DNA of 64,000 nucleotides from a virus: the IMG/VR virus record IMGVR_UViG_3300037408_000506; one strand, given 5' to 3'. Numbering within the stretch: the first letter of the stretch is position 1; every line of letters begins with the position of its first letter. The position numbers were made by a program, and so were the translations under genes. Positions 1 through 64,000 of this stretch are shown here, piece by piece. The notes beneath the pieces are model-generated. The model did no database searches and was not told the DNA's origin. It was given only the letters and a program-made list of their open reading frames with translations.

Positions 1-1
1 G

Positions 2-481
2 ATAATCCTGGATCAAGGATCAGAGGTGTATCGCTCGTTGCATCCGATGATGTTCGAGCGGCTGGTGAACGCGCCCTCGTGGCTGGACAAGCCGGTCTTG
101 GCGGGGGTTATGCGGTGGCGTCGGGCCTCGATGGCCACGCCGGGATCGACCGCCAGCTATGAGCGTCGGTTGTACTTCGGGTGCGAGGGCGTGGTGAAGT
201 GCGCGGTGTTGATGGTCGCGGAGGGGATCAGCAACGGGCTGTTGATCAATCATGCGGCCTCGCAGATCCCGGACATGGGCGGGCGGTGGGCGGTCTATCC
301 GGTGAGCGTCATCAGCATGAATGGCATGGTGCCGGGCGTAGTGGGCACCCTGGCTGACTTCTGGATGGTGCCCGACGCGCTGGTCACAGGGGACTACTTC
401 CCCGGCGATGGGTCGCGGGAGTTGGCTGTGTTCCAGAGCGTCTTGCAGGGCAACGACGGCACCGCCGTCTCGATACCGTGA
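2..481 (+). CDS. 5'-truncated virion spike/fibre-type protein, cassette paralog A1
   Basis: Frame is open from the window edge. C-terminus (FERLVNAPSWLDKPVLAG...LQGNDGTAVSIP) is clearly paralogous to 1708..2742. Confidence 0.7.
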   Translation: MILDQGSEVYRSLHPMMFERLVNAPSWLDKPVLAGVMRWRRASMATPGSTASYERRLYFGCEGVVKCAVLMVAEGISNGLLINHAASQIPDMGGRWAVYPVSVISMNGMVPGVVGTLADFWMVPDALVTGDYFPGDGSRELAVFQSVLQGNDGTAVSIP

Positions 482-489
482 GGTGAGCG

Positions 490-1470
490 ATGGCAGGGTT
501 AACCAAGATCAAGACGTATGCGCTCAATCGGCATTTTGCCTATGCACCAATTAGTGCTGGCGATCAGTTCGGCATGAAGATGTGGCTGATCAAGGAGGCA
601 TTCCTCTACGGTACGGATGGGATCAAAGGGGGGCCTACCGCGTGGGAGGTCGTCGGAAGCTGCGATAGCGTCAATTTCAATATGTCAGGTACGGACTTGC
701 TAACCGGCCCATCGAAGTTTGTGAATTCGACGGGTAACCATTCGTGGATTGTGATGAGGCAACCGTTGCAGGGGGCCGCGCCGGGGTATCTCCAGGTGTG
801 CCTTGATTGGCCGTATACGTCGTCTGCTCCATCAGCATGTTATGTGTCGTTTTCTGTTGCGGCTGGGTACACGGGCGGGGCGCTCAATGCGAGACCGAAC
901 GCAACCGATCTGGTGATGGCGAACACGGCAACAGTGACAGCCACATCAGTGGTTGGCAGTTGCGGGGTGAACTGTATCAAGAGCACGGATGGCAAGGTCA
1001 TGCGGTTGATCTTTACGGTTGACGGGGTGTTGCAGACGAAGGCGTATTGGGCCTTTGAGGAGCTGTTGGACGTTGAGTCATACTGGACGAGCAAGACCAT
1101 TGTTACGGTCGCGCCGTTGACGCATGTGGGTTTGAACGGGACATCCAATCTGTTTAATTATCAGGGAGGCGGTCACTCCGGGCGCATGTCGTGGGCGAGT
1201 ACCATTGGCTATGCGTTGTCAGATGTGAATGCTGTTTCGATGATGCACCGCCCGGATTACGGCGGAGCCTGGCCGGTCTTCCCCTGCGGCGTGTTCAATG
1301 ATTTGGGGGCCAGCCGTGGCAAGCTTGGAAATTGCGCGGATCTGTATGCGACCTCGTACAATGTCCCCACGGGGGAGTATTACGCTGCGGCGGGCGGCGG
1401 GGACTTCCAGTTTGTGAACATTGGAGGCATCGTGTTCCCGTTGAACGGCGAACCCTTGGTGTTGCCGTAG
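490..1470 (+). CDS. Putative virion spike/fibre-type protein, cassette paralog B1
   Basis: 326 aa, beta-rich (G/S/T/W); paralog of 2751..3731 (KEAxLYGTDGIKGGP, RPDYGGAWP); GAGGTG SD upstream. Confidence 0.65.
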   Translation: MAGLTKIKTYALNRHFAYAPISAGDQFGMKMWLIKEAFLYGTDGIKGGPTAWEVVGSCDSVNFNMSGTDLLTGPSKFVNSTGNHSWIVMRQPLQGAAPGYLQVCLDWPYTSSAPSACYVSFSVAAGYTGGALNARPNATDLVMANTATVTATSVVGSCGVNCIKSTDGKVMRLIFTVDGVLQTKAYWAFEELLDVESYWTSKTIVTVAPLTHVGLNGTSNLFNYQGGGHSGRMSWASTIGYALSDVNAVSMMHRPDYGGAWPVFPCGVFNDLGASRGKLGNCADLYATSYNVPTGEYYAAAGGGDFQFVNIGGIVFPLNGEPLVLP

Positions 1471-1698
1471 ATGGCCGACCGGACGGGCACGGTCGGTGGG
1501 GGAGCGGTGGCGCGGGCGGACACGCGAGCGGACGGCGTAGATGGCATCATTGAGCCGGTGGTCCGAACTGATCCTATGCTGGAGAGCACGTTGGGGGATG
1601 GCACGGTGGATCTGGTCAAGTGGGAGGGCAGTTGCCCCGAGGATTACGGTGAGATCGTGCGTATTGTACCGCGTCTAGTGCGGGCGTGGCACGGGTAA
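1471..1698 (+). CDS. Small cassette protein C1
   Basis: 75 aa; shares GxVDLxKWEGxCPxxYGxxxRxxPxLVR with 3731..3904. Confidence 0.6.
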   Translation: MADRTGTVGGGAVARADTRADGVDGIIEPVVRTDPMLESTLGDGTVDLVKWEGSCPEDYGEIVRIVPRLVRAWHG

Positions 1699-1707
1699 GG
1701 AGCGGAC

Positions 1708-2742
1708 ATGGCGGCACCAGTGAGGACGAAGACCTGGACGAAGTATTCGACGTATGTGGCCACCGCAGATGGGCCGCCGCCGCAGCCTGGTCAGAATGTT
1801 AGCGAGAGCGCCTCACGGGAGGTCTTCTATCGGCTGAAGGCGACGTTCCTCGCGGCGGGGTGGACGGTGGTGTCGAGCTGCGGAAAATACGACGATGGGG
1901 GCGGGGAGGCGTGGCATTACGGGGCGACGGACCACTGGCCCAATGCGGTGGCCGTCAGATGGAAGGAAGCGGACAACAAGTTCGGGTGGATCGTGCTCAG
2001 GAATACGCACTTGCACGCGGGAGGTGCGGGGTTCCAGGTGTGCATTGCGTTTAATACAGCGACGGTCAACTCGACTCAGACGGGGACCATGGCGTTCTCG
2101 TGCGAGGGCGGGTTCACGGGCGGGAGTGAGACGGCGCGGCCCACGGCGACGGATGAAGTGCTGGTGTTCAACAATCAGCAGTGGACGGGATATGTCTACA
2201 GCTCGTTTGAAAACAACACGATGAACATTTGGTACACCAGCGACGGCACGTCGTTTCGGGTGTGGTGGGGCAACGGGCTGAGTAATTTGATCTTGAACGT
2301 CAATCCGCCGTGGCTGTTCGAGCGGTTGGTGGACGCGCCGAGTTGGATGGACAAGCCGGTGGTGGCGGGGTGCATGCGCTGGGATATGGCGGAGATGTTC
2401 CAGACGAATCCGGCCAATGGTCCACGTCGTTTGTACTTCTGCTGCGATGAATTTCTCAAGTGCGAGGCCATGCTCTCGGCGGAGGCGAACAATGCCGGGG
2501 TGCTGATCAAGCACACGGCGTGTCAGGTGCCCGATCTGGGTGGGCGATGGCCCGTGTTTCCGGTGTCCGTGATCAGCCTGTCGCCCCTGGTGAATGGTTG
2601 CGTTGGGAAGCTGGCGGACATGTGGGCGGTACCGCAGGCGTTGGCGTTTGGGGACTACATGCCGGGGGACGGTAGTAGGCAGTTCGCCGTGATGCACGAT
2701 CTCTTGTTGGGCAACGACGGGACCGCCGTCATGCTGCCGTGA
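1708..2742 (+). CDS. Putative virion spike/fibre-type protein, cassette paralog A2
   Basis: 344 aa; AAGGAG SD; paralog of 2..481; shares GGFxGGxxxxRPxATD with the B proteins. Confidence 0.65.
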   Translation: MAAPVRTKTWTKYSTYVATADGPPPQPGQNVSESASREVFYRLKATFLAAGWTVVSSCGKYDDGGGEAWHYGATDHWPNAVAVRWKEADNKFGWIVLRNTHLHAGGAGFQVCIAFNTATVNSTQTGTMAFSCEGGFTGGSETARPTATDEVLVFNNQQWTGYVYSSFENNTMNIWYTSDGTSFRVWWGNGLSNLILNVNPPWLFERLVDAPSWMDKPVVAGCMRWDMAEMFQTNPANGPRRLYFCCDEFLKCEAMLSAEANNAGVLIKHTACQVPDLGGRWPVFPVSVISLSPLVNGCVGKLADMWAVPQALAFGDYMPGDGSRQFAVMHDLLLGNDGTAVMLP

Positions 2743-2750
2743 GGTGAAGG

Positions 2751-3731
2751 ATGGGCCTGACTACGATCAAGACCTACGCGAACAAGTTGCTGTACACGCT
2801 CGGGCCGTTGTCGACGTTGGATACGCAGAAGGAGCAGGGATATCTCCTCAAGGAAGCGCTGCTCTACGGCACGGACGGGATCAAGGGTGGACCTGCCGCG
2901 TGGGCGGTCGTCGGCAGTAGCGATGGGTCGGCGGCGGGGATGGACGCGGTGGATCGCTGGACGGATCGCACGAAGGTCGTGATGGGCACGGGGAACCATT
3001 CGTGGGTCGTCGTGCAGCAACCAGCGCTGGGCTCTGCGCCGGGCTACTTGCAGGTGTGCATTGACTTTAACTCGGCGACGACGACAACGTTAAGTGTTGT
3101 GTTTTCGCGTGCGGCTGGGTTTACGGGGGGGAGTATCAGTGCGCGTCCAACGGCCACGGATCAGGTCGTCATCGCAGAGGCCGCTAATTTGTTCTTTGGG
3201 GATACGGCAAGCTCTAGTTGCGGCATCAACTGCCTGAAAAGTACGGACGGCAAGGTCACGCGGTTGTTTCGGTCAGTGAATGGCACGCTTGTTTCTACGT
3301 ATCGGTACTATTGGTTCATGGAGCAGCTCAACCATGTGGAGACGTACTGGCCCAGCGATTGCGTGGTGGGCGTGTGCGCCATGTCGATCAGCGGGGTGGC
3401 CGCGAATTCGCACATCTTCACGCAGCAGGGCAGCTCGCATGCGGGGCGCATGACCTGGGAGGGCTACACGAGTTATCAACTGTCCTATGCCACTGGCATC
3501 TCGGGCATGCTGCGTCCGGATTACGGTGGCGCGTGGCCCGCCTTCCCCTGTGGATTGCTCGTGGACACCGGGGTGAACAAGGGCAAGATTGGCGACTTCT
3601 TCGACCTGTGGGCTGCGCCGGAGACGATGCCCAGTTACGAGTACCTGGCGGGCAGCGGGGGTGATTTCGAGTTCGTCAACATAGGCGGCATCGTACAGCC
3701 TTGGGTGGGTACGACGCTGATTGTGCCGTAG
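2751..3731 (+). CDS. Putative virion spike/fibre-type protein, cassette paralog B2
   Basis: 326 aa, same length as and paralogous to 490..1470. Confidence 0.65.
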   Translation: MGLTTIKTYANKLLYTLGPLSTLDTQKEQGYLLKEALLYGTDGIKGGPAAWAVVGSSDGSAAGMDAVDRWTDRTKVVMGTGNHSWVVVQQPALGSAPGYLQVCIDFNSATTTTLSVVFSRAAGFTGGSISARPTATDQVVIAEAANLFFGDTASSSCGINCLKSTDGKVTRLFRSVNGTLVSTYRYYWFMEQLNHVETYWPSDCVVGVCAMSISGVAANSHIFTQQGSSHAGRMTWEGYTSYQLSYATGISGMLRPDYGGAWPAFPCGLLVDTGVNKGKIGDFFDLWAAPETMPSYEYLAGSGGDFEFVNIGGIVQPWVGTTLIVP

Positions 3732-3904
3732 TGGCCAACCTGGAGGGCAACGTGGCCGGGGGCGGCGTGGAAGAGGCCGACGCGGAGTTGGAGGGTGTGG
3801 TGGCCGGGGGCGGCGTGGATCTCTCGAAGTGGGAGGGCGGCTGTCCGCCGAGTTACGGCGATGTGGGGCGGGCGATGCCGAAGTTGGTGCGTTTGGACCC
3901 TTGA
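3731..3904 (+). CDS. Small cassette protein C2
   Basis: GTG start overlaps the TAG of B2; paralog of C1; internal VAGGGV duplication. Confidence 0.55.
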   Translation: MANLEGNVAGGGVEEADAELEGVVAGGGVDLSKWEGGCPPSYGDVGRAMPKLVRLDP

Positions 3905-3936
3905 TCCGCTACTCTGTCTGAAGACAGGAGCACGGC

Positions 3937-5493
3937 ATGGCGCAGGCGAGCAATACCGGACGATTCCAGTGGCCGATCCCGCCGTGGAACGCCGACTGGC
4001 AGAAGTGGCAGCAGATGTTCGGGACGTTCGCCCACGGGGTGGACGCCTGCGTCTTCGGCATCCTGGAGCACATCACGGTGCTCGCCAAGACGCTCCCGAG
4101 CGCGGTGATCATCGACCCGGGGACGCATGTGTTCGCGCAGAACGCGGCGGCGGTCTTCGTCTCGCGGACCCTGCACACCCAGATCAGCGTGGGGCCGACG
4201 GCCCTGACGTTGATTCCGGGCGCCCTGGTGGGGGCGAGCCTCCAGCCGGGGGCGGTGGGGCCGCAGCAGGTGGACTGGGAGCTGTACGACGGCTCCACGC
4301 CCATCGACCCGTCGATTGTGGTGTTCGGCGTGGTCGGGGACGACTATGCGATCCGCTGGTACAATGGGGCGCGGCTGCCGCTGGGCACGGCCATGGTGCT
4401 GTTCGACTTCCCGGGCGGGAGCGGGCCGGGCGGGGGTTTGGACCCAGCGCCGTTCCTGACGCTATCGGTGAACACGGTCCTGACCGAGGCGCAGAACGGG
4501 CAGTACTTCGAGACGTACAATGTCGGGGGCACGGTGCGCGTGACGCTGCCGACCGATCCCACGGACGGCATGCAGTACACGGTGTGCGCGGGGCCGAACA
4601 CGACCACCATCCTGGCGGCGGGCGGATCGAACGGCATCCTCTGGCCGCAGTCCACGGTGGGAGCGCCCCTGGTGCCGGACCTGCGGGCGTTGACGACGGG
4701 GCCGAATCCGGTGCGCCTGACCGTGACGGCGAAGGATCTGACGGCCCTGGGGGTGGCGGAGATCGCGTGGATCGCGACGTCGGCGACGGGGCTGTGGACC
4801 GACGCGGTGAGCGGCAAGGCGTTCGACTTCAGCTTCCCGGTGACGGTGGGCAGTGGCCTGCTGATGGACGACGCACTGGTGGGGGCGAAGACGGTGGGCG
4901 GGGCGCTGGCGCTGGTCCGGGATGCGGCGGCGGTGACGCCCTTCCGGTTGCAGTGCGAGGGCGACACGCACCTGAGCAGCGTGGACATGACGGTGACGCG
5001 AACCCAGGTTCGCGCCCTGCTGGAGAGCTACCACGGGTCGACCTCGGTGGCCCCGGTGACGTTCACGGTGAACACCACGGGGTTCGCCCCGGTGGCGGAC
5101 GACGGCTGGATCGCCACGTTCAAGGTGGGGGCCAACTCGGCGGGGGCGCCGGTGCCGATCCTGGTCCAGAACGAGGGCGCGGTGGCCCAGATCGCGGTGG
5201 GGGCCGCCCGGTTCGTCCACAGCATCGCGTGCGCGCAGTTGGGCGCGACGGTGCATCTGCGCTATACGGGCAACCCGCTGAGTTCGCGGGGCCAGTTCCA
5301 GGTCATTGCGGGGTCGGGCACCTGGACGGACAACCTGGGGGGGACGCATGTGTTCGACGCGATCAGCGCGTTGAGCGGCGTCGTCAATCCCAACGGGGTG
5401 GTGACCGGCATCCTGGGGCAGTCGTACTACCAGACCGGGGTGGGGGTGTTCTGGATCAACGTAGACGGCAGCACGGAATGGATCGTACAGTAG
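3937..5493 (+). CDS. Putative tail fibre/minor tail protein
   Basis: 518 aa, V/T/G-rich; VTLPxxPTDG fibre motif; C-terminal NPNGVVTG module shared with 5547..6692; CAGGAG SD. Confidence 0.6.
   Translation: MAQASNTGRFQWPIPPWNADWQKWQQMFGTFAHGVDACVFGILEHITVLAKTLPSAVIIDPGTHVFAQNAAAVFVSRTLHTQISVGPTALTLIPGALVGASLQPGAVGPQQVDWELYDGSTPIDPSIVVFGVVGDDYAIRWYNGARLPLGTAMVLFDFPGGSGPGGGLDPAPFLTLSVNTVLTEAQNGQYFETYNVGGTVRVTLPTDPTDGMQYTVCAGPNTTTILAAGGSNGILWPQSTVGAPLVPDLRALTTGPNPVRLTVTAKDLTALGVAEIAWIATSATGLWTDAVSGKAFDFSFPVTVGSGLLMDDALVGAKTVGGALALVRDAAAVTPFRLQCEGDTHLSSVDMTVTRTQVRALLESYHGSTSVAPVTFTVNTTGFAPVADDGWIATFKVGANSAGAPVPILVQNEGAVAQIAVGAARFVHSIACAQLGATVHLRYTGNPLSSRGQFQVIAGSGTWTDNLGGTHVFDAISALSGVVNPNGVVTGILGQSYYQTGVGVFWINVDGSTEWIVQ
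4998..5013. promoter_or_regulatory. 16-bp palindrome copy 1 (inside CDS)
   Basis: GCGAACCCAGGTTCGC, encoded within TRTQVR of 3937..5493. Confidence 0.7.
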
Positions 5494-5546
5494 CGTAAAG
5501 TTACACGGTTCCCGGCAATGTCGCCGGGCCACAAAGGAGTTCACCA

Positions 5547-6692
5547 ATGGCAGGGTTCACCAGTCCGTATCGCTACCACAATTTCATCGGCAATCACGTA
5601 GACGCAGCAGCCGCCACCACGTTCTTCCAGACCACCCTGGGCTGGGGCACGCTGGGCGCAGCGGTCGGCCTCGGCGTCACCTACTGGGATGACACCGACG
5701 CGCTGCTCAAGGTCTGGGACGGATCGGCCTGGTCCGCCATGGAGGCCGCGACCCCGACCCTGAGCGAGGTGCTCACGGCGGGCGCGGACGCAGGTGCGAC
5801 CACCATCACCAATCTCGGCGCACCGACTCTCGCCGACGACGCGGCGACCAAGGCGTACGTGGATAGCGTGGCCACGGGCCTCATGTGGAAGCCCCCGGTC
5901 CTCGTGATCAATATGGTGAGCGACGCCGATCAGGGTGCCGCTGACCCGACAGGGATGTCAGCAGGCGACTGCTACGTCGTGAACAACTGGGCCACCGAGG
6001 ATGATGGTGACATCGTAGAGTGGAGTGGCACCGCGTGGGTACTGATCCAGGCCAACACGGCGGGCGAGCCTGCCGATGGCACCCGCGTGGTCGTGAAGGC
6101 GACCGGTGGGGCCGGATCGTTCGCGACCCACGGCAAGAAGATCGCGACCTACAACGCCACCACGGACACCTGGGCAGTCGAGGCCCCGGCAGACGGTTGG
6201 GCGGCGCTCGTCACAGGCAACGGCGGCATCTGGAGCGACACCGGCTGGACCTACAACGGCACCGACTGGGTGCAGTTCACAGGCGCGGGCCAGATCAACG
6301 CGGGTTCCGGTCTCACCAAGACCGGCAACACCCTGAACGTCGGGCGCGGCGACGGTATCTCGGTCGGCAACGACACCGTGAACGTCGACCTGACCGCCAG
6401 CAACCCCGGCTTGGAGCTGACCGGCACCTCGGGCAGCAAGACCCTGCAAGTCCAGGCGGACGGCGCCCACGGTATCGTGCGCGGCGCGTCCGGCGTCGAG
6501 ATCGAGCTGGCGGCCACGGCGGCCAAGGGCGGCCTGGTCGTCGACTCCGATGGCGTGCGCTCGATGCAGTTCAACGCGGGCAACCCCAACAGCGTCGTGA
6601 CCGGCGTGCTGGGCGAGTTCTGCCTGGATACCACCAGCAAGGTGCTCTACGTCTGCACGACGGCGGGCAGCGCGAACTGGAACGTGGTCTGA
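5547..6692 (+). CDS. Virion fibre/decoration protein, paralog of 24792..26174
   Basis: AATKAYVDSVATGLMWKPPVL...WVQFTGAGQINAGSGLTKTGNTL phage fibre block; AAGGAG SD. Confidence 0.7.
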   Translation: MAGFTSPYRYHNFIGNHVDAAAATTFFQTTLGWGTLGAAVGLGVTYWDDTDALLKVWDGSAWSAMEAATPTLSEVLTAGADAGATTITNLGAPTLADDAATKAYVDSVATGLMWKPPVLVINMVSDADQGAADPTGMSAGDCYVVNNWATEDDGDIVEWSGTAWVLIQANTAGEPADGTRVVVKATGGAGSFATHGKKIATYNATTDTWAVEAPADGWAALVTGNGGIWSDTGWTYNGTDWVQFTGAGQINAGSGLTKTGNTLNVGRGDGISVGNDTVNVDLTASNPGLELTGTSGSKTLQVQADGAHGIVRGASGVEIELAATAAKGGLVVDSDGVRSMQFNAGNPNSVVTGVLGEFCLDTTSKVLYVCTTAGSANWNVV

Positions 6693-6707
6693 CGAGTTCG
6701 GGAGCTT

Positions 6708-6768
6708 GTGGGGTCGGGTAGGCTGTCTCTTCTGCTTTTCTCCTCGGGCTACCCGGCCCCACCTTTTT
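6708..6768 (+). terminator. Intrinsic terminator-like hairpin
   Basis: 14-bp stem GTGGGGTCGGGTAG (6708-6721) / CTACCCGGCCCCAC (6749-6762) with one G-U pair, followed by CTTTTT; unusually long pyrimidine-rich loop. Confidence 0.6.
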
Positions 6769-6791
6769 GCGCTGCGCGATGAGGTGCCTGC

Positions 6792-9700
6792 ATGAGTTTG
6801 ACCATGCCCTACGGGCAGAACCACTACATGGGCGAGTGCGCCACCGAGTCGGCGGCGCTGGTCTGGATTCGCGACAACAAGTGGGACAGCGCGGGGAACG
6901 GTACCGGCAATCCGCAGGCGGGCATGGCCTTCTTCGATACGGGGGCGACCAAGCTCAAGGTGCATGACGGCAGCGCGTGGGTGGCGCTGGGATCGGCCAC
7001 GCCCGGTGGGTCGTCGGGACAGATTCAGTACAACAACAGTTCGGCGTTCGGTGGGGCCTCGCAGTTGTACTGGGACAGCGGGAATGCGGGCTTGGCCTAT
7101 GGCAAGACCACGGTGGACGGATCGCGGATCGATGTGGTGACGGTCGAGGGGACGTATCCGTACCAGGCGACGATGCACGGCAGCAATCAGTCCTATGGCT
7201 GCTTCGTGTCGATTCGCAAGGCGCGGGGCTCGCAGGGGTCGGAGACGACCGTGGCCGATGGCGATCCCATCGGTGGGGTTTCGTTGCGAGCGTATGGGTC
7301 GGCGTATACGACGGTGGCCGCGATCAAGGCCACGGTCAGCGGCACGGTGTCCGGGAACAACATCCCGACCAAGTTGGAGTTGCAGACGCACAATGGCACC
7401 GCGTTTGATACGCGGGTGCTCATTACCGCCGCAGGCAAGGTGGGCATCGCCAATGCGTCCCCCGTGGCGTTGCTCGCGTTAGGCACGGCGGGAACGACAG
7501 CGGGCTCGCTGAGCCTGGCCGGGGCCACGAGCGGCACCTGTACGATCCAGGTGGCGGCGGCAGCGGGCACGGTCACGTTCCAGTTGCCCTCGACTAACGG
7601 GACGAACGGGTACTACCTCCAGACGAACGGGAGCGGGGTGACGTCGTGGGCGCAGGTGACGGCCGCCGCAGCGGGCAGCACGGGCTACGTGCAGTTCAAC
7701 AATGCGGGCGCACTGGCGGGAGACGCGGCGTTCTTCTGGGACAACACCAACAAGCGACTGGGCATCGGCTGCACCGATCCGGTCAATGCGGTGGAGATCA
7801 GCAAGGACACGGCGAACACGTCGATGTTCGCGAGCGTGTTCAGCAGTTCAACGAACTATGCCAGCGTCTATGTGCAGCGCGGCAGGGGGACGAGAGCGTC
7901 AAAATCGGCAGTGCAATCGGGCGACCGACTGGGGCAGTTTGGCTTCGCCGGATATTACGATACGTCCGGCAACTACGGGTGTGCGTTCGTCGCGGCCTAC
8001 GCCACGGAGAACTGGGGGGCCGGGGCGCGAGGGTCGGATCTGCGGTTTGAGGTGACGGCAGCGACGACGGCGACGGTGTCCGAGCGCATGCGGATCACGA
8101 GTGCGGGCAATGTGTTCATCGGCACGACGGCTGGCGTCAGCGTTGGAGCGACGACCCAGACGCATCCGTTGATCGTATACGGGACGGATGCTACCCCGCA
8201 ATTCAACGGGATCATCAGCGAAGGCGGGGCCTGTCCGGGGCGGTTCAATGGTCACAGGCACAACGGGACATATGGTACTAAAACGGCAGTGGCCACGACA
8301 CAGAATATATTGGCCATCAATGCGCTAGGCTGGGATGGCGGGACAACACCGACTTATGTAAATGCAGCGGCTATCTCCTTTACAGTTGATGGCACGGTGG
8401 CCGAGGATTCCGTTCCTGGCAAAATCATCTTCTACACTCGTGAGGTGGGGAACACGGTCGGTCCTTACGAGCGCATGGTGATTACGAATGCGGGTAGGGT
8501 TGGTATTGGAAACAATGCCCCTAGTGCGATGCTCACGCTTGGTACGAATGGCATTATCTCTGGAGCCATTGATCTGTTGGGCGCGACCAGCGGCACCTGC
8601 ACCGTTCGTGTGGCAGCGGTGGCAGGCACGAGCACGGTCTTCCAGCTACCAGTGACCAACGGAACGAACGGGTATTTTCTCAGGACGGATGGGACAGGCG
8701 TGACGAGTTGGGCGGCGGTCTCCGCTACGCCAGCGGGGAGCAACACGCAGGTCCAGTACAACAACAGCGGAGCGTTTGGAGCGTCGGCGAACTTCACGTT
8801 TTCAGGGACGACGCTCACGGTCGGCGGGGACAGCGCGTTGGCCTACTCGTATGTGGAGTGCTACGGCACATCCTATACCCCGAGTGCCGTCACACGGCGG
8901 GGGCGGGGATCGCGAGCGACCCCAACGGCGGTGAACAGTGGCGACGTCCTGGGTGTCGTGAACTGGCAGGGACACGATGGGAGTGGGTGGGGCAACGCGG
9001 CCTTCATCCAGGCGAACGCGGAGAACAACTTCTCCGGGAGCTACCACCAGGCGAGCCTGCTGTTCTACATGATGAACGGCGTGAGCCAGACGGAGCGGAT
9101 GCGGCTGACGAGCGCGGGCAAGCTGGGCATTGCCAACGTCTCGCCGAGCGCCCTGCTCACGTTGGGGACAGCCGGGACCACGGCGGGCACATTGAGCCTG
9201 GCGGGGTCAAGCAGCGGGACGTGTACGGTCCAGGTCGCAGCGGCGGCAGGGACGACGACGTTCCAGTTGCCCGCCAGCAATGGGACGAACGGGTATTTCC
9301 TCCAGACGAATGGGTCGGGCGTGACGACGTGGGCGGCTGCATCGGTGACGCCCGCAGGATCGAACTACCAGCTTCAGTATTACAACAGCGGCGCGTTTGG
9401 AGCGTCGGCCAACCTCACCTGGGATGGCACGTCCAGGTTGTACGTGTACGGGGATGGGAACTACGCGACGGTTGAGACGTGGTGTTACGCGACGGGGACA
9501 ACAACCGCTGCGATCCATGGGTACTACAGGTTCAATGGCTCGAAGTCCTCGTACAGCGCCGTGACGACGGGAGACATCTTAGGCGAAGAGTTGTTCCATG
9601 GGTCGTACAATGCCTCTTCCTACGCTGTTGGGTGGCGCGTGGGAGCGGTGGCGAAGTCGTCGTGGTCGTCAGGGAATCAGCCGAGCTATTTCCGGTTCAT

Positions 9701-11210
9701 TGCGCGGGCAGATGGCACGACCGATGTCCAGATCATGCGTTTGGATTACCAGGGCAACGTGGCCATCGGGACGCACACGACGGCGACGGAGCGCTTGGAC
9801 CTCCAGGACGGGTCCGCCAACGGGGCAATCCGGGTGGGCAATACGGCGAGTAGTAACGCGGGCACCATCAAGTACACGAGCAACACGTTCAGCGGCTACA
9901 ATGGGTCGTCTTGGGTCAACTTCGGTGCCGGTGCCCCAGCGGGCAGCACGGGCTATGTGCAGTTCAATAATGCGGGGGCGTTTGCGGCAGATGCGGCATT
10001 GTTTTGGGACAACACGAATAAACGTGTAGGCATTGGAACGGTCAGTCCAAGCGCTCCAATCCATGTTTATTCTAGTGGTGCGACGAATCCACTGCATCAG
10101 GTGCAGTTGGAGGCACAGACGACGGCGGGGAATGGTGGACAGGTACTCTTGCAGACGTCGCGGGCGGCTGGAGCGGCTTCGCAGTCGGGAGACTACATCG
10201 GTGGGATCAAGTGGCAGGGGCGGAATACGACTCCCGCCTACTCCAATAGCGCAGCGGTGTTCGGTCTAGTCGATGCGAGTCCGACTGCGTCTGCGGTGCC
10301 GACAGCGATCACGTTTTGGACGATGAATTCCAGTGCGAGTTGGGCAGAACGTTTGCGTATTTCTAGCGATGGCAAGGTTGCCACGGGGGCCGAGAGCGCG
10401 CCCGACGTCGATCCCGGTGGCCTCTGCATCCACCATGGAGCCAACGATGGGTATCCGCTGACGTTCAAGAACAGCGACGTCAACCATCCGTTCACGGCGA
10501 TCTGCGAGGCGGACACGTATCTCCGCACCAACAAGACGGATTCCGCCGCAGGTGGCGCGAATTTCGTCGGACTGGGCACAGGCACGGGCGGCATTGGCCT
10601 CTTGCTGGGAGGGGCCAACTCGAACCCCGTGAGTGGCACGTCCGATGGGTGTGTTTGCATTGTTGGGTACAAGAGCAACGGGACGACGGGGTTTGCGGCG
10701 TTGGCCGCGACGGAGAACTTGGCGGCCTTCCGTAGCTACACGACGACGCAGGTCATCATCAAGGGGTCGGGCGACATCCACACCGTGGCCGGATTGAAGA
10801 TCGGGGCCTATGGCCAGACAGCGGCGGCGGGGGCCATCGAATGGAACGGCACCAATTTCCGAGGGTACACGGGGAGCGCGTGGAAGAACTTGGACGCGGG
10901 CGGGGCCACGGTGGACGCGGGCACGGCCCAGGGCCAGGTCTTGTTCTGGAACAACGCGGGCAGCGCGTGGACCTACGCGGAGACCTCGGAGTGGGTCTGG
11001 GATGACACCAACAAGCGGGTGGGCATCAACGAGGCAGCCCCCAGTTCGCGCCTGGACGTGGGCGGGGACGTGGAGATCGCCAGCAACGGCTGGCACTACT
11101 ACGGTGATCCGAGCACGGATGGGTCATGGCGCACGGGGCGGGTGAGTGCGGATCTGGTGGTGCAGAAGCGGGAGAGCGGCACCTGGAATACGAAGCACAC
11201 GTTCTCGTGA
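6792..11210 (+). CDS. Long modular tail fibre protein 1
   Basis: 1472 aa, G/S/T/A-rich; repeated ...NGYxLxTNGSGVTSW...QxNNxGAF... shaft modules alternate with ERMRIxSxGxVGIG beta-domains typical of phage fibres. Confidence 0.85.
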   Translation: MSLTMPYGQNHYMGECATESAALVWIRDNKWDSAGNGTGNPQAGMAFFDTGATKLKVHDGSAWVALGSATPGGSSGQIQYNNSSAFGGASQLYWDSGNAGLAYGKTTVDGSRIDVVTVEGTYPYQATMHGSNQSYGCFVSIRKARGSQGSETTVADGDPIGGVSLRAYGSAYTTVAAIKATVSGTVSGNNIPTKLELQTHNGTAFDTRVLITAAGKVGIANASPVALLALGTAGTTAGSLSLAGATSGTCTIQVAAAAGTVTFQLPSTNGTNGYYLQTNGSGVTSWAQVTAAAAGSTGYVQFNNAGALAGDAAFFWDNTNKRLGIGCTDPVNAVEISKDTANTSMFASVFSSSTNYASVYVQRGRGTRASKSAVQSGDRLGQFGFAGYYDTSGNYGCAFVAAYATENWGAGARGSDLRFEVTAATTATVSERMRITSAGNVFIGTTAGVSVGATTQTHPLIVYGTDATPQFNGIISEGGACPGRFNGHRHNGTYGTKTAVATTQNILAINALGWDGGTTPTYVNAAAISFTVDGTVAEDSVPGKIIFYTREVGNTVGPYERMVITNAGRVGIGNNAPSAMLTLGTNGIISGAIDLLGATSGTCTVRVAAVAGTSTVFQLPVTNGTNGYFLRTDGTGVTSWAAVSATPAGSNTQVQYNNSGAFGASANFTFSGTTLTVGGDSALAYSYVECYGTSYTPSAVTRRGRGSRATPTAVNSGDVLGVVNWQGHDGSGWGNAAFIQANAENNFSGSYHQASLLFYMMNGVSQTERMRLTSAGKLGIANVSPSALLTLGTAGTTAGTLSLAGSSSGTCTVQVAAAAGTTTFQLPASNGTNGYFLQTNGSGVTTWAAASVTPAGSNYQLQYYNSGAFGASANLTWDGTSRLYVYGDGNYATVETWCYATGTTTAAIHGYYRFNGSKSSYSAVTTGDILGEELFHGSYNASSYAVGWRVGAVAKSSWSSGNQPSYFRFIARADGTTDVQIMRLDYQGNVAIGTHTTATERLDLQDGSANGAIRVGNTASSNAGTIKYTSNTFSGYNGSSWVNFGAGAPAGSTGYVQFNNAGAFAADAALFWDNTNKRVGIGTVSPSAPIHVYSSGATNPLHQVQLEAQTTAGNGGQVLLQTSRAAGAASQSGDYIGGIKWQGRNTTPAYSNSAAVFGLVDASPTASAVPTAITFWTMNSSASWAERLRISSDGKVATGAESAPDVDPGGLCIHHGANDGYPLTFKNSDVNHPFTAICEADTYLRTNKTDSAAGGANFVGLGTGTGGIGLLLGGANSNPVSGTSDGCVCIVGYKSNGTTGFAALAATENLAAFRSYTTTQVIIKGSGDIHTVAGLKIGAYGQTAAAGAIEWNGTNFRGYTGSAWKNLDAGGATVDAGTAQGQVLFWNNAGSAWTYAETSEWVWDDTNKRVGINEAAPSSRLDVGGDVEIASNGWHYYGDPSTDGSWRTGRVSADLVVQKRESGTWNTKHTFS

Positions 11211-11214
11211 GGAC

Positions 11215-11230
11215 GCGAACCCAGGTTCGC
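11215..11230. promoter_or_regulatory. 16-bp palindrome copy 2
   Basis: GCGAACCCAGGTTCGC in the 36-bp gap between the two long fibre genes. Confidence 0.8.
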
Positions 11231-11246
11231 CTGGTGAGGAGTACCG

Positions 11247-14200
11247 ATGGGCATTCAGTACGATAGCGCGAACAATCAGGTGGTCTTCAGCGGGGATGCC
11301 TATGTGAAGCGGACGGCGGCGGGCGCGGTGCAGGTGGGCAACGCCACGACCGGGCCGGTGTTCTCGGATCATGCGTTGTTCACGGCGATCACGGCACCAG
11401 CGACTCCGGCAGCGGGCAAGGGGCGGTTGTACACGGCGGGGGCCAGTGGGTCGGAGGAGTTGTACTGGCTGAACAGTGGGGGCAGTGCGAAGAGTCTGTC
11501 TGCGCCGACACCGCCCAGCGGCGACACCAAGGTGATCTACAACGACGGCGGGGCCTGGGCCGCAGCGGACGTCTACTACACCAAGGGCAACGGGTATCTC
11601 GGGGTGGGCCAGGCCACGCCGGGCGAGCGCCTGCACCTCAAGGACGGTTCGGGCAACGGCGCGGTCGTGCTCGGGGCGCACCAGAACGCGACGGCCATCG
11701 CGGGCACCGTGGAGTGGACGGGGACGGCGCTGCGCTGGTACGACGGGTCGGTTTGGAAGAGTGCGGGCATCGAGCTGACCGATCCGTTGCTGTACAAGGG
11801 GGTCATCGACTGCTCGACGAACCCCAACTATCCGGCAGCGGACGCGGGGTTCACCTACCGCATCAGCGTGGCGGGCAAGATCGGCGGGGCCAGCGGGCCG
11901 AACGTCGAGGCGGGCGACATGCTGGTCTGCCATGTGGATGGGTCCGCAGCGGGCACCCACGCCGTCGTGGGGGCCAACTGGGACATCCTCCAGATCAATT
12001 TGGACGGGGCGGTGATTGGACCGACGAGCGCGACGGATTCGGCGGTCGCGCTGTTCGATTCGACGACGGGGAAGTTGATCAAGAACTCGCTGGTCACGAT
12101 TGACGGGAGCGGGTCGGTTAACATTCCGAGCGGGCAGAGCTACAAGATCAATGGGACCGCGTTGACGGCGGCGAACGTGGGGGCGGAGCCGACGTTGCCG
12201 TTGAGTACGCGAGGAGATCTGCTCTACCGCAACGCGAGCAACGTGACGGCGCGGTTGGCTGTGGGGACGAACGAGCAGGTGATCACGACGAACGGGACCG
12301 ACGTATCCTGGGGGGCGGTGCCAGGGCGGCACGATGCCGTGACGTTGGCGACGTCAGCGACCACGGGCGGGCTTGGCCTGTCTACGCAGGAGATCAGCTT
12401 CCAGGCGGCGTCAGGGTCCACGAACGGGTATCTGACGAGCACCAACTGGACCACGTTCAACAGTAAGGTGAGCGGGGCGGCGGGTAGCAACACCGAAATC
12501 CAGTACAACAGCAGTGGTGCGTTCGGGGCTGATAGCAATCTTGTCTGGGACAACAGCAATAAGCGGTTGGGCGTGGGGACGACGCCCAGCTACCGTCTGC
12601 ATGTGGTGTCCGCGACCGGATCAGCGGCGTGGGTGACGAACGCGGACACGGCAGTGTCGATAGGGACGGCGGCCTCTGGGCTGTCGTTGCAGAACTCCGA
12701 TAGCACGACGGACAACTTCACCAACATCTCGTTTCGAGATGCCGTGTCGGCGACGGGCGGCATCTACATGCAGAACGTCGATCAGACGAACCACTACGGC
12801 AAGTTCCATGTCGTCATGCGCGGGGCAGACGGTTGGCTCTCGCGAGTGATCGTGACCAATGACGGCAAGGTGGGCATCGGAACATCAAGTCCTGATACAC
12901 GACTTGAGGTAAGTGGCGGCCTAGTAAACATTGCATATTCTGGAGCAGATGGTGCATTTAATGAGATTTTCAGATCGCAAATTGCAGGAAATGTTGGAGT
13001 TTCAAATTGGCGCAATTCGATATGGAGTTCCGTTTCCAGTACCCCTTCAGCTTCTAAGTTAAAGTTTGCATTATGTTCATCGCAGACGACACAGGTCGAT
13101 GTGATGACGTTGTGTGGCAATGGTCGCGTAGGCATTGGGAACACAGCGCCCTCGTACATCCTGCATACGTCGGTCGATGGGCGTGGCGACGTCCAGTTCG
13201 ACTCGCACAGCGCCTCGGACGATGGGACGTTCTTGTGGTTGCGGCGGAGCGGCGGTACGCAGGCGAGTCCGGCAGCGGTGCCATCGGGGCATCGGTTGGG
13301 GAACATCGCCTTCGCAGGGTACTATGATGCGTCCAATTCGAGTTGGGGTGCCGTGATCCAGTCCATGGCCTATGGGCTGTGGTCGGCTACGAATCGCGGA
13401 GCCTGCCTGCAATTCTACACGACGACCACGGGCACGACCGCACTGACCGAGCGCATGCGGATCATCGACAACGGGTACGTGGGGATCGGAGCCACCGCGC
13501 CCGATGCGAAGTTGCAGGTTAATACCTGGGCCGAGAGCAATGTCGTAGGAAATACGCCGACCGTCCTGGTTTGGGGCAACGTGGGCATGTCCGATACATC
13601 CGAGACGGTGCTGCGCTTGCAGCGGCCTGTGGTGAATGGGACGTCGTACAACGGCGGCGTTGACTTCAACATCTACAGGTACAATACGAGCGGAGTTTCG
13701 CCATACACGCAGATGAACATCGCGTTGAAGGCGGTGGCATCGTATACGCAGACGGCCACGGTCAACGTGATCTCGATGCGAGATACCGGGAATGTAGGCA
13801 TCGGCAACGTCGCGCCAGACACGTTGCTCACCTTGGGCACGGTGGGATCGACGGCGGGGGCGATCAAGATCGCGGGTTTGACCAGCGGGACGTGTACGGT
13901 GCGTGTCGCAGCGGCGGCGGGAAGCGGTACGATCTTCGAGTTGCCCGCGACCAATGGCACCGATGGGTACGTCCTGAAGACCAACGGGTCGGGGGTGACG
14001 AGTTGGGTGGCGGCAAGTGGGGGATCGCCAGGGGGCAGTGACACCTATGTGCAGTACAACAATGCGAGTGCCTTCGGGGGCATGGACACCTTCCGGTGGA
14101 GTGCCAGCACGTTCAAGCTGATCTTGGGGAAGGTGGGACAGGCGGCGAATGTGCAGTTGGCGGGAAGCACGTCTGGGACGGTGGACATTGCGGCACCAGC

Positions 14201-16310
14201 GACGGTGACGAGCTACACGTTGACGCTGCCTGCGAACGATGGCTCCAGCGGCCAGTTTTTGCAAACCAACGGCAGCGGAACGTGTACGTGGGTTGCGCAG
14301 AGTTACAATGCGGACACCTTTGGGATCAGCGCAGAGACGACGGACACGACGTGTTTCCCGGTTTTCGTGACGGCCAATACGGGCAACCTCGCAGCCAAGG
14401 TCAACGCTTACCTGCTCTACAACGCCTCGACAGGATTGTTGACGTTGGGCGCGTCGGGCTCGACCAAGACCGGAATGTTGGGTTTGGCCGGGGCGACGAG
14501 TGGACTGGTGACGGTGACGACGGCAGCGGTGGCGGGCACCTGGACGATGACGTTACCAGCCACCGGAGGCACGAACGGGTACTTCCTCCAGACGAACGGG
14601 AGTGGGACGTGTACGTGGGCGCTGCCGAGTGGTGGGGCTCCTGGAGGCGGGGACACATACGTCCAGTACAACAACGGCGGAGCCTTTGGGGGCGCGAGTC
14701 AACTGCTGTGGGACGAGACGAATAAGCGGTTGACGGTCGGCAATGCGACGGCGGTCATTCCAACCACGTTGCATGTCGACCGTGCCCATGGATACGCTAC
14801 GTTGGGTAGCGAGTTGGTGACGAATGGTAGTTTCACGGGCGGTACGACAGGCTGGACGCTAGGGACGAACTGGGCCTACGGCACCGATGCTGCGGTGCTC
14901 ACGAATTCAGGATCGTCGGGTACGTTGTCGCAGTCGATTACGTTGGAAGCGGACACCTACTACTATCTTGCATGGTCGCAGAAGCATTCGATTGCGTTCA
15001 ATGCCTACATTTATCCAACGCTGGGATCTGAGTATGGGCAGTTGGCAACGAGTCAAAACACCAACACCCAGTATATGAATACGACCTTTTATTCGGCGTC
15101 GGCAGGGTCAGTTGCGTTGGTTTTCAATGTTAGCGATGCGTTGAATACGGGGACCATTACGATAGATGATGTGTCGCTCAAGAAGATCACTCGGGTATCG
15201 GCTGTTGCGACATTCGTTCAGTCTGACACAGCTTCGGTACTCATGAACGATAGGAATTGCTTGGGGTTTGGGTCTGGTTCGCTTCAGTGTTCGATGACAA
15301 GCTATTCGTCAAATACGGGGTTTGGATCATTGGCGCTGAGTCGGCACGTTGCAGGAGGCAACAATACGGCATTTGGCGCATTTGCTTTGTCTAGCTTGTC
15401 AAATGGATCTGGCAACATTGCCATCGGTGCCGAGACGTTGCGGTATCTCACCTCGAACGCAACGGCAAACATCATGATCGGATCGTTGAGTGGGAAGTAC
15501 CTCTCTAGCGGCACATCAAATATTGTTCTTGGCCAGAATTCGATTGCTAATTCCAAGTATTGCAATAACAACATTTTCATTGGTGGCGGGATAGCCAATG
15601 CAGCGACCTTCAGTGGATCGTCAAACGTAGGCGTTGGGAACATTGCATTGTCATCGCTCACGACGGGGTATGATAACTTTGCGTTTGGCGGCTATGCGCT
15701 GTATTCCCTGACGACAGGTTATAGAAACACGGCGGTGGGGTATGCTGCTGGACGGTATGCCACATCAGGATCGGTAGCGAATCAGACATCGACGCTTTCC
15801 TTGTATTTGGGATATTCATCCAGATCGAGTGCGGATGGCAATACGAACGAAGTCGTGATTGGGGCGAATGCGGTCGGCAATGGCAGCAATACGTCGACCA
15901 TTGGGCATACAGACGTCACGAAGATTTACTTGCGCGGGGACATCTACAGCAACACGGCCTATGCGAAGGCCGTGGGCGGCACGAACCGAGCGGCCTACGT
16001 GGACAACACGGGGCTCATCGGTACGCTCTCATCATCCTTGCGCACGAAGCAGGATGTCGTGGACATGGAGGACGTGGGGTGGATCGACCGACTGCATCCG
16101 GTGAACTTCTGCTATCGGTCGACGCCGGGGGTGAAGCAGTACGGCCTGATCGCGGAAGAGGTCGAGGGCGTGAACCGGGACATCGTCGGGTACGATTGGG
16201 AGGGGCTACCGGACAGCGTGAACTACGACCGGCTCGTGCCCGTGCTGCTCAAGGCGGTCAAGGATCTGCGGGGCGAGGTGCAACGATTGCGGGCGGAGCT
16301 GCTGCCATAG
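11247..16310 (+). CDS. Long tail fibre protein 2 with C-terminal peptidase S74 intramolecular chaperone
   Basis: 1687 aa; C-terminal SSLRTKQDV...LHPVNFCY...YGLIAEEV...VNYDRLVPVLLKAVKDL is the S74 signature; GxxNTAxGxxAL beta-roll repeats and a CBM-like NGSFxxGxxGW domain precede it. Confidence 0.9.
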   Translation: MGIQYDSANNQVVFSGDAYVKRTAAGAVQVGNATTGPVFSDHALFTAITAPATPAAGKGRLYTAGASGSEELYWLNSGGSAKSLSAPTPPSGDTKVIYNDGGAWAAADVYYTKGNGYLGVGQATPGERLHLKDGSGNGAVVLGAHQNATAIAGTVEWTGTALRWYDGSVWKSAGIELTDPLLYKGVIDCSTNPNYPAADAGFTYRISVAGKIGGASGPNVEAGDMLVCHVDGSAAGTHAVVGANWDILQINLDGAVIGPTSATDSAVALFDSTTGKLIKNSLVTIDGSGSVNIPSGQSYKINGTALTAANVGAEPTLPLSTRGDLLYRNASNVTARLAVGTNEQVITTNGTDVSWGAVPGRHDAVTLATSATTGGLGLSTQEISFQAASGSTNGYLTSTNWTTFNSKVSGAAGSNTEIQYNSSGAFGADSNLVWDNSNKRLGVGTTPSYRLHVVSATGSAAWVTNADTAVSIGTAASGLSLQNSDSTTDNFTNISFRDAVSATGGIYMQNVDQTNHYGKFHVVMRGADGWLSRVIVTNDGKVGIGTSSPDTRLEVSGGLVNIAYSGADGAFNEIFRSQIAGNVGVSNWRNSIWSSVSSTPSASKLKFALCSSQTTQVDVMTLCGNGRVGIGNTAPSYILHTSVDGRGDVQFDSHSASDDGTFLWLRRSGGTQASPAAVPSGHRLGNIAFAGYYDASNSSWGAVIQSMAYGLWSATNRGACLQFYTTTTGTTALTERMRIIDNGYVGIGATAPDAKLQVNTWAESNVVGNTPTVLVWGNVGMSDTSETVLRLQRPVVNGTSYNGGVDFNIYRYNTSGVSPYTQMNIALKAVASYTQTATVNVISMRDTGNVGIGNVAPDTLLTLGTVGSTAGAIKIAGLTSGTCTVRVAAAAGSGTIFELPATNGTDGYVLKTNGSGVTSWVAASGGSPGGSDTYVQYNNASAFGGMDTFRWSASTFKLILGKVGQAANVQLAGSTSGTVDIAAPATVTSYTLTLPANDGSSGQFLQTNGSGTCTWVAQSYNADTFGISAETTDTTCFPVFVTANTGNLAAKVNAYLLYNASTGLLTLGASGSTKTGMLGLAGATSGLVTVTTAAVAGTWTMTLPATGGTNGYFLQTNGSGTCTWALPSGGAPGGGDTYVQYNNGGAFGGASQLLWDETNKRLTVGNATAVIPTTLHVDRAHGYATLGSELVTNGSFTGGTTGWTLGTNWAYGTDAAVLTNSGSSGTLSQSITLEADTYYYLAWSQKHSIAFNAYIYPTLGSEYGQLATSQNTNTQYMNTTFYSASAGSVALVFNVSDALNTGTITIDDVSLKKITRVSAVATFVQSDTASVLMNDRNCLGFGSGSLQCSMTSYSSNTGFGSLALSRHVAGGNNTAFGAFALSSLSNGSGNIAIGAETLRYLTSNATANIMIGSLSGKYLSSGTSNIVLGQNSIANSKYCNNNIFIGGGIANAATFSGSSNVGVGNIALSSLTTGYDNFAFGGYALYSLTTGYRNTAVGYAAGRYATSGSVANQTSTLSLYLGYSSRSSADGNTNEVVIGANAVGNGSNTSTIGHTDVTKIYLRGDIYSNTAYAKAVGGTNRAAYVDNTGLIGTLSSSLRTKQDVVDMEDVGWIDRLHPVNFCYRSTPGVKQYGLIAEEVEGVNRDIVGYDWEGLPDSVNYDRLVPVLLKAVKDLRGEVQRLRAELLP

Positions 16311-16319
16311 GAGGCGTTC

Positions 16320-16568
16320 ATGGCGTGGAGTGACAAGCAGAAGGTGTGGGCCAAAGAGATGGTCCGAGACTACTTTTACTCGGGCGAAAATGTGGCAACG
16401 CAGGACATCGAGACGCTCTTGTTTGGGGATACCGAGGGATCGCGGCAAGCAGTGGTGGTGCAGTATGCGAAGGATGTCATCAAGGTGAAGCGGTTGGCGC
16501 GAAAGGCGATCTTGACCGCTGAGATCGACGTCCTGGACGCCGAAGTGGCGGACGTCCCGGTCGATTGA
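16320..16568 (+). CDS. Small fibre-associated protein, paralog 1
   Basis: 82 aa; GGAGG SD; paralog of 16628..16885. Confidence 0.6.
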   Translation: MAWSDKQKVWAKEMVRDYFYSGENVATQDIETLLFGDTEGSRQAVVVQYAKDVIKVKRLARKAILTAEIDVLDAEVADVPVD

Positions 16569-16627
16569 AAACGTGGCCTAGAGGCGCGGCGGCGTGCTAA
16601 CGTGGCGCAAGACGTCGGAGGTGAACG

Positions 16628-16885
16628 ATGAGTTGGAGCGCAAGCGAGAAGAAGTGGGCCGAGGAGATGCTGCGGGGGTTCTATAGCGGCATGGCGATGG
16701 GATCGAGCGTGTCGGCCCAGGACATCGACACGTTGGTGTTCGGGGCCGACGAGGTGGACCGCAAGGCGGTGGCCACGGCCTACGCGCAGACCGTCATCAA
16801 GCCGCGCCTGGAGAATAGCCTGACGGCGTTGGACGACCAGGCGGCGGTGGTAGAGGTAGAGATTGCGGAGATCCCGGCCTCTTGA
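16628..16885 (+). CDS. Small fibre-associated protein, paralog 2
   Basis: 85 aa; MxWSxxxKxWAxEM...xQDIxTLxFG shared with the previous ORF. Confidence 0.6.
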   Translation: MSWSASEKKWAEEMLRGFYSGMAMGSSVSAQDIDTLVFGADEVDRKAVATAYAQTVIKPRLENSLTALDDQAAVVEVEIAEIPAS

Positions 16886-16934
16886 AATGGGGGGTCGGAC
16901 GTTGGTGCAGGATGCACGTTGAAAGGGTGAGCTG

Positions 16935-17429
16935 ATGAAGTTGAAGAACGAGCTGTGTTTCGAGGGTGACGCGGTGATGGCAAAGATCGAGAAGGTGAAG
17001 AACGTGCCGGTGGCCTGGGCCATGGCCCGGAACCGGGAGAAGCTGGAGAAGCCGCTGGCGGACGTGCGCAAGATGCTGGAGAGCACGGCGGCGATGAAGG
17101 CGTTGAACGAGGCGATCCAGAAGGCGGCGGAGGCGCACGCGGAGAAGAACGCGGACGGCAAGCCGAAGACCGAGATCGCGGATGATCGCGTGATGATGCG
17201 GTTGGCGGACACGGCGGGGTACACGGCGGCGGTGGAGGCCCTGCGGGCGTCCGAGGAGCACGCCCAGGCCCTCGCGGACGAGAAGGAACTGAAGGACAAG
17301 GAGACGTCCCTGCTGGCCGAGACGGTCGACTTCGAGCCGTACAAGCTCAAGCTGGACCGCGTGAAGGACGGCGACATGGACGGCGCGCAGATGAAGGTAC
17401 TGTACAAGATGGGCATTTTGGAGGAGTAG
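16935..17429 (+). CDS. Hypothetical helical, charged phage protein
   Basis: 164 aa, K/E-rich; SD present; in the late gene run. Confidence 0.55.
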   Translation: MKLKNELCFEGDAVMAKIEKVKNVPVAWAMARNREKLEKPLADVRKMLESTAAMKALNEAIQKAAEAHAEKNADGKPKTEIADDRVMMRLADTAGYTAAVEALRASEEHAQALADEKELKDKETSLLAETVDFEPYKLKLDRVKDGDMDGAQMKVLYKMGILEE

Positions 17430-17454
17430 CGCACACCCGAGAGGAGGCGATGCC

Positions 17455-17781
17455 ATGGATCTCGTCAGCATTCTGATCACCCCGCAGGTCTTGTTCATTG
17501 CGGCAGGGACGGTGGCGGCGATCTACTTCTTGGGCCAGTTCCCCGTGCGCGGGGGGCGGCTCTCGCGAGTGCGGTGGTGGCGTCGCCTCCTGCCGATCCT
17601 GCCGATCCTGATCGGGGTGGGGGCGGCCTTCCTCCCCGGGACGCTCCCCATCGAGGAGGGGGCCCCGCCCCTGGCGTGGGGGAGTCGCCTCCTGATCGGG
17701 GCGTGGGCCGGGCTGGTGGCCGCGCAGGGGCGCAAGGTCATCAAGCGCCTGGCGGTGGACAAGCTGGAACCCAAGACCTGA
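17455..17781 (+). CDS. Putative holin
   Basis: 108 aa, three hydrophobic segments, basic C-terminal tail; GAGGAGG SD. Confidence 0.55.
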   Translation: MDLVSILITPQVLFIAAGTVAAIYFLGQFPVRGGRLSRVRWWRRLLPILPILIGVGAAFLPGTLPIEEGAPPLAWGSRLLIGAWAGLVAAQGRKVIKRLAVDKLEPKT

Positions 17782-17815
17782 TCGCGCCGGGCGCGAGCGG
17801 AAGGGATAGACACGC

Positions 17816-19903
17816 ATGACGACCCTCAAGGAAATCTCCATCCCCGAGACCCAACTGAAGCTGCGGTGGCGCGAGCCCTACGTGACGGACGGCACCAACA
17901 AGGCGCTGGCGACGTTGGACCCGGGGGCGTACCGGGGCGGGTACGTGCGGGAGACGGACCCGATCAGCACGTCGTTCCGTCTCACGGCGGAGGGCGAGGC
18001 GGACAACTGCTTCCTGTGGGTGGACCAGGCCACGGGGACGGCGCTGGCGATCCGGTATGGCACGGACGTGCTGTTCGACATGGCCCCTCGGTTCTCCGGC
18101 CCGGGCGGCACGCTGCCGAGCGCGCAGACCTGGTACGTCTGGCTGGACTGTTCCTACAGCGTGGGGGCGGCGACCACGGGCAAGTTCTACGTGGGGGATG
18201 CGGCGCCGACCAGCGCGAACGCGGTGCGGATCGCCCGCATCAACATGCCGAACGGGGCGACGGCCATCCTGTCCAGCTACATCGACTGGTCCACCACGTA
18301 CCGCACGGTGGCGCACGTGGATCGGCCCATCCTGCTGGCCCGACGGGTGTCGCGGGCGGTGTCCACCAACAAGTTCCAGTTGACGGGCCAGGTGTACTTT
18401 CCGTCGGGGTCGGCGAGTTGGATGCTGCGGGAGATGGGCATCCAGTTGTCGGAGACGTCGGGCTTGACGCGCCTTGCGTACACCGGGGACGACGGCGGGT
18501 CCATCTGGGTCAAGCAGATATGGGCGGACAGCGCGCTGAGCGTCCCGATCACGTCTGACTCGGAGGGGTTCGTCCTGGATCCGTGGGTGGAGCTAGACCT
18601 GTCCCAGACGGCCGATCCGACGCCGCCCAGTTGTTGGGTGCGGTACTGGACGCGGGGCACCCTGCGGGATCTGGTGTTGAACGACGAGATCGTGGCGGAC
18701 TGGGTGCCGCATGAGCATGCAGCGTCTGTGGCGACGCGGGAGAAGGCGGGGTATCCCACGCCGCTGGTCAGGGGGACGGTGCAGTCGCAGATCGAGACGC
18801 TGCTGGCGGCGGTGAACGACCGGATCAGCGCGCAGGCGCCGGAGAGCGCCCCGGCCGCGCCGGTGCTGCTGTGGCGGTCGCACAACGTGGCCAGCGACGC
18901 GCTGGTGACGGGCACGACGATCAGCATGTACTGGGGTACCAACCTGGGCTTTGCGGTCATCGTGGGCGGGTACATCAGCGGGGGCAACGCGGTGCGGGCG
19001 CTGGTCAGCCCGGGGGACACGATGGTCCTGCTGCGCCTGCACGGGAACCTGGGGGCGGGGCCGGAGCTGCTGTCGAGTCCGGCGGCGGCGGGGGCCACGC
19101 GCGCCTGGAACATCGTGACCGACTGGACGGCGGGGCTGTACACGACGGATTTCTTTGGGGTGCCGCTGTTCACGATGCCTGCGCTGCTGGTGCAGCTCCT
19201 CAGTGTGACACTGGGGATCACCCTGGATAGCTCGCCGCTGTTGCTCACCAATCATGAAAGTTACGTTAAGGGCAACACGCCAGGAGCGGGAGGGCTGGAC
19301 ACGTATTGTCGCCTGTTTGAATCGAATGGGACAGGGTCCAAGGTGCGTTTGTATTACGGCAATGGGTCGTTTTGGATGACCTATAACGCAGAGTGGGACC
19401 AGGGTTCAGGCAAGTGGTACGAGGACGACGCGACCAAGCATGCCCTTGGGATAGGCATGGCGGCACTGGGTCGCGATCCCAGTTTCTCGGTGAGCAAGAA
19501 GTTCCTGGCGGGGTTCGGATCGGGATGGGCGCTGTGGGATTCCACGATTCTGTATGGAGCGGAAGTTCCGTCAGGATATTTGGGGTATGGGGCCTTCTCG
19601 ATGGTGAATCCCGTAGCGCTCGGTGACTGCATGGACATTTGCAAATGGTGTTTGCATGCCACGCCTGGCCAGACAGACGGCATTTATGTTTATACGGCTG
19701 TGACATTCCATGTGAAATTCTCGTCCGTTCCGAATTTTGCGTTCGTCGATATCCAGGAAGAGGTTGGCCCGTGGACCTCTTCCGCAACGGAAGCGGTGCT
19801 CGACAGCGTGGACGAGTATGGATTGGTGATTCAGGGAGTTCGTGGCATAGAGAGCATCATTGACACGCATTACACATGGGGACGTGTCTTTGTATTCGAG
19901 TGA
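17816..19903 (+). CDS. Putative baseplate-attached tail fibre/baseplate protein
   Basis: 695 aa; N-terminal LRWREPY...PGAYRGG region resembles baseplate-anchored fibre starts; AT-richer C-terminal part. Confidence 0.5.
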   Translation: MTTLKEISIPETQLKLRWREPYVTDGTNKALATLDPGAYRGGYVRETDPISTSFRLTAEGEADNCFLWVDQATGTALAIRYGTDVLFDMAPRFSGPGGTLPSAQTWYVWLDCSYSVGAATTGKFYVGDAAPTSANAVRIARINMPNGATAILSSYIDWSTTYRTVAHVDRPILLARRVSRAVSTNKFQLTGQVYFPSGSASWMLREMGIQLSETSGLTRLAYTGDDGGSIWVKQIWADSALSVPITSDSEGFVLDPWVELDLSQTADPTPPSCWVRYWTRGTLRDLVLNDEIVADWVPHEHAASVATREKAGYPTPLVRGTVQSQIETLLAAVNDRISAQAPESAPAAPVLLWRSHNVASDALVTGTTISMYWGTNLGFAVIVGGYISGGNAVRALVSPGDTMVLLRLHGNLGAGPELLSSPAAAGATRAWNIVTDWTAGLYTTDFFGVPLFTMPALLVQLLSVTLGITLDSSPLLLTNHESYVKGNTPGAGGLDTYCRLFESNGTGSKVRLYYGNGSFWMTYNAEWDQGSGKWYEDDATKHALGIGMAALGRDPSFSVSKKFLAGFGSGWALWDSTILYGAEVPSGYLGYGAFSMVNPVALGDCMDICKWCLHATPGQTDGIYVYTAVTFHVKFSSVPNFAFVDIQEEVGPWTSSATEAVLDSVDEYGLVIQGVRGIESIIDTHYTWGRVFVFE

Positions 19904-19920
19904 TCAGATGGAGGTGTTGC

Positions 19921-20286
19921 ATGTTCCTGCGTAAACTCTCTGCTGGGAGTGTCGAGGCATTGTGCATGGCGTGCCAGGTGTGGAGTGAGTATGCGTTGGT
20001 GGATATGAAGGCGGCCAATCGGTCGGTATCCTTCCCATCGTGTCCGGCCTGTCACAAGGTCAGGTTACAGGTCAACGTCACGGCGGGGCCGATTGCCAAG
20101 GTTGGCGAGGCGGCCTTGTCACAGGCATGGATCAAAGCGTTGCATCGACAGCTCATCGTCGATGGGCATACGGCGGCGATTTATAGCGCGGAGAAGGTCG
20201 CGCCTGACGCGCATGATGGTGCGGTCGATTGGCCGACTGGCGATGCTGTTGTGGATTTCGTCGTGACTCCAGTTAGCGAGCCATAG
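19921..20286 (+). CDS. Hypothetical protein with CxxC pairs
   Basis: GGAGG SD before ATG 19921; CMAC and CPAC zinc-ribbon-like pairs. Confidence 0.5.
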   Translation: MFLRKLSAGSVEALCMACQVWSEYALVDMKAANRSVSFPSCPACHKVRLQVNVTAGPIAKVGEAALSQAWIKALHRQLIVDGHTAAIYSAEKVAPDAHDGAVDWPTGDAVVDFVVTPVSEP

Positions 20287-20288
20287 AG

Positions 20289-20304
20289 GCGAACCCAGGT
20301 TCGC
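20289..20304. promoter_or_regulatory. 16-bp palindrome copy 3
   Basis: GCGAACCCAGGTTCGC, 2 nt after the TAG at 20286. Confidence 0.8.
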
Positions 20305-20317
20305 GTGCAGGTGCAGA

Positions 20318-22741
20318 ATGACGGACGATCCAGGCAGCGGGTTCTTCGGTAAGGGTTACTGGGGGCGGCGCGTGCTGTGGGAGAATATCCCGGTACAGCA
20401 TCGCAACCTCGACGTGGACGGCTACCTCCAGCGACTCATGCAGGCGTATGGGGACGCGCTGGAGTCCTTCATCGAGCAGATCGCGGCGCTCCCGTTCCAG
20501 CGCGACCCCTACTACGCCCGGGCCGAGGAGGGCCAGGCGGAGTGGTTCTACATCACGGCGGCGGAGCGCTACACGGACCCGGTGCGCGGGGCGGTGACGC
20601 GCCTGATCGGCGAGCGCGATCCGGCGGAGACGCCCGGATCGGCGGATCCGGCCATGCCCGGCCCCGAGGAGCGCTACCCCTGGGCGCCCTACGCGCCGAT
20701 CCAGCAGACGGCGCGCTGGTGGAAGGTGATTGTGCCCACGGTGGACGAGGCGACCGGGGCGGAGGATCCGACCGAGTACGAGGTGGCGCTGGTGCGCGCC
20801 CGCAACTTCGACGCGGGGGATCTGTACGACGTGGATCGGTCGCTGGGCAACGAGGTGTGGGTGGCGGGCGGTGACCTGACGCTGCCGATGGCGTTGCCCG
20901 CTGGCTGGCTCGTGTACGGCCCGACGATGGCGGGGGTGCCGGTGGGATTGGGGGACGGCACGCCGATGCCCCTGGTGACCTTCCCGGGGCTCCAGCCGCG
21001 CCTGGCGCAGGGGGACGGCACGGTGGCGGGGGCGCGGGTGGTGCTGGACGTGCCGACGCCGACGGTGCTGCGGCTGTACGACTGTCCCGACGCGCCTGCG
21101 ACGCTGGAGACGGGCGTGCTGTACCGCGAGGATCCGCTGGCGCCGGGGACGCTGGACCTGGCGAACCCGCTGGGGACGGTGGACTACCTGGGCGGGGTGG
21201 TGAGCATCGACCTGACGGCGCTGGGCCTGTTTTCGCAGTTGCAGGCCCCGATGCAGGCGTATTGGCAGGCGCGGGGGGTCTACGCGCGCTTCCTACCGCC
21301 GCGCGTGCTGGACGTGCTGGCCAAGGACTACGGCTTCGAGAACGACCGGAACGACCCCGAGGATCGGCAGCGGGTGGCGATTGCGCACCTGTACCAGTAC
21401 TTTGGCGTCAAGGGCGCGCAGGAGGCGTACCGCATTCGGGGCGAGATCAGCCTGTTCGACGTGCGCGTGCAGGCGCTCTGGCACGTCTGCGATGCTGATA
21501 TGATCCTGGCGCTCCCCGAGGCGCATCGGTTTGAATACGGCGGCCTCTTCTACTCGGACCTGGCGCCGATCCTGCTGACCTTTGACGACATCGTGGGCGA
21601 CGAGGAGTACTACGACCCGGACGCACCGGCTTGGGTGACGCTGCTGGACCGCGCGGCGATGTACCAGGACGCGGACTTGCCGAGCGGGATGTCCCCGGCG
21701 CTGGCCTACGCGGTGGACGTGACGCAGGGGTACTATGGGCCGGTCTCGTCGACGAACCCGGCCTGGCGGGGCCCGGCCACGGTGGAGAGCAGCACGCTGC
21801 TGACGTCGGGGGAGGCGCTGGTCATGGGCCTCACGGCGGGCTATCGCGTGGTGGTGCGGATGCTGCGCTGCCAGGCGGACGCCTTCCACTTCCGCAAGAC
21901 CGCCTTCGGGCTGACGGAGTATGACGCGGCGGCCGTGACCCCGCCGACGCTGGCGGATCCGGTCTTCTGGATCGACCGGGAGGCGGTGGCCTGGACGCTC
22001 GACGCGCTGGGGAGCACGCCGGAGGAGGACGCGGGCCTGTGGACGGTCATCATCGGCGTGGGCCTGGACGGATCGGGGGCGCCGATGCCGGGCCCGACGG
22101 TGGGCGGGGACGTGGCGGTGCGCTACGCGCCGGGGATGGCGATCAGTTGCTGCTGGTGCCCGAGCTACCGCGTGCGCGTGCTCATCACGCCGTGGGCGGC
22201 GCCGGACGGGACGTTCCCGGCCTACGCGCACTACGAGACGGACGCGGCGATGCAGGCGGCGGTGGATCGGATGAAGGACAAGGTGCTGCACCAGCTCCTG
22301 CCGATCCATGCGCGGGTGGCGGAGTGGGTGGTGACGACGGATTGGAGCGTGGACATGGGCTGCGTGCAGGACGGGATGGTGCGGGTGTGGGACGTCAGCG
22401 CGGGCGAGTTCGCCGGGCTGTCGGCGCGGGATCTGGTGCGGTTGACCGTCGCGCAGCGGGGCGACCTGGCGTCGCCGGGGCAGACGCAGGAGATCTGGGC
22501 GCACGCGCTCCCGGCGGACGTGCCGTTGACCCCGCCGATCAGCACGGGCGCCGTGCAGAGCGGGTACGCCGACCCGGATACCTGGCATCCGGTGGCGGGC
22601 TGGGACGACGTGGACGTCACGGACGCGGTGGCCAGTGCGCCGGGCGATCATGACCTGCGCCTGCGGGCGAGTGCGGACGCCAGCGTGACCTACGGCGACG
22701 TGCGGTGGACATTTCGGGTGACCCGGAGCACGCTGGGGTAG
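20318..22741 (+). CDS. Baseplate wedge protein (P2 gpI/tail protein I-like region)
   Basis: LDVLAKDYGFENDRNDPEDRQRVAIAHLYQYFGVKGAQEAY resembles the gpI-like wedge motif; ends with a LLPIHARV-type segment. Confidence 0.65.
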   Translation: MTDDPGSGFFGKGYWGRRVLWENIPVQHRNLDVDGYLQRLMQAYGDALESFIEQIAALPFQRDPYYARAEEGQAEWFYITAAERYTDPVRGAVTRLIGERDPAETPGSADPAMPGPEERYPWAPYAPIQQTARWWKVIVPTVDEATGAEDPTEYEVALVRARNFDAGDLYDVDRSLGNEVWVAGGDLTLPMALPAGWLVYGPTMAGVPVGLGDGTPMPLVTFPGLQPRLAQGDGTVAGARVVLDVPTPTVLRLYDCPDAPATLETGVLYREDPLAPGTLDLANPLGTVDYLGGVVSIDLTALGLFSQLQAPMQAYWQARGVYARFLPPRVLDVLAKDYGFENDRNDPEDRQRVAIAHLYQYFGVKGAQEAYRIRGEISLFDVRVQALWHVCDADMILALPEAHRFEYGGLFYSDLAPILLTFDDIVGDEEYYDPDAPAWVTLLDRAAMYQDADLPSGMSPALAYAVDVTQGYYGPVSSTNPAWRGPATVESSTLLTSGEALVMGLTAGYRVVVRMLRCQADAFHFRKTAFGLTEYDAAAVTPPTLADPVFWIDREAVAWTLDALGSTPEEDAGLWTVIIGVGLDGSGAPMPGPTVGGDVAVRYAPGMAISCCWCPSYRVRVLITPWAAPDGTFPAYAHYETDAAMQAAVDRMKDKVLHQLLPIHARVAEWVVTTDWSVDMGCVQDGMVRVWDVSAGEFAGLSARDLVRLTVAQRGDLASPGQTQEIWAHALPADVPLTPPISTGAVQSGYADPDTWHPVAGWDDVDVTDAVASAPGDHDLRLRASADASVTYGDVRWTFRVTRSTLG

Positions 22742-22756
22742 ACAGAGGAGGTCGGC

Positions 22757-23587
22757 ATGGCGTTCGGGTTCATCGGCAAGCTCATCGAGGCGATCATGAA
22801 CGGGCCGGAGGGCACGGGCAGCGCGAGCATGTCCATCCTGGGGATCGACCCGGCCGATTCAAAGGGCAGCACGGTGATCCTGCCGGAGCGGACGTTCCAA
22901 TTCTGGCCGGAGAGCATCCAGGACAGCATCGAGATCGGGTGGCAGTTCAAGGACATCCCGGGCGGGTCGCACGCGCTGGCGCAGTGGGCCAGCAACAACG
23001 GCCGCACGATCAGCTTCGAGGTGCGGCTGCACCGCTTCATGAAGCCGGTGGATGACCGCACGGTGTTCGAGAAGATCGTGGACCCCATCGGGCTGACGAC
23101 GCCGGGCCAGCAGTACCTGAAGGACATGCGCCCGCACAACGTGGACCTGGACGCGGAGATCCGCTACCTGCGGGCGTTCTGCTATCCGAGCTACGCGGTG
23201 GACAGCACCTCGGGCAGCACGGTGTCGTATCCGCCGCCGGTGGCCATGCTGTGCGTGCCGGGCGTGGGACTGAACGAGCAGGGGTCGGACACCATCATGG
23301 CCGTGATGACAGGCTGCGACGTGACCTACAACCTGCTGTTCCCCAACGGGAAGCCGCGCAACGCCACGGTGGCGCTCACGTTCAAGCAGATCGTGCAGAA
23401 GGCGGGGGTGGGCGTGATGTGGCGCGGGATCGGCAAGGACGCGGCCATCAACGGCTACAAGCACCGCATTCCAGACATCGGCTACAATGTAAATGCCTAC
23501 ACGGCGGGCAATGCCAAGAGCAGCAAGGAGCCCTGGACGGGGGCCGGAGGCGTGCTCAACAAGATCGACACGAAGGGGACGACCTGA
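22757..23587 (+). CDS. Contractile-tail tube/tube-initiator-like protein (CIS_tube-like)
   Basis: FQFWPESI...W...IPG...QW...GRTISF...PPP...DVTYxLxFPNGKPRNATVALTFKQ pattern. Confidence 0.65.
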   Translation: MAFGFIGKLIEAIMNGPEGTGSASMSILGIDPADSKGSTVILPERTFQFWPESIQDSIEIGWQFKDIPGGSHALAQWASNNGRTISFEVRLHRFMKPVDDRTVFEKIVDPIGLTTPGQQYLKDMRPHNVDLDAEIRYLRAFCYPSYAVDSTSGSTVSYPPPVAMLCVPGVGLNEQGSDTIMAVMTGCDVTYNLLFPNGKPRNATVALTFKQIVQKAGVGVMWRGIGKDAAINGYKHRIPDIGYNVNAYTAGNAKSSKEPWTGAGGVLNKIDTKGTT

Positions 23588-23832
23588 TGGGCATCAAGGC
23601 ACAGCCGCAGCAGCCAACTCACGCGAACCCCGGTTCGCCCGCGCCGCCGGTCGCCTCGGACGCGCAGGCGCTCACGATGGAGGACGCGCTGGTCATGGTG
23701 ATCTTCCCGCAGGCGACGTGGGATGCCGTGGTACAGTTGGCGACGGAGCTGCACGTTGCCCCGGCCGAGGCGCTGGGCGCGGCGATCAAGCTGCTCCGGG
23801 CGCGGGTGGACGAGGAGACGGGTCACGGATGA
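23587..23832 (+). CDS. Small hypothetical protein
   Basis: ATG overlaps the upstream TGA; 81 aa. Confidence 0.5.
   Translation: MGIKAQPQQPTHANPGSPAPPVASDAQALTMEDALVMVIFPQATWDAVVQLATELHVAPAEALGAAIKLLRARVDEETGHG
23623..23638. promoter_or_regulatory. 16-bp palindrome copy 4 (variant, inside CDS)
   Basis: GCGAACCCCGGTTCGC (CC spacer). Confidence 0.65.
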
Positions 23833-23889
23833 TGGTGACGCAACGCCGGACCGGGACAGGGCATCGCGGTCGGGCAGGAAGAGGGCCGC

Positions 23890-24312
23890 GTGGTTGCAGT
23901 TGCTCGCTTTGGGTTTGGCGCTAGCGCCGAGACCGTTCCTGTGGCGTGTCTCGCGACCGACGCTGTGGGGGACGTGGTGGCGCTACGGGACACGGCGACG
24001 GTGACGGGGCGCTGGCGCGTGCAGCGGGCCGATCCGACGGACGTGACCAAGATGCCGGGGATCGGGGTGCTCCTGCGCAAGGTGACGCCGACGACGGGGA
24101 TCATGCAGCGGGCGGGCAGCGTGCGCGGGGTGTACGCGGGGCTGCCGTTTGCGACGAATTACTGGGTGGGGATGGACGGGCGACCGACGGTCATTCTGCC
24201 CGTACCGGATCTTGGTGAGGGCATAATCGTGCAGCGTTTTGGTATTCCGGTGGCGACAGACGTGCTATTTTTAACGGGCGAAGTGGGACCGCTGACGAAG
24301 CGGTTGGGCTAA
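23890..24312 (+). CDS. Putative capsid decoration/cement-like protein
   Basis: DAVGDVV...ADP...GIGV...G...YWVGxDG pattern is similar to the C-terminal domain of 24792..26174; start uncertain. Confidence 0.4.
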   Translation: MVAVARFGFGASAETVPVACLATDAVGDVVALRDTATVTGRWRVQRADPTDVTKMPGIGVLLRKVTPTTGIMQRAGSVRGVYAGLPFATNYWVGMDGRPTVILPVPDLGEGIIVQRFGIPVATDVLFLTGEVGPLTKRLG

Positions 24313-24325
24313 GAGCTGGAAAGTT

Positions 24326-24739
24326 GTGGGCACCATGGTTGACATCGAAAGGATCAGGAAGATGGCCAGAAAAGTGCGCAAAGTTGACGAAGTGGCATTG
24401 ATGGACACGCAGCGGGAAGAGGTCCAGCCCGACAACGGGGTGATGACGTTGACGGAGTTGGAGATGGTGCAGTTGATGCTGCACGAGCAGCGGGTGGAGA
24501 TGAACCGCGTCCAGGGCGAGAAGTTCGCGTTGCAAGAGCAGCTCCTGAACTTGGAGTATATTAAGAATCGAGACACGCTGCGCCTGCGCCAACGGGAGTG
24601 CATTGGGTCGATGGAGCGCGCGAAGGCCGACTACAATACGGTGCGCGCGGCGGTGCAGGCCCGGCTGGGCGTGAATCTGGATCAGTACACGGTGAACGAG
24701 GCGGGACAGCTCCAGGCGGCCCCGCAGATCGACAACTAG
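24326..24739 (+). CDS. Coiled-coil hypothetical protein
   Basis: 137 aa, E/Q/L-rich heptads; alternative start at ATG 24335. Confidence 0.5.
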   Translation: MGTMVDIERIRKMARKVRKVDEVALMDTQREEVQPDNGVMTLTELEMVQLMLHEQRVEMNRVQGEKFALQEQLLNLEYIKNRDTLRLRQRECIGSMERAKADYNTVRAAVQARLGVNLDQYTVNEAGQLQAAPQIDN

Positions 24740-24791
24740 GACGCCCAGCGCCGAACGGGATCGGCGGGGCCAGTGAACACGGAGGAGACTA

Positions 24792-26174
24792 ATGACAGAG
24801 CGCAAGTTCATGTTCATGAACCCCGACTACGGCTACCACGAGGAGTCGGATCCCACCAGCGACACGATCAGCCTCGCCGGGTTGACCATGGCGGGCAACA
24901 TCGGGATGGGGTCGCACACCATCACAGGGTTGCTGGACCCCCTGAACGCGCAGGAGGCCGCGACCAAGGCGTATGTGGACAACGTCGCCAGCGGGCTCAT
25001 GTGGAAGCCCCCGGTGCTGGTCCTCAACATCGTCGACGACTCCGACATGGGCGGGGCCGATCCGACCGGCATGGTCAAGGGCGACTGCTACGTTGTGAAC
25101 AACTGGCTCACGCAGACGAGTGATGGCGACATCGTCGAGTGGTCGGGCACCGCCTGGGTCGTGATCCAGGCGGACACAGGCGGGGAGCCCGCCAACGGCA
25201 CGCGCGTGGTGGTCAAGGCCACGGGCGCAGCGGGATCGTTCGCGACGCACGCCAACAAGATCGGCACGTACAACGCCACGCTGAATACGTGGTCGTTTGA
25301 GGTTCCGCTGGATGGCTGGGCCGCGCTGGTGAACGGGGACGGCGGCGTGTGGAGCGATACGGCGTGGACCTACAACGGGTCGGCCTGGGTGCAGTTCAGC
25401 GGCACCGGCCAGATCAACGCGGGCGCGGGCCTCACCAAGACCGGGAACACGCTGGACGTGGGCAAGGGCGACGGCATCGCGGTGGGATCGGACGACATCG
25501 CCATCGACCTCGCCGCGTCGAACCCCGGCTTGCAACTCACCGGCACGAGCCCGAACAAGAAGTTGTCGGTGCTGACCGACGGCGCGCACGGCGTGATCGT
25601 GGGCGCCTCGGGCGTAGAGCTGGAGATCGACCTGACCCCGGGCACCCTGAAGGTGGACGCGGACGGCCTCGGGGTCACGGGTCTGCCCTCGCTGTTCACC
25701 ATCAACGACAGCGCGGTGTCGGCCAACGTGACGGCGACCAACCTGGGCACCCTCACGGCGGGCAGCAGCTCCAACGCGGACAGTTTGCATACGCACTCGG
25801 TGGCGGAGGCGCAGCGGATCGAGGGCACCCACCTGAACAACGCGGCGGTCACGGCGGGGCGCGCGGTGCGGTGGAGCGGCACGGCCAACGAGGTGATCCA
25901 CGCGGACAACGCGGCAGCGGCCAACTGTCGCGCCATCGGCGTGGCGCGCACGGGCGGCGCGGCCAACCCCGGCACGTCCGAGGTGGTCAAGGTCGGCGTC
26001 TGCACCGCCGTGCTGAGCGGCGCGACGGTGAATACCCCCTACTTCCTGGGCACCAACGGCGCGCTGGTCCTGCTGGCGAGCGTGCCGAATCCGGGCCAGG
26101 TCGTGCGCATGGGCTACGCGGTCAACGGGACCGACCTCGACGTCCAGATCCAGGATTACGGCAAGAAGCTGTAG
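24792..26174 (+). CDS. Virion fibre/decoration protein, paralog of 5547..6692, with cement-like C-terminal domain
   Basis: Shared ATKAYVD...MWKPPVL...GQINAGxGLTKTGNTL block; GGAGGAG SD. Confidence 0.7.
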   Translation: MTERKFMFMNPDYGYHEESDPTSDTISLAGLTMAGNIGMGSHTITGLLDPLNAQEAATKAYVDNVASGLMWKPPVLVLNIVDDSDMGGADPTGMVKGDCYVVNNWLTQTSDGDIVEWSGTAWVVIQADTGGEPANGTRVVVKATGAAGSFATHANKIGTYNATLNTWSFEVPLDGWAALVNGDGGVWSDTAWTYNGSAWVQFSGTGQINAGAGLTKTGNTLDVGKGDGIAVGSDDIAIDLAASNPGLQLTGTSPNKKLSVLTDGAHGVIVGASGVELEIDLTPGTLKVDADGLGVTGLPSLFTINDSAVSANVTATNLGTLTAGSSSNADSLHTHSVAEAQRIEGTHLNNAAVTAGRAVRWSGTANEVIHADNAAAANCRAIGVARTGGAANPGTSEVVKVGVCTAVLSGATVNTPYFLGTNGALVLLASVPNPGQVVRMGYAVNGTDLDVQIQDYGKKL

Positions 26175-26241
26175 GCCCTCGGCATCCCTCCGCAATTAGT
26201 CGCCCACTGCATTGAATCCGTCCGAGTCGATTCGGGGTGAG

Positions 26242-26257
26242 GCGAACCCAGGTTCGC
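26242..26257. promoter_or_regulatory. 16-bp palindrome copy 5
   Basis: GCGAACCCAGGTTCGC in the 286-bp intergenic gap. Confidence 0.8.
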
Positions 26258-26460
26258 TTGCGCCTCGGTGCATAACGCCGCGCATAGCGATCCATAAAGG
26301 CAAAAACCTACGCGTGGGTTATGGCGGGGATTGATCCGGCGGGGGCGAGCGGGTACAAGGGGGCGGCGTCGTCGGTGGCCACTTGACCCTCCCCCCCCGT
26401 CATGGTCGCTGGCGGCGCTTTTCCTATTCTGTTGGCGACGGGTAGTGCTATCCTGTCCCC

Positions 26461-26811
26461 ATGGCTATCGACCGGGTTCAGGCGATCAAGTGGGAGAGTC
26501 CGGCGCATGGCGGGACCGAGGAAGACCTCACCCCGGCGGAGATCGACGTCCACGAGGACTTTCTGGACTGTCGGGGCGTCTCGATCCAGGACGACACCTC
26601 GGACGATGAGGCGGTGCGGGTGTCGCGGGATGCGGCGGGCAACATGACGTTCGTCGATCCGGTGTATGGGCTCACGGCGACATTGACGGAGTTGGCGGCT
26701 GGCGGTGGGGAGAGCGTCATTGAGACGCGCGGTATCTTCACGACGAGTGGTGGTGTGGTTTACACGGAAGTATCGGGCGGAGTGGCCATCGTGGCCAAGG
26801 TGGTGCCATGA
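26461..26811 (+). CDS. Hypothetical virion protein
   Basis: 116 aa; ATGA overlap with the next gene. Confidence 0.55.
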   Translation: MAIDRVQAIKWESPAHGGTEEDLTPAEIDVHEDFLDCRGVSIQDDTSDDEAVRVSRDAAGNMTFVDPVYGLTATLTELAAGGGESVIETRGIFTTSGGVVYTEVSGGVAIVAKVVP

Positions 26812-29087
26812 CGACAGCGTTGCATCGAGATCTGGACGTGGGGGAGATCCACCGTCCGTACCAGTGGCAGTATGACAATTCGACTCTGCGTGAGGCCGCG
26901 ACGGGATTCCTCGTGACCGATGTGGGCAAGTTGGCCTTGCAGGTGGACGACAAGAGCCTGTGGCTGTTGTCGGTTCACAGCCCGGCGGCATGGATCAATG
27001 TGCAGGGGCCAGGCGTCCCGTTTGCGGATGATCCGCCGCTCAACGTGCGCCGGGGTAGCGCGCAGGCGGGCACGGATGATGAGTGCGCCCGGCGGGACCA
27101 TGAGCACGATGTCGACGTGGGCATCCCCGTGGACATCGGCACGGCGAACGATGCGGGATCGGGCGAGGCGCTGGTGCTCTACAGTCACGTTCACAATCTA
27201 CCGTTTGCGACCGTGCAGACCGTACTGAACGGCGCGACGGGGACGGTGGGGGTGAACAACCAGCGGGTGGCGTTGGTGGGTACGCCGACGATAGCGACGG
27301 ATGCCGCGACGAAGGGCTATGTGGATGGGGTGGCCTCGGGGCTCCAGCTCAAGGGCGCAGTGAAGGCGGTGGCGACCAGTGCGGTGGCCAGCCTGAGCGG
27401 GTTGGCGACGACGGTGGACGGCGTGTTGCTCGATACCGATGGCATGCGCGTGCTGTTGACCGCGCAGGGCACGGGTGCCCAAAATGGGATCTGGGCGGTG
27501 CATAGTGGGGCGTGGACGCGACCGTCGGACTTCGCGGCTGGGAGCCATGCGGCGTCGGCGTTTGCCTTCAGCGAGCGCGGGACGGCCTACGCGGACATGG
27601 GCTGGGTGTGTACGACGAACGGTCCCAGCGACGTGGTCGACACGGATGCCTTGATCTGGACGCAGTTCTCGGGGGCCGGTCAGATCAATGCTGGCGCTGG
27701 CCTGACGAAAAGCGGAAACACGCTGAACGTCGTCGCCAATGCGGACGGGTCCGTCACGGTCAATGCGGATGACATCCAGGTCGGAATCTTAGCCAGCGAT
27801 GCGCAGCACGGTAGTCGCGGGGGTGGCAGTCAGCACGCGGTGGCGACGACGAGCGTCAACGGGTTCCTCGCGTCCGGGGACAAGACGAAGTTGGACGGGT
27901 TGCCGAGCAGCGTGCCGCCGACGACGCGGACGATCACGGCGGGGGCCGGGCTCGTTGGCGGCGGTGATCTGAGCGCAGACCGGACGATCAATGTGGGCGC
28001 GCATGTGGACGGGTCCATCACGGTTGGTGCCGATGCGATCCAGGTGGGGGTGCTCGCCAGTGATACGCAGCACGGATCGCGGGGTGGGGGCACGCAGCAC
28101 GCGGTCGTTACGACGAGCACGGCGGGGTTTTCAAGCGCCGCTGACAAGACGAAATTGGACGGGTTGCCTACGAGCGCGCCGCCCACCACGCGGACGGTGA
28201 CGGCGGGCGCGGGTTTGACCGGGGGTGGCGACCTCAGCGCGGACCGGACGATCAATGTGGTGGCCAACGCCGATGGGTCGATCACGGTGAACGCGGACGA
28301 CATCCAGGTGGGGACGTTGGCTTCGGATGCCCAGCATGGGTCGCGAGGGGGCGGGTCACAGCACGCGGTGGCCACGACGAGTACGGCGGGCTTCGAGAGC
28401 GCAGCGGATAAGACGAAGTTGGACGGCCTGCCGACGAATGCCCCGCCGACGACACGGACCATCACAGCCGGATTGGGTCTGACTGGAGGGGGCGACTTGA
28501 GTGCCGACCGCACGATCAACGTGGGGGCACATGCGGATGGATCTATCGTCGTCGCGGCGGACACCGTGCAGGTGGGGACGTTGGCCAGCGACGCCCAGCA
28601 TGGCAGTCGTGGGGGTGGCAGTCAGCATGCGGTGGCCACGACCAGTACCCATGGGTTCATGTCCTCGACGGACAAGACCAAGCTGGATGGGATCTCCGGG
28701 GGCGCGGTGTTTGGCTCGGAGGCCCAGAACGCGGCCTCTGAGGGGGAGTCCACGACGACGCAGACTACCTACCAGGAGAAGCTCAAGCTGACCACGTCTA
28801 GCTTGAGTGGGGGCGTCTACCGGGTGGGGTGGCACAACGAGATGCGGTGTAGTTCTGTAGCCAACGATGCTCTGTATCGCATCCAGGTGGACGATACGAC
28901 CACGTTGGCGGAGGTGAATAACGAGATCGGGGACAACGCGAACTACCTGCCAGGCGCGGGGTTTGGCTACGTGACGTTGACGAGTGGTGTCCACACCATT
29001 GACATGGACTACCGCGTCGAGGGTGGGCCGGGCACGACGGCGTACATCAGGCGGGCACGGATCGAGCTGTGGAAGGTGAGTCTCTGA
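26808..29087 (+). CDS. Tail fibre-like protein with four 88-aa tandem repeats
   Basis: ATKGYVDGVASGL and WTQFSGAGQINAGAGLTKSGNTL blocks; DKTKLDG fibre repeats. Confidence 0.75.
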   Translation: MTTALHRDLDVGEIHRPYQWQYDNSTLREAATGFLVTDVGKLALQVDDKSLWLLSVHSPAAWINVQGPGVPFADDPPLNVRRGSAQAGTDDECARRDHEHDVDVGIPVDIGTANDAGSGEALVLYSHVHNLPFATVQTVLNGATGTVGVNNQRVALVGTPTIATDAATKGYVDGVASGLQLKGAVKAVATSAVASLSGLATTVDGVLLDTDGMRVLLTAQGTGAQNGIWAVHSGAWTRPSDFAAGSHAASAFAFSERGTAYADMGWVCTTNGPSDVVDTDALIWTQFSGAGQINAGAGLTKSGNTLNVVANADGSVTVNADDIQVGILASDAQHGSRGGGSQHAVATTSVNGFLASGDKTKLDGLPSSVPPTTRTITAGAGLVGGGDLSADRTINVGAHVDGSITVGADAIQVGVLASDTQHGSRGGGTQHAVVTTSTAGFSSAADKTKLDGLPTSAPPTTRTVTAGAGLTGGGDLSADRTINVVANADGSITVNADDIQVGTLASDAQHGSRGGGSQHAVATTSTAGFESAADKTKLDGLPTNAPPTTRTITAGLGLTGGGDLSADRTINVGAHADGSIVVAADTVQVGTLASDAQHGSRGGGSQHAVATTSTHGFMSSTDKTKLDGISGGAVFGSEAQNAASEGESTTTQTTYQEKLKLTTSSLSGGVYRVGWHNEMRCSSVANDALYRIQVDDTTTLAEVNNEIGDNANYLPGAGFGYVTLTSGVHTIDMDYRVEGGPGTTAYIRRARIELWKVSL
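27690..28700 (+). repeat. Four intragenic tandem repeats, 264 bp (88 aa) period
   Basis: SD(A/T)QHGSRGGG(S/T)QHAV begins at 27795, 28059, 28323 and 28587. Confidence 0.9.
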
Positions 29088-29680
29088 TGGAGTATGGCTA
29101 CAGCGTTCTAGCGCGGTATGATGTGGGGGCGCTGGACGCGGCGATCCGAGGGGACGCGACCTTCGCGGCGCTGGGATTCCAGGGCGTGTCCGTGGATGCC
29201 GACGCCGAGGATCTGCATGGGCGGTTGCGGGTTGTCTTTGCGGAGTCATTACCCGAGGCGGCAGAGGGGATCTTGCGTGGCCTGGTGGTGCGCTTTGGGT
29301 CGTCGGCGGCCATCTATCAGCAGCGGTGCGTCGTCTGTGATCGGGAGTTTACGCGGGCGTCCATTGGGCGGCCGATCTATTGTCCGCAGTGCCAGACGCC
29401 GTTCTCGTGCGATTGCCCCCATGGGCAGTACGTGTGGAGCGATCCGGGGAAGCAGTTGCGGCGCTGGGCCGAGGTTGCGGTGTTCGTTCCATTCGATGTG
29501 GTGCTGGCGGAGGTGCCGCATGGAGGGGTCGTGTTGAGTGGCATCGAGATGGAGAATGTGTCGCCACCTGTGCTGTTGGAAGTTTTAGCGGGGGGGTTCT
29601 GGGCGGCGTTTCAGGTGGGGATCGTGAATGCGCTCTGGGAAAATACGAGCCTGCGGTTTGATTGGAGGGTGCAGCCATGA
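29087..29680 (+). CDS. Hypothetical protein with zinc-ribbon
   Basis: CVVC...CPQC; coupled start. Confidence 0.5.
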   Translation: MEYGYSVLARYDVGALDAAIRGDATFAALGFQGVSVDADAEDLHGRLRVVFAESLPEAAEGILRGLVVRFGSSAAIYQQRCVVCDREFTRASIGRPIYCPQCQTPFSCDCPHGQYVWSDPGKQLRRWAEVAVFVPFDVVLAEVPHGGVVLSGIEMENVSPPVLLEVLAGGFWAAFQVGIVNALWENTSLRFDWRVQP

Positions 29681-30297
29681 GTCTGATCCTGGCGAGTCAG
29701 TTGGGCCTGGTGGACATGCTGCGCACGGATACGGTGTCGGCGCACCCCTGGAACCGCCCGGACGAGTGGCAGTTGAAGCCGAGCGGGGGGTGGGTGAATC
29801 CGCCCACGGACTACGACTCGACGTGGGAGCTGAAGCCAGTGGCGGGCGAGGTGTTCGTGGTCACGGCCTGCCAGATCCAGATGTCGGCGGATGTGATCCT
29901 GGTGGCATCGAACGCGATGCAGGTCCACGTCACCATTCAGACCCCGATCCCGCCGATCCAGGTGACGCAGTTCATCCACGCGGACGAGTTCCTGAACCGG
30001 GCGTCGGAGGTCAACTACTACCCGGTGAGCGGGGTCACGGCGGGGTCGGAGATTACGCGCCCGTTCTACCGCACGGTCATCCCGTTCGCGGCCAAGATCT
30101 TCCTGTGGAGCACGGCGGGGATCGATCCGGGCACCGGGCAGCCTCGGGTGGACCGGCTGGGGAACGTGAAGCTGCGCAGCATGACGGCCAAGATCGCCAA
30201 CCACCGGCCCTACGCGGACCCGAACGCGGCGGCCTTGCAGACGGCGTGGAGTCGATACTTTGTGGACGTATATCGCGACCCAGACTACGCAGTCTGA
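29677..30297 (+). CDS. Hypothetical (probably structural) beta-rich protein
   Basis: GGAGGG SD; ATGA overlap. Confidence 0.5.
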   Translation: MSLILASQLGLVDMLRTDTVSAHPWNRPDEWQLKPSGGWVNPPTDYDSTWELKPVAGEVFVVTACQIQMSADVILVASNAMQVHVTIQTPIPPIQVTQFIHADEFLNRASEVNYYPVSGVTAGSEITRPFYRTVIPFAAKIFLWSTAGIDPGTGQPRVDRLGNVKLRSMTAKIANHRPYADPNAAALQTAWSRYFVDVYRDPDYAV

Positions 30298-30310
30298 GGT
30301 GGAGGCGGGC

Positions 30311-30859
30311 ATGGAGCAGCGGTGGCCCGATGTGCGGGTGGTGTTCGTGCGGACGACGGGCGCGCTCGCCGCGATCACGCGGTGGGTCACGCGGAGCCCG
30401 GTGAACCACATGTACATCGACATCCCGGTCTGGGGGCGGCGCATGGTGTGCGAGGCCACGACGGACGGCGGGGTGCGGCTGGTGCCGAGCAAGCAGGCGG
30501 GGACCACGGTCGTGATGGCGTACCGCTGCCACTTCGACACCGCGCCGGGGCTGTACGCCATTGGCGCCCTGCTGGGGCGGCCTTACGACTACTGGGGCGG
30601 GGTGCTGATCGCGGGGACGCGGCTGGCGTGGCGCTGGTTCCGGCTGAAGGCGCGGCGCCTCTCGTGGAGCACGCGGGCGATCAAGTGCTCGGAGCTGGCG
30701 GTGCTGTTCTTCCGGGCGTGCCAGGTCAAGGCGAGCGATCTGCACCCGGAGACGGTGGCCCCGTCGGACGTGCTGGCGTGGTGCAATGTGCGTCCGGGGT
30801 GGTTTGAATTGATTGAGGGGTCGGCCCATAACCTGGCAGAATGGGAGGGACGATCATGA
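30311..30859 (+). CDS. Permuted papain-like (NlpC/P60, YaeF/YiiX-type) amidase
   Basis: His before Cys: VNHMYI...VCEAT..G...GRPYDYWG...IKCSELA; GGAGG SD before ATG 30311. Confidence 0.75.
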   Translation: MEQRWPDVRVVFVRTTGALAAITRWVTRSPVNHMYIDIPVWGRRMVCEATTDGGVRLVPSKQAGTTVVMAYRCHFDTAPGLYAIGALLGRPYDYWGGVLIAGTRLAWRWFRLKARRLSWSTRAIKCSELAVLFFRACQVKASDLHPETVAPSDVLAWCNVRPGWFELIEGSAHNLAEWEGRS

Positions 30860-31275
30860 CGTGGTGGGATAAAGTGAGGGCGTGGATGCGGGCATACTGG
30901 CAGTGGATCGTGGCGGGCTTGGGGGCGGCGGCGGCCTTCCTGGGGGCGCTGGTGGCGATCCGGCAGAAGCGGCAAGCCCCACCCCAGGTGGCGGCGCCAC
31001 TGGCGGTGGATCCGGCTCCGGCGCTGGCCCCCCTTGCGGACATCGGCCCGCAGGTGGATAAGATCGAGGCGGTGGTGCGCGACGATGCCGCGCGGGACGC
31101 GGAGGACGCGAAGGAGGCCCACGATGCGATTGACGCTGCTGACAGTATCGCTGCTGTCAATGCTGTGCTGTACGGCGTGCCCAAGCCCGACGAGGGCGGC
31201 GGACGACCTGCCCGCGCGCCCGATGATGGAGCGGCCCCAGCCCAGCGGGTTTCAGATACCGTTCGGCGACGGTGA
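30856..31275 (+). CDS. Putative i-spanin (Rz-like)
   Basis: N-terminal TM (WIVAGLGAAAAFLGALVAI) followed by a helical A/D/E-rich domain; overlapped by the next gene. Confidence 0.5.
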   Translation: MTWWDKVRAWMRAYWQWIVAGLGAAAAFLGALVAIRQKRQAPPQVAAPLAVDPAPALAPLADIGPQVDKIEAVVRDDAARDAEDAKEAHDAIDAADSIAAVNAVLYGVPKPDEGGGRPARAPDDGAAPAQRVSDTVRRR

Positions 31276-31588
31276 GGCGCAGTGCTTCCTGCTGAACGAC
31301 TGGAAGCTGATGGCGCACATCGTCGTGGACTATCGGCTGCTGCTGGCGTGGGCGAGCCAGGCGGAGGTGCTGTACGCCACGGCGAGCATTAGCACGTCGA
31401 CGGCGGAGGCCACGGCGGCGGTTGCGGTGGCCGCGCAGCAGGCGGCCCTAGCGCGGGAGCAGGCGGCCGTCCTGCGGGCGGAGGACGAGCGACACAGGGC
31501 CAAGCGATTAGCGTGGCTGGCGGGCAGCCTGGGGGTCGTGGCGGTCATCCTGGGCGGCGTCGTGGTCGGCGTCGTGGTGACGCGCTGA
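31124..31588 (+). CDS. Exported membrane protein overlapping the Rz-like gene (spanin partner candidate)
   Basis: AAGGAGG SD inside the upstream gene; signal peptide MRLTLLTVSLLSMLCCTAC; coiled coil; C-terminal TM. Confidence 0.5.
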   Translation: MRLTLLTVSLLSMLCCTACPSPTRAADDLPARPMMERPQPSGFQIPFGDGEAQCFLLNDWKLMAHIVVDYRLLLAWASQAEVLYATASISTSTAEATAAVAVAAQQAALAREQAAVLRAEDERHRAKRLAWLAGSLGVVAVILGGVVVGVVVTR

Positions 31589-32064
31589 TGATCCTCCTGC
31601 GACCCGATCCGGCGGCGGTGACGCTCCAGGTCTTGGCGACGGGCCTGGACGGGGCGCCCAAGTTGGACGTGGTGAGCGGGACGGTGCGCGTCTACCAGGT
31701 CACGGGGGCGGGCGAGGTGGAGGCGCTGCCGGTCACGGCGCTGGCGCATGTGGCGGGGACGGGCACCTGGCGCTTGCAGTGGGCGCCCGTGGCGCTGGCG
31801 GTGGGGCAGTATGTGGCGGAGTACCGGCTGGTGGACGTCTACGGCCAGGAGTGCGTGGTGCCGGAGGACGTCACGGTGCATGACCTGGCGGTGCAGGCGG
31901 ACCTGGCCTTGGTGCGGCAGGTGGAGACCGGCCGCTGGCGCATCGTGGCCAACCAGATGATCTTCTATGGGGATGATAATTTGACGCCGATCCTGACGTT
32001 CAACCTGAAGAACGAGGCGGGGATACCGGCGATGGACGAGGTCTTCGAGCGGGTGCCCGCATGA
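31588..32064 (+). CDS. Hypothetical virion protein (Ig-like beta sandwich candidate)
   Basis: Coupled start; beta-rich; GQYVAEY and ETGRWRI motifs. Confidence 0.5.
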   Translation: MILLRPDPAAVTLQVLATGLDGAPKLDVVSGTVRVYQVTGAGEVEALPVTALAHVAGTGTWRLQWAPVALAVGQYVAEYRLVDVYGQECVVPEDVTVHDLAVQADLALVRQVETGRWRIVANQMIFYGDDNLTPILTFNLKNEAGIPAMDEVFERVPA

Positions 32065-32225
32065 TCGGCCAGCGGATCATCACGCGCGGCATGGGGCGGG
32101 AGCAGCAGCTTGTCTGTACGCGGGGGTACGGGCGCCTGCGAGCGCGCCTGCGCGAGGTGATCCGCCTCTGTGGCTGTTTAGCGCAACGAATCTGGATCAA
32201 ATCCCCATGGAAACAGATAGAATAG
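32061..32225 (+). CDS. Small hypothetical protein (below ORF-track cutoff)
   Basis: 54 aa MIGQRIITRGMG...; ATGA overlap with the upstream stop. Confidence 0.4.
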   Translation: MIGQRIITRGMGREQQLVCTRGYGRLRARLREVIRLCGCLAQRIWIKSPWKQIE

Positions 32226-32386
32226 TGGTGGCATCGCCGTTGTCCGGGTTTAGAATCGAGGTCGTCTCGCGGTTTGGGCAGCGGATTGAAGCGGTGTCGC
32301 CCCCCGCGCGACAGGTGGACGTACAATCGCCCGTGGTCACGATGATCCGCGTGGCATCGGCCTTATCGGTGGAGGCGTTGCAATGA
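32225..32386 (+). CDS. Small hypothetical protein (below ORF-track cutoff)
   Basis: 53 aa, GTG start; fills the gap with overlaps at both ends. Confidence 0.3.
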   Translation: MVASPLSGFRIEVVSRFGQRIEAVSPPARQVDVQSPVVTMIRVASALSVEALQ

Positions 32387-32694
32387 GCGTGTGCCAGACG
32401 GGATGCGGGATCAGCAAGTACTATGTGGGGGACGTGGGCACCGAGCTGATCGTCGACGTGTGCGTGGACATCACGACGGCGGTGGCGTGCAAGCTGTTCG
32501 TCCTGAAGCCGGGGGCGACGACGGCGGTGGAGTGGGCGGCGGGCGTCTACCAGACGCAGTACCTGCGGTACGTGATCCAGGCCGGGGATCTGAGCGTGCC
32601 GGGCGAGTACAAGGTGCAGGCGTGGGTGCAGCTCCCGACCGGGTCGTGGCGCGGGGACGTGGGCACCTTCCGCGTGTACCCGCCCTTCGCCTGA
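32383..32694 (+). CDS. BppU N-terminal-like baseplate protein
   Basis: YVGDVGTEL...KPG...YVIQAGDLSVPGEYKVQAWV pattern. Confidence 0.65.
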   Translation: MSVCQTGCGISKYYVGDVGTELIVDVCVDITTAVACKLFVLKPGATTAVEWAAGVYQTQYLRYVIQAGDLSVPGEYKVQAWVQLPTGSWRGDVGTFRVYPPFA

Positions 32695-32769
32695 TTTGTA
32701 GCCGGACCGGCGCGGCGATGCTACGCTGACGGCGGAGGACGAGAGAACCACACCAACCAGGAGGATGCC

Positions 32770-33354
32770 ATGGGTTACGAGAAGCTGAGCCAGTCGGTGA
32801 TCACGGATCAGGAAGCGCAGTTTGCCGGGGACGTCGAGGCCACGTTCTTCGAGATGCCGTACCTGGCCGGGCTCCCGCCGGTCGCGCCGGACAAGAGCAC
32901 GAGCCGCCTGTTCACGGACGCGGCCGGGCACACCAAGGTGCGGAATGCAGCGGGGGCGGTGCTGGACCTGACGGTCGGCGCGCTGGCCGGGTCGGATGCG
33001 CGGTCGCTGTCCGAGGTCTCCTTGGCGGTGGCGGCCACGGTGAACAAGCGGGCCTTCCGGGCGCTGACCGACGGGGCGATCCGCGAGGTGGCCGCCGAGG
33101 TCGGGACCGTGGCGGCGGCGGGCGAGTCGCTCTCCATCGACATCCTCATCGACGGGGTGTCCGCCCTGACCGCCCCCATCGTCATCGACGACGCGGTGGC
33201 CATCAACACCCCGGTGGTGGGCGTGGTGGATCCGGCGGCCAACGAGTACGCGGCGGGCGAGGTGGTCGTGGTGGAGTTCACCTACACGGCGGGCGGGGGC
33301 CCGACCCCCATGGCGGACGCCATCGTCGGGCTCGGCGTGCAGAGCGGGTCGTAG
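32770..33354 (+). CDS. Hypothetical virion beta-sandwich protein
   Basis: CAGGAGG SD; A/V/G-rich. Confidence 0.55.
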   Translation: MGYEKLSQSVITDQEAQFAGDVEATFFEMPYLAGLPPVAPDKSTSRLFTDAAGHTKVRNAAGAVLDLTVGALAGSDARSLSEVSLAVAATVNKRAFRALTDGAIREVAAEVGTVAAAGESLSIDILIDGVSALTAPIVIDDAVAINTPVVGVVDPAANEYAAGEVVVVEFTYTAGGGPTPMADAIVGLGVQSGS

Positions 33355-33375
33355 TCACCATCCCGAGGAGGGCCC

Positions 33376-33723
33376 ATGTACGAGTACCAGGGGCGCGTCG
33401 TCAACGTCGTGGATGGGGACACCGTGGACCTGGAGCTGGACCTGGGCTTCGGGATCTGGCGGCGGGATCGGTTCCGGCTGCTGGGGATCAACGCCCCGGA
33501 GCGGCGCGGGGCGGACAAGCTGCGGGGGGCCCAGGCCACGGAGCGCCTGCGGGAACTGCTGGCGGCGGCGGCAGATGGCACCGTGCAGGTGCTGACCGTG
33601 CGGGACAAAAAAGAGAAGTACGGGCGCTACTTGGCGCGCATCATCGTCCAGGATGCCATTGGGGTCGTGCAGGACGTGGGGGCCACGCTCCTGGCCGAGG
33701 GACTGGTCGAACCGTATCGGTGA
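33376..33723 (+). CDS. Thermonuclease (SNase-like) family nuclease
   Basis: VVDGDTVD...RLLGINAPE...DKKEKYGRYLA motifs. Confidence 0.9.
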   Translation: MYEYQGRVVNVVDGDTVDLELDLGFGIWRRDRFRLLGINAPERRGADKLRGAQATERLRELLAAAADGTVQVLTVRDKKEKYGRYLARIIVQDAIGVVQDVGATLLAEGLVEPYR

Positions 33724-33778
33724 AATGCTAGATCCCGTCGTTGCTCCCATGCTACAACCTGGGGACCGGAGGTGCGGC

Positions 33779-34525
33779 ATGCCAGGACGCGACGTGAATC
33801 CTCGATTTATGCAGCGATGTGTGGCCGATGTGACGGCGACGGGCAAGGAACTGGGGGCGGCCTTCGCGATCTGTACGGCGCAATCCCAGAAGTCTGGCTA
33901 CACTAAAAAGGGCTCGTCCAAGATGACCGGCAAGGGTGCCGCGCGGGAGCGGGTCTTTAAGAACGCGGACGACATGCAGGCGAAGAGTGCCGATTACGAG
34001 CGTGCGGTGCAGGCCGGGCGCCAGCAGGAGGAGACCAGCATGCGGAGCATCATTCGACAACTCGAAGAAGGGTCCAAAGACCGCCCGCGCCATCGGGAGA
34101 TCTTGTCCGAGATCAAGGCGATGGAGTTGGAAGTGCAACGCATGGCGGAGCGCATCTCGGAGGACGGCGACGAGAAGCTGGCCGGGTATGCCATGGAGGC
34201 CGCCAGCATGCTGGGCAAGGCATGGGTGCGCATGGCCTTCTTCGTGAAGAGCGCCGCTGGAAAGACGATCCGATCCGAGGAGACGGATGCGGACGATGGC
34301 GTGCTGGATGAGCGATTCGGTCGTCGTCAATCCTACAGCCGAGATCCCTACCTTACGAAGGCGAAGGTCGCGGGGACCGACGCCAAGGGGCTGCCCTACA
34401 AGAAGGGCGACGAGGTCATGATCTACAAGGATGGGACCACGTATGCCGGGGCCAACAAGGACCAGGCGTGGCGGGAGTTCCAGGCGGCCAAGGATGATGA
34501 AGCCTTCATGAGTGGCGGGTACTGA
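33779..34525 (+). CDS. Tagged multi-module protein 1 (internal MRSIIRQLEE at 34040)
   Basis: GGAGG SD at ATG 33779; N-terminal AFAICTA module, tagged helical module, C-terminal RDPY...KKGD module. Confidence 0.7.
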   Translation: MPGRDVNPRFMQRCVADVTATGKELGAAFAICTAQSQKSGYTKKGSSKMTGKGAARERVFKNADDMQAKSADYERAVQAGRQQEETSMRSIIRQLEEGSKDRPRHREILSEIKAMELEVQRMAERISEDGDEKLAGYAMEAASMLGKAWVRMAFFVKSAAGKTIRSEETDADDGVLDERFGRRQSYSRDPYLTKAKVAGTDAKGLPYKKGDEVMIYKDGTTYAGANKDQAWREFQAAKDDEAFMSGGY

Positions 34526-34534
34526 CAGCCTGAC

Positions 34535-34550
34535 GCGAACCCAGGTTCGC
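34535..34550. promoter_or_regulatory. 16-bp palindrome copy 6
   Basis: GCGAACCCAGGTTCGC between stop 34525 and probable start 34569. Confidence 0.8.
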
Positions 34551-34568
34551 CTATTGACGAGGCACACG

Positions 34569-36023
34569 ATGGCAGAAAAATTGGACCATGGCGTTGTCAA
34601 CCTGCCGCTCGACAAGCGCGGGGGTGGGAGCCTGGACGCGCAGATCGACCGCTTCAAGGCGGGGCAGCAGCGGGATGCCAAGGCGCAGGCCAAGGACAAG
34701 CACGCGCGATCCGTGGAGGCCAAAGAGTTCGTGGACCACATGGACGACGCGCAGCTCCGGCGACTGGCGGAGAAGGCCGGGATGACGGTGGTGCAGGCGC
34801 GCAAGAAGCTGTTGAGCATGGCGCGTTTTGAACCGGACAAGGTGCTGCGGCTCAAGGCTGCACAACCAACGGAGGAGACGATGCGGAGCTTGATCCGGCG
34901 ATTGGAAGAGGGGGCTGTTTGGCAAAAAGACAGCGCAGGGAAATATGAACGACTGCCACCTGGAGAAGCGCGGGCTGATGATATTCGATCACGCCTACGT
35001 GTGATGAGTGACAAGGCGGCATCTCAGAAGGCACGCGACAATTTTGATCGGTTGATGCGTGGCATGGCAAAGAAGCCCGCCGCACGGAAACATGCTTTCA
35101 TAGACAATATCGAACGCGTTTTCGATAGCTTCCTTGGTGACAAGGGATTCAGAGCAGACAAGGACGCGGTTGCACGCTCCAAGGCTGCTGATAATGGGTC
35201 AGATGCTATGGTGGACATGAAGACGGGCGAGCACATGTCACAGAAGCAAATAGACCAGCGAGATGCGCGAGCTAAGCAGGCTGCCAAGGAGCGAGAGGCA
35301 GATGCGGAGAAACGACAGGAAACAGAACGGAAGAAAGAGTTGATGGCCGGTGGTGGTCACGTCGGCGGGAAGAAGATCTTCTCTGGCGAGAAGGCGTCAT
35401 TGGATAAGCTCAAGGCTGGTGGACCGGTGAGAAAGGGCGTGGACGCGGGTGGCGAGGGGACGATGCCAGGGCCAGAGGGCGAGGTGGAGGGCAAGTGGGT
35501 GACGGTGCGTGGAAAGCGAATGTTCTTTCCGAACGATCCCGGGGAGGGCGTGCCCGAGGGTCCGTGGGGTGGTGCGCCATGGCGTCCCGGCTGGGATGGC
35601 AAGGGCGGGGATTGGCGGAAGGGACGCGGTGTTCCTAAACAAAAGGGGCAGATGAGTCTCTTTGGCAAAAACGAGGACATGCAGTCGCTATTCCAACGCC
35701 TGGAAGAGGAAGCCGGTCGGTCCAAAGAGATCGCCGACGAGATCTTGCGGCAGTTGGGCGGGCGGCGCTTCCTGGTGATGACGGGCGCGAGGAACCTGCT
35801 GGCGTTCGACACGCTGGACGCGGAGCGGAAGTGGCCCGGCTTGCAGGTGCAATTTCCGCATGGGAACGCCAAGGTCATGCGGATCGCGTTGGCGCCGGAC
35901 GATACCTACGTGATCCAGTTCATGACGCGGGCGGGGCGGGTGACCAAGGAGATGGACGACATCTACTCGGAGGTGCTCCAGCGCGTGGTGTCGGACTACA
36001 CGGGCTTGGCCCTGAGCCTGTAA
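34569..36023 (+). CDS. Tagged multi-module protein 2 (tags at 34881 and 35679)
   Basis: Contains GKWVTVRGKRMFF (head-protein-type motif); last module IADEILRQLGGRRFLVMTGA...DTY...TGLALSL resembles a widespread small phage protein family. Confidence 0.7.
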   Translation: MAEKLDHGVVNLPLDKRGGGSLDAQIDRFKAGQQRDAKAQAKDKHARSVEAKEFVDHMDDAQLRRLAEKAGMTVVQARKKLLSMARFEPDKVLRLKAAQPTEETMRSLIRRLEEGAVWQKDSAGKYERLPPGEARADDIRSRLRVMSDKAASQKARDNFDRLMRGMAKKPAARKHAFIDNIERVFDSFLGDKGFRADKDAVARSKAADNGSDAMVDMKTGEHMSQKQIDQRDARAKQAAKEREADAEKRQETERKKELMAGGGHVGGKKIFSGEKASLDKLKAGGPVRKGVDAGGEGTMPGPEGEVEGKWVTVRGKRMFFPNDPGEGVPEGPWGGAPWRPGWDGKGGDWRKGRGVPKQKGQMSLFGKNEDMQSLFQRLEEEAGRSKEIADEILRQLGGRRFLVMTGARNLLAFDTLDAERKWPGLQVQFPHGNAKVMRIALAPDDTYVIQFMTRAGRVTKEMDDIYSEVLQRVVSDYTGLALSL

Positions 36024-36032
36024 GGAGATCCC

Positions 36033-36674
36033 ATGGGACGATTGGCGATCCTGTCCGAGGCGATCCAGCAGGTGGCGCGGCCCCCGGCGATCCCGGAGGA
36101 TGCGCCCTATCGGCAGGCGCTGGCGCTCCTGCGGGACGGGCGCATGCCGAATGGGGGCACCTGGCGGGACGGCCCGCCGCCGCTGTTCGTGCGGCTGGGC
36201 GGGGCGGACACCTGCGTGGTGGTGCGCATGGGCCAGGAGGCGGTGGACGATACGCTCGGGCGGGGCACCCGCTACACGGGGCGCTTCGCGGTGCGCCCGG
36301 CGCGGGGCACGAGCGCGGGCGTGAGCATCGATCCGAGCGCGACGGAGGCGTTCATGTCGCAGGCGCTGGCGGCCCCGTGCGACGACCACCTGGCGCTGGA
36401 GCGGCTGGGGGCGGCGATGCGCGTGGTGGCCGAGGAGCGGGAGGAGGCGATACGCGGGGCGATCCGGTCGCTGTTCTGGGAGGACGGGTTGTGGCGCTTC
36501 GTGGGGTGGCCGCAGCGGGATCGCTGGGTGCTGAGCGACCTGTCGGTAGGGCGGATCGACATGGGCGAGGCGCTGGTGGATGAGAATCGCGGCGAGAGCT
36601 GGGTGGCGAAGCGCTGGGAGGCGTGGGTGCCGCTGACGGTAGACATTGAGGCGATGCTACGGAGGCGAGCATGA
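36033..36674 (+). CDS. Hypothetical protein, possible degenerate tag (MGRLAILSEA)
   Basis: AAGGAG SD; 213 aa. Confidence 0.55.
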   Translation: MGRLAILSEAIQQVARPPAIPEDAPYRQALALLRDGRMPNGGTWRDGPPPLFVRLGGADTCVVVRMGQEAVDDTLGRGTRYTGRFAVRPARGTSAGVSIDPSATEAFMSQALAAPCDDHLALERLGAAMRVVAEEREEAIRGAIRSLFWEDGLWRFVGWPQRDRWVLSDLSVGRIDMGEALVDENRGESWVAKRWEAWVPLTVDIEAMLRRRA

Positions 36675-37015
36675 AGAAGCAGGACAAGGCAGCGGGGACG
36701 GCGAGGAGTGGCCAGGACATGCTCCGGAAGGGCCTGGCGACCTGGCTGGCGCGGCACCCGGTGTTTGTGGAGGTGCGAGTGACGGGGGCGGAGCCGGAGG
36801 CGCTGGTGGGGCCCCTGGAGACGGTGGGCGAGCAGATGGACGCGCTGAAGGCGGCGGCGCCCGAGGCGCGGTTCGAGCTGGTGGGGTTCGGGTCGGCGCT
36901 GTCGGCGGAAGAGGCCCCGGAGGGGGACGAGGGCGAGGCCGAGGGTGAGGGCGAGGGCCAGGAGGAGGCCGTGGCGCAGTCGTCGATCTGGGCGGCGCGG
37001 GGCGCAGGGCAATAG
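36671..37015 (+). CDS. Hypothetical protein with acidic tail
   Basis: GGAGG SD; EGDEGEAEGEGEGQEE. Confidence 0.55.
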   Translation: MKKQDKAAGTARSGQDMLRKGLATWLARHPVFVEVRVTGAEPEALVGPLETVGEQMDALKAAAPEARFELVGFGSALSAEEAPEGDEGEAEGEGEGQEEAVAQSSIWAARGAGQ

Positions 37016-37049
37016 GCGAAGGATCAGGTCGCAAACCAAGGAGGCATAG

Positions 37050-37415
37050 ATGCCGCTATCCGTTTCAACGCAGGTCTCCCCAGTCGGGAGCAAGCTGATC
37101 GTGCAGACCAGTGTGGGCGCGACCCCGGACAACAACGTCACGGGCGCAGCGGGCACGCTGTACATGGTGGACGTGGACAACACGGCCAACACGGTGGACC
37201 CGGCGTACCTGAAGGTCTACAGCGACGCTGCGCCGGTCGTGGGGACCACGCCACCGGACCTCGTGTTTTTGGTCGGCGTGAACAAGCGGCGGGCGTTCGT
37301 GGTGCCGGAGGGCTGGGCCTTCACGGCGCTGTCGTTTGCGTGCGTCACGGCGGGCGGCACAGCGGGCGTGACAGCCCCGACGAGCCCGGTCGTGGTAAGG
37401 ATGGTGGCGTCGTGA
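37050..37415 (+). CDS. Putative head decoration-type beta protein
   Basis: AAGTLYMV...AYLKVY...APVVGTTPPD; AAGGAGG SD. Confidence 0.5.
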   Translation: MPLSVSTQVSPVGSKLIVQTSVGATPDNNVTGAAGTLYMVDVDNTANTVDPAYLKVYSDAAPVVGTTPPDLVFLVGVNKRRAFVVPEGWAFTALSFACVTAGGTAGVTAPTSPVVVRMVAS

Positions 37416-37431
37416 CGAAAAGGATAAGCCG

Positions 37432-38286
37432 ATGACCCAGAAGATTCAAATTGGACAAGCGCGAGCCGTCCTCATGCCGAAGGGAATGCAGTGGTTCGGT
37501 ATGCAGCAAGCCATTGAGTACATTCCTGCCGAGCGGGCAGACTTGGAGAAAGAGGCTGAGCAGGTGCGCAAGGAGGTGTATGGCGATCCGCCTTTTGGTG
37601 CGCCATCCAATTTGCGCATTCGCATCCCTCATTTTTCCGCTCCGGCAGACGGGCTGACGGGCGGGAAACGGCGTGTCGGTGAGGTGGCTTTGGCGCACGG
37701 CGGACTTCTGGTTTTATCCCCTGTCGAGGAGTTCTCGCGGAGCAAGCTGGAAGAGATTGCGTATGTGATGAAGCAGGGGAAGGATTCCAACGGACGGCCT
37801 GCACGCTTCGCGGTCCTGCTTGGCGTGCAACCTGAGACGTTGACTCTACCAACGGGTCGGGCTCGGGTAGAGAAGGCATTGGCGCTTTTTGGGACGACGT
37901 TGTCGGAGCAAAACAACAGCAACGGAATGACGACGATGCGTGGTCTGATTCGTCAGTTAGAGGAATCGAGTGTGAAGGACTCCGGTTCCAGTGAGTGGGT
38001 AGCGCAGAATCTGTCGATGTTGGCGGCGAATTTCGCACAGCAGGCCACGGAGACCTATCGAGGGCGAGGGACGGCATATCCGCGTAAGTGGTATGGCAAG
38101 ATGGAGAAGGTGCTAGCGGGCAACGGGTTCGGTCCTTTGAATGCCAAACAGTTGAAGCTGTTCGATGAGGCATACGAGCGGTTCATGGAGGCGTATGCGT
38201 CAGCGGGCGGACAGGATCTCAACGTCATAGAGCGGATTACCAAGGACATCACAAATCGCGCGTTAGCGCTCGTGAGGGCATCATGA
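37432..38286 (+). CDS. Degenerate ComM/YifB (Mg-chelatase-like AAA+) fragment fused to tagged module (tag at 37936)
   Basis: RIPHFSA...GG...GEVALAHGGLLVLSPVEEFSRSKLE...G...PARF matches ComM RxPHHxAS...GG...GEISLAHxGVLFLDExxEF...PARF, but with no Walker A/B. Confidence 0.6.
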   Translation: MTQKIQIGQARAVLMPKGMQWFGMQQAIEYIPAERADLEKEAEQVRKEVYGDPPFGAPSNLRIRIPHFSAPADGLTGGKRRVGEVALAHGGLLVLSPVEEFSRSKLEEIAYVMKQGKDSNGRPARFAVLLGVQPETLTLPTGRARVEKALALFGTTLSEQNNSNGMTTMRGLIRQLEESSVKDSGSSEWVAQNLSMLAANFAQQATETYRGRGTAYPRKWYGKMEKVLAGNGFGPLNAKQLKLFDEAYERFMEAYASAGGQDLNVIERITKDITNRALALVRAS

Positions 38287-38723
38287 CGACAATGCGGATC
38301 TTGATCGAGCGGTTGGAGGAAGGCGCAAGCGCGTGGACGCCTGCCGAAGAGACGGCTTGCTTTAAGCTCGCCAAGCAGCAGATCGCCACGCACGGCTACC
38401 GCTGGAATCCGCGTGTGGATGTCAGCAGCAGTACCGTGGTGGTGGACGCGCTGGTGAAGGGGCTGTTCAACGGGCGCGAGGGCACGCTGGTGATCGAGGT
38501 ATCGCGGGGACGCACGGGGGCCGGATCGCAGATGGAGGCGGGGGCCTCGTTCCAGACGGGCAAGAAGTGGACGGTCGAGGTGGTGGCGTCCAAGCCGATC
38601 CCGCAGACGAAGGAGAAGCAATGGCCACCGGATGCCTTTGCCTTCGGGCTGGAGGCCGGGGACATGCTTGTGCAGATATACGAGATGGCAATCCGCGAGG
38701 GGTTTTCCGAAGGGGCACCCTGA
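38283..38723 (+). CDS. Tagged protein (MTT-MRILIERLEE)
   Basis: N-terminal tag at 38292. Confidence 0.7.
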   Translation: MTTMRILIERLEEGASAWTPAEETACFKLAKQQIATHGYRWNPRVDVSSSTVVVDALVKGLFNGREGTLVIEVSRGRTGAGSQMEAGASFQTGKKWTVEVVASKPIPQTKEKQWPPDAFAFGLEAGDMLVQIYEMAIREGFSEGAP

Positions 38724-38739
38724 TCGGTGGAGATGGGAT

Positions 38740-38755
38740 GCGAACCTGGGTTCGC
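38740..38755. promoter_or_regulatory. 16-bp palindrome copy 7 (reverse orientation)
   Basis: GCGAACCTGGGTTCGC, intergenic. Confidence 0.8.
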
Positions 38756-38767
38756 TAGGAGGACAGG

Positions 38768-39028
38768 ATGACGAAGATGCGGACCTTGATCGAGCAGTTG
38801 GAAGAGGCACGGGAAGAGGGTCTGGGCCACAAACTTCCCGCCTTGGTCAAGGACTTCAGTGTGTCAACCAAGGCACTGGTGGCCTTTCTGGAGTTTGGGC
38901 ATGGCCACAGCGGCGAGTTGGGGCGGGCCTATGATGCCCTGATGAAGGCTGGCCATGAGGTGCAGGGCGCGGCGAAGCGTTTCGACAATGCCTGGGGCGC
39001 GGTGCGTGAGGCAGCAGGAGAACACTAA
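38768..39028 (+). CDS. Tagged small helical protein (MTK-MRTLIEQLEE)
   Basis: AGGAGG SD; tag at 38777. Confidence 0.7.
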   Translation: MTKMRTLIEQLEEAREEGLGHKLPALVKDFSVSTKALVAFLEFGHGHSGELGRAYDALMKAGHEVQGAAKRFDNAWGAVREAAGEH

Positions 39029-39029
39029 T

Positions 39030-39689
39030 ATGACAAAGATGCGGTCATTGATCGAGCGGTTGGATGAGTCGGCAAAGGGCGATGCCAGTCCGTCGTTCGT
39101 GTTGCTCCTGGCGGTGCAGCAGGCGTTGCTGGCGACCTTCACCAAGGAGAAGGGGTGGAAGTTCGACATCGAGGGCGTGCGGACGGGGGGGCGTCCGGGG
39201 CAGATCTCGGACGAGTACACCTTGCATGGCAATGGGCCGAATCGCGCGGCCATCATGGTCTTCTCATCGAACGACAAACAGGAGCACATGGCGATTGCGC
39301 AGGTGCTGGGGACGACGCGGAAGAAGATGGTCTGGGAGGACGTGAAGAAGGGCGATGCGAAGAAGATCGCGGCCTGGGTGCTTCAGACGGCGCAGGCGGA
39401 CAAGCAGTTTGCGGAGTCGGTGCAGGAGGGGGCGTCCCGGGATGACTGGAAGTGGACCGAGGCGCAGATAGCGAGGATCTCGCAAGAGATGAAGGCGCAT
39501 GCCGGGGGCATCGCTCCGGTGGAGATCGAGCAGATCGATCCGGCGAAGGGCCACGATAAGTTCTACGTCTTCTGGGACAAGAGCGACCGTGGCGAGCTGG
39601 CCTCGTACCGGGTCTGGGAGAAGTATGGCGCCAAGAAAAATGGGCGTGGGTATTCGTCCAACCTGAATGTGTTCTACGTGGTCCTGTAG
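39030..39689 (+). CDS. Tagged two-module protein (MTK-MRSLIERLDE)
   Basis: CAGGAG SD; tag at 39039; internal ESVQEG linker. Confidence 0.7.
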   Translation: MTKMRSLIERLDESAKGDASPSFVLLLAVQQALLATFTKEKGWKFDIEGVRTGGRPGQISDEYTLHGNGPNRAAIMVFSSNDKQEHMAIAQVLGTTRKKMVWEDVKKGDAKKIAAWVLQTAQADKQFAESVQEGASRDDWKWTEAQIARISQEMKAHAGGIAPVEIEQIDPAKGHDKFYVFWDKSDRGELASYRVWEKYGAKKNGRGYSSNLNVFYVVL

Positions 39690-39699
39690 GAGCGCTGAC

Positions 39700-40296
39700 A
39701 TGAATGTGACGACCGACTTCGTGGGGCGGCACCTGATCGTGGACGCCTCGACCTACAACCGGCGGAACCTGACGTCCACGGACACCATCTTCTCGCTGTT
39801 CGAGTCCCTGGCCCGCAACCTGGACATGACCCTGATCATCCCGCCCATCGTGTGTCGCTTTCCGTTCGCGAACAGCGAGCTGGAGAACTTCTGCCACAGC
39901 GTGGAGCGCGACCTGGAGACGCAGGTGCCGCAGCCGGACCTGGCCTCGATCCGCACCATGCGGGAGTTCCTGGCGCGGCGGCAGGTGGAGGACAGCGGGG
40001 TCACGGGGATCAGCGTGTGGGCGGAGTCGCACTGCGCGATCCACACCTGGGACGCGGACAACTACTTCGCGTTCGACGCCTTCTCGTGCAAGGACTACGC
40101 GCCCAAGGACGCGCTGCGGCTGCTGTTGAACCACTTCGACGTGGAGATGCTGAACTGCATCAACCTGATCCGGCACCAGCGGAGCGTGCCGACGCTGACG
40201 AACTTCCAGGTGAACACGAACTGGGACGTGCTGGTGCAGGGGGTCAAGATCGGGGAACTCGACACGGTCGACTTCGATAGGATGGTGGCACAATGA
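39700..40296 (+). CDS. speD: S-adenosylmethionine decarboxylase proenzyme
   Basis: GRHLIVD...GVTG...AESHCAIHTW...DAFSCK with the E/S autocleavage site at 40024-40029; AGGAG SD. Confidence 0.85.
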   Translation: MNVTTDFVGRHLIVDASTYNRRNLTSTDTIFSLFESLARNLDMTLIIPPIVCRFPFANSELENFCHSVERDLETQVPQPDLASIRTMREFLARRQVEDSGVTGISVWAESHCAIHTWDADNYFAFDAFSCKDYAPKDALRLLLNHFDVEMLNCINLIRHQRSVPTLTNFQVNTNWDVLVQGVKIGELDTVDFDRMVAQ

Positions 40297-40841
40297 CAAA
40301 CGATAGGTACTATGGTGGGCTCCCGCATTCCTCCAAGACGAGCCAGCGAACGACGGTGAAGGATCTGGCCGATGGGCTGGAGCAGGCGGCGCGGGTCATG
40401 GGCAAGGGCGCGAAGTCGGACGTGACAGCCAACCTAGCCTGGGCGATTCGCAAGGGGGATAAGCGGCATGTGCAGAAGCTGCTGGACAAGCATATTGATG
40501 ACATCATTGGCGGACAGGGGACGGTCAATGAAATCATGCGGTGGCTGAACGGGCAGATCCCAGAAGGCAGGGAGGTGACCATGCGATCTTTGATTCAGCG
40601 GCTGGAAGAGGCGACAGTTCAGCTCAGCAATAGCGCGTGGAAGGCGGCTCATGCGGAGTTGCAGGATCTGTTCACAGACAATGAGGCCGAACGGGTGATC
40701 GGCCTCTATAAGCGATATGCGAAGGACAAGGCTGGCTTTGCCAAGGCGGCTGTGAACGCCGAGATCGGCACTCGTGATCACAAGTTCGTTCATGAGCGCG
40801 ACTGGTTGGACATCTGGGCGTCGCTCGACAAGGTCGCGTGA
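40293..40841 (+). CDS. Tagged two-module protein (internal MRSLIQRLEE at 40581)
   Basis: Internal GGAGGTG SD before the tag. Confidence 0.7.
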   Translation: MTNDRYYGGLPHSSKTSQRTTVKDLADGLEQAARVMGKGAKSDVTANLAWAIRKGDKRHVQKLLDKHIDDIIGGQGTVNEIMRWLNGQIPEGREVTMRSLIQRLEEATVQLSNSAWKAAHAELQDLFTDNEAERVIGLYKRYAKDKAGFAKAAVNAEIGTRDHKFVHERDWLDIWASLDKVA

Positions 40842-40848
40842 GGCGACC

Positions 40849-41517
40849 ATGCGATCTTTGATCCGACAGTTGGAGGAGGCGCGGGCGGCGGGCTGGGTTG
40901 CGGTCCCGGCGGACGATCTGCGACGGCTGACCGACGGCCTGCTGTTCACGCAGCTCGGGAAGAGCAGCGGCGAGGTGGTGCTGCACGCGTACCGGCAGGG
41001 GGCCGCCGTGATCGTGCAGCATGCCGCGTCGCAGGCGAAGCCGATCTGGTCGGTGGTGATCGCGTATCGACCGACGTTGAGCGGCAGTCTGCGGGTGGCG
41101 GCCTTGCGGGTGAGCCCCAAGCGAGCAGAGGCCGAGGCGGCGGCATTGGCGGAGGTCGCCCGGCTGGGGCTGGACGTGGCGCCGGTCCAGATCGCGACGG
41201 TGCGGACCACGGTGGGGCGGGTGGACGAGTGGGCGGAGCTGACGGTGGAGGTGACGGGCACCTGGCCGGACCCGCGCACGCAGGACCGCGCTAAGTTGGG
41301 GCAGATCATTGTGGCGGCGCTGTGGGTGCATCCGGCGTGGCAGCGGGAGGTGGGGCGCCGACGGGGGCAGACCGTGGACGTGGGGTACGTGGGCGACACG
41401 CAGGGGGACGGCGGGCCGACGCGGACGGTGCCGGTGCCGCTGCCGGGAAGCATGCGCGACCTGGAGTTGATGGACGTCGACCAGACCACGGCGCGGTTCG
41501 TGGTCACAGCGCGATGA
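40849..41517 (+). CDS. Tagged protein (MRSLIRQLEE)
   Basis: ATG 40849 after GTGAGG; N-terminal tag. Confidence 0.7.
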   Translation: MRSLIRQLEEARAAGWVAVPADDLRRLTDGLLFTQLGKSSGEVVLHAYRQGAAVIVQHAASQAKPIWSVVIAYRPTLSGSLRVAALRVSPKRAEAEAAALAEVARLGLDVAPVQIATVRTTVGRVDEWAELTVEVTGTWPDPRTQDRAKLGQIIVAALWVHPAWQREVGRRRGQTVDVGYVGDTQGDGGPTRTVPVPLPGSMRDLELMDVDQTTARFVVTAR

Positions 41518-41527
41518 GGAGGCAATC

Positions 41528-42889
41528 GTGAGGAGTCTGATCCGACGCTTGGAAGAGGCGGCTCCGGCTCCTGGGTCCAAGGAGTGGCTGGCAGGGGTCA
41601 AGAAGTGGTGGGGGCAGTGGGTGAAGGATGCCGAGCGCGTTGCCAAGATCCGTGATCCGCAGGATCGTAAAGTTGTTCTTAATTGGTTTACGGATGGGGA
41701 AAACAGGATTCGCCTGCTGATCGACGTGTTGGTGCGTCGCTCTTGGTTGCAGACCGATCCGTCATTGGCGAAGATCACGGTCGGTTCCAAGGAGTACAAA
41801 GACGGAATCGCTCGGATGAAGGTGCCACGCTCGTATACTGTTGATGGCAACAAGGTCCGTCCAGAACCAGGCGAGTTAGTTCATCCTCATTTAGATGCGG
41901 CATTGCGTTCACTTGAGAATGTGATGTCCATGGAACAGTATGGTTGGGAGGATTCGAAGAAACCTGACATGGAACGTCGATGGGGGACGACGAAAGATTT
42001 GGATGCGTGGCAGGTTCGTGTGGAGCTTTTCCCAAATGACATCAAGGGTGTAGACATCGACGTGCAGGCGGCGTTTCGCAAGTATGCGGCGGATGTAAAG
42101 GATACCTCTACACAGGAGCGGATCATCGCTGACTCGATCCCGCTCGACTACGATCTTGGCGGCGTAAAGGTGATCACAGATCCGGGAGCGTTGCATAGCC
42201 TTGGGATGCTGACAGTGCCAGGGGTGGAACTCGGTGCGAGTCGTGTGAGCAATCGCACGATGAACATGATCAAGGATGGCTTAGAGATCGGCTATCGAGT
42301 GTTAAAGCAGCGAGGGTTTGGTAATGTCTGGTACGGGACGATATTCGTTCTCCCACCGTCCAAGGCGATCATGGGAACGACGAACAAGACTGGTAGGAAG
42401 TTCCAGGCGGCTGGTCACTACAACATGAGCGATAGCATTGTTGTGAATCCTGAAGCGAGCTGGAAGGCAGAGAATGTCACTAGGGTTATCGTGCATGAAT
42501 TAGGGCATCGCTACTGGTACAAGCATATGAAGGCGGGGGCGCGAGCACGGTTTGCGGCGTGGTTCGATCCGCGCACCAAGGCAGACCAGGAACGCGAAGG
42601 AGCGAAGTCCGAGTATGTGCCAGCACCGACGGCGTATGGATCAGAGAGTCCGGTCGAGGAGTTTGCAGAGACCTTCGCAGCCTACGTGTTGGGGAAATAC
42701 GAGGGCATAACGCTGACGGGGCCGCAGAAGGCACGGTTCGAGGCATTGGCCCTGGGACGTGCAGCGCAGAGCGAGGACGTGGAAGAGGCGCTGGGCAAGA
42801 CTAGCCATGACGTCGCCGACGCGGCATACTGGCTGCCTGATGGTGTTGTCACCCCGCCGCGAGGCGGTCGAGCAAGGAGTATCCCATGA
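41528..42889 (+). CDS. Tagged zincin-like metallopeptidase (MRSLIRRLEE)
   Basis: VIVHELGH (42494-42508) plus downstream Y...SPVEEFAETFAAY third-ligand motif; GAGGAGG SD, GTG start. Confidence 0.75.
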   Translation: MRSLIRRLEEAAPAPGSKEWLAGVKKWWGQWVKDAERVAKIRDPQDRKVVLNWFTDGENRIRLLIDVLVRRSWLQTDPSLAKITVGSKEYKDGIARMKVPRSYTVDGNKVRPEPGELVHPHLDAALRSLENVMSMEQYGWEDSKKPDMERRWGTTKDLDAWQVRVELFPNDIKGVDIDVQAAFRKYAADVKDTSTQERIIADSIPLDYDLGGVKVITDPGALHSLGMLTVPGVELGASRVSNRTMNMIKDGLEIGYRVLKQRGFGNVWYGTIFVLPPSKAIMGTTNKTGRKFQAAGHYNMSDSIVVNPEASWKAENVTRVIVHELGHRYWYKHMKAGARARFAAWFDPRTKADQEREGAKSEYVPAPTAYGSESPVEEFAETFAAYVLGKYEGITLTGPQKARFEALALGRAAQSEDVEEALGKTSHDVADAAYWLPDGVVTPPRGGRARSIP

Positions 42890-43632
42890 CCGAGCAGTAC
42901 AAGGCGTTGAGCGACGCGGCGGGCCAGAAGGGCTGTGAGGGGTTGGACGTGGGCCAGACGGCGATCTGGTACATGAAGCGGGAGGCGTTCCGGAAGTGGA
43001 ACATGGGGCCGCTCTTTGCGGACGCCCCGCTGCCGACGCCGACGACGACGGACCTGTCGAAGGACCATGTGCTGCTGGGGTGGATCAAGGAGAAGCAGCT
43101 CGGGCCGATCTTCGAGATGTTGCAGGGCGAGATGTGGTCGCCCCAGGGCGAGGCCAACGGCTTCATCCGCAGCAAGGGGACGGCACACACCTCGATGAGC
43201 GTGGGCGACATCATCGTGGTGGGCGGCAAGGGGTGGATGGTGGATGGGTCGGGGTTTGCGGAGCTGCCGAGGGACAAGCGCGAGGCGCAGGAGATGTTCC
43301 AGGCGGCCCAGAAGGAGAGCGCGGCACTGCGGGCCAAGTATCGGAACGAGGACGTGGGCAGCATGCGCGGGCTGCTGCGGTCCCTGGAGGAGGGCAACGT
43401 GGCGGCGTTCGGCTGGTACAAGCCCGCCGAGGTCTACCAGGCGCTGGTGGACGCCTACCTGAAGGTGCATAGCCTGAAGGCGGACTTCGACCGCATGGAG
43501 GAGATCCCGAAGTCGCTGGAGCCCGCCTACGACGCGGTGATGAAGGCGGCGGCGGCGATCCAGGCTGCGCAGAAGGCGGCGGGCGGACTCTCGGATCAGA
43601 TGAAGGCGGCCTATCGGAAAGTGCAGGGGTGA
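42886..43632 (+). CDS. YodL-like domain fused to tagged helical module (tag at 43363)
   Basis: LGPIFEMLQ...HTSMSVGDIIVV...WMVDGSGFAEL resembles the YodL SLSVSDVV...YVDxxGF pattern. Confidence 0.6.
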   Translation: MTEQYKALSDAAGQKGCEGLDVGQTAIWYMKREAFRKWNMGPLFADAPLPTPTTTDLSKDHVLLGWIKEKQLGPIFEMLQGEMWSPQGEANGFIRSKGTAHTSMSVGDIIVVGGKGWMVDGSGFAELPRDKREAQEMFQAAQKESAALRAKYRNEDVGSMRGLLRSLEEGNVAAFGWYKPAEVYQALVDAYLKVHSLKADFDRMEEIPKSLEPAYDAVMKAAAAIQAAQKAAGGLSDQMKAAYRKVQG

Positions 43633-43636
43633 GGTC

Positions 43637-43960
43637 ATGCGCGCACTACTAGAAGCCCTCACGGGGCGCTACACGTTCGTGTTCAAGAAAGTCCACCCGG
43701 AGCGGAGTCATGGAAACAAGAAGCTGATCGCGCATCCCACCAAGCGAGTGAGCGTTGAGATCGAGTATTTCGAGAAGCCGGATCGCTGGAGTGCGACGAT
43801 TTTCGATGATGATGCCGAGGAGGAGTTCAGCCCGGACTACATCGTGGGCGGCCAGACGTTCGCCAAGGGGCTCACGCAGTCCGAGGCGGAAGAGGCGGCG
43901 ATTGAGATCACGTTGAAGTACCTGGGGGACAAACGACGTAAGGGCTGGCGGGAGCCGTAG
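43637..43960 (+). CDS. Hypothetical protein with shortened tag (MRALLEA)
   Basis: GAGG SD; last gene of the tagged run. Confidence 0.6.
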   Translation: MRALLEALTGRYTFVFKKVHPERSHGNKKLIAHPTKRVSVEIEYFEKPDRWSATIFDDDAEEEFSPDYIVGGQTFAKGLTQSEAEEAAIEITLKYLGDKRRKGWREP

Positions 43961-43988
43961 GGGAGGAGAGCGTTCGCCAGCGATCCAT

Positions 43989-44144
43989 TCACAAGCGCAG
44001 GTGTCCCAGATTCCCCGTGAGCAGGAGGATGAGCAGGACGAGCAGGAGGACGCCCAGGGGCGACCAGCCGAGGGCGTGCCCCTGGATCCCGCCGAAGAGG
44101 GCCACGACGATCAGGACGATCAGGACGACGAGCAGTATCGACAT
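43989..44144 (-). CDS. Small two-TM membrane protein (DUF3309-like), missed by the ORF track
   Basis: 51 aa MSILLVVLIVLIVVALFGG...GWSPLGVLLLVLLILLLTGNLGHLRL; GAAAGGAG SD. Confidence 0.7.
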   Translation of the reverse strand: MSILLVVLIVLIVVALFGGIQGHALGWSPLGVLLLVLLILLLTGNLGHLRL

Positions 44145-44173
44145 GCTGTGCTCCTTTCAACCTGCTTTGTAAC

Positions 44174-44182
44174 AGTGTAGCA
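44174..44182 (-). promoter_or_regulatory. Extended -10 promoter element for 43989..44144
   Basis: Minus strand TGC-TACACT, 30 nt upstream of the ATG and adjacent to palindrome copy 8. Confidence 0.45.
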
Positions 44183-44183
44183 C

Positions 44184-44199
44184 GCGAACCCGGGTTCGT
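44184..44199. promoter_or_regulatory. 16-bp palindrome copy 8 (variant)
   Basis: GCGAACCCGGGTTCGT. Confidence 0.7.
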
Positions 44200-44205
44200 G
44201 GGGGA

Positions 44206-44994
44206 TCACCAATCGGCGGAGGCGGCGGAGGCGGGGGTGGGCGCGGGATCTGCCCGGCGGCAGGCGTCGAGCAGGTGGGCGCAACGGGCCGGGGTGGTCA
44301 CGCCGACGTGGAGCGGGAAGGGCGACCGGAGGGGGTCGCAGCCGTCATCGTGGTCGGCGTCCCAGGCGATCCCGACGGCGGCGAGGACGTGCCGACCGAC
44401 CAGGGCGAACAGGTCGAGCTGGGCGGGGATCCGAACCCACCAGGCGTCATCCCGGTCGTCGTACCAGTCGGGGCGCCAATCGGGGTCGTGGGTGCCGTCC
44501 TGGTGGGGGAACACCGCGAGCACGATCCCGTCGTCATCGGGGCCGTCGCAGAGGAATCCGCCGAACGGGGCGACGTGGGCCAGCGCCAGCCGGAGGGCGA
44601 AGATCCAGGCGGGACCATCGCTGGCCTGCTTGCGTCCCTTGCCCAGTCGGGTGAACGCGCCTATGCGGGTCGTTCCGGCATCGGATCCTCCGAGCCCGGC
44701 GGTGCCGCCGACGCCGATCCGGTCGGCGAGCAGGGCCAGGGCGGTGCTCGCGGGCGTGGGCGCGAGGCCCCAGGTAGCGGCGGTGAGGCGGGCGGCGGCC
44801 AGGGTCGCGTGCATCCGCTGGGCGTGTCGCGTGCCCTTGGTCACCGCGCACCAAAGGGCGTGGGCGGCGGGGTGGTCGCCGTGCTGGGCGTGGCCGTCTC
44901 CCGCGAACGGGCCGTGGTCCGCGCGGGTCACGGTGGCCAGGGCGGTGGCGAGATCCTGTGTCAGGGTGTCGATGGCGATGGCGTCGTGGGTCAT
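44206..44994 (-). CDS. Hypothetical protein (one of two minus-strand genes)
   Basis: CAGGAGG SD before ATG 44994; 262 aa. Confidence 0.65.
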   Translation of the reverse strand: MTHDAIAIDTLTQDLATALATVTRADHGPFAGDGHAQHGDHPAAHALWCAVTKGTRHAQRMHATLAAARLTAATWGLAPTPASTALALLADRIGVGGTAGLGGSDAGTTRIGAFTRLGKGRKQASDGPAWIFALRLALAHVAPFGGFLCDGPDDDGIVLAVFPHQDGTHDPDWRPDWYDDRDDAWWVRIPAQLDLFALVGRHVLAAVGIAWDADHDDGCDPLRSPFPLHVGVTTPARCAHLLDACRRADPAPTPASAASADW

Positions 44995-45145
44995 GGGAGC
45001 CTCCTGGCCGGGCATCGGTTGCCGGGCATCTGGCGTTCTGCGGTAGGAGACGCGGCAGCCCGTCCGAATCTGACAACTGGCAAACGGAATCGGCGCGGTA
45101 ACTGGATCTTGGCGAGGGGGCGATCTTTTGTGATAAAGTGGGGGG

Positions 45146-45520
45146 ATGAAAACATTGACCATGAAGACGCGGCCCCCCACGACCCCGGAGAGTTGCGGCA
45201 GCGGACGGGAGAGCGTGGAGTGTACCGACTTCTTTCTCCGCATTACGGCGACGATGGAGGTCATCCGGGCGGATCAGCAGCAGTTGTGTCGCAACGTCCT
45301 GGCCCTGGAATCCCGCCTGGCGGCGCTGGAGATGCAGAGCCAGCAGCGGGGCTATCAATGGCGCCAGGGGGACGGGGTGCCGCCGCGAGATCCGACGATG
45401 CGGACCCGGGCCACCGACAACTCCGCCCCTCAGAAGGGTTCGCCGTCGGTCGGCCTGGTGATCGCGCTGGTGGTCGCCGTGATGGTCGCGGGGGCGGCCT
45501 GGATCTGCCTGTTCGTGTGA
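45146..45520 (+). CDS. Hypothetical protein, coiled coil plus C-terminal TM
   Basis: VGLVIALVVAVMVAGAAWICLFV C-terminus; start uncertain. Confidence 0.5.
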   Translation: MKTLTMKTRPPTTPESCGSGRESVECTDFFLRITATMEVIRADQQQLCRNVLALESRLAALEMQSQQRGYQWRQGDGVPPRDPTMRTRATDNSAPQKGSPSVGLVIALVVAVMVAGAAWICLFV

Positions 45521-45540
45521 CGCGGGGCGCCAGATGGCTG

Positions 45541-45569
45541 TTGACGAACCCTTGGTCATCGGTTATTTT
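45541..45569 (+). promoter_or_regulatory. sigma70-type promoter
   Basis: TTGACG-N17-TATTTT. Confidence 0.55.
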
Positions 45570-45630
45570 GGGCGAGCGATGCCCGACATGATGTGGGGCG
45601 GATACCCATGAAAGCAACGGAGGTGAAGTC

Positions 45631-45855
45631 ATGAGTGACGAGAGCACGAGCGAGAAGGCGGCCAAGGCGGCAGCGGCAGGGGCGGCGGGCGCCGCAGCGG
45701 GGTACGGCACGGTGGTCGCGGCGGGGTTTACGGCAGCGGGTATGATGGGCGGGGGCGCGGGGATTGGCGCGGCGGCGGGGCCGGTGGGCGCGGCAGCCGG
45801 GGCCCTCCTGGGCCTGGCGGGTTACGGCCTCTATCGGTTATTCGACAGCGATTGA
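45631..45855 (+). CDS. Glycine-zipper small membrane peptide
   Basis: 74 aa with stacked GxxxG/AxxxG motifs; GGAGGTG SD. Confidence 0.65.
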   Translation: MSDESTSEKAAKAAAAGAAGAAAGYGTVVAAGFTAAGMMGGGAGIGAAAGPVGAAAGALLGLAGYGLYRLFDSD

Positions 45856-45865
45856 GAGGGCATGG

Positions 45866-46432
45866 ATGGCACGACGTGAGAAACCAGCATCGACCGACCA
45901 GTTAGACTTCTTTGCGCCTGCTCCGCTCCCGCCGAAGCCGCCCATGGTGGCCCCGCAGGCCGGGGCGCAGGCGCGGCCGGAGCCTGCCTCGTTGCCCATG
46001 CGGGGGGCGTTGCCTGCGTCGATGCGGGATGAGGCGGTGCCCCTGCCTGACGGGGCCTGCGCGAGCGGGGCCGAGGCGGTGTTGGCGATGGCCATCGCCC
46101 GATGGGAGCCGCTGATCCACCTGTGGGAGGGGGGCACGCCGGGCGTGTGTGCGCCCTACGTGGGGAATGCCGACGGTGGGGGAGCGTGGAAGGCGCGCTG
46201 GATGGCCACGGCGGACGCCGAGCGCGTGCTGCTGTTGGTGCGGTACGCTCAGCATGGCCAGCACGAGGGGCCGTTGCCGGACGGGGGCGGGACGCGGCGG
46301 GCGCAGGTCTGGCGGCGGGCCGACGAGGACCAGCGGGGGTTTGCGGTCCCGCTGGCCGTGGTCGCGGTGGAGCTGGGCGTCGCCGACCTCCTGGAGGCGC
46401 TGGCCGTGGCCCGGCAGCATCCGGTCCCATGA
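45866..46432 (+). CDS. Hypothetical protein
   Basis: GAGAGG SD; Pro-rich N-terminus. Confidence 0.5.
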   Translation: MARREKPASTDQLDFFAPAPLPPKPPMVAPQAGAQARPEPASLPMRGALPASMRDEAVPLPDGACASGAEAVLAMAIARWEPLIHLWEGGTPGVCAPYVGNADGGGAWKARWMATADAERVLLLVRYAQHGQHEGPLPDGGGTRRAQVWRRADEDQRGFAVPLAVVAVELGVADLLEALAVARQHPVP

Positions 46433-46436
46433 GGCG

Positions 46437-46464
46437 TTGACAAACGCTGGCAAGTAGTTAATAT
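46437..46464 (+). promoter_or_regulatory. sigma70-type promoter
   Basis: TTGACA-N16-TAATAT. Confidence 0.7.
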
Positions 46465-46504
46465 GATAGGGATGCCGGGCGCGGATGTTCGGCGCGGAGG
46501 ACGC

Positions 46505-46969
46505 ATGTTCAACAGCAACGACGAGGCGTACAAGGCATGGTTGGAGGCGCTGCAACCGGGCGACCAGGTCGCGATATTTAGCCCAGTCTCCGGCGGGGAA
46601 CGGATACAGGTCATGGTCGTGCGTCGTCGGACGCCGAGGTGGATCTTCGTGGGGTATCCACACAAGGAAGAAGAGCTGTACCGGATGCGCGTGAAGGACG
46701 GAACCCGCGTCGAGTCGTCGAAGGATGCGTTCTTCTCGGGGGAGACGCGCATCAGGCCGATCACGCCCGAGGTGACGCAGCGCCTTCGGATGCGGCGGAT
46801 CGAGGAGCAGGCGTGCAGCCTGGGGTGGCGCCTGTCGCGCATCGTGATCGTCCCGCCGCAGCATGGGGTCGGGGATCTGGCGGGGTTGGCCGGGGCGCTG
46901 GACGCGCTCCAGGCGGCGATGGACGCCGTGGACAAGATCTGGGCGGACCGGCGCGGCGACAAAGCATAG
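46505..46969 (+). CDS. Hypothetical early protein
   Basis: GGAGG SD before ATG 46505. Confidence 0.6.
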   Translation: MFNSNDEAYKAWLEALQPGDQVAIFSPVSGGERIQVMVVRRRTPRWIFVGYPHKEEELYRMRVKDGTRVESSKDAFFSGETRIRPITPEVTQRLRMRRIEEQACSLGWRLSRIVIVPPQHGVGDLAGLAGALDALQAAMDAVDKIWADRRGDKA

Positions 46970-46980
46970 AGGAGGCACGC

Positions 46981-47286
46981 ATGGAGATCAGGAACGAGGC
47001 GGAGGCGCGAGCCTGGGTGCGCGCGTGGCAGCAGGACGGCGGGCTGCGGATCGGCATCCTGAAGGCGGCGGTCGCTGGGATGCGGACGTGCGTGGGGCTG
47101 ACCTACAAGACGCCGGACATGCAGGCGGAGTACCGGGCGGCGCTGACCTACCTGGACGGGGTGCTGGCCGAGCTGGAGATCCAGCGGGAGCAGGCGGCGC
47201 GCGACCGCGAGCGCCTGGAGGAGGCCCGGCAGGACTTGGCGGAGGCCCGGATGGACCGAATCGCGAACGGGTATCGCCACTGGTAG
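46981..47286 (+). CDS. Hypothetical helical early protein
   Basis: GAGGAGG SD. Confidence 0.6.
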   Translation: MEIRNEAEARAWVRAWQQDGGLRIGILKAAVAGMRTCVGLTYKTPDMQAEYRAALTYLDGVLAELEIQREQAARDRERLEEARQDLAEARMDRIANGYRHW

Positions 47287-47298
47287 GAGAGGAACGTC

Positions 47299-47955
47299 AT
47301 GAGAGATCCATTTGAGGGCGTGATTCAGCCGGGCCAGTCGGGCTGGTACTGGCACGAGGGCCGCGTGATCGAGGTGGTGCGGCACGCGGACGGGACGTTG
47401 TGGGTGTTCTGGCGGGTCGAGGGGAAGGATCCCCGGTTGGACTTCCCGACCGGCCCCCGGTGCGTGGAGCCCGAGGAGGACCAGGCCCGCAGGGCTCTCA
47501 ATACGCAGTTCCAGGGACTGCTGCAACAGAGCGAACGGGACAAAAACATTGCCGCGTTGCAGATCGAGCGGCTCCAGGGGGCGCTAGATGCGGAGAAGGC
47601 TTACTACGCCTGCCTCCAGGGGGAGTTCAATCGGGCGGTGGCGTTGGCGCAGGAGCACTGTCCCAAGCCGGAGTTGGGGCAGTCCTGGTTGATGGCGGGC
47701 ATCCCCTTGTTGGCCCAGCGGGCGGCGGCGCTAGAGGTTGAGGTCGAGCGGCTCAAGGGGCAGCTAAACCTACAGGAGTGCGATACCATCTTCTGGAGGG
47801 AACGGGCGGAAAAGGCAGCCGCACGGGAGCGGGCGGCGATTGTGGCGTGGTTACGAAGTGGAACACGTCTAAGCCCAACGAGATACGCCCTAATCTATGC
47901 GACCTCAATAGAAGCGGGCCAGCACTGGCCCACGGAGGGGGGGACGCCATCATGA
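47299..47955 (+). CDS. Mosaic early protein (WYW...PTGPRC, coiled coil, ERAAxVAWLR...HWPTEGG)
   Basis: Modules shared with 47952..48515 and 49080..49607. Confidence 0.6.
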   Translation: MRDPFEGVIQPGQSGWYWHEGRVIEVVRHADGTLWVFWRVEGKDPRLDFPTGPRCVEPEEDQARRALNTQFQGLLQQSERDKNIAALQIERLQGALDAEKAYYACLQGEFNRAVALAQEHCPKPELGQSWLMAGIPLLAQRAAALEVEVERLKGQLNLQECDTIFWRERAEKAAARERAAIVAWLRSGTRLSPTRYALIYATSIEAGQHWPTEGGTPS

Positions 47956-48515
47956 CTGCGTCGAGACATGAACTATGCTGTGCCTGCGGTGAGCTAACGG
48001 ATCGAGCGGGCAAGGCGGACGATTCGCTTTATCTGCTGAACGAAGGTCCGTTTTGTGAGGGCTGCTATGAAGTGCGCACCTCATATGCGGGAATAGTAGA
48101 TGCGCAACTACGTCAGCACATCACCGAATTAGAGGCCGAGGTCGAGCGGCTCAAGGGGGAGCTGCAACAGGAGCGGGCGGATCGCGAGCGGGCGTGGATT
48201 GCCAACTGGCGCTTCACGATCTCGGTCGAGTCCAGCGAGCCCCAGCGGCCGGGGCCGTACAATCGCGTCACTGCGACCATTGCGGACATCGGGCACGCGG
48301 ATCGCGGCGTGATCCTGGATCCCGAGGTGCCGTTGGTGCCCGCCAGCGATGTGGTCGCGCTGAAGGCTGATGTCGAGCGGCTCCAGGAGCACACCTGGGA
48401 GCAGGAGCGAGCGGCGGTGGTGGCGTGGCTAAGAAATGATAAACGCGGCATGAGAACATGGGCAGGGTGTATCGAGCGTGGCGAGCACTGGCCCACGGAG
48501 GGAGGGAAGCTATGA
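47952..48515 (+). CDS. Mosaic early protein with CxxC and shared C-terminal module
   Basis: CACG...CEGC; LEAEVERLKG; HWPTEGG. Confidence 0.6.
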   Translation: MTASRHELCCACGELTDRAGKADDSLYLLNEGPFCEGCYEVRTSYAGIVDAQLRQHITELEAEVERLKGELQQERADRERAWIANWRFTISVESSEPQRPGPYNRVTATIADIGHADRGVILDPEVPLVPASDVVALKADVERLQEHTWEQERAAVVAWLRNDKRGMRTWAGCIERGEHWPTEGGKL

Positions 48516-48709
48516 CCCCAGAACAGCGAGTGGCGTATGTTGCGGCGCAGACGGCAGCGGCGTTGATCGAGATGGAGGCCATGAAGGCGGCGAACAAGGA
48601 GCGGGAGATGCACGGGTACGCCCTGGCGTGGGACGAGGGGGCGTTCCTGGCTTTGATCACGAAGTACGGGTTGGACGGGAACACGATTGTCAAGCTGTTT
48701 CAAGACTGA
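48512..48709 (+). CDS. Small hypothetical protein
   Basis: ATGA overlap, GGAGGG SD. Confidence 0.55.
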   Translation: MTPEQRVAYVAAQTAAALIEMEAMKAANKEREMHGYALAWDEGAFLALITKYGLDGNTIVKLFQD

Positions 48710-48720
48710 TCGGAGGAACT

Positions 48721-49083
48721 ATGAAGAAGATAATGACGCCAGAGGATGTGTTGTTCGTACCAGACAAGGTTGAGTCCCATAATCTTGTATCTTTTGTCGC
48801 AGGTCGTGCAAAGAGCATGGGGAATTCATATGCGTCAAAAAGAGGCAGCAATGGAGATCTAAACGAGTCAATTTTAGGCGAAATTTCTTATGCGTATGCA
48901 GAGGGATGGTGCAGGTCACTTGACAGATTGCAGCTCGCCATATCCGACTATTACAACAAAGACAAACGCGGCAAGATGATCCTTCACGGGACTTTGCAGG
49001 AACTTATGTCAGTGCGCGAGTCGGTCAAGAAGTCCAACGTTGGCATAGCGATTGAGATCGGGATCAATGAGGATGAGCCATGA
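48721..49083 (+). CDS. Hypothetical protein, AT-richer than its neighbours
   Basis: GGAGG SD. Confidence 0.55.
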   Translation: MKKIMTPEDVLFVPDKVESHNLVSFVAGRAKSMGNSYASKRGSNGDLNESILGEISYAYAEGWCRSLDRLQLAISDYYNKDKRGKMILHGTLQELMSVRESVKKSNVGIAIEIGINEDEP

Positions 49084-49607
49084 GCGAGCCAGCGGGGCGC
49101 GTGTGGTTGGAGCAGGACGGCGAGGAGATGTGGCTACATATGACAACCTCGACCGGGAAGGAGGCCAGCATGTACCTGGGGGCACGTCGCGCCGAGGACA
49201 AGCTGACGCGCCTGTGGAGGATCATGGCCGAGCTGGCAGCGGCCAAGGTGGGGCGGCCACCCGACGCGGCTGGGGACGGGACGGTCCCGGCGCGGGCGGC
49301 GGGCCGCGTGGTGCAGGGCGACGCGACGGAGGAGCTGTTCGATGAGGTCAACTTCGGGCAGCCGAGATGGTACTGGGATCACGACCAGGTGGTGCAGGTC
49401 ATCCGCGAGAGTTCGGGCGCGTTGTCGTGTACGTTGCCGGGGGATCGGGACGGGGAGTTGCCCACAGGGCCACGGTGTCTAACCCGCGAAGAGGTGGAGG
49501 CCCTCCAGGCGGACAATGAACGCCTGCGGAAGGAGGTCCAAGCATTGCAAAACAAGATGGCCTTCTGGCACCTGGCCCACGCGCGGATGCTGAGGTCGGA
49601 GCCATGA
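49080..49607 (+). CDS. Mosaic early protein (WYW...PTGPRC module)
   Basis: ATGA overlap; shares a module with 47299..47955. Confidence 0.55.
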   Translation: MSEPAGRVWLEQDGEEMWLHMTTSTGKEASMYLGARRAEDKLTRLWRIMAELAAAKVGRPPDAAGDGTVPARAAGRVVQGDATEELFDEVNFGQPRWYWDHDQVVQVIRESSGALSCTLPGDRDGELPTGPRCLTREEVEALQADNERLRKEVQALQNKMAFWHLAHARMLRSEP

Positions 49608-49945
49608 GACCAGTACCCTTGCTACCGATGATGTTGGTGGTGTTCGTGCTCGGCAGCGTGGCCCTGGGCGCAGTCTGGGGAAAGCGGGTACGGGCGGCGG
49701 ACGATGAGGCTGCGGCGTCCAAGGAGATGGCGTCCGATCTGGAGCAAGACCTCGTGGATTGTCAGATCCAGTTGCGGGGTGTGATCTTGGAATCGGACAA
49801 GCGCAAACAGGGTGCGCTCGGCGCCGCGAACCTGGCGCAGGGGGAAGAGGTGTACCTCCGATGTCCCGAGGGGGAGCGATGCAGTCGCATCTTCCTGGAT
49901 GCGGAGAACCGCGTGCAGATCGAGCCATACGCGGAGGCGCCATGA
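49604..49945 (+). CDS. Membrane-anchored coiled-coil protein
   Basis: N-terminal TM. Confidence 0.5.
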   Translation: MRPVPLLPMMLVVFVLGSVALGAVWGKRVRAADDEAAASKEMASDLEQDLVDCQIQLRGVILESDKRKQGALGAANLAQGEEVYLRCPEGERCSRIFLDAENRVQIEPYAEAP

Positions 49946-50211
49946 GCGAGCGCATGTCCGTGGGCGAGCAGATGGTGTGGGCGGCGGCGTTCGCCTTGGC
50001 CCGCGAACAGCAACGCGACGACCCCAACAGGTTCCATACGGATGGCTCGTGGAATGAGCCCTACCTCGTGTACCTGGCCCAGTCCGCCGCAGAGGCGGGG
50101 AGCGCGGCGGTGAGCGCCATGCGTGACGCGGAGAGATCCAGCCTTGAAGCGTTTGGAGCCGGGTCGTCAACGGCAGAGATGCTGAGAATCATGTCAGGGG
50201 AGGAACCATGA
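49942..50211 (+). CDS. Hypothetical protein
   Basis: GGAGG SD, ATGA overlap. Confidence 0.55.
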   Translation: MSERMSVGEQMVWAAAFALAREQQRDDPNRFHTDGSWNEPYLVYLAQSAAEAGSAAVSAMRDAERSSLEAFGAGSSTAEMLRIMSGEEP

Positions 50212-50489
50212 GCGAATGTGAGATCGAAAAAGACGGGGAGTATGTCGGGCGGTATGAGTGCGCGACCCATGGCGTGTGGTATTGCGACTCGGACAGAAAG
50301 CCCAAGGCGTCGTGCCCCGTCGGCGAGGCCGAAGAGGGATTGCGGCGCGAGATGGCGCAGTTGCACGCCGAGATCTTCCGGTTGAAGCCGATGGCGTATC
50401 AGGTCGAGGAGCTGCAAGCCGAGCTGCGGCAGATCCGGGAGGCGGTCGCCGAAGGAGCGCCCCACTTGTTCTTGCCGGAGGCGCGATGA
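50208..50489 (+). CDS. Hypothetical protein (Cys motif plus coiled coil)
   Basis: GGAGG SD, ATGA overlap. Confidence 0.55.
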   Translation: MSECEIEKDGEYVGRYECATHGVWYCDSDRKPKASCPVGEAEEGLRREMAQLHAEIFRLKPMAYQVEELQAELRQIREAVAEGAPHLFLPEAR

Positions 50490-50707
50490 GCACGTCCATG
50501 GCAGCCTACTTCAAGCTGTTGACCGAGCACGACTGGCACTACGAGTACGCAGACGACTTCCGGGCGTGGACGAAAGGGGCGGAGGAGCGCCGCCGCCTGG
50601 AGTATCTCGCCCTGGGGAGTGAACAGCGGGCGGCCCTCTATCAGGCGTTCCGAGACTTCCATGCGGGGCGCACGACGCAGCGCCCGACCTGCCCAGAGGA
50701 GACATGA
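50486..50707 (+). CDS. Small phage protein (HDWHYEYADD motif)
   Basis: GGAGG SD; LxxHDWxYxYxDDxxxWxxG pattern recalled from small phage ORFs. Confidence 0.6.
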   Translation: MSTSMAAYFKLLTEHDWHYEYADDFRAWTKGAEERRRLEYLALGSEQRAALYQAFRDFHAGRTTQRPTCPEET

Positions 50708-50958
50708 GGATGGAAGAAGAGACGTTTACGCGATCCTGCTTGCTGGCGGCGGTGACCAAGGTCGTGGATGTTTTGGAGCTTACTGATCCCAACGCCATCC
50801 CGCCCATCGCTGTGGATGCTGTGAGCTTTCGGATGGTGAACGCGGTGCGGTGTCTGAGCCCTGGAGAAATCCGTCACGCCCTGGCGCTGCGGATCGCGGA
50901 GGTCCACCCGCCCGACCTGGCGACAGGTGATCACGGGGCGGAAGGGGAACCGTTCTAG
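50704..50958 (+). CDS. Hypothetical protein
   Basis: GAGGAG SD, ATGA overlap. Confidence 0.5.
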   Translation: MRMEEETFTRSCLLAAVTKVVDVLELTDPNAIPPIAVDAVSFRMVNAVRCLSPGEIRHALALRIAEVHPPDLATGDHGAEGEPF

Positions 50959-51097
50959 GGGCGACTGCGGGGGGAAGATAAAAAAAAGCGACGCGCTCGA
51001 CGAGATGTGGGGGGAACATCGGGGTGCCAAGCGCATCGCAGGGGGAAACCTAACACACCCGATCTGGGGAATCAAGCGATCCGGGCGGATCGCAGAG

Positions 51098-51113
51098 GCG
51101 AACCTGGGTTCGT
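51098..51113. promoter_or_regulatory. 16-bp palindrome copy 9 (variant, reverse)
   Basis: GCGAACCTGGGTTCGT. Confidence 0.7.
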
Positions 51114-51709
51114 GTCAATTTTACCATGTGCAACGCCTTCGATATTTTATATGGGGCATTTGTCAACAGGTGCGGTCTACTGTGATCTCGCGGAGTTACA
51201 GTACGAAGTCGGGTTTTACTTGACACGACATTTGGATCAGGGCACATGGGGGGAGGGACGCGCAAGCGGCCCGGGGGGCAAGCGCCGCCCCCGAATCCCT
51301 GACCCCCGACGCTCTGAGCTGGCCGCACCAATCCCCTTCCTGATCGGATGCCTCAATGCGGCAACGCCCCCCGGTGGGGGGGAGGCGCGGGGCTCGGGCC
51401 GCGCCGGGGGGGATCGGGCGCTTCGGATGTAAGCAGGGGTCCGTCCAGCGCAGGGCCCCCGGAAGATATCCGCCCTGTCCAGCGATGCGCTGTACTTTGA
51501 TGAATACATGGTGGGGGTGGTTTGCAAACACCAAGGGATCGGGGCAGGGCGGGCGGGTGCGGGTGGGCGCTCCTGGGCGTTCCTGGATACATGGTGGACG
51601 TTGTTTTGCGTTGACGCTGGGGTGGGAAGGCGCTATCCCGAGATGTCCAGATCGCACTGCCCATTCAGGGGATCCGGGCCGTTCGTGGTCTCTCGCCAAT
51701 GAGGGACTT

Positions 51710-51746
51710 GGGCCGTGACTGTGCCAGCAGCGCGGCCCTTTTTTTT
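51710..51746 (+). terminator. Intrinsic terminator
   Basis: GGGCCGTG...CGCGGCCC stem followed by T8. Confidence 0.75.
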
Positions 51747-51883
51747 ATCCAGATGCGTATTGCGTAGCATGTGGCGGGCACGCTAGGATGGCGCGGCTAT
51801 CGATCCTGGCAGATCGATGTTTACTCGGAGATCCACGTGGGAGTAAGGGATGGGGTTGGACTGGGGGCGTGAATCTCGGCGAT

Positions 51884-51920
51884 AAAAAAAAGGCCGTCCA
51901 GCGCAGCACACCGGACGGCC
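51884..51920 (-). terminator. Hairpin, minus-strand intrinsic terminator
   Basis: A8-GGCCGTCC-N13-GGACGGCC (perfect 8-bp stem, T8 on the minus strand). Confidence 0.6.
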
Positions 51921-51943
51921 TCAAACGAAAGGACGTGACGTGC

Positions 51944-53731
51944 ATGGATAGCAATGGAACCAGGCTGAGGCAAGCGGGAACGGACAAGGGGAGTGCGAAA
52001 CCGGCGGAGCGGATCGTCGATACGTTGAATCTGGGGCAGTACGGCGTCACGCACCGTGTGGAGGACGGCCAGCGGTGGTGGAACCTGCGGGAGATGTTGC
52101 AGCATCTCGGGTACACGCTCGATTACAATCCGCCGCACGTGGAGGGGGCCCACAAGCGGTTCTTTGCTGTCGAGACGAACCGGGGGCAGCAGCCATATCT
52201 CTACCTGTCCGATGCGGGCATCATCCGGTTCCTGGAGCGGTTGCACAAGAAGAAGGCCCGATCCTTCCGGAACCAGATCGCGGCAGCCCAGGTGGTCGTT
52301 CCGCAGGGGGGCTCCGATCCCATCCCGCAGGCGCCGTCGAGGCCCGTCCCGCAGGAAACCGCTGCACCATCAGTGCCCCGGACAGCCGCATCCGCGAAGG
52401 TTCTCGATCCGGTCGATTTCCATGGGCAGCGACTGACCCTGGTGGATCGGGAGGGGGAACCCTACGTGGCGATGCGGTATGTCGTCGAGGGGATGGGGTT
52501 GGACTGGAAGGCTCAGCATGCGAAGTTGACCAGCGACAATAGTCGTTTCTGCGTGGCGATGATCCGAATGCAGCCTTGGGGGGACTCGCAAGTGCGCGAA
52601 GTTACGTGCATTCCATTGCGAAAGCTGGCCGGATGGCTGTTCACCTTGCAACCGTCGCGGATCAACCTGTTCGTCGCCGACAAGGTGCGGAGGTACCAGG
52701 ACGAGTGCGATGGCGTACTCCAGTCGGCCTGGTCTCGATATGTGGCGAAACAGACCCCAGCGAGCAACGACGCCGCAACGACGCTGAAATCATTGTCGTT
52801 TGAGGACCATCCCGTGCGGATTCAGATGATCGATGGCGAACCGTGGTGGGTGGCGAAGGATGTGGCGGAGATGTTGGGGTATATCTGGAACGGAAGTTCA
52901 CGTATCGAGCATGTTCCTGAAAAATGGAGGGGGGTCACATCCGTTGTGACCCCCTCTGGAAACCAACAAATGGCTTTGTTATCCGAGCAGGGCCTTTACT
53001 GGTTCCTGGCGCGGAGTGACAAGCCGCGAGCGTTGCCCTTCCAGGAGTGGATCGCGGGCGAGGTGTTGCCGAGCATCCGTCGCACGGGACGCTACAGCGC
53101 GTTCCCAGAAGATCCAACGAGGATGGGGTTGCCGGACTTCACCGATCCCATCGCGGCAGCGGAAGGGTGGCTGGCCGAGGCCAAGGGTCGGCGCAAGGCT
53201 GAGATCGAGGCGCGAGCGGCCAAGGAGCGGGCACACATCCTCGCGGCCAAGCTGGCGGAGGACGCTCCATTGGTGGACTTCGCGGAGCGTGTGGAAGCCT
53301 CCCCGACGACGCATCTGGTCGGAGCCGTGGCCAAGATGATCCAGCAGGGTACGGGGATGCCGATGGGGCAAAACCGGCTGTTCGAGTGGTTGCGCGAGAA
53401 CCGCTACCTGCATCAGACGGGGAGCCGCACGAATCAGCCGACTCAGCGCAGCCTGGACCAGGGCTGGTTCGTGTTGCAGGTGCGCAACGTGGAGATTCGG
53501 GATGAATCCCGCGTGAAGTACACGACCCGCGTCACGGGCAAGGGGCTCCTGCACTTCTACGAGCACTTCTACCGGACGGCCATCGAGCTGGGGCTCAAGC
53601 CGCGCGTGCGCCCGGAGCTGGTCACGTCGGCGGAGGTGTTGCGCCAACTACCCCTCTGGGCCGACGAGGATAGTGACCAAGTGGACGAGGATCTTCTCAA
53701 GGAAGCCAAGCGGCGGGTGCCAAAGCCCTAG
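51944..53731 (+). CDS. Phage antirepressor (P22 AR-N + Bro-N + KilA-C/ANT domains)
   Basis: VDFHGQRL...GEPYVAMRYVVEGMGLDWKAQ; SFEDHPVR...GEPWWVAKDVAEMLGY; APLVDFAE...MGQNRLFEWLRE...PTQRSLDQGWF. Start placed at 51944 (AAAGGA SD), downstream of the hairpin. Confidence 0.9.
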   Translation: MDSNGTRLRQAGTDKGSAKPAERIVDTLNLGQYGVTHRVEDGQRWWNLREMLQHLGYTLDYNPPHVEGAHKRFFAVETNRGQQPYLYLSDAGIIRFLERLHKKKARSFRNQIAAAQVVVPQGGSDPIPQAPSRPVPQETAAPSVPRTAASAKVLDPVDFHGQRLTLVDREGEPYVAMRYVVEGMGLDWKAQHAKLTSDNSRFCVAMIRMQPWGDSQVREVTCIPLRKLAGWLFTLQPSRINLFVADKVRRYQDECDGVLQSAWSRYVAKQTPASNDAATTLKSLSFEDHPVRIQMIDGEPWWVAKDVAEMLGYIWNGSSRIEHVPEKWRGVTSVVTPSGNQQMALLSEQGLYWFLARSDKPRALPFQEWIAGEVLPSIRRTGRYSAFPEDPTRMGLPDFTDPIAAAEGWLAEAKGRRKAEIEARAAKERAHILAAKLAEDAPLVDFAERVEASPTTHLVGAVAKMIQQGTGMPMGQNRLFEWLRENRYLHQTGSRTNQPTQRSLDQGWFVLQVRNVEIRDESRVKYTTRVTGKGLLHFYEHFYRTAIELGLKPRVRPELVTSAEVLRQLPLWADEDSDQVDEDLLKEAKRRVPKP

Positions 53732-53733
53732 CA

Positions 53734-53773
53734 GACGTCTGGACGTCTGGACGTCTGGAAGTCTGGACGTTTG
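53734..53773. repeat. Five tandem 8-bp repeats GACGTCTG
   Basis: GACGTCTG x3, GAAGTCTG, GACGTTTG. Confidence 0.9.
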
Positions 53774-53783
53774 GGGTTGGAAC

Positions 53784-53799
53784 GCGAACCCAGGTTCGC
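53784..53799. promoter_or_regulatory. 16-bp palindrome copy 10
   Basis: GCGAACCCAGGTTCGC, 3 nt upstream of a TTGACA -35. Confidence 0.85.
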
Positions 53800-53802
53800 T
53801 TG

Positions 53803-53831
53803 TTGACAAACACGGGCGTGGCGGTTAGATT
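53803..53831 (+). promoter_or_regulatory. sigma70-type promoter
   Basis: TTGACA-N17-TAGATT. Confidence 0.75.
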
Positions 53832-53873
53832 GAGAGGCGAGATGGCGGGCGCGATGCTCGCCGGGAGGTGTCC

Positions 53874-54158
53874 ATGGAAGTCAAGCAGATCAACCGCGTC
53901 GATGACGAGCCCCTACGCCAAGCGATCCTCGACGAGATCATGCAGGCGATCACGGTCCGCGTGGTCGCTGGGGTGGTCCATCTTGAGTCCCTGCGGGGGC
54001 TGGCCACGGTGGCGACCGCTGGCAGCATCGTGACCATCGAGTACCGGGGCAAGGCGTCGGGGGTGGCGTACCAGTTTTGGATGGACAAGGAACACGCCTC
54101 CGTGCGGGCGCTCGGGGCGCAGTTGCGGCGCCTCCGGGACGCGCAGCGGGCGGCGTAG
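53874..54158 (+). CDS. Hypothetical early protein
   Basis: GGGAGG SD. Confidence 0.6.
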   Translation: MEVKQINRVDDEPLRQAILDEIMQAITVRVVAGVVHLESLRGLATVATAGSIVTIEYRGKASGVAYQFWMDKEHASVRALGAQLRRLRDAQRAA

Positions 54159-54167
54159 GGAGGGTGT

Positions 54168-54479
54168 ATGTTGAAAGTGCAGAAGAAGGACGGCGTGTGG
54201 CAGGCGCGTCTTGTCGGGCGCCCGTCCAAGGATCTGATCACGGCGCTGCGATCCCTGTTCGAGGTCGCGCATGTGATTGGTCCGCTGGAAAAAGTGATCT
54301 GCGATGACTCTTGCCTGGGTCGGGACTGCGATGAGTGCGAGATCGGCGGGTGCGATCCGGTCGAGGCGGCAGAGTCGTTTGCAACGCAGATGGAGATCGA
54401 TTTCCCGGTGATGTGCGGGTTTAGCGTCGAGGACGTCAACAAGTGGGACGTCCCGATAGATCCCACGACGTTCAAATGA
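54168..54479 (+). CDS. Hypothetical Cys-rich protein
   Basis: GGAGGG SD; CDDSC..CDEC. Confidence 0.55.
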   Translation: MLKVQKKDGVWQARLVGRPSKDLITALRSLFEVAHVIGPLEKVICDDSCLGRDCDECEIGGCDPVEAAESFATQMEIDFPVMCGFSVEDVNKWDVPIDPTTFK

Positions 54480-54646
54480 GGAGCCAGTACTACATCGTGT
54501 GCCCCCGGTGCCAGCGCCAGTACGAGGTGCGCGAGGTGCGTCCCTACCGCGTCGCCGAGGGGCCGATGGGGGACGACATCGTGACGTTCAACTGCCCGCA
54601 TTGCCAACAGCGCGACGTGGTGTCGCCCATCAGGAGGGATCGATGA
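54476..54646 (+). CDS. Zinc-ribbon protein
   Basis: CPRC...CPHC; ATGA overlap. Confidence 0.6.
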   Translation: MRSQYYIVCPRCQRQYEVREVRPYRVAEGPMGDDIVTFNCPHCQQRDVVSPIRRDR

Positions 54647-54927
54647 ACCCGAACAACTTGCAGGGGCCGCTCGTTCACCTCAACGGCACGAGCGCGACAG
54701 AGCTGGAGGCGCAGATGCGGGCGTGCGGCGACACGCTGCGGGCCGCGCTGAACGCGCTGTACCTGGCCGCGCCCAACGCGCGGGACTACTACCCGCTGGG
54801 CGACTGCGCGTTCGCGGAGGCGCAGGCCCGCCACATGGGTCGGATCATGGCGGTGGAGGCGGTCTTCAAGGGGTGCCAGGCGATCCTGGAAGAGATCGTG
54901 GACCAGGTGGACGCGCGGGGGCGGTGA
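54643..54927 (+). CDS. Hypothetical protein (PLVHLNGT...APNARDYYP)
   Basis: AGGAGGG SD. Confidence 0.6.
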   Translation: MNPNNLQGPLVHLNGTSATELEAQMRACGDTLRAALNALYLAAPNARDYYPLGDCAFAEAQARHMGRIMAVEAVFKGCQAILEEIVDQVDARGR

Positions 54928-54930
54928 CCC

Positions 54931-55107
54931 ATGCGGGACCATGCCCTGACGATCCTGGTGCAACGGATGTTGAATCGGCGCTACACTGTCCGCTGGGAGC
55001 TGCTGGACGCGGAGTCGCAGCGTGAGGTTGCGCGGCTGCTCCGCGACCTGGAAGACGACCGGCTGGCGGCGGAACGCCGTGCGAGACGGGCACCGTGGAG
55101 AACGTGA
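54931..55107 (+). CDS. Small hypothetical protein (below ORF-track cutoff)
   Basis: 58 aa; fills the gap and overlaps the next ATG. Confidence 0.45.
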   Translation: MRDHALTILVQRMLNRRYTVRWELLDAESQREVARLLRDLEDDRLAAERRARRAPWRT

Positions 55108-55286
55108 TGACCGAACGGGACGCGGGGGAAGTGCGGGACGTGACGTGGTTGCTGTGGTCAGACGAGGGGGAGGAGCCGCTGACCCCGCTGGCGTCCTTGC
55201 AGGCGCGCGTGCGGGCGGCCGAGCGGGCCCGACTGGACCCCGAGAGCCTCGCGCTCTGGGATGCGATCCATGCCCCCTACTTCTGA
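55107..55286 (+). CDS. Small hypothetical protein
   Basis: TGATG coupling. Confidence 0.45.
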   Translation: MTERDAGEVRDVTWLLWSDEGEEPLTPLASLQARVRAAERARLDPESLALWDAIHAPYF

Positions 55287-55524
55287 GCAGATCTGGTTGT
55301 TCGATCCTGGGCCGGTCACGGAGAGCGTGCGGCTCCTCGACCGGCGCATGTTGGTGCGCGAGGTCTGCCGTCACGCGCGATCTCGCCTGCTGCGCCACGT
55401 GGCCGACGGCCTCGGGATCAGCTACTCGACGTTCCTACGATGGCGCCGGGACGATCCGGCGCTGAACCCGCTCCTCGATGTGGTGCGGGATCGCAAGCGG
55501 GCGGCGCGGCGCGGTAGACGTTGA
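55270..55524 (+). CDS. Helix-turn-helix DNA-binding protein
   Basis: LRHVADGLGISYSTFLRWRRDDP HTH pattern. Confidence 0.7.
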   Translation: MPPTSEQIWLFDPGPVTESVRLLDRRMLVREVCRHARSRLLRHVADGLGISYSTFLRWRRDDPALNPLLDVVRDRKRAARRGRR

Positions 55525-55549
55525 CAAACGCCCTGGCCTGGGGGATATT
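55521..55549 (+). promoter_or_regulatory. sigma70-type promoter (weaker -10)
   Basis: TTGACAAACG...N17-GATATT. Confidence 0.5.
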
Positions 55550-55579
55550 CGGGGGGTCCAAACGTCACCTGGAGGGTCT

Positions 55580-56230
55580 ATGGATTTGGAAACGCAGGGC
55601 GAGGGGGCGCTGATGGCCCACTGTCAAAGTCGCATCGACCTGACGGCGGCGCCGATCTCGGCCTCCGCTCCCCCCGTCGACGAGATGCAGTTGCGCCAGG
55701 AGTGGCGGACGCCGCCCAAGTTCCTGGCGGCGCTCTCGCGGGAGTTCGCCATCGGGGTGGACGTGGCGTCGAGCGACGACAACGCCGTGGCGCGCAACCA
55801 CCTGACGCGGGAGATGGACGGCCTGTCCCGGTCGTGGTTCCGCCTGGAGGACGCGGGGCATGTGGTGCATTACCCGCGCGTGGCCTGGTGCAATCCGGGC
55901 TTCAAAGATCTCGGCGCGTGGGTGGCCAAGGCGATCCAAGAGGTGGACGCGAACCCGGGGTGCGTCGCCCTGATCATGGGCACGGCGGCCCCGTCCACGA
56001 TCTGGTGGGCGCGGGCGCTGGCGGCGGGGGCGGAGATTCGCCTGCTCGCCCCGCGCGTGCAGTTCGTGGCTCCGCCGGGCATCAAGCAATCGAGCAATGC
56101 GCGCGAGAACGCGCTGGTCATCATCCGGAGCCAGGTGGGCGGCGCCGCAATCATGCGGGAGCGCCGGGCGCATATCTGGACGTGGCGGTGGGACGCCGAG
56201 GCGGCGCTCACCAACAGCGAGGAGTCATGA
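55580..56230 (+). CDS. Phage N6-adenine DNA methyltransferase (lambda-Dam-like family)
   Basis: EWRTP...DVASSDDNA...DGLSRSW...WCNPGF...AWVAKA...IRLL..RVQF; catalytic motif is NPGF rather than NPPY/F. Confidence 0.75.
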   Translation: MDLETQGEGALMAHCQSRIDLTAAPISASAPPVDEMQLRQEWRTPPKFLAALSREFAIGVDVASSDDNAVARNHLTREMDGLSRSWFRLEDAGHVVHYPRVAWCNPGFKDLGAWVAKAIQEVDANPGCVALIMGTAAPSTIWWARALAAGAEIRLLAPRVQFVAPPGIKQSSNARENALVIIRSQVGGAAIMRERRAHIWTWRWDAEAALTNSEES

Positions 56231-56586
56231 AGGAACTGATCATTAGCGGCGGGAGCGACGACCTGATCGAGATCGGGGGATGCCTGTCGGACGAGTTTGG
56301 GGCCTACGACGGAGCGCAGGAGGGGTTGGGCGAGGTGATCGACCTGTGCGTGGGCGGCCAGCCGGTGGCCTGCGTCCACTGCTTCTACGACGGCTGCTGG
56401 TTCTTCGGGTTCGTCGGGACGGACGACACCGAGGACGGGGACCGCGTGACCATGCCGGAGGGATGGAAAGTGGAGGTGCGGGCGTGCGGCGACCGGGAGG
56501 GCGACATCGCCCCGTACTCCATGAGCGTGCATATCTTCCTGCCAGACGACTGCGACATCAGTGCGGTGCAGCGTCGGGTGGACTAG
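56227..56586 (+). CDS. Hypothetical acidic phage protein (I.GxSDDLIEIxG)
   Basis: GAGGAG SD. Confidence 0.6.
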   Translation: MKELIISGGSDDLIEIGGCLSDEFGAYDGAQEGLGEVIDLCVGGQPVACVHCFYDGCWFFGFVGTDDTEDGDRVTMPEGWKVEVRACGDREGDIAPYSMSVHIFLPDDCDISAVQRRVD

Positions 56587-56587
56587 G

Positions 56588-56851
56588 ATGCCCGAGCACC
56601 ATCGCATGGCCCGCCTGTCAGCCCTCAAGCGCGATGACCGGGATCGGCTGGTGCAGCAGATCCTGGACGCGGCCAAGGCGCTGTACGAGCGCAACCTGCT
56701 GCGCAGCTACGACCTGATCGTGGACCAGGACGACATGGGGCCATGCGAGGATCGCACGGGCAAGCCGGGAGACAACCTGTTCTACTCGCAGCACAAGAGC
56801 TGCGACGTGCGCATCAACGTGACCTTGGTGGTGCGCGCCATAGATCGCTGA
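56588..56851 (+). CDS. Hypothetical protein
   Basis: Follows the upstream stop by 1 nt. Confidence 0.5.
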   Translation: MPEHHRMARLSALKRDDRDRLVQQILDAAKALYERNLLRSYDLIVDQDDMGPCEDRTGKPGDNLFYSQHKSCDVRINVTLVVRAIDR

Positions 56852-56859
56852 CGGACACC

Positions 56860-57246
56860 ATGAATCGAGATGACACCGACAAGATCGTGACGTTGGAGGA
56901 AGTCCGCGCCCAGATCCGGGAGCGGGAGGCGGAGCTGGCGCGGCTGCACGGGGACGTCGATCCGACCCACGCGGTGGGGCGCGTGCAGGCCCGGGACGAG
57001 GCCCTGGAGCGGATGTGCGTGGCGCTCCAGTACCTCCAGAACTCCCTGGGCGAGGTGCAGGCCACGCGGGCCCGCCTGGACCTGGAGCGCGGGACCATCC
57101 TGCGCGAGCTGCGGGACACCCGGGCGCGGGCGGAGACGCTGGACGCGGAGTTGCGGAGCGTGCGGTTGGCCCACCGGGAGGTCGACCGCCAGATGGAGAC
57201 TCATGAGCCCGACGATCCTGACGCAGCGCCTCCGGGCGCTCGCTGA
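56860..57246 (+). CDS. Coiled-coil hypothetical protein
   Basis: Heptad-rich. Confidence 0.5.
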   Translation: MNRDDTDKIVTLEEVRAQIREREAELARLHGDVDPTHAVGRVQARDEALERMCVALQYLQNSLGEVQATRARLDLERGTILRELRDTRARAETLDAELRSVRLAHREVDRQMETHEPDDPDAAPPGAR

Positions 57247-57655
57247 GCACCCCTCCACCCCGCCCGAGGAGCGCGACAGCGCCCTGCGGCGCCTGGCGGA
57301 GCTGGAGGCCAAGTCCACCCCGCCGCCTCCGGCACCAACGGTGCGCGCGAAGTTGGGCCGGGTCCGGGCGCGGCCCGTGGTCCGGGGGCTCCCCGTGCGC
57401 TGGCCCTTTGGCTGGGACGGCCCGCGTCTGCCCGTGGAGCGCGAGGTTGCCGGGGACGGACGTGGGGGCATCGCCGTGGGCTGGAAGTGCCCGTCCTGCG
57501 GGGGACAGGTCGAGCGGATCCTGTCGCGGGCGGACATCACCCGGATGTCGCCCCCCGGACGGGAAAGCCTGGTCCAGCCGCACATCACCCACATGGTTGA
57601 CGGGACCATGAACCAGCTCTGCTTGGCGTGCTGGGATCGCTGGGAGGCGTTCTGA
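57203..57655 (+). CDS. Hypothetical protein, DUF2786-like N-terminus plus CxxC
   Basis: RLRALAEHPSTPPEERDSALRRL; CPSC...CLAC. Confidence 0.5.
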   Translation: MSPTILTQRLRALAEHPSTPPEERDSALRRLAELEAKSTPPPPAPTVRAKLGRVRARPVVRGLPVRWPFGWDGPRLPVEREVAGDGRGGIAVGWKCPSCGGQVERILSRADITRMSPPGRESLVQPHITHMVDGTMNQLCLACWDRWEAF

Positions 57656-57656
57656 G

Positions 57657-57672
57657 GCGAACCCAGGTTCGC
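57657..57672. promoter_or_regulatory. 16-bp palindrome copy 11
   Basis: GCGAACCCAGGTTCGC, 1 nt after the stop and 14 nt upstream of a -35. Confidence 0.85.
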
Positions 57673-57686
57673 GTGTCAATTTCCGG

Positions 57687-57714
57687 TTGACAAACGCAGT
57701 AGGCGGGTTAAATT
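57687..57714 (+). promoter_or_regulatory. sigma70-type promoter
   Basis: TTGACA-N16-TAAATT. Confidence 0.7.
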
Positions 57715-57768
57715 TAGAGGCGAGGGCGCGATGCCTGGCAATGGATGCCGGGTGCCCAAGGAGGCTTC

Positions 57769-58185
57769 ATGTACCTTCATTCCTGCAAGCCGAACGCGAA
57801 GCGCGATGCCAAGAAGGACCGTACCGGCCAGAGCAATATCGTGGCCCTCTACCGCCGCACGCGGAAGGGCCAATATCAGAACGTGAACGGGCAGGACATT
57901 GGCGTGGCGGGCGTGAACGGGTCTGACTATTACGAGATCCGCATCGGCGTCGACGGCGTGCTGTACTGCTCGTGCCCGGACTACAAGTTCCGGGGCCACC
58001 GTTGGAATCGCGAGCACGCGAGCCACTACGCCTGCAAGCACATCGCGGCGGCCCTGGCCCACTTCGGGACGATGGCACAGCGCGGCATCTCGATGGACAG
58101 CGAGATGATCGTGTACAAGCCCGAGGTGCTGGTCGCCGAGGCCGCGCGTCTCGCCGCCGCCGCTGCCGCCGCGAGGACCGCATGA
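57769..58185 (+). CDS. SWIM zinc-finger protein
   Basis: YEIRI...YCSCPDY...ACKHIAA; AAGGAGG SD. Confidence 0.85.
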   Translation: MYLHSCKPNAKRDAKKDRTGQSNIVALYRRTRKGQYQNVNGQDIGVAGVNGSDYYEIRIGVDGVLYCSCPDYKFRGHRWNREHASHYACKHIAAALAHFGTMAQRGISMDSEMIVYKPEVLVAEAARLAAAAAAARTA

Positions 58186-58337
58186 AAAAACGTGGAGAAG
58201 CGGAGCGGGCCGCCAAACCCGCGCCTGTGACACGGCTGCCACGTCGCACGAGCCCGCGCCAACTGGCATCGCAGGCCGCACGCCAGACGGCGGCCTTGGA
58301 GGCTGCCAGGGCGCTGCTTGAGGAGGTCAACCGATGA
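58182..58337 (+). CDS. Small basic protein
   Basis: GAGGA SD, ATGA overlaps at both ends. Confidence 0.45.
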   Translation: MKKRGEAERAAKPAPVTRLPRRTSPRQLASQAARQTAALEAARALLEEVNR

Positions 58338-58756
58338 CTGGGCCAGAGCGCTGCCCCATTTGCGGGGATGCCCTTGAGGCTGGTCGGACCGTGGGGATCG
58401 GGGGCTGGAAGGTCTGTACCCATCATTGGGTACGGATCATGCCCAGTAAGTACGCCTCGCGTTGCCACGAGTGCCTTGGGCCAATCCTGCCGGGCGAGGA
58501 GATCGTGTTGTCGAAGGACAATAAGGACTCGCGGTGGGTGGTGTTCCACCGGAAGGACCGCTGCGATGGAACAATGCAGGTTTCTGCGAACGCGCAGAGT
58601 GGACCATGGGCGGTCCTGTACCTCGTACCGGGGGCGCCCCCCGAGGTCATCAAGGCGGTGTACCGGGCGCTTTCCCAGCAGTACCACCCGGATCGGGGCG
58701 GGGACGTGGCCAAGATGCAGGAACTCAACGCGGCCATGGCCGCGCTGATCAAGTAG
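58334..58756 (+). CDS. Zn-binding plus C-terminal J-domain protein
   Basis: WAVLYL.PGA..EVIKAVYRAL...YHPDRGG...MQELNAA with intact HPD. Confidence 0.85.
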   Translation: MTGPERCPICGDALEAGRTVGIGGWKVCTHHWVRIMPSKYASRCHECLGPILPGEEIVLSKDNKDSRWVVFHRKDRCDGTMQVSANAQSGPWAVLYLVPGAPPEVIKAVYRALSQQYHPDRGGDVAKMQELNAAMAALIK

Positions 58757-58759
58757 GAG

Positions 58760-59227
58760 ATGGCAATGGAAAAGAAACTGATGGTCCTGTCGATGCTCGA
58801 TGCGGCGATCCGGCTGGCGGTGGCCCATCACGCGGGCCAGCAGGACAAGGGCGGGCGCGCGTACATCCTGCACCCGCTGCGGGTCATGAACGCGGTGCGC
58901 GACCTGGGCGAGGAGGCGATGGCGGCAGCGGTGCTGCACGACATCGTGGAGGATACGAGCGTGACGCTGGACGACCTGCGTGCGATGGCGTTCCCCGAGT
59001 CGGTGGTGCGTGCCGTGGACCTCCTGACCCGCCCTCCGGCAGGGGCGCCCGACCGGCCAACGTATCGCGCCTTCGTGGAGCGCATCCGGGAGAGCGGCGA
59101 TCCGATTGCGCGGGCGGTCAAACTGGCCGACCTGCGGGACAATCTGGGGCGCATTGGCGAGCTGCCCGCGACGGAGCGGGGGATCGCGCGACGGTATGAG
59201 GAGGCGATCCGCACGTTGGAGGGATGA
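58760..59227 (+). CDS. HD-domain small alarmone hydrolase-like (SpoT/Mesh1 HD family)
   Basis: HAGQQDKGG.AYILHPLRV...AAVLHDIVEDT...VKLADLRDN. Confidence 0.85.
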   Translation: MAMEKKLMVLSMLDAAIRLAVAHHAGQQDKGGRAYILHPLRVMNAVRDLGEEAMAAAVLHDIVEDTSVTLDDLRAMAFPESVVRAVDLLTRPPAGAPDRPTYRAFVERIRESGDPIARAVKLADLRDNLGRIGELPATERGIARRYEEAIRTLEG

Positions 59228-59928
59228 CGGCGGACGCGCATGAGCGGAAGGAGTTCGTGATGATCGGAGACATTCTCAACAAACAGGGTGACGGGGCCGG
59301 GGAGATCGACCGTCCGGCCCAGACCCGCTCGTGCGAGATCATGTTCCTGCTGGACAGCAGCGGGAGCATGGACGAATTCGCTAGCGAGGCGGTAGAGCAG
59401 TTCAACGCCTTCTTGGCGGAGCAGCGGCGGCATGCGCAGCCGGACGCGCTGATGAGCCTGTCGCTGTTCAACGAGGACATCCAGGTGATCACGGAGGGCC
59501 AGTCGATTGTGGGGTTCTGTCGCCTGTCGCTGGACGATTACGATCCAGACGGGAACACCGCCCTGGTGGATGCCCTGGGGAAGACGATTGCGAGCGGCAT
59601 GACGCGGCATGCGCTGACGGAGCGGCCCGTGCGCACGCTGGTGGTGCTCTTGACGGACGGGCGGGAAAACGCCAGTCGCAAGTACACGATCCCAACGGTG
59701 CGGAGCATGGTCGAGCGCGCTCGGCGGCACTTTGGGTGGGAGTTCCTCGTGATCGGCGTGGGCGTGGATGCGAGCGAGATCGCGCGAGATCTGGGCATCC
59801 TGCCGCACCTGGCGCTCTCGGTGGCGCGGGGGCCGGACAGCCTGCGGGCGGCGTTCCAGGCGGCGAGCGGGGCGTCCTGTGCGGCACTGCGCGGGGAAGA
59901 GATCAAGCTTCTAGCAGGAGGGAAATGA
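59224..59928 (+). CDS. von Willebrand factor A domain protein
   Basis: MIDAS LLDSSGSM, G.TAL.DA, LTDGRENAS. Confidence 0.85.
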   Translation: MTADAHERKEFVMIGDILNKQGDGAGEIDRPAQTRSCEIMFLLDSSGSMDEFASEAVEQFNAFLAEQRRHAQPDALMSLSLFNEDIQVITEGQSIVGFCRLSLDDYDPDGNTALVDALGKTIASGMTRHALTERPVRTLVVLLTDGRENASRKYTIPTVRSMVERARRHFGWEFLVIGVGVDASEIARDLGILPHLALSVARGPDSLRAAFQAASGASCAALRGEEIKLLAGGK

Positions 59929-60068
59929 CGATGGCCTGCATGGAACACTTTTGCACGCGCTGCTCGTGGACGTCTTTCAGCAACGATGGGGGACCGGCGG
60001 TGTGTCCCAAATGCGGGGCGCCGGTCAATCATGCGTTCGATGAGGAGCCCGACGATGACGACGAATAG
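59925..60068 (+). CDS. Small zinc-ribbon protein with acidic tail
   Basis: CTRC...CPKC; AGGAGG SD. Confidence 0.6.
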   Translation: MTMACMEHFCTRCSWTSFSNDGGPAVCPKCGAPVNHAFDEEPDDDDE

Positions 60069-60456
60069 GCGCGAGACGCTGCTGGCGGCGATGCGCGAGA
60101 CGATGCAGGCGGCGAACGCGCGGCTGGCGTGCCTGCACTGCGGGGTCAGCGGGGGCATGGCGCTCCAGTTGGCGGACGGGCGCCTCGTGCGGGCCTGCGA
60201 GTCGTGCCTGCGGATGGATTTCCTGATCGATTGGGCGCGGGGCGAGCGGGTCTTCGAGGTGGCCGGGGCCGATGCCCAGGAAAGGGGGGATCAGTTGTGC
60301 CGGTGCCATATGTGCGGCGTCGTGGAGCGTTGCACGCCGGAGGCGGATTTCTACGGCCTTGAGGGGGAGCGTCTTGTCTGCGAACGGTGCTTGCCAGCGC
60401 AGATTGGGTTATCGGGACCGTTGGTGCGGCAGGAAGGACCAGACGATCATGGGTAA
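60055..60456 (+). CDS. Multi-CxxC hypothetical protein
   Basis: CLHC, CESC, CHMC, CERC. Confidence 0.5.
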   Translation: MTTNRRETLLAAMRETMQAANARLACLHCGVSGGMALQLADGRLVRACESCLRMDFLIDWARGERVFEVAGADAQERGDQLCRCHMCGVVERCTPEADFYGLEGERLVCERCLPAQIGLSGPLVRQEGPDDHG

Positions 60457-60649
60457 CACGATCCCGACGATGCTGGACCGTTGTGCGGACGGCGTGTACC
60501 GGGAGCACGCCCTGGACGACGTCTCGGTGTCGCCGCTGTATCGGTTGCGCGTGTGCGAGATCTGCGACTCGGAGTTCCGGGCGACCCATCGCAACCAGCG
60601 GAGGTGCCCGCTGTGCGAGGATGTTGCGTCCGTTTCCAGAGCGCGCTAG
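60449..60649 (+). CDS. Zinc-ribbon hypothetical protein
   Basis: CEIC...CPLC. Confidence 0.5.
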   Translation: MGNTIPTMLDRCADGVYREHALDDVSVSPLYRLRVCEICDSEFRATHRNQRRCPLCEDVASVSRAR

Positions 60650-60658
60650 CATGGGGGC

Positions 60659-61027
60659 ATGCCGAAGAAACTGCCACCCAACCCAGACGACCTGCCGGTT
60701 CTTCAACCCGTGAAAAGCTCCAACGTCTACGCGATTGGGTACAGCATCCGCGATCAGAAGCTGTTCGTGCAATTCCGGGTAGCCGGAACGGAACGCCCCG
60801 CACCAGGCGCCCTCTACCGTTACGATAGCGTCCCGATTGCGGTGTGGCGGCGGTTCAAGGATGCCAAGAGCAAGGGGCACTTCCTGGCCGCGCACATCAA
60901 GGGCACCTACTGGTACATGCGCTGGACGGGCCGCACGTGGAGGGCCGAGACCGCCCTGCGGTTCGACTCGTCGAAGAAGAAGCGGATGCGGCAACAGGCG
61001 ATCAAGCTGCGTGACAGTACCAGTTGA
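60659..61027 (+). CDS. KTSC-domain protein
   Basis: PVKSSNVYAIGY...LFVQF...LYRY..VP..VW..F..AKSKG.F....IKG.Y. Confidence 0.85.
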   Translation: MPKKLPPNPDDLPVLQPVKSSNVYAIGYSIRDQKLFVQFRVAGTERPAPGALYRYDSVPIAVWRRFKDAKSKGHFLAAHIKGTYWYMRWTGRTWRAETALRFDSSKKKRMRQQAIKLRDSTS

Positions 61028-61051
61028 CAAACGACCCCCAATGGGTAGGAT
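61024..61051 (+). promoter_or_regulatory. sigma70-type promoter
   Basis: TTGACA-N16-TAGGAT. Confidence 0.7.
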
Positions 61052-61067
61052 GCGAACCTGGGTTCGC
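61052..61067. promoter_or_regulatory. 16-bp palindrome copy 12 (reverse), abutting the -10 box
   Basis: GCGAACCTGGGTTCGC begins directly after TAGGAT, over the expected start site. Confidence 0.85.
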
Positions 61068-61078
61068 GTGGAGACACC

Positions 61079-61297
61079 ATGGATATCTGGATCGTGACAT
61101 CGGCGGCGACAGAGGAAGACAAGTACGGCACGATCTTGTCGGTGCAGGTGCGGTGCTTTGGGGTATTCACGACGCCCGACGAGGCGAACGGGGTGGCGGA
61201 TCGGCACCAAGGGCACGTCACCCCCATGGTCACAGACCAGGACGAGATGGTGCGCTTGGAGCGCTGGTTTAACCCTGGCTTTGCCACGCGAGGATAG
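61079..61297 (+). CDS. Small hypothetical protein
   Basis: GGAG SD. Confidence 0.55.
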   Translation: MDIWIVTSAATEEDKYGTILSVQVRCFGVFTTPDEANGVADRHQGHVTPMVTDQDEMVRLERWFNPGFATRG

Positions 61298-61302
61298 GGG
61301 CG

Positions 61303-61509
61303 ATGCGACCCATGGGACTCCTGGAAGCCCTTGGCTTGGCGGAGGAGGTCGGATCGCGGGCGCTAACGTTTGACGAGCTGTTGTTCATGGCGGACGCGCG
61401 CAAGCGCAAGGGCTGCAAGATGATCAAGCGCCAGTTGACGGCAGAGGACATCCAGCGCGTGCTGGAGTTGGGCCGCAAGTGCGCGGCGCATAAGGAGATG
61501 ACCAGATGA
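61303..61509 (+). CDS. Small hypothetical protein
   Basis: In the gene run; ATGA overlap with groES. Confidence 0.5.
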   Translation: MRPMGLLEALGLAEEVGSRALTFDELLFMADARKRKGCKMIKRQLTAEDIQRVLELGRKCAAHKEMTR

Positions 61510-61784
61510 CATCAGTTGACATGCTCGGTTCCTACATCCTGATCCAGCGGGACAAGCCCGAGGAGAAGCGCAGCCCGGGCGGGATCGTGATGCCCGCGCA
61601 GGCGACGGCGAACCCGACCTGGGCGAACGTCGTGGCGGTGGGGGACGCGGCAGGCACCAAGCTAAAGGCGGGCGACCGCATCCTCGTGAGCAAGTTTGCA
61701 GGGGCGGACGTCATGATCGGGGAGGAGCAGTGCTTCGTCGTGCGCCTGGACGACGTGTACGGGGTGGAGCGCAAGGCCGGTTGA
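61506..61784 (+). CDS. groES: Co-chaperonin GroES (Cpn10)
   Basis: LG.YILIQR...EK.SPGGIVMP...VVAVG...LKAGDRIL.SKFAG..V.I.EE...VVR.DDV.GV. Confidence 0.9.
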   Translation: MTSVDMLGSYILIQRDKPEEKRSPGGIVMPAQATANPTWANVVAVGDAAGTKLKAGDRILVSKFAGADVMIGEEQCFVVRLDDVYGVERKAG

Positions 61785-61808
61785 CAAATACGCCAGGGGC
61801 GTTAAAAT
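61781..61808 (+). promoter_or_regulatory. sigma70-type promoter
   Basis: TTGACA-N16-TAAAAT. Confidence 0.75.
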
Positions 61809-61848
61809 TGCAATGATGCCGGACGAGGATGTTCGGCGGGGAGTGGCC

Positions 61849-62130
61849 ATGATCGACTACATGCACATTGTCCAGGGATTCAAGGCGTCGCTCGCGTTGG
61901 AGTTCGAGCGGTTCGAGGATCAACAGCATCTGGACTGCGCGGACTTGGACCGCATGGCGGCCGTCAGCGCACAGATCACGATCCTCAACAGCGTTCACTC
62001 GGCGCTGCTCTATGCGGAGAATGTTGAGCTGGATCGCCAGTACCTCGCGCATCGGTCACGGGGACTGGACGGCGAGGACAACTGCCAGGATGCGGAGTGC
62101 GAAGTTGCGCGCCTGGAGAAGATTGGATGA
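61849..62130 (+). CDS. Hypothetical protein
   Basis: GGGGAG SD before ATG 61849, downstream of the promoter. Confidence 0.55.
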   Translation: MIDYMHIVQGFKASLALEFERFEDQQHLDCADLDRMAAVSAQITILNSVHSALLYAENVELDRQYLAHRSRGLDGEDNCQDAECEVARLEKIG

Positions 62131-62399
62131 GTCCGTGCCGATGCGGCGACGTCTGCTGCTGGCGCTGCGGGCTTGGCGGGGACGTCCATGTTGATGCGCC
62201 GCCGGACCCGCCGGTGCGGTGCGTCTGCGGACACCTGGGGACGTGGGTCAGCGGGCGCATTCAGTGGGAGGAGACGGAGGACGAGGATGGCCGGGTGAGC
62301 CTGGAGCCCCAGGAGACCCGGGAGTGGTTCAGGTGCGAGGCGTGTGGACACAGGTGGTCTGTCACGCAACCCATAGAAAGGGGTGGCGGTCATGCGTAG
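62127..62399 (+). CDS. Multi-Cys zinc-binding protein
   Basis: CRCG..CC..CG, CVCG, CEAC. Confidence 0.55.
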   Translation: MSPCRCGDVCCWRCGLGGDVHVDAPPDPPVRCVCGHLGTWVSGRIQWEETEDEDGRVSLEPQETREWFRCEACGHRWSVTQPIERGGGHA

Positions 62400-63099
62400 G
62401 ATTTGTTGGGCACTGGTGTTGATGGCGGGGTGCTCGGATCCGACCGGGGCCTTCTCGGACGATCCCGACGAGTCGGCGACCGAGACCGTGTCGGACAAGG
62501 CGACCGAGGCGACGGCGGACGAGACGGACGAGACGGACGAGACGATTTCTGAGACGGCAGGGTCCGCTTCTGAGACGGGATCGGGTGCGGGGACCGGCAG
62601 CGCGACCGTGGACACGGGGACGGGGCAGGGGACGGCGGGAACGGGGAGTGCCACGGTGGATACGGACACGGGTGTGCCGCCTTGCTCACAGACATGCGTC
62701 GATCAGTATGTCGACTGCATCAAGGGCACGGTGGAGGCGGAATCCTGCCCGAATCATGGGTTCTGTTGCCAGCCGCGTGCGACGGACACGGGGACAGGCA
62801 CGGGGTCAACGGACACGGTGCCTCCATGCGCTGGAACCTGCTCCAACTGGAGCGGATGCGCGGGGGATTGGCACGAAATCCCTGGCTCTTGCCCTCTCGG
62901 GCACGCTTGCTGCGAAGAGGATTCCGATACGGGCAGCGCGACGGGGGACACGGATACGAACCCGCAACCCTGCCCGCAGGACGAGGGCGTCTCCTACATC
63001 TGCGAGTACCGGGGATACTGCACGGGCCGGTGGCAGGAGGATACGGACTACTACTGCCCCCAGCCGAATGACTGGGCGTGCTGTCACAAGATATACTGA
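62392..63099 (+). CDS. Lipoprotein with T/D/G-rich stalk and three 6-Cys repeats
   Basis: Signal MRRICWALVLMAG-C; repeats end in CP-x(4-6)-CC. Confidence 0.75.
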   Translation: MRRICWALVLMAGCSDPTGAFSDDPDESATETVSDKATEATADETDETDETISETAGSASETGSGAGTGSATVDTGTGQGTAGTGSATVDTDTGVPPCSQTCVDQYVDCIKGTVEAESCPNHGFCCQPRATDTGTGTGSTDTVPPCAGTCSNWSGCAGDWHEIPGSCPLGHACCEEDSDTGSATGDTDTNPQPCPQDEGVSYICEYRGYCTGRWQEDTDYYCPQPNDWACCHKIY

Positions 63100-63285
63100 G
63101 TGGAGGGGCGTGCGACGATGGATGGACCTGGATACAGGGCGAGGATGCCCATGAGGTCGGCGATGCTGAAGACGGAGTGGGACGAGAGGCAAGAGCGTGA
63201 AGCATGGGTTTGGAATCGCATATCCCTGGTGGCCTGTTTGGCGTTCCTGGCGGTGGCGATCATTGCGCGATGTTGTGAGGCATAG
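63100..63285 (+). CDS. Small membrane protein
   Basis: C-terminal TM ISLVACLAFLAVAIIA; start uncertain. Confidence 0.4.
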   Translation: MEGRATMDGPGYRARMPMRSAMLKTEWDERQEREAWVWNRISLVACLAFLAVAIIARCCEA

Positions 63286-63286
63286 C

Positions 63287-63625
63287 ATGGGACGAAAATT
63301 GACCAAGGATGAGTACCTCCAGAAGCGGGTATTCCCGCTGCTGGAGCGGGCGCACCGGCTCTGCGCCGAGCGCGAGATCGCGCTGTTCTTTGCGGCGCGA
63401 TGCAGCGCGGAAGGCGGGGTCATAGGCGTTGTGGCATCGAACGAGGAGGGGAAGCCGATCCCCTTCGCGCAGGAGATGATCGAGTTGAGGAGGCATCAGG
63501 AGATCATGTCCAGTGGGATACTGGAAGTGCTCAAGTCGTCTCTCATGCAGCACCTGAAGGAGGCGCATCCGGACTGCACGGGGGATTGCGCGTCGTGCGC
63601 AGGGAAGCCGGAGGTGGACGCATGA
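63287..63625 (+). CDS. Hypothetical protein with C-terminal CxxxCxxC
   Basis: GAGG SD. Confidence 0.55.
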   Translation: MGRKLTKDEYLQKRVFPLLERAHRLCAEREIALFFAARCSAEGGVIGVVASNEEGKPIPFAQEMIELRRHQEIMSSGILEVLKSSLMQHLKEAHPDCTGDCASCAGKPEVDA

Positions 63626-64000
63626 GTCGCGAGTACCGGGTCTGGGTGACGGCGGCGGCGGCGAGTCGGGAAGAGGCGCAGAGCATTGAGCAGGCGGTGG
63701 AGGAGATCTGGCCGGTGCAAGATGCCGACGCTCCAGGGGCGATACCGCAGGCGGCGGGGACATATCGAGTGATCCTGCGTGGGGATGGGACGCTGACCGG
63801 CGGGCGGACGTTGGACGTCCTCGCACGGGAGATCCAGCGGAACGTCTGGACGCAGATCCAGAAGTACGTGGAGATCCATGTGACGGGCACCTGCCTGGAG
63901 CCCGACGAGGTGGCGGTGAGTACCATGGCGGACTTTGAGCGTGAGTGGGACGTGGGAATGCTGGATACGTACTGCTGTGATTGTGGCGATCGGATCCCCT
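63622..64000 (+). CDS. 3'-truncated hypothetical protein
   Basis: GGAGG SD, ATGA overlap; frame open to the window end. Confidence 0.55.
   Translation, partial: MSREYRVWVTAAAASREEAQSIEQAVEEIWPVQDADAPGAIPQAAGTYRVILRGDGTLTGGRTLDVLAREIQRNVWTQIQKYVEIHVTGTCLEPDEVAVSTMADFEREWDVGMLDTYCCDCGDRIP

Follow-up and report, generated by a model that had tools for sequence, protein, structure and literature searches.

The window analysed here, a 64,000-nucleotide stretch of viral DNA, comes from a novel and deeply branching T4-like myovirus, uncultured and recovered from wetland metagenomes, and it carries a repeated palindrome that is real and under selection as a genome-wide element. The palindromes are most likely bound by one phage-encoded protein with two-fold symmetry, as judged from the way in which their sequence changes between related phages. 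The exact form, GCGAACCNNGGTTCGC, occurs 10 times in the window (at 4998, 11215, 20289, 23623, 26242, 34535, 38740, 53784, 57657, and 61052) and in none of 100 dinucleotide-preserving shuffles, giving an expectation by chance of 0. Two further copies, at 44184 and 51098, have one mismatch, in each case a change of the final C to T on the + strand; a two-mismatch candidate at 47007 is doubtful and was left out of the count of 12. The initial annotation had listed these same 12 coordinates, claimed more copies than chance would give and nine that read GCGAACCCAGGTTCGC exactly on one strand or the other, and placed ten copies in intergenic gaps, all of which was borne out by our rescan, the two exceptions to intergenic placement being 4998, inside an ORF, and 51098, which is ambiguous. 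The conserved footprint is broader than that annotation had it, at ~20 to 22 bp: A-S-GCGAACC-YR-GGTTCG(C/T)-S-T. The element is the sole overrepresented palindrome in each of four related genomes; it is present in 32 copies in the 169-kb genome of one relative, and the frequency of sites along the genome is ~1 per 5 kb.

Sites are depleted deep within genes (p 5e-7 to 2e-10), and they follow stop codons and precede the next ribosome-binding site or a sigma-70-like early promoter. Stop-to-site distances cluster at 0 to 24 nt and site-to-start distances at 11 to 18 nt, with the ribosome-binding site beginning 0 to 6 nt past the motif. Within the window, the ten intergenic copies start 1 to 67 nt after a stop codon, and six of them lie 11 to 18 nt ahead of the next start codon. 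The copy at 11215..11230, 4 nt past the TGA of the ORF at 6792-11210, separates two giant tail-fibre-like genes, is followed after 16 nt by the ATG at 11247 with a ribosome-binding site in between, and has orthologues in the relatives G001, G002, and G005. At 20289..20304, the palindrome follows the TAG of 19876-20286 by 2 nt and precedes by 13 nt the ATG (20318) of an 807-aa gene, the orthologue of which is preceded by a site in 4/4 clades, each with its own motif variant; the homology of the window with G002 starts exactly at this site. The copy at 34535..34550 (9 nt past the TGA of 33653-34525, with a distance of 18 nt to the ATG of the following gene) marks an indel junction, and that at 38740..38755, with a TG centre, lies between the TGA of 38283-38723 (16 nt away) and the ATG at 38768 (12 nt away) and has orthologues in G001 and G002. 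Two copies with an orthologue in G002 occupy gaps of 302 and 286 nt, respectively: 23623..23638, with a CC centre, 35 nt past the TGA of 22757-23587, and 26242..26257, 67 nt past the TAG of 24792-26174. Of the two one-mismatch copies, GCGAACCCGGGTTCGT at 44184..44199 (final C to T) begins 3 nt past a TAG and shares its T with its orthologues in G001 and G002, and GCGAACCTGGGTTCGT at 51098..51113, also with orthologues in G001 and G002, lies 5′ of an antirepressor-like gene (51788-53731) in an ambiguous coding context and is the only window copy with a T-rich tail. The copy within a gene, GCGAACCCAGGTTCGC at 4998..5013, is found in a 518-aa ORF (3937-5493), with orthologous copies in G001, G002, and G005.

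The three remaining copies adjoin predicted promoters. At 53784..53799, 52 nt past the TAG of 51788-53731, the palindrome is followed 3 nt downstream by the −35 of an early-type, sigma-70-like promoter (TTGACA-17-TAGATT, 53803..53831, + strand), and at 57657..57672, 1 nt past the TGA of 57203-57655, it is followed 14 nt downstream by that of the next (TTGACA-16-TAAATT, 57687..57714, + strand), both promoters being predicted by consensus scan only. The order is reversed at 61052..61067, where the site immediately follows the abutting −10 of the predicted sigma-70-like promoter TTGACA-16-TAGGAT (61024..61051, + strand), in an operator position over the expected transcription start and 11 nt before the ATG at 61079. 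This ATG belongs to a conserved 72-aa gene whose orthologue is preceded by a site in three clades, with a degenerate copy in G007, and the promoter-then-site order recurs in G001 and G006. More generally, 15 to 40% of predicted TTGACA-N-TAnnnT promoters have a site 3 to 40 nt upstream of the −35 (expected, <1%), and only ~15 to 25% of copies are accompanied by a promoter; most sites are not at promoters. In the relatives, a few copies are terminator-like, with T-runs behind them and a promoter after that. Every gene is on one strand, the genome being transcribed in one direction, and the sites are spaced more evenly than random among gene junctions (in G001, CV 0.55, p<0.0002; in G007, p=0.002).

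Each of the 12 window sites has an orthologous copy in G002, and 0 of 144 inner positions are changed there; the flanks of these orthologous sites diverge by ~25 to 30%. At greater distances the motif itself changes. It is GCGAACC..GGTTCGC in phages with a major capsid protein (MCP) identity of at least 94%, GCG[A/C]ACA-CG-TGT[T/G]CGC at 74 to 76%, and GCGAACT-NN-AGTTCGC at 58 to 67%, a match of motif to clade that was tallied over ~35 contigs of 44 to 67% GC. This concerted, symmetric change covers all 25 to 40 copies, and positions 7 and 10, at which RNA pairing is barred by a 2-nt loop, change together between clades. For five sites, the core gene that follows is the same in 4/4 clades, and these positions are kept over 64 to 76% MCP identity.

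The two halves of the palindrome vary independently within one clade. Among the half-site combinations in G006, A..T occurs 11 times, A..G 11, C..T 10, and C..G 10 (Fisher p=1), and half of its copies consequently carry a mid-stem A.G or C.U mismatch (positions 4 and 13) and cannot form a hairpin. The center on the coding strand is CA in 16 cases and TG in 14, that is, orientation is random. The concerted symmetric variants, together with the independent G006 half-sites, argue that the site is recognized as double-stranded DNA by a symmetric dimer coevolving with the phage, and we consider it likely that the palindrome is a duplex DNA site for a symmetric protein. The single dimeric binder proposed in the initial annotation is thus favored in the form of a symmetric, phage-specific protein, and its preference for a phage-encoded over a host binder agrees with the concerted switching of half-sites between phage clades; the binding, the phage origin of the binder, and the effect of binding are what we infer from these patterns.

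Two candidate binders, both of dimeric DNA-binding type, are conserved in 4/4 clades and encoded outside the window: an RHH_1 protein (E 1.3e-7), which is 66 aa long in this lineage, and a MerR_1-like HTH protein. Because the motif-less relative G010 also has a MerR-like protein and an RHH-like ORF at the syntenic place, presence and absence single out neither, and any connection of the RHH protein to the motif is conjectural. The Arc and Mnt operators of P22 are symmetric, 17 to 21 bp long, and read by RHH dimers or tetramers. Like P22, this lineage keeps an RHH protein, and the antirepressor-like gene in the window is of the P22 type, but in P22 a single promoter has one or two operators, compared with ~30 sites genome-wide here.

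In the explanation that we prefer, each half-site would consist of GCGAACC plus the flanking A two bases out, with half-site centers about one helical turn apart, and the bound protein would block or insulate read-through between neighboring transcription units; at the conserved promoter at 61024-61051, it would act as on an ordinary operator, over the transcription start. Taken whole, as double-stranded DNA sites of a phage-encoded dimer that punctuate transcription at gene boundaries, this explanation has in our judgment an even chance of being right, and punctuation or insulation, though the likeliest role of the sites, is a tentative suggestion, to which genome organization and cassette recombination are live alternatives. 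A roadblock at ~30 intraoperon places would stop downstream expression too, unless it were weak or timed, and the even spacing fits genome organization as well as transcription.

The same duplex palindrome and symmetric phage protein might serve the DNA itself rather than transcription, as anchors or loading sites for compaction or packaging, in topoisomerase action, in the initiation of replication or recombination, or in nucleoid-occlusion-like positioning, and intergenic placement would then reflect mere tolerance for a fixed 20-bp word. The more even spacing speaks for such a role, as do the conservation of some copies in genes (such as 4998), the distance of most sites from predicted promoters, with 3 to 40 nt to the −35 where one is near, and the unidirectional transcription throughout. 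The sites of Noc (NBS), SlmA (SBS), MatP (matS), and ParB (parS) are chromosome-organizing palindromes of 12 to 16 bp bound by dimers, and they too occur in tens of nonrandomly distributed copies over a replicon. However, those systems are cellular and have known HTH partners, whereas here no clear partner was found and placement is at gene boundaries. A search for a ParA/ParB pair found none, and ParB_N domains, not detected in G001, occur in large ORFs (428 to 717 aa) of G006, G007, G009, and even the motif-less G010. The site-to-start distance of 11 to 18 nt, kept over deep divergence, and the conserved promoter with a site over its start are both more gene linked than tolerance needs, and we regard a DNA-serving role as rather unlikely.

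The initial annotation had also raised an RNA tetraloop, and a stem-loop in the transcript (6-bp stem, 4-nt loop) could be a terminator, a 3′-end stabilizer, or a processing signal. All copies in the window clade are perfectly palindromic and, as RNA, could form a stable hairpin (−10 to −13 kcal/mol, z ~−4), the end variants there are mostly G-U compatible (G..T versus A..C, 13:2 in G001), a double change from G-C to A-T is seen at one orthologous site, and T-runs follow a few copies in relatives. Copies also lie directly past stop codons, several with an early promoter next, as in the PeSLs (PMC4122927), the promoter/stem-loop cassettes of T4-like phages, of which the palindrome would be the stem-loop half; PeSLs share with it the phage group, the order of repeated dyad and sigma-70-like early promoter, and an association with indels and cassette exchange (PMC2839356, PMC4122927). 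PeSL stem-loops, however, are sequence variable, read as terminators, and concentrated in hyperplastic early regions (PMC2839356, PMC4122927), whereas the dyad here is sequence invariant, occurs throughout the structural genes as well, and in half of one clade's copies cannot form a stem. The folding of those mismatched G006 forms is no better than that of shuffled sequence (−5.4 kcal/mol, z −0.6). The G-U bias runs the other way in G007 (4:8) and G009 (3:6) and, in the window clade, is marginal (p ~0.06, hand calculation) once account is taken of the genome-wide excess of C>T over G>A (a bias of 1.6). Furthermore, the unpairable positions 7 and 10 are invariant within a clade yet change symmetrically between clades, covariation was found neither in the stem nor in the flanks (positions −1 and +17), 11 of the 12 window sites have no U-tract, and an Rfam search gave no match. 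Since all window-clade copies are foldable, the case against RNA rests on homology with clade G006; the independent half-sites there and the clade-wide symmetric variants make the stem-loop improbable.

Alternatively, the copies might have no trans-acting reader and be selfish or recombination-driven repeats that aid cassette exchange via short homology. At the locus of site 34535, a 254-aa ORF cassette in G001 is bracketed by two copies (138543 and 139363), compared with a single copy in the window and in G002; blocks of homology with relatives begin or end at 20289, 34535, and 44184; and G007 has runs of small ORFs, each with a copy in front. Similar observations have been made for PeSLs (PMC4122927) and for the 17-bp palindromic repeat of cluster O mycobacteriophages, present in Corndog as 34 copies of TGTTCGGNNNCCGAACA, for which a dimeric regulator was proposed and whose function is unknown (PMC4351075). 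The Corndog repeat resembles ours in its architecture (7-bp inverted repeats, a short spacer, and arms that hardly vary), in being scattered over each genome in >30 copies, most of them intergenic and some in genes, and in its central bases without orientation and copies that flank indels (PMC4351075). It differs in sequence and in its 3-nt spacer (2 nt here), and Corndog is a siphovirus of Mycobacterium rather than a T4-like myovirus; clade-to-clade switching of specificity and half-site independence, seen here, are unreported for it (PMC4351075). Recombination alone fails to explain why the palindromy is strict, why all 25 to 40 copies change symmetrically and in concert between clades, why positions are kept over 64 to 76% MCP identity, or why inner positions are unchanged at orthologous sites, and we find it quite improbable as the whole account.

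Binding by host LexA, which would couple phage expression to the SOS response, is very improbable. The LexA (Cheo/SOS) box of Firmicutes and Actinobacteria, the Gram-positive type, has the consensus core CGAAC-N4-GTTCG, whose letters and dyad geometry are contained in the all-clade core GCGAAC-N4-GTTCGC, and G009 encodes a 96-aa protein with a LexA_DNA_bind domain only (E 7e-10). However, the bases beyond that core, in flanks and center, do not vary within a genome yet are clade specific; GCGCAC, which breaks the GAAC core, makes up half of the G006 half-sites; the sites lie within structural-gene operons and not at SOS-type promoters; the motif persists in phages of 44 to 67% GC, so that hosts are probably varied; and no other clade has a homologue of the G009 protein. 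Nor does the lysogenic frame of the initial annotation, with its repressor and stoperators, suit a T4-like phage in which no sign of lysogeny was detected and in four relatives of which no Peptidase_S24/LexA-type repressor was found. The stoperators of L5 and Bxb1 are asymmetric 13-bp sites that all face the same way with respect to transcription, and their binder is a temperate phage's lysogenic repressor. They share with the present sites a dispersed, multicopy distribution over short intergenic gaps close to stop and start codons and a single phage protein thought to block transcription through them, but the sites here are palindromic, orientation free, and mostly away from promoters. A phage-specific middle or late promoter, of which the motif would be all or part, standing in for the T4-type late promoter TATAAATA that this clade lacks, is likewise highly unlikely, since, despite the short fixed distance to start codons and the palindrome and TTGACAAAC being the only strongly enriched intergenic words, a ribosome-binding site 0 to 6 nt after the motif leaves no space for a normal start and leader, the halves are equivalent and randomly oriented whereas promoters are directional, and copies also occur in genes and upstream of sigma-70-like promoters.

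Returning to the phage-encoded dimer, one sequence-specific protein of this T4-like phage lineage would recognize the sites at gene boundaries and coevolve with them. As a by-product, the identical 16- to 22-bp copies may serve as junctions for the gain and loss of gene cassettes.

A search of the window with the pattern GCGAACCNNGGTTCGC gave 10 matches in 64 kb (at 4998, 11215, 20289, 23623, 26242, 34535, 38740, 53784, 57657 and 61052) and none in 100 dinucleotide-preserving shuffles, and a mismatch-tolerant search added the sites at 44184 and 51098, each with a terminal T in place of C on the plus strand, together with a doubtful two-mismatch site at 47007. The repeat reported in the initial annotation as GCGAACC-NN-GGTTCGC was thus recovered at its 12 positions, 10 of them as exact matches to the pattern and two with mismatches, and the count of nine exact copies on one strand or the other held as well, these nine being GCGAACCCAGGTTCGC. 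A consensus built from 35 orthologous groups, with one site taken from each, extended the conserved word beyond 16 bp to (G)-A-S-GCGAACC-YR-GGTTCG(C/T)-S-T; with the palindrome numbered from 1 to 16, position -2 was A in 32 of the 35 groups and position +18 was T in 27 of the 35. The centre read on the coding strand was CA in 16 groups, TG in 14, CG in 4 and CC in 1, and because CA and TG are nearly balanced, the site has no orientation relative to transcription.

The window, which comes from wetland metagenomes, has a GC content of 64.6% and a GC skew that is positive throughout, and essentially all of its long open reading frames (ORFs) lie on the plus strand. A near-identity search with a 12-kb stretch found no near relative among cultured phages, tblastn with two window proteins gave no useful match, and the window held no tRNA genes or Rfam families. 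When IMG/VR was searched for exact occurrences of the 16-mer, a small number of long contigs from uncultured viruses proved to carry it repeatedly; they align to the window at 75 to 96% identity. The motif count in the rest of the genome that had been proposed earlier could be run on these relatives and came out positive, with (allowing one mismatch) 32 copies in G001 (168.7 kb, 91% complete), 24 in G002 (133 kb), 19 in G003, 12 in G004 and 5 in G005; a reversed control pattern had no copies in any of the five. Beyond the window's range, Pfam searches of G001 returned Gp23 capsid, T4 portal, gp19 tube, T4 baseplate and prohead protease S77 families and also RecA- and DnaB-like proteins, a predicted gene set that shows a T4-like myovirus, and the capsid protein shares only 27 to 31% identity with its counterparts in cultured T4-like phages. 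Peptidase_S24 was absent from four relatives in a domain search, and neither repressor nor integrase families turned up in general Pfam scans (for G001, among 25 of 38 families listed); lysogeny is therefore not supported. Relatives do appear in field RNA libraries, since a wetland and a sediment metatranscriptome contain contigs that are 90 to 95% identical to this lineage in the portal and capsid region (L146:6200-12100, G001 about 59.4 to 65.3 kb); no RNA dataset was listed for the window stretch itself. On the 20 kb of G001 compared, these contigs covered the portal and capsid region only and no motif site, and are uninformative on transcript ends.

For each of the 12 window sites, G002 has a copy at the orthologous position. 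Between the two sets of sites there are four differences, all at position 1 or 16, so that 0 of 144 inner positions changed, versus about 25 to 30% of flanking positions in an ungapped comparison. Judged from these alignments, the element is under strong selection. We retrieved more distant relatives by a capsid-protein search of IMG/VR and found that, among about 35 contigs with GC contents of 44 to 67%, motif type follows the capsid tree. Contigs whose major capsid protein is 94% or more identical to that of G001 form the window clade and carry GCGAACC-YR-GGTTCGC; at 74 to 76% identity the motif is GCG[A/C]ACA-CG-TGT[T/G]CGC, as in G006 (42 copies in 161 kb); at 58 to 67% it is GCGAACT-NN-AGTTCGC, as in the complete genomes G007, G008 and G009 (157 to 195 kb); and at about 40%, G010 has neither the motif nor any over-represented palindrome. 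Positions 1 to 3, 7, 10 and 14 to 16 are near-invariant inside one genome and differ by clade, and positions 7 and 10 switch together (C..G, A..T, T..A). Five sites, among them the window site at 20289, lie ahead of the same core genes throughout the four motif-bearing clades, each with the clade's own motif type, and the site at 61052 recurs in three clades. This makes the elements homologous, and what is inferred from G006 carries over to the window clade.

The G006 sites vary at positions 4 (A/C) and 13 (T/G), and the two vary independently (A..T 11, A..G 11, C..T 10, C..G 10; Fisher p=1), with the GCGCAC/GTGCGC form in 20 of 42 left and 21 of 42 right half-sites. By this measure, conservation acts on two half-sites that are equivalent, independent and inverted relative to each other, a pattern characteristic of double-stranded DNA that is read by a symmetric dimer, and since all copies change in concert between clades, the putative reader would co-evolve with the phage. 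The concerted change by phage clade also favors a phage-encoded binder over a host one, as had been proposed from the window. Taken together, the comparisons make it quite probable that the element is the recognition site of a symmetric DNA-binding protein specific to this phage lineage.

The sites were depleted deep inside genes, with 9 of 33 there in G001 versus 79% expected (p=2e-10; the gene calls were crude, and in-gene sites are probably overcounted), and the depletion was similar in G006, G007 and G009. They occurred in two arrangements. In one, a stop codon is followed after 0 to 24 nt by the site and then by 11 to 18 nt with a strong ribosome-binding site and a start codon; in the other, seen in the early region, a stop codon and the site are followed after 3 to 40 nt by a TTGACA-N16-18-TAnnnT promoter and the gene. 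Where the gap is wide, the site lies closer to the upstream stop than to the downstream start. Between 15 and 40% of such predicted promoters had a site just upstream, versus <1% expected, at a distance that is not fixed; of the window copies, 3 of 12 adjoin a promoter, and most have no predicted promoter. At 61024-61067, an arrangement common to G001 and G006, the site abuts the -10 element and covers the expected start of the predicted promoter. The only strongly enriched words in the relatives' intergenic DNA were the palindrome and TTGACAAAC, the extended -35 of a sigma-70-like promoter family found in the window at 46437, 53803, 55521, 57687, 61024 and 61781, and the T4-type late promoter TATAAATA was absent from the whole clade. 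The 8-mer GACGTCTG occurs in five tandem copies at 53734-53774, directly upstream of the palindrome at 53784 and the early promoter at 53803. A conserved 102-aa protein (G001 1587-1895, L115:1587-1895), whose C terminus is DLGF or DVGF in each of the four clades, is encoded by a gene that is always preceded by the palindrome and then by a TTTGACAA promoter; from the protein's size and hydrophobic C-terminal tail, we guess at a likeness to T4 gp33, the clamp-binding late co-activator.

We tentatively suggest that the symmetric DNA-binding protein proposed above might serve transcription punctuation or insulation at gene boundaries, and that it might act at a single conserved early promoter as an ordinary operator-binding protein. 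A genome-organizing role comes second and seems to us somewhat less likely. The spacing of the sites was more even than a random choice among gene junctions would give in G001 (CV 0.55, p<0.0002) and G007 (p=0.002), and the trend was weaker in G006 and G009. At its most speculative, and with little expectation that the whole of it is right, the proposal would be that in a deep-branching T4-like lineage without T4-type late promoters and with a one-way genome of ~170 kb, one small DNA-binding protein (perhaps the conserved ribbon-helix-helix protein described below) and about 30 evenly spaced sites form a punctuation code that splits the genome into ~5-kb domains of expression or topology, with at least two joint switches of specificity by the protein and its sites.

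The LexA-like core noted in the initial annotation stands as a match in sequence: CGAAC-N4-GTTCG, the Gram-positive-type LexA core (SOS or Cheo box), is present in 12 of 12 window copies, and the part of the motif common to all clades contains it. Host LexA is nevertheless an unlikely binder, because the invariant positions beyond the core are clade-specific and the core is disrupted in the GCGCAC half-sites of G006. In a LexA box, only the core is constrained and GAAC is essential, whereas here non-core positions are nearly fixed within a genome and GAAC is missing from about half of the G006 half-sites. The location of sites within structural operons and the phages' wide GC range, which suggests varied hosts, likewise speak against binding by host LexA.

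The palindrome might instead act in the transcript as a stem-loop, and the window-type word does fold stably (-13.2 kcal/mol with flanks). The G-U-compatible end variant also dominates, with G..T outnumbering A..C by 13 to 2 in G001 and, in our count from the listing, by 14 to 3 across orthologous groups. We dropped this excess as a wobble signal, however, as coding-strand C>T is 1.64 times as frequent per base as G>A genome-wide and explains much of it (about p=0.06 remaining, by hand calculation), and the ratio is reversed in G007 (4:8) and G009 (3:6). Nor do the flanks extend the stem, positions -1 and +17 being complementary in 7 of 33 G001 sites versus 14 expected. Positions 7 and 10 cannot pair in RNA, since the pair would have to close a 2-nt loop, and half of the G006 copies would have an A.G or C.U mismatch in midstem; these mismatched forms fold at -5.4 kcal/mol (z -0.6), no better than shuffled sequence, versus -10 to -12 kcal/mol for the matched forms. 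We found no covariation as base pairs. The RNA tetraloop that had been listed as an alternative thus fared badly, and the G006 mismatches, the reversal of the end-variant ratio in G007 and G009, and the flank and tail results lead us to regard a transcript stem-loop as improbable. An intrinsic terminator (GC-rich hairpin plus U-tract) was not found among the window copies, a T-rich tail occurring at 51098 only. In the promoter/stem-loop cassettes (PeSLs) of T4-like phages, a dyad is joined to a sigma-70-like early promoter; the present genome is T4-like, and 3 of the 12 window copies adjoin a promoter and most have none. Whereas the dyad of a PeSL is an RNA stem-loop or terminator, pairing is not conserved here.

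The earlier reading of the repeat as the stoperators of a repressor network was not supported. Like stoperators of L5 and Bxb1, the copies are numerous and occupy short gaps between genes, close to stop and start codons, but stoperators are asymmetric, lie in one orientation and are bound by the immunity repressor of a temperate phage, whereas here the dyad is perfect and orientation-free, the genes are T4-like, and no repressor family was found among the Pfam families listed, nor Peptidase_S24 in four relatives. A parS-like partition site, which the palindromic form would suit, finds no conserved partner, ParB_N having been detected in large ORFs (428 to 717 aa) of G006, G007, G009 and also motif-less G010, not in G001, and no ParA having been found. 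Finally, the exact 16-mer was sought in the genomes of 185,579 bacterial and archaeal species, a collection that may not include the host; among the matches listed (at least 120), it was single-copy in unrelated taxa, as expected by chance, and gave no sign of a host-wide REP-like repeat. The element thus lacks defining features of LexA boxes, stoperators, PeSL stem-loops, terminators and parS sites. It resembles the unexplained palindromes of Corndog, a Cluster O mycobacteriophage, and, in logic, stoperators and PeSLs. The Cluster O repeat has invariant 7-bp inverted repeats, a short spacer and tens of dispersed, mostly intergenic copies (PMC4351075), all of which we found here; the likeness is in kind only, as the sequences and the phages are unrelated.

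Pfam scans of 96 window ORFs and most G001 ORFs returned few DNA-binding domains. The four motif-bearing clades share two DNA-binding candidates, both encoded outside the window. One is a ribbon-helix-helix protein of 66 aa (RHH_1, E 1.3e-7; G001 92258-92458), whose gene lies just upstream of a T4 baseplate gene, and the other, about 180 to 200 aa long, has a winged helix of the MerR_1 type (G001 8321-8926). Motif-less G010 has the MerR-like protein too, and the G010 ORF syntenic with the ribbon-helix-helix gene has an HNH-like motif and two ribbon-helix-helix-like repeats (read by eye), so that presence and absence cannot pick between the candidates. The window's own candidates are a SWIM-finger protein and a 647-aa protein (51788-53731; P22 antirepressor N-terminal domain P22_AR_N, Bro-N and KilAC) whose gene is flanked by the palindromes at 51098 and 53784; neither belongs to the set of ORFs shared by the four clades. 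The 72-aa protein encoded downstream of the operator-like site at 61052 has a predicted fold of fair confidence (pLDDT 79) and no significant PDB match, which gives no indication of DNA binding. G009 encodes a 96-aa protein (148530-148820) that is a LexA-type winged-helix domain alone (LexA_DNA_bind, E 7e-10), with no protease domain and no counterpart in the other clades.

Some sites also lie at probable recombination junctions. In G001, copies at 138543 and 139363 enclose a 254-aa ORF, and exactly at the corresponding place there is just one copy in the window (34535) and in G002. Homology blocks shared with relatives start or end at 20289, 34535 and 44184. Similar associations with cassettes and indels have been described for the Corndog repeats (PMC4351075) and for PeSLs (PMC4122927). 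In our reading, recombination is a by-product of identical words of 16 to 22 bp, not the reason for their upkeep. The extra G001 cassette (138573-139337) begins with MRRLFERCERR, similar to a common tag of ~10 aa (type MRSLIRxLEE) with which many unrelated ORFs begin at 33779-43960 in the window; the MRSLIRxLEE tag looks like a capsid-targeting sequence of internal proteins, cut by the prohead protease.

Several other features were seen in these genomes. Two giant window ORFs (1472 and 1687 aa) have internal repeats, and the larger ends in a Peptidase_S74 chaperone-like domain, so that both are probably tail fibers; a 759-aa ORF contains a 264-bp unit repeated 3.4 times (together, 6792-16310 and 27739-28642). 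Pfam placed an AdoMet decarboxylase at 39667-40296, for whose cluster the ESM Atlas gave a weak host hint (Methylomirabilota) that we did not use, and a Dam methylase at 55478-56230; it also returned, among the small window ORFs, a KTSC protein and Cpn10, a GroES-like co-chaperonin comparable to T4 gp31, which by way of the G001 orthologues we place at 60659-61027 and 61506-61784, respectively. A KhpA-type KH-domain protein is conserved in relatives. At 158244-159135, oriented G006 has an array, which could be CRISPR-like or iteron-like, of about 11 repeats of GAAGTGGGAT-N9-ATCCCAAC, each a small dyad, spaced about 66 to 82 bp apart with one gap of 227 bp.

Dispersed palindromes are known from a few phage genomes, that of Corndog among them, and offered no handle on their reader. 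One element traceable through about 35 related metagenomic genomes is a natural co-evolution experiment, in which three concerted specificity types, independent half-sites and position-conserved sites provide the basis of comparison, and the reader might be found by correlating recognition residues with motif type. The motif is also a sharp marker for recognizing this uncultured lineage in metagenomes. It bears on how gene expression is laid out in a large, very divergent T4-like group with its genes on one strand and no canonical late promoter, and if the sites are protein-dependent transcription boundaries, they would represent a kind of control logic that has not been described in this phage group.

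Follow-up and report, generated by a model that had tools for sequence, protein, structure and literature searches.

A recurrent decapeptide in a hypervariable phage locus as a putative T4-type capsid-targeting and cleavage tag

Why should a row of unrelated phage proteins carry the same ten residues? The question is raised by a 10-kb locus in the window, by which we mean the whole 64,000-nucleotide stretch of viral DNA that was analysed. The phage is an uncultured, GC-rich distant relative of T4. A first-pass annotation had listed 11 copies of a tag resembling MRSLIRxLEE and had proposed that it addresses proteins to the capsid. All 11 copies of the pattern M-[RQ]-x-[LI]-[ILF]-x-x-L-[ED]-E were indeed present, all on the plus strand and between 34040 and 43363. 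The locus is read in the same direction as the tail genes and lies directly downstream of them, and several of its starts overlap the preceding stop. The tail-gene region contains a weak CIS_tube match at 22757-23587. The genes of the locus are listed here, with F numbers for the protein families.

33779..34525, plus strand: F1-tag-F9; basic 87-residue carrier (RFMQRCVADV...AFAICTAQSQK), internal tag MRSIIRQLEE at 34040-34069, then a 151-residue module
34512..36023, plus strand: F10-tag-F11-tag-F12, a three-module in-frame polyprotein; tags MRSLIRRLEE at 34881-34910 and MQSLFQRLEE at 35679-35708
36033-36674 (start MGRLAILSE, then A), 36671-37015 and 37050-37415, plus strand: untagged or weakly tagged genes of families F4, F5 and F2, conserved in relatives
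37432..38286, plus strand: F17-tag-F18; internal tag MRGLIRQLEE at 37936-37965 with MTT just before it
38283..38723, plus strand: gene with an N-terminal tag, MRILIERLEE at 38292-38321, preceded by MTT
38768..39028, plus strand: gene with an N-terminal tag, MRTLIEQLEE at 38777-38806, preceded by MTK
39030..39689, plus strand: gene with an N-terminal tag, MRSLIERLDE at 39039-39068, preceded by MTK
39667..40296, plus strand: untagged S-adenosylmethionine decarboxylase-like gene; GC3 near 1.0, PF02675 on the L001 and L003 orthologues
40293..40841, plus strand: F33-tag-F34; internal tag MRSLIQRLEE at 40581-40610
40849..41517, plus strand: gene with an N-terminal tag, MRSLIRQLEE at 40849-40878
41528..42889, plus strand: HELGH zincin-like metallopeptidase, N-terminal tag MRSLIRRLEE, GTG start; homologues keep the tag
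42886..43632, plus strand: F36-tag-F20; internal tag MRGLLRSLEE at 43363-43392; GC3 of 0.92-0.98 in one frame over the whole gene
43637..43960, plus strand: gene with the shortened tag MRALLE, then A; full MRGLLRSLEE in the L004 and L008 orthologues

Almost none of the cargo families was recognized in Pfam and PHROGs. The exceptions were the N-terminal module F17, a ComM/Mg-chelatase-like fragment (PF01078, 25 bits), and F12, the last module of the polyprotein, which is phrog_9437 and occurs in many unrelated phages as a stand-alone protein of about 98 residues. The AF2 model of the metallopeptidase (453 residues) gave weak zinc metallopeptidase (zincin) matches only when compared with the PDB, and tblastn with this protein returned one match, an uncultured record. 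An Atlas feature search for 39030-39689 was empty. Two further starts had been described as degenerate tags. The one at 43637 is a shortened tag, as its orthologues with the complete decapeptide demonstrate, while the one at 36033 has merely a weak L-S-E motif followed by A.

Conservation of the decapeptide

The tag is conserved at the protein level. In 41 distinct tag DNA sequences the mean column entropy was 0.84, 0.48 and 1.32 bits at codon positions 1, 2 and 3, respectively, and Leu8 is invariant, yet encoded by five different codons. The earlier statement that the tag codons vary synonymously was thus confirmed. A DNA-level repeat as origin of the tag was rejected, since this codon-periodic conservation speaks against it. 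Conservation drops sharply past codon 10, and there is none upstream of the tag. When the tags were masked, BLAST clustering placed the modules behind them in separate families, as the first-pass annotation had stated. Paralogy of the tagged proteins was therefore rejected.

As a control, the occurrence of the tag by chance was estimated. The expected count was 0.0 in 300 nucleotide shuffles and likewise 0.0 when 11,416 residues from proteins encoded in the window were shuffled 2000 times. A position matrix was then built from the 11 copies and applied to all six frames of the 64-kb window. It found no further tag scoring at least 14, in line with the claim that the window has no copy elsewhere. 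Outside the locus, the short pattern [LI]xE[AGS] occurs within the first 20 residues of just 3 of 61 genes.

Within the decapeptide, L8 and E10 are invariant in all tags of the window, with Leu at P3 in 11 of 11. In contrast, position 9 is variable across the relatives (E, D, T, S, Q, H). The residue after the tag is G, A, S or E in the window. Invariant L8 and E10 around a variable position 9 are predicted by a protease site and not by a pure docking helix. This bears on the possibility that the tag docks some other common partner, such as the tail or baseplate as in eCIS, a phage hub or chaperone, or a host protein, with the L-x-E ending being incidental. The position directly downstream of contractile-tail genes fits such docking, since payload genes of eCIS such as PVC lie there. 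However, payload signals of eCIS comprise about 50 residues and are disordered and poorly conserved, in contrast to the sharply bounded, strongly conserved helical 10-mer observed here. As the lineage also has a Glu-specific protease of the T4 type (see below), docking to another partner appears unlikely.

Internal tags, module exchange and the F1 carrier

The tag had been taken to be purely N-terminal. This holds for 5 of the 11 copies, but the other six (34040, 34881, 35679, 37936, 40581 and 43363) are internal to long open reading frames and form in-frame joints. The parts of these frames upstream of the six tags have a GC3 coding signal in the same frame and no stop codon. An assembly artefact was rejected, because the same fusions were found in independent assemblies. 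Each internal tag has its own Shine-Dalgarno sequence and an invariant ATG. As a correction to the earlier listing, the N-terminal tag at 41528 begins with GTG. The mean Shine-Dalgarno strength was -7.3 kcal/mol for internal tags and -6.3 kcal/mol for true starts, compared with -4.0 kcal/mol for other internal ATGs (P about 0.002), and the duplex energy upstream of the 40581 tag was -12.4 kcal/mol. With an ATG and a Shine-Dalgarno sequence preserved at every internal tag, the module behind it is probably translated on its own as well, with the tag at its free N-terminus, a form that the sequence makes plausible.

Module turnover between relatives was seen in maps of six loci. In the relative L008 the middle module of F10-tag-F11-tag-F12 is swapped, with both flanking modules and both tags kept. 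Swaps of F17 and F18 gave F17-tag-F22 in L004 and F53-tag-F18 in L008, and tag-F22 stands alone in L001. The latter relative also has another N-module before the same tag and module as in F36-tag-F20. What one phage encodes as a separate gene with an N-terminal tag can thus be part of a tag-joined fusion in another.

Such precise exchange at the tags, together with Shine-Dalgarno sequences as strong as those of real starts and the invariant ATG, would also be expected if the tag were mainly an expression or shuffling cassette (Shine-Dalgarno sequence, ATG and first codons), providing nested initiation and a module joint with no sorting role. The pattern of conservation argues against it. Conservation is lowest at third and highest at second codon positions, five codons serve for Leu8, and the sequence of the Shine-Dalgarno region upstream of the tags is not conserved. 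In pairwise comparison the DNA of the window's tags is 66% identical on average and exact runs extend over about 7 nt, a poor substrate for homologous recombination. Furthermore, an amphipathic pattern (i, i+3, i+4, i+7) and an L-x-E ending followed by a small residue are properties of the protein. A mere cassette is therefore very unlikely.

The first module of the locus, F1, behaves as a carrier. In 12 aligned homologues it is always followed by an in-frame tag and then by unrelated C-termini. The F1 ('AFAIC') family has 275 cluster representatives at E <= 0.001. No Pfam family, including MuF (PF04233), was found in the F1-containing window protein or in 10 long F1 relatives. The F1 profile had no match among PDB sequences, tblastn with F1 against isolated phages had none either, and the AF2 model of F1-tag-F9 gave nothing clear in Atlas or BFVD. 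The order of modules is similar to that of MuF polymorphic toxins, where a conserved N-terminal carrier also precedes hypervariable C-terminal modules. In contrast to these toxins, no MuF domain was detected in F1 and the junction is a defined tag that resembles a protease site.

The carrier offers another origin for the tag, namely that it is the C-terminal helix of F1 which has spread and now acts as an oligomerisation helix, bundling the tagged proteins without any proteolysis. In other lineages, many F1 members of about 100 residues end in a tag-like amphipathic helix right after the domain, and in the model of F1-tag-F9 the tag continues the F1 helix, standing at the end of helix 66-98 before a break. 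Yet a helix of ten residues is rather short to form a stable coiled coil, and the strict Glu10 with a small residue after it would stay unexplained. In the metallopeptidase model, moreover, the tag (residues 2-10) is modelled as a helix of low confidence, detached from the fold by the linker AAPAPGS. Bundling by the tag is thus held to be distinctly improbable.

T4-type head genes in relatives and the capsid-targeting reading

The analysis was extended to relatives of the phage, which are IMG/VR contigs of 133-169 kb; the sheath-like proteins of two of them (G001 and G005) are 81% identical to that of the window. A degenerate DNA pattern of the tag was run against the whole relatives. This search, of the kind that the first-pass annotation had suggested, gave 10 matches per genome, almost all of them in one locus of about 10 kb, and 0 reverse-strand and 0 control matches. 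The same pattern had 0 matches in a 5.9-Mb Myxococcota MAG. Tags are confined to one or two loci per genome, and a stricter pattern matched, among IMG/VR viral contigs, solely this lineage. Megablast of the locus against isolated phages gave no match.

A prohead protease, which the first-pass annotation had placed outside the window, was found in the relatives. Four of them (G001, G003, G004 and G005) have a Peptidase_S77 above the Pfam cut-off and a Gp23 capsid protein with E values of 1e-56 to 1e-64. An HK97-type S78 protease was found in none of these four. The protease of G004 is 35% identical to T4 gp21 over 117 residues and keeps the catalytic motifs ELxHP and GVSSRG with His and Ser. 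The protease and capsid genes were thus seen in relatives and lie outside the 64-kb window; in G005 they are about 75 kb upstream of the locus. No isolate has a capsid protein more than 31% identical to that of the lineage. In the relatives this protein contains, in the range of residues 61-67, a conserved L-[HS]-E-D, compared with the cut after residue 65 in T4 gp23, but the alignment at the maturation site is ambiguous, as MAFFT puts the T4 LTE followed by A on FTK and not on the upstream L-x-E. The T4-type late promoter TATAAATA is absent from the window, which is uninformative for a distant relative of 64% GC. The protease-scaffold fusion of G004 (534 residues) was also co-folded with a tagged 91-residue protein of the same phage; the score was 0.00, which speaks neither for nor against binding.

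Taken from sequence evidence, the tag is probably, though by no means certainly, a lineage-specific, putative capsid-targeting and cleavage tag of the T4 type on a hypervariable cargo locus. The idea of an address label proposed at first receives strong, though circumstantial, support from the gp23-like capsid, the gp21/S77 protease and the L-x-E site with its small residue. The label had, however, been called analogous to the T4 leader but different from it. Because the relatives have a T4-type head and the tag ends in a gp21 site at positions 8 and 10, a divergent form of T4 capsid targeting is more probable than an analogous invention.

For the steps of docking, cleavage, packaging, injection and cargo function we infer the following course. 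The decapeptide would act as a short amphipathic helix by which proteins made late dock on the scaffold core while the prohead is being built. A prohead protease of the gp21 type would then cut off the tag after Glu10, at L8-x-E10 followed by G, A or S. The freed cargo would remain in the head together with the DNA and pass into the host upon infection. Situated at the end of the tail operon, the 10-kb locus would serve as a fast-turnover store of cargo, including the zincin-like peptidase, the phrog_9437 module and many other proteins. Unlike in T4, the tag doubles as an in-frame joint between untagged N-modules, above all the basic F1 carrier, and the modules that follow. As a long form, both modules would be brought into the head and separated there by a cut at the joint.

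A more tentative extension, which we regard as possible but somewhat doubtful, treats the cargo as beads on a string, with the tag as both address and cleavage joint. A carrier or another untagged module would be followed by a tag and a module, and in some cases by a second tag with its module. One chain would enter the prohead and the protease would cut it at the tags into separate proteins. F1 would have specialised as a carrier, with its C-terminal helix as the ancestral form of the tag, and new effectors would be recruited by landing in frame behind a tag.

Comparison with known leaders

In T4, the capsid-targeting sequence is carried by IPI, IPII, IPIII and Alt (Mullaney and Black 1996, as summarised in PMC9026906 and PMC5694885). 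The T4 leaders were read from NC_000866 and are MKTYQEFIAE followed by A for ipII and ipIII, with an ending ITE followed by A for ipI. In the T4 leader, targeting depends on residues 4 and 7, and processing on residues 8 and 10 (PMC9026906). As in T4, a ten-residue leader stands on unrelated proteins, begins with M, a basic residue, S or T and a hydrophobic residue, ends in [L/I]-x-E plus a small residue, and is accompanied, here in the relatives, by a gp21/S77 prohead protease cutting after Glu and a gp23-type capsid. M1 and E10 are identical, and K/R2, T/S3, Y/L4 and I/L8 are conservative matches in a peptide too short for statistics. With Asp at position 10, the T4 leader is no longer processed but still targets. 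Homology of the tag to the T4 leader cannot be shown, because identity is limited to M1 and E10 plus these conservative matches.

The differences are also clear. The peptides themselves differ (MKTYQEFIAE against MRSLIRxLEE), and the second hydrophobic residue is at position 7 in T4 but at position 5 here. T4 has 3-4 copies, compared with 11 in this single locus. Half of the copies here are internal in-frame joints with their own Shine-Dalgarno sequence and ATG, and the protease of the relatives is fused to a scaffold-like protein. The T4 leader was characterised at a free N-terminus, whereas 6 of 11 tags are internal here, which counts against the capsid-targeting reading.

The T-even ip loci are the closest parallel in organisation. 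At least 10 unrelated Ip proteins, with the leader alone in common, are on record there (Repoila et al. 1994, as cited in PMC12373910 and PMC3012670), and according to the same two papers Ip1-3 inhibit GmrSD restriction enzymes, each of them a different one. Like the present locus, they form a hotspot of unrelated small genes that are united solely by the leader and turn over rapidly between related phages. In contrast to the ip loci, the cargo here includes a 453-residue metallopeptidase and multi-module fusions, and the lineage is distant from the T-evens. In the giant phages phiKZ, 201phi2-1 and SPN3US, many proteins inside the head are processed by a relative of gp21 that cuts after Glu, in some of them more than once, and paralogues can have identical N-terminal propeptides (PMC5694885, PMC7411985). 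The motif in these giant phages is S/A/G-x-E or A-x-E, whereas Leu is at P3 here, as in T4. A portable 10-mer on many unrelated proteins, as present here, is not described for phiKZ-type giant phages.

Hypervariable loci of unrelated proteins with one common leader are known from T-even phages (PMC12373910, PMC3012670, PMC9026906), and this principle has been established since 1994-96. The advance therefore lies in breadth and architecture and not in a new mechanism. Three features look new, namely the in-frame polyproteins chained by tags, the Shine-Dalgarno sequence and invariant ATG at internal tags, and the order of carrier, tag and variable C-terminus.

The first phage products that host defences encounter are proteins injected along with the DNA; the three internal proteins characterised in T4 all act by blocking restriction enzymes. 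With a recognisable leader, the set of packaged and injected proteins could be listed from sequence in a lineage without a cultured member. The in-frame chaining and the variable ends behind carrier and tag suggest how such arsenals grow, and the tag architecture provides natural templates for packing foreign proteins into capsids of the T4 type. If the cargo is indeed strung like beads, the injected proteome would be readable from sequence, perhaps in a much wider range of F1-bearing phages.

A minor observation concerns the host. The S-adenosylmethionine decarboxylase-like gene had one match, 72% identical, on a 10-kb contig of the Myxococcota MAG, and this contig is without tags. The match hints, and no more than hints, at a Myxococcota host for the phage.

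The tag as a bounded decapeptide

A six-frame search of the window with M-[RQ]-x-[LI]-[ILF]-x-x-L-[ED]-E revealed ten matches with ATG and one with GTG at 41528. These are the eleven copies of the first-pass annotation, and all lie on the + strand from 34040 to 43363. As that annotation had stated, copies are confined to this locus: a position matrix made from the tag copies found no further match scoring ≥14 on either strand of the 64-kb window. No match arose in 300 shuffles of the DNA or in 2000 of the window proteins. The modules behind the tags, described at first pass as unrelated, indeed fell into separate BLAST families once the tags were masked. A set of 41 distinct tag DNA sequences, drawn from the window and from its relatives, was analyzed by codon position. 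Column entropy ranged from a minimum of 0.48 bits at second positions to a maximum of 1.32 at third positions, and the invariant Leu8 was encoded by five codons. Conservation stops after codon 10 and is missing upstream of the ATG. Thus, the tag is a sharply bounded 10-mer conserved at the protein level, as had been proposed from synonymous variation.

The window has a G+C content of ~64% and carries nearly all genes on the + strand. The tag locus lies directly behind the tail-type genes, is co-directional with them and is densely packed with several start/stop overlaps. It ends at 43960, beyond which a small minus-strand membrane gene is found.

Tail-type genes and ORFs with internal tags in the window
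1-33 kb, tail-type genes
within 1-33 kb, fibre-like proteins of 1472 and 1687 aa
within 1-33 kb, Ig-like structural proteins
22757-23587, weak contractile-tube match
33779-34525, + strand, ORF with internal tag
34512-36023, + strand, ORF with two internal tags
37432-38286, + strand, ORF with internal tag
40293-40841, + strand, ORF with internal tag
42886-43632, + strand, ORF with internal tag

Five tags are located at a gene start or at most three codons from one, and three of these have MTT or MTK before the tag. The other six are internal to long ORFs, whose upstream parts have no stop and show the GC3 signal in the same frame. Internal tags had a mean Shine-Dalgarno pairing of -7.3 kcal/mol, compared with -6.3 for true gene starts and -4.0 for other internal ATGs (P about 0.002).

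Modules joined by tags and the F1 carrier domain

Module maps of six loci show that the tags are portable joints. Family F22 forms a gene of its own with an N-terminal tag in locus L001 and the C-terminal part of a tag-joined F17-F22 protein in L004. F18 stands behind F17 in the window and behind F53 in L008, and F20, tag included, is preceded by F36 or by F42. In L008 the middle module of the three-part protein (34512-36023 in the window) was swapped, while both tags and both flanking modules were kept. The last module of this protein is phrog_9437, a free-standing protein of ~98 aa in many unrelated phages; thus generic accessory proteins are recruited by placement behind a tag. We consider it improbable that an element combining such exchange and start signals with protein-level conservation serves only as a cassette for expression and shuffling, with no part in sorting.

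F1 (33779-34039 in the window) is a basic module of 87 aa (family about 85 aa; RFMQRCVADV...AFAICTAQSQK). It was followed by an in-frame tag in all 12 aligned homologues, with the tag Met and Glu10 invariant, and at least eight unrelated C-termini stood behind it. An F1 profile search detected 275 cluster representatives at E ≤ 0.001. This tag follows F1 only in the wider lineage of the window; a loose tag-like pattern was seen in 27 of 140 representatives. Many members elsewhere are ~100-aa proteins ending in a similar amphipathic helix. The tag might accordingly be read as an oligomerisation helix derived from F1, a reading that we regard as hardly probable. No Pfam domain was found in F1-containing proteins, the domain itself had no PHROG or PDB match, and none was found among isolated phages.

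The F1 'AFAIC' family (P0019-P0181) is widespread and has two conserved Cys. The domain is mostly N-terminal with very diverse C-termini, and sometimes C-terminal in 600-900-aa proteins. In P0088, a 578-aa metagenomic protein (L028, 10001-11737), it is internal. This protein weakly matches a Lar-like restriction-alleviation family (phrog_6422, E 2.7e-4), which hints at possible anti-restriction cargo among F1-linked proteins.

Tag arrays and head genes in related phages

Homologues of the tagged metallopeptidase retain the tag, and their contigs carry 10-13 tags each, arrayed in a syntenic locus. A degenerate DNA pattern was run on whole IMG/VR contigs of 106-169 kb. Closer relatives had 10 matches per genome, nearly all in one ~10-kb locus, with zero matches on the opposite strand and zero with a reversed control pattern. 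A 5.9-Mb Myxococcota MAG gave 0 matches. Among IMG/VR viral contigs, a stricter pattern matched three only, all of this lineage. The sheath-like protein of the window is 81% identical to those of contigs G001 and G005 and 43% to those of G003 and G004.

Peptidase_S77 (T4 gp21) exceeded the Pfam cut-off in all four relatives, each of which also has a major capsid protein of the Gp23 type (E 1e-56 to 1e-64); an HK97-type S78 protease was absent from all four. The G004 protease shares 35% identity with T4 gp21 over 117 residues and retains the ELxHP and GVSSRG motifs. In all relatives a long C-terminal extension, coiled-coil and scaffold-like, follows the protease in one polypeptide, which has 534 aa in G004. 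In G005 the protease domain is interrupted by an intein-like insert of ~400 aa (L013, G005:C1:60265-63489), with Cys as first residue and a serine right behind it. In G003 (L014) the Pfam match is split in the same way. The capsid protein matched 2590 T4-type records, with full-length matches at most about 31% identical. The lineage branches deeply within the T4 superfamily and has no cultured member.

Features of G005, all on one strand
60-65 kb, protease and capsid genes
~80 kb, second tag cluster
~123 kb, sheath-like gene
138-147.5 kb, tag locus

From these positions, the window stops short of the head genes. We infer from the close relatives that the window phage encodes an S77 protease and a gp23-type capsid protein in its own genome.

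The small second cluster of G005 (L019, G005:C1:79300-82300) lies ~15 kb downstream from the capsid gene and holds the one additional degenerate-pattern match. Its genes start MTTM... or MTKM... and have looser L-x-E leaders (MRTLIGRLEE, MRRLSGLLTE-A, MNDLFESME, MRSLIGELSE). One product is very acidic in its N-terminal half and rich in Lys in its C-terminal half. The protease-scaffold proteins of G004 (L011/L015) and G003 (L014/L016) contain VRGVLRQLEK-LPPAPNP in the scaffold-like part, resembling the metallopeptidase tag and linker MRxLIRRLEE-AAPAPGS, at a matrix score of only 16. This could be chance, or it could reflect mimicry of a scaffold helix.

Comparison with the T4 leader and a proposed packaging route

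In the T4 record, ipII and ipIII begin MKTYQEFIAE and ipI begins MKTFKEFTSTTTPVSTITE, each followed by A. The first 10 residues of IPIII are enough for packaging; residues 4 and 7 serve targeting, residues 8 and 10 processing, and Asp10 blocks processing (PMC9026906). T4 gp21 and its relatives cleave after Glu (PMC5694885). The tag has the same length and layout as the T4 leader: M1, basic 2, S/T-rich 3, hydrophobic 4, invariant L8 and E10, then a small residue. Position 9 is E, D, T, S, Q or H over all relatives. Outside the tag locus, [LI]xE[AGS] occurred in the first 20 residues of 3 of 61 genes. The relatives' capsid proteins conserve L-[HS]-E-D at residues 61-67, near residue 65, after which T4 gp23 is cut, but in different columns of the MAFFT alignment.

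Unrelated internal proteins of hypervariable loci share a capsid-targeting leader in T-even phages, and some are anti-restriction proteins (PMC12373910, PMC3012670, PMC9026906). The principle of one leader on hypervariable cargo is therefore established. What goes beyond it is the distance from T4, the use as internal in-frame joint with own start signals, and a conserved carrier domain always before the tag; none of the three was found for such a leader in the open literature searched.

An AF2 model of the peptidase placed the tag in a low-confidence helix (residues 2-10), with the linker AAPAPGS between tag and fold. We favour, as rather probable, a route in which this helix would dock late-made proteins on the prohead core and the S77 protease would cut after Glu10. 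The cargo would be kept in the head and delivered with the DNA. Fusion proteins would enter as a single chain and then be cut at the joints, and internal starts would supply additional short forms with an N-terminal tag. That the helix docks on another partner is unlikely in our view, given the invariant L8 and E10 around a variable position 9 and the T4-type protease of the lineage.

Some other genes of the window were also recorded. An untagged staphylococcal-nuclease-like gene (33376-33723) directly upstream of the tag locus is kept in L001 and L008. Small genes lie between the tail region and the tag locus; one of them, 30260-30859, encodes a 199-aa protein similar to phrog_1128 (enoyl-CoA hydratase / ClpP-crotonase-like, E 5.6e-11). 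An early-region gene (61303-61509) starts MRPMGLLEALG, like the shortened tag MRALLEALTG of 43637, possibly by chance. Within the tag locus, 39667-40296 is an untagged gene that resembles S-adenosylmethionine decarboxylase and has a GC3 close to 1.0. Its nearest cellular match (72% identical) lies on a Myxococcota MAG contig of 10 kb, the sole hint of a host.
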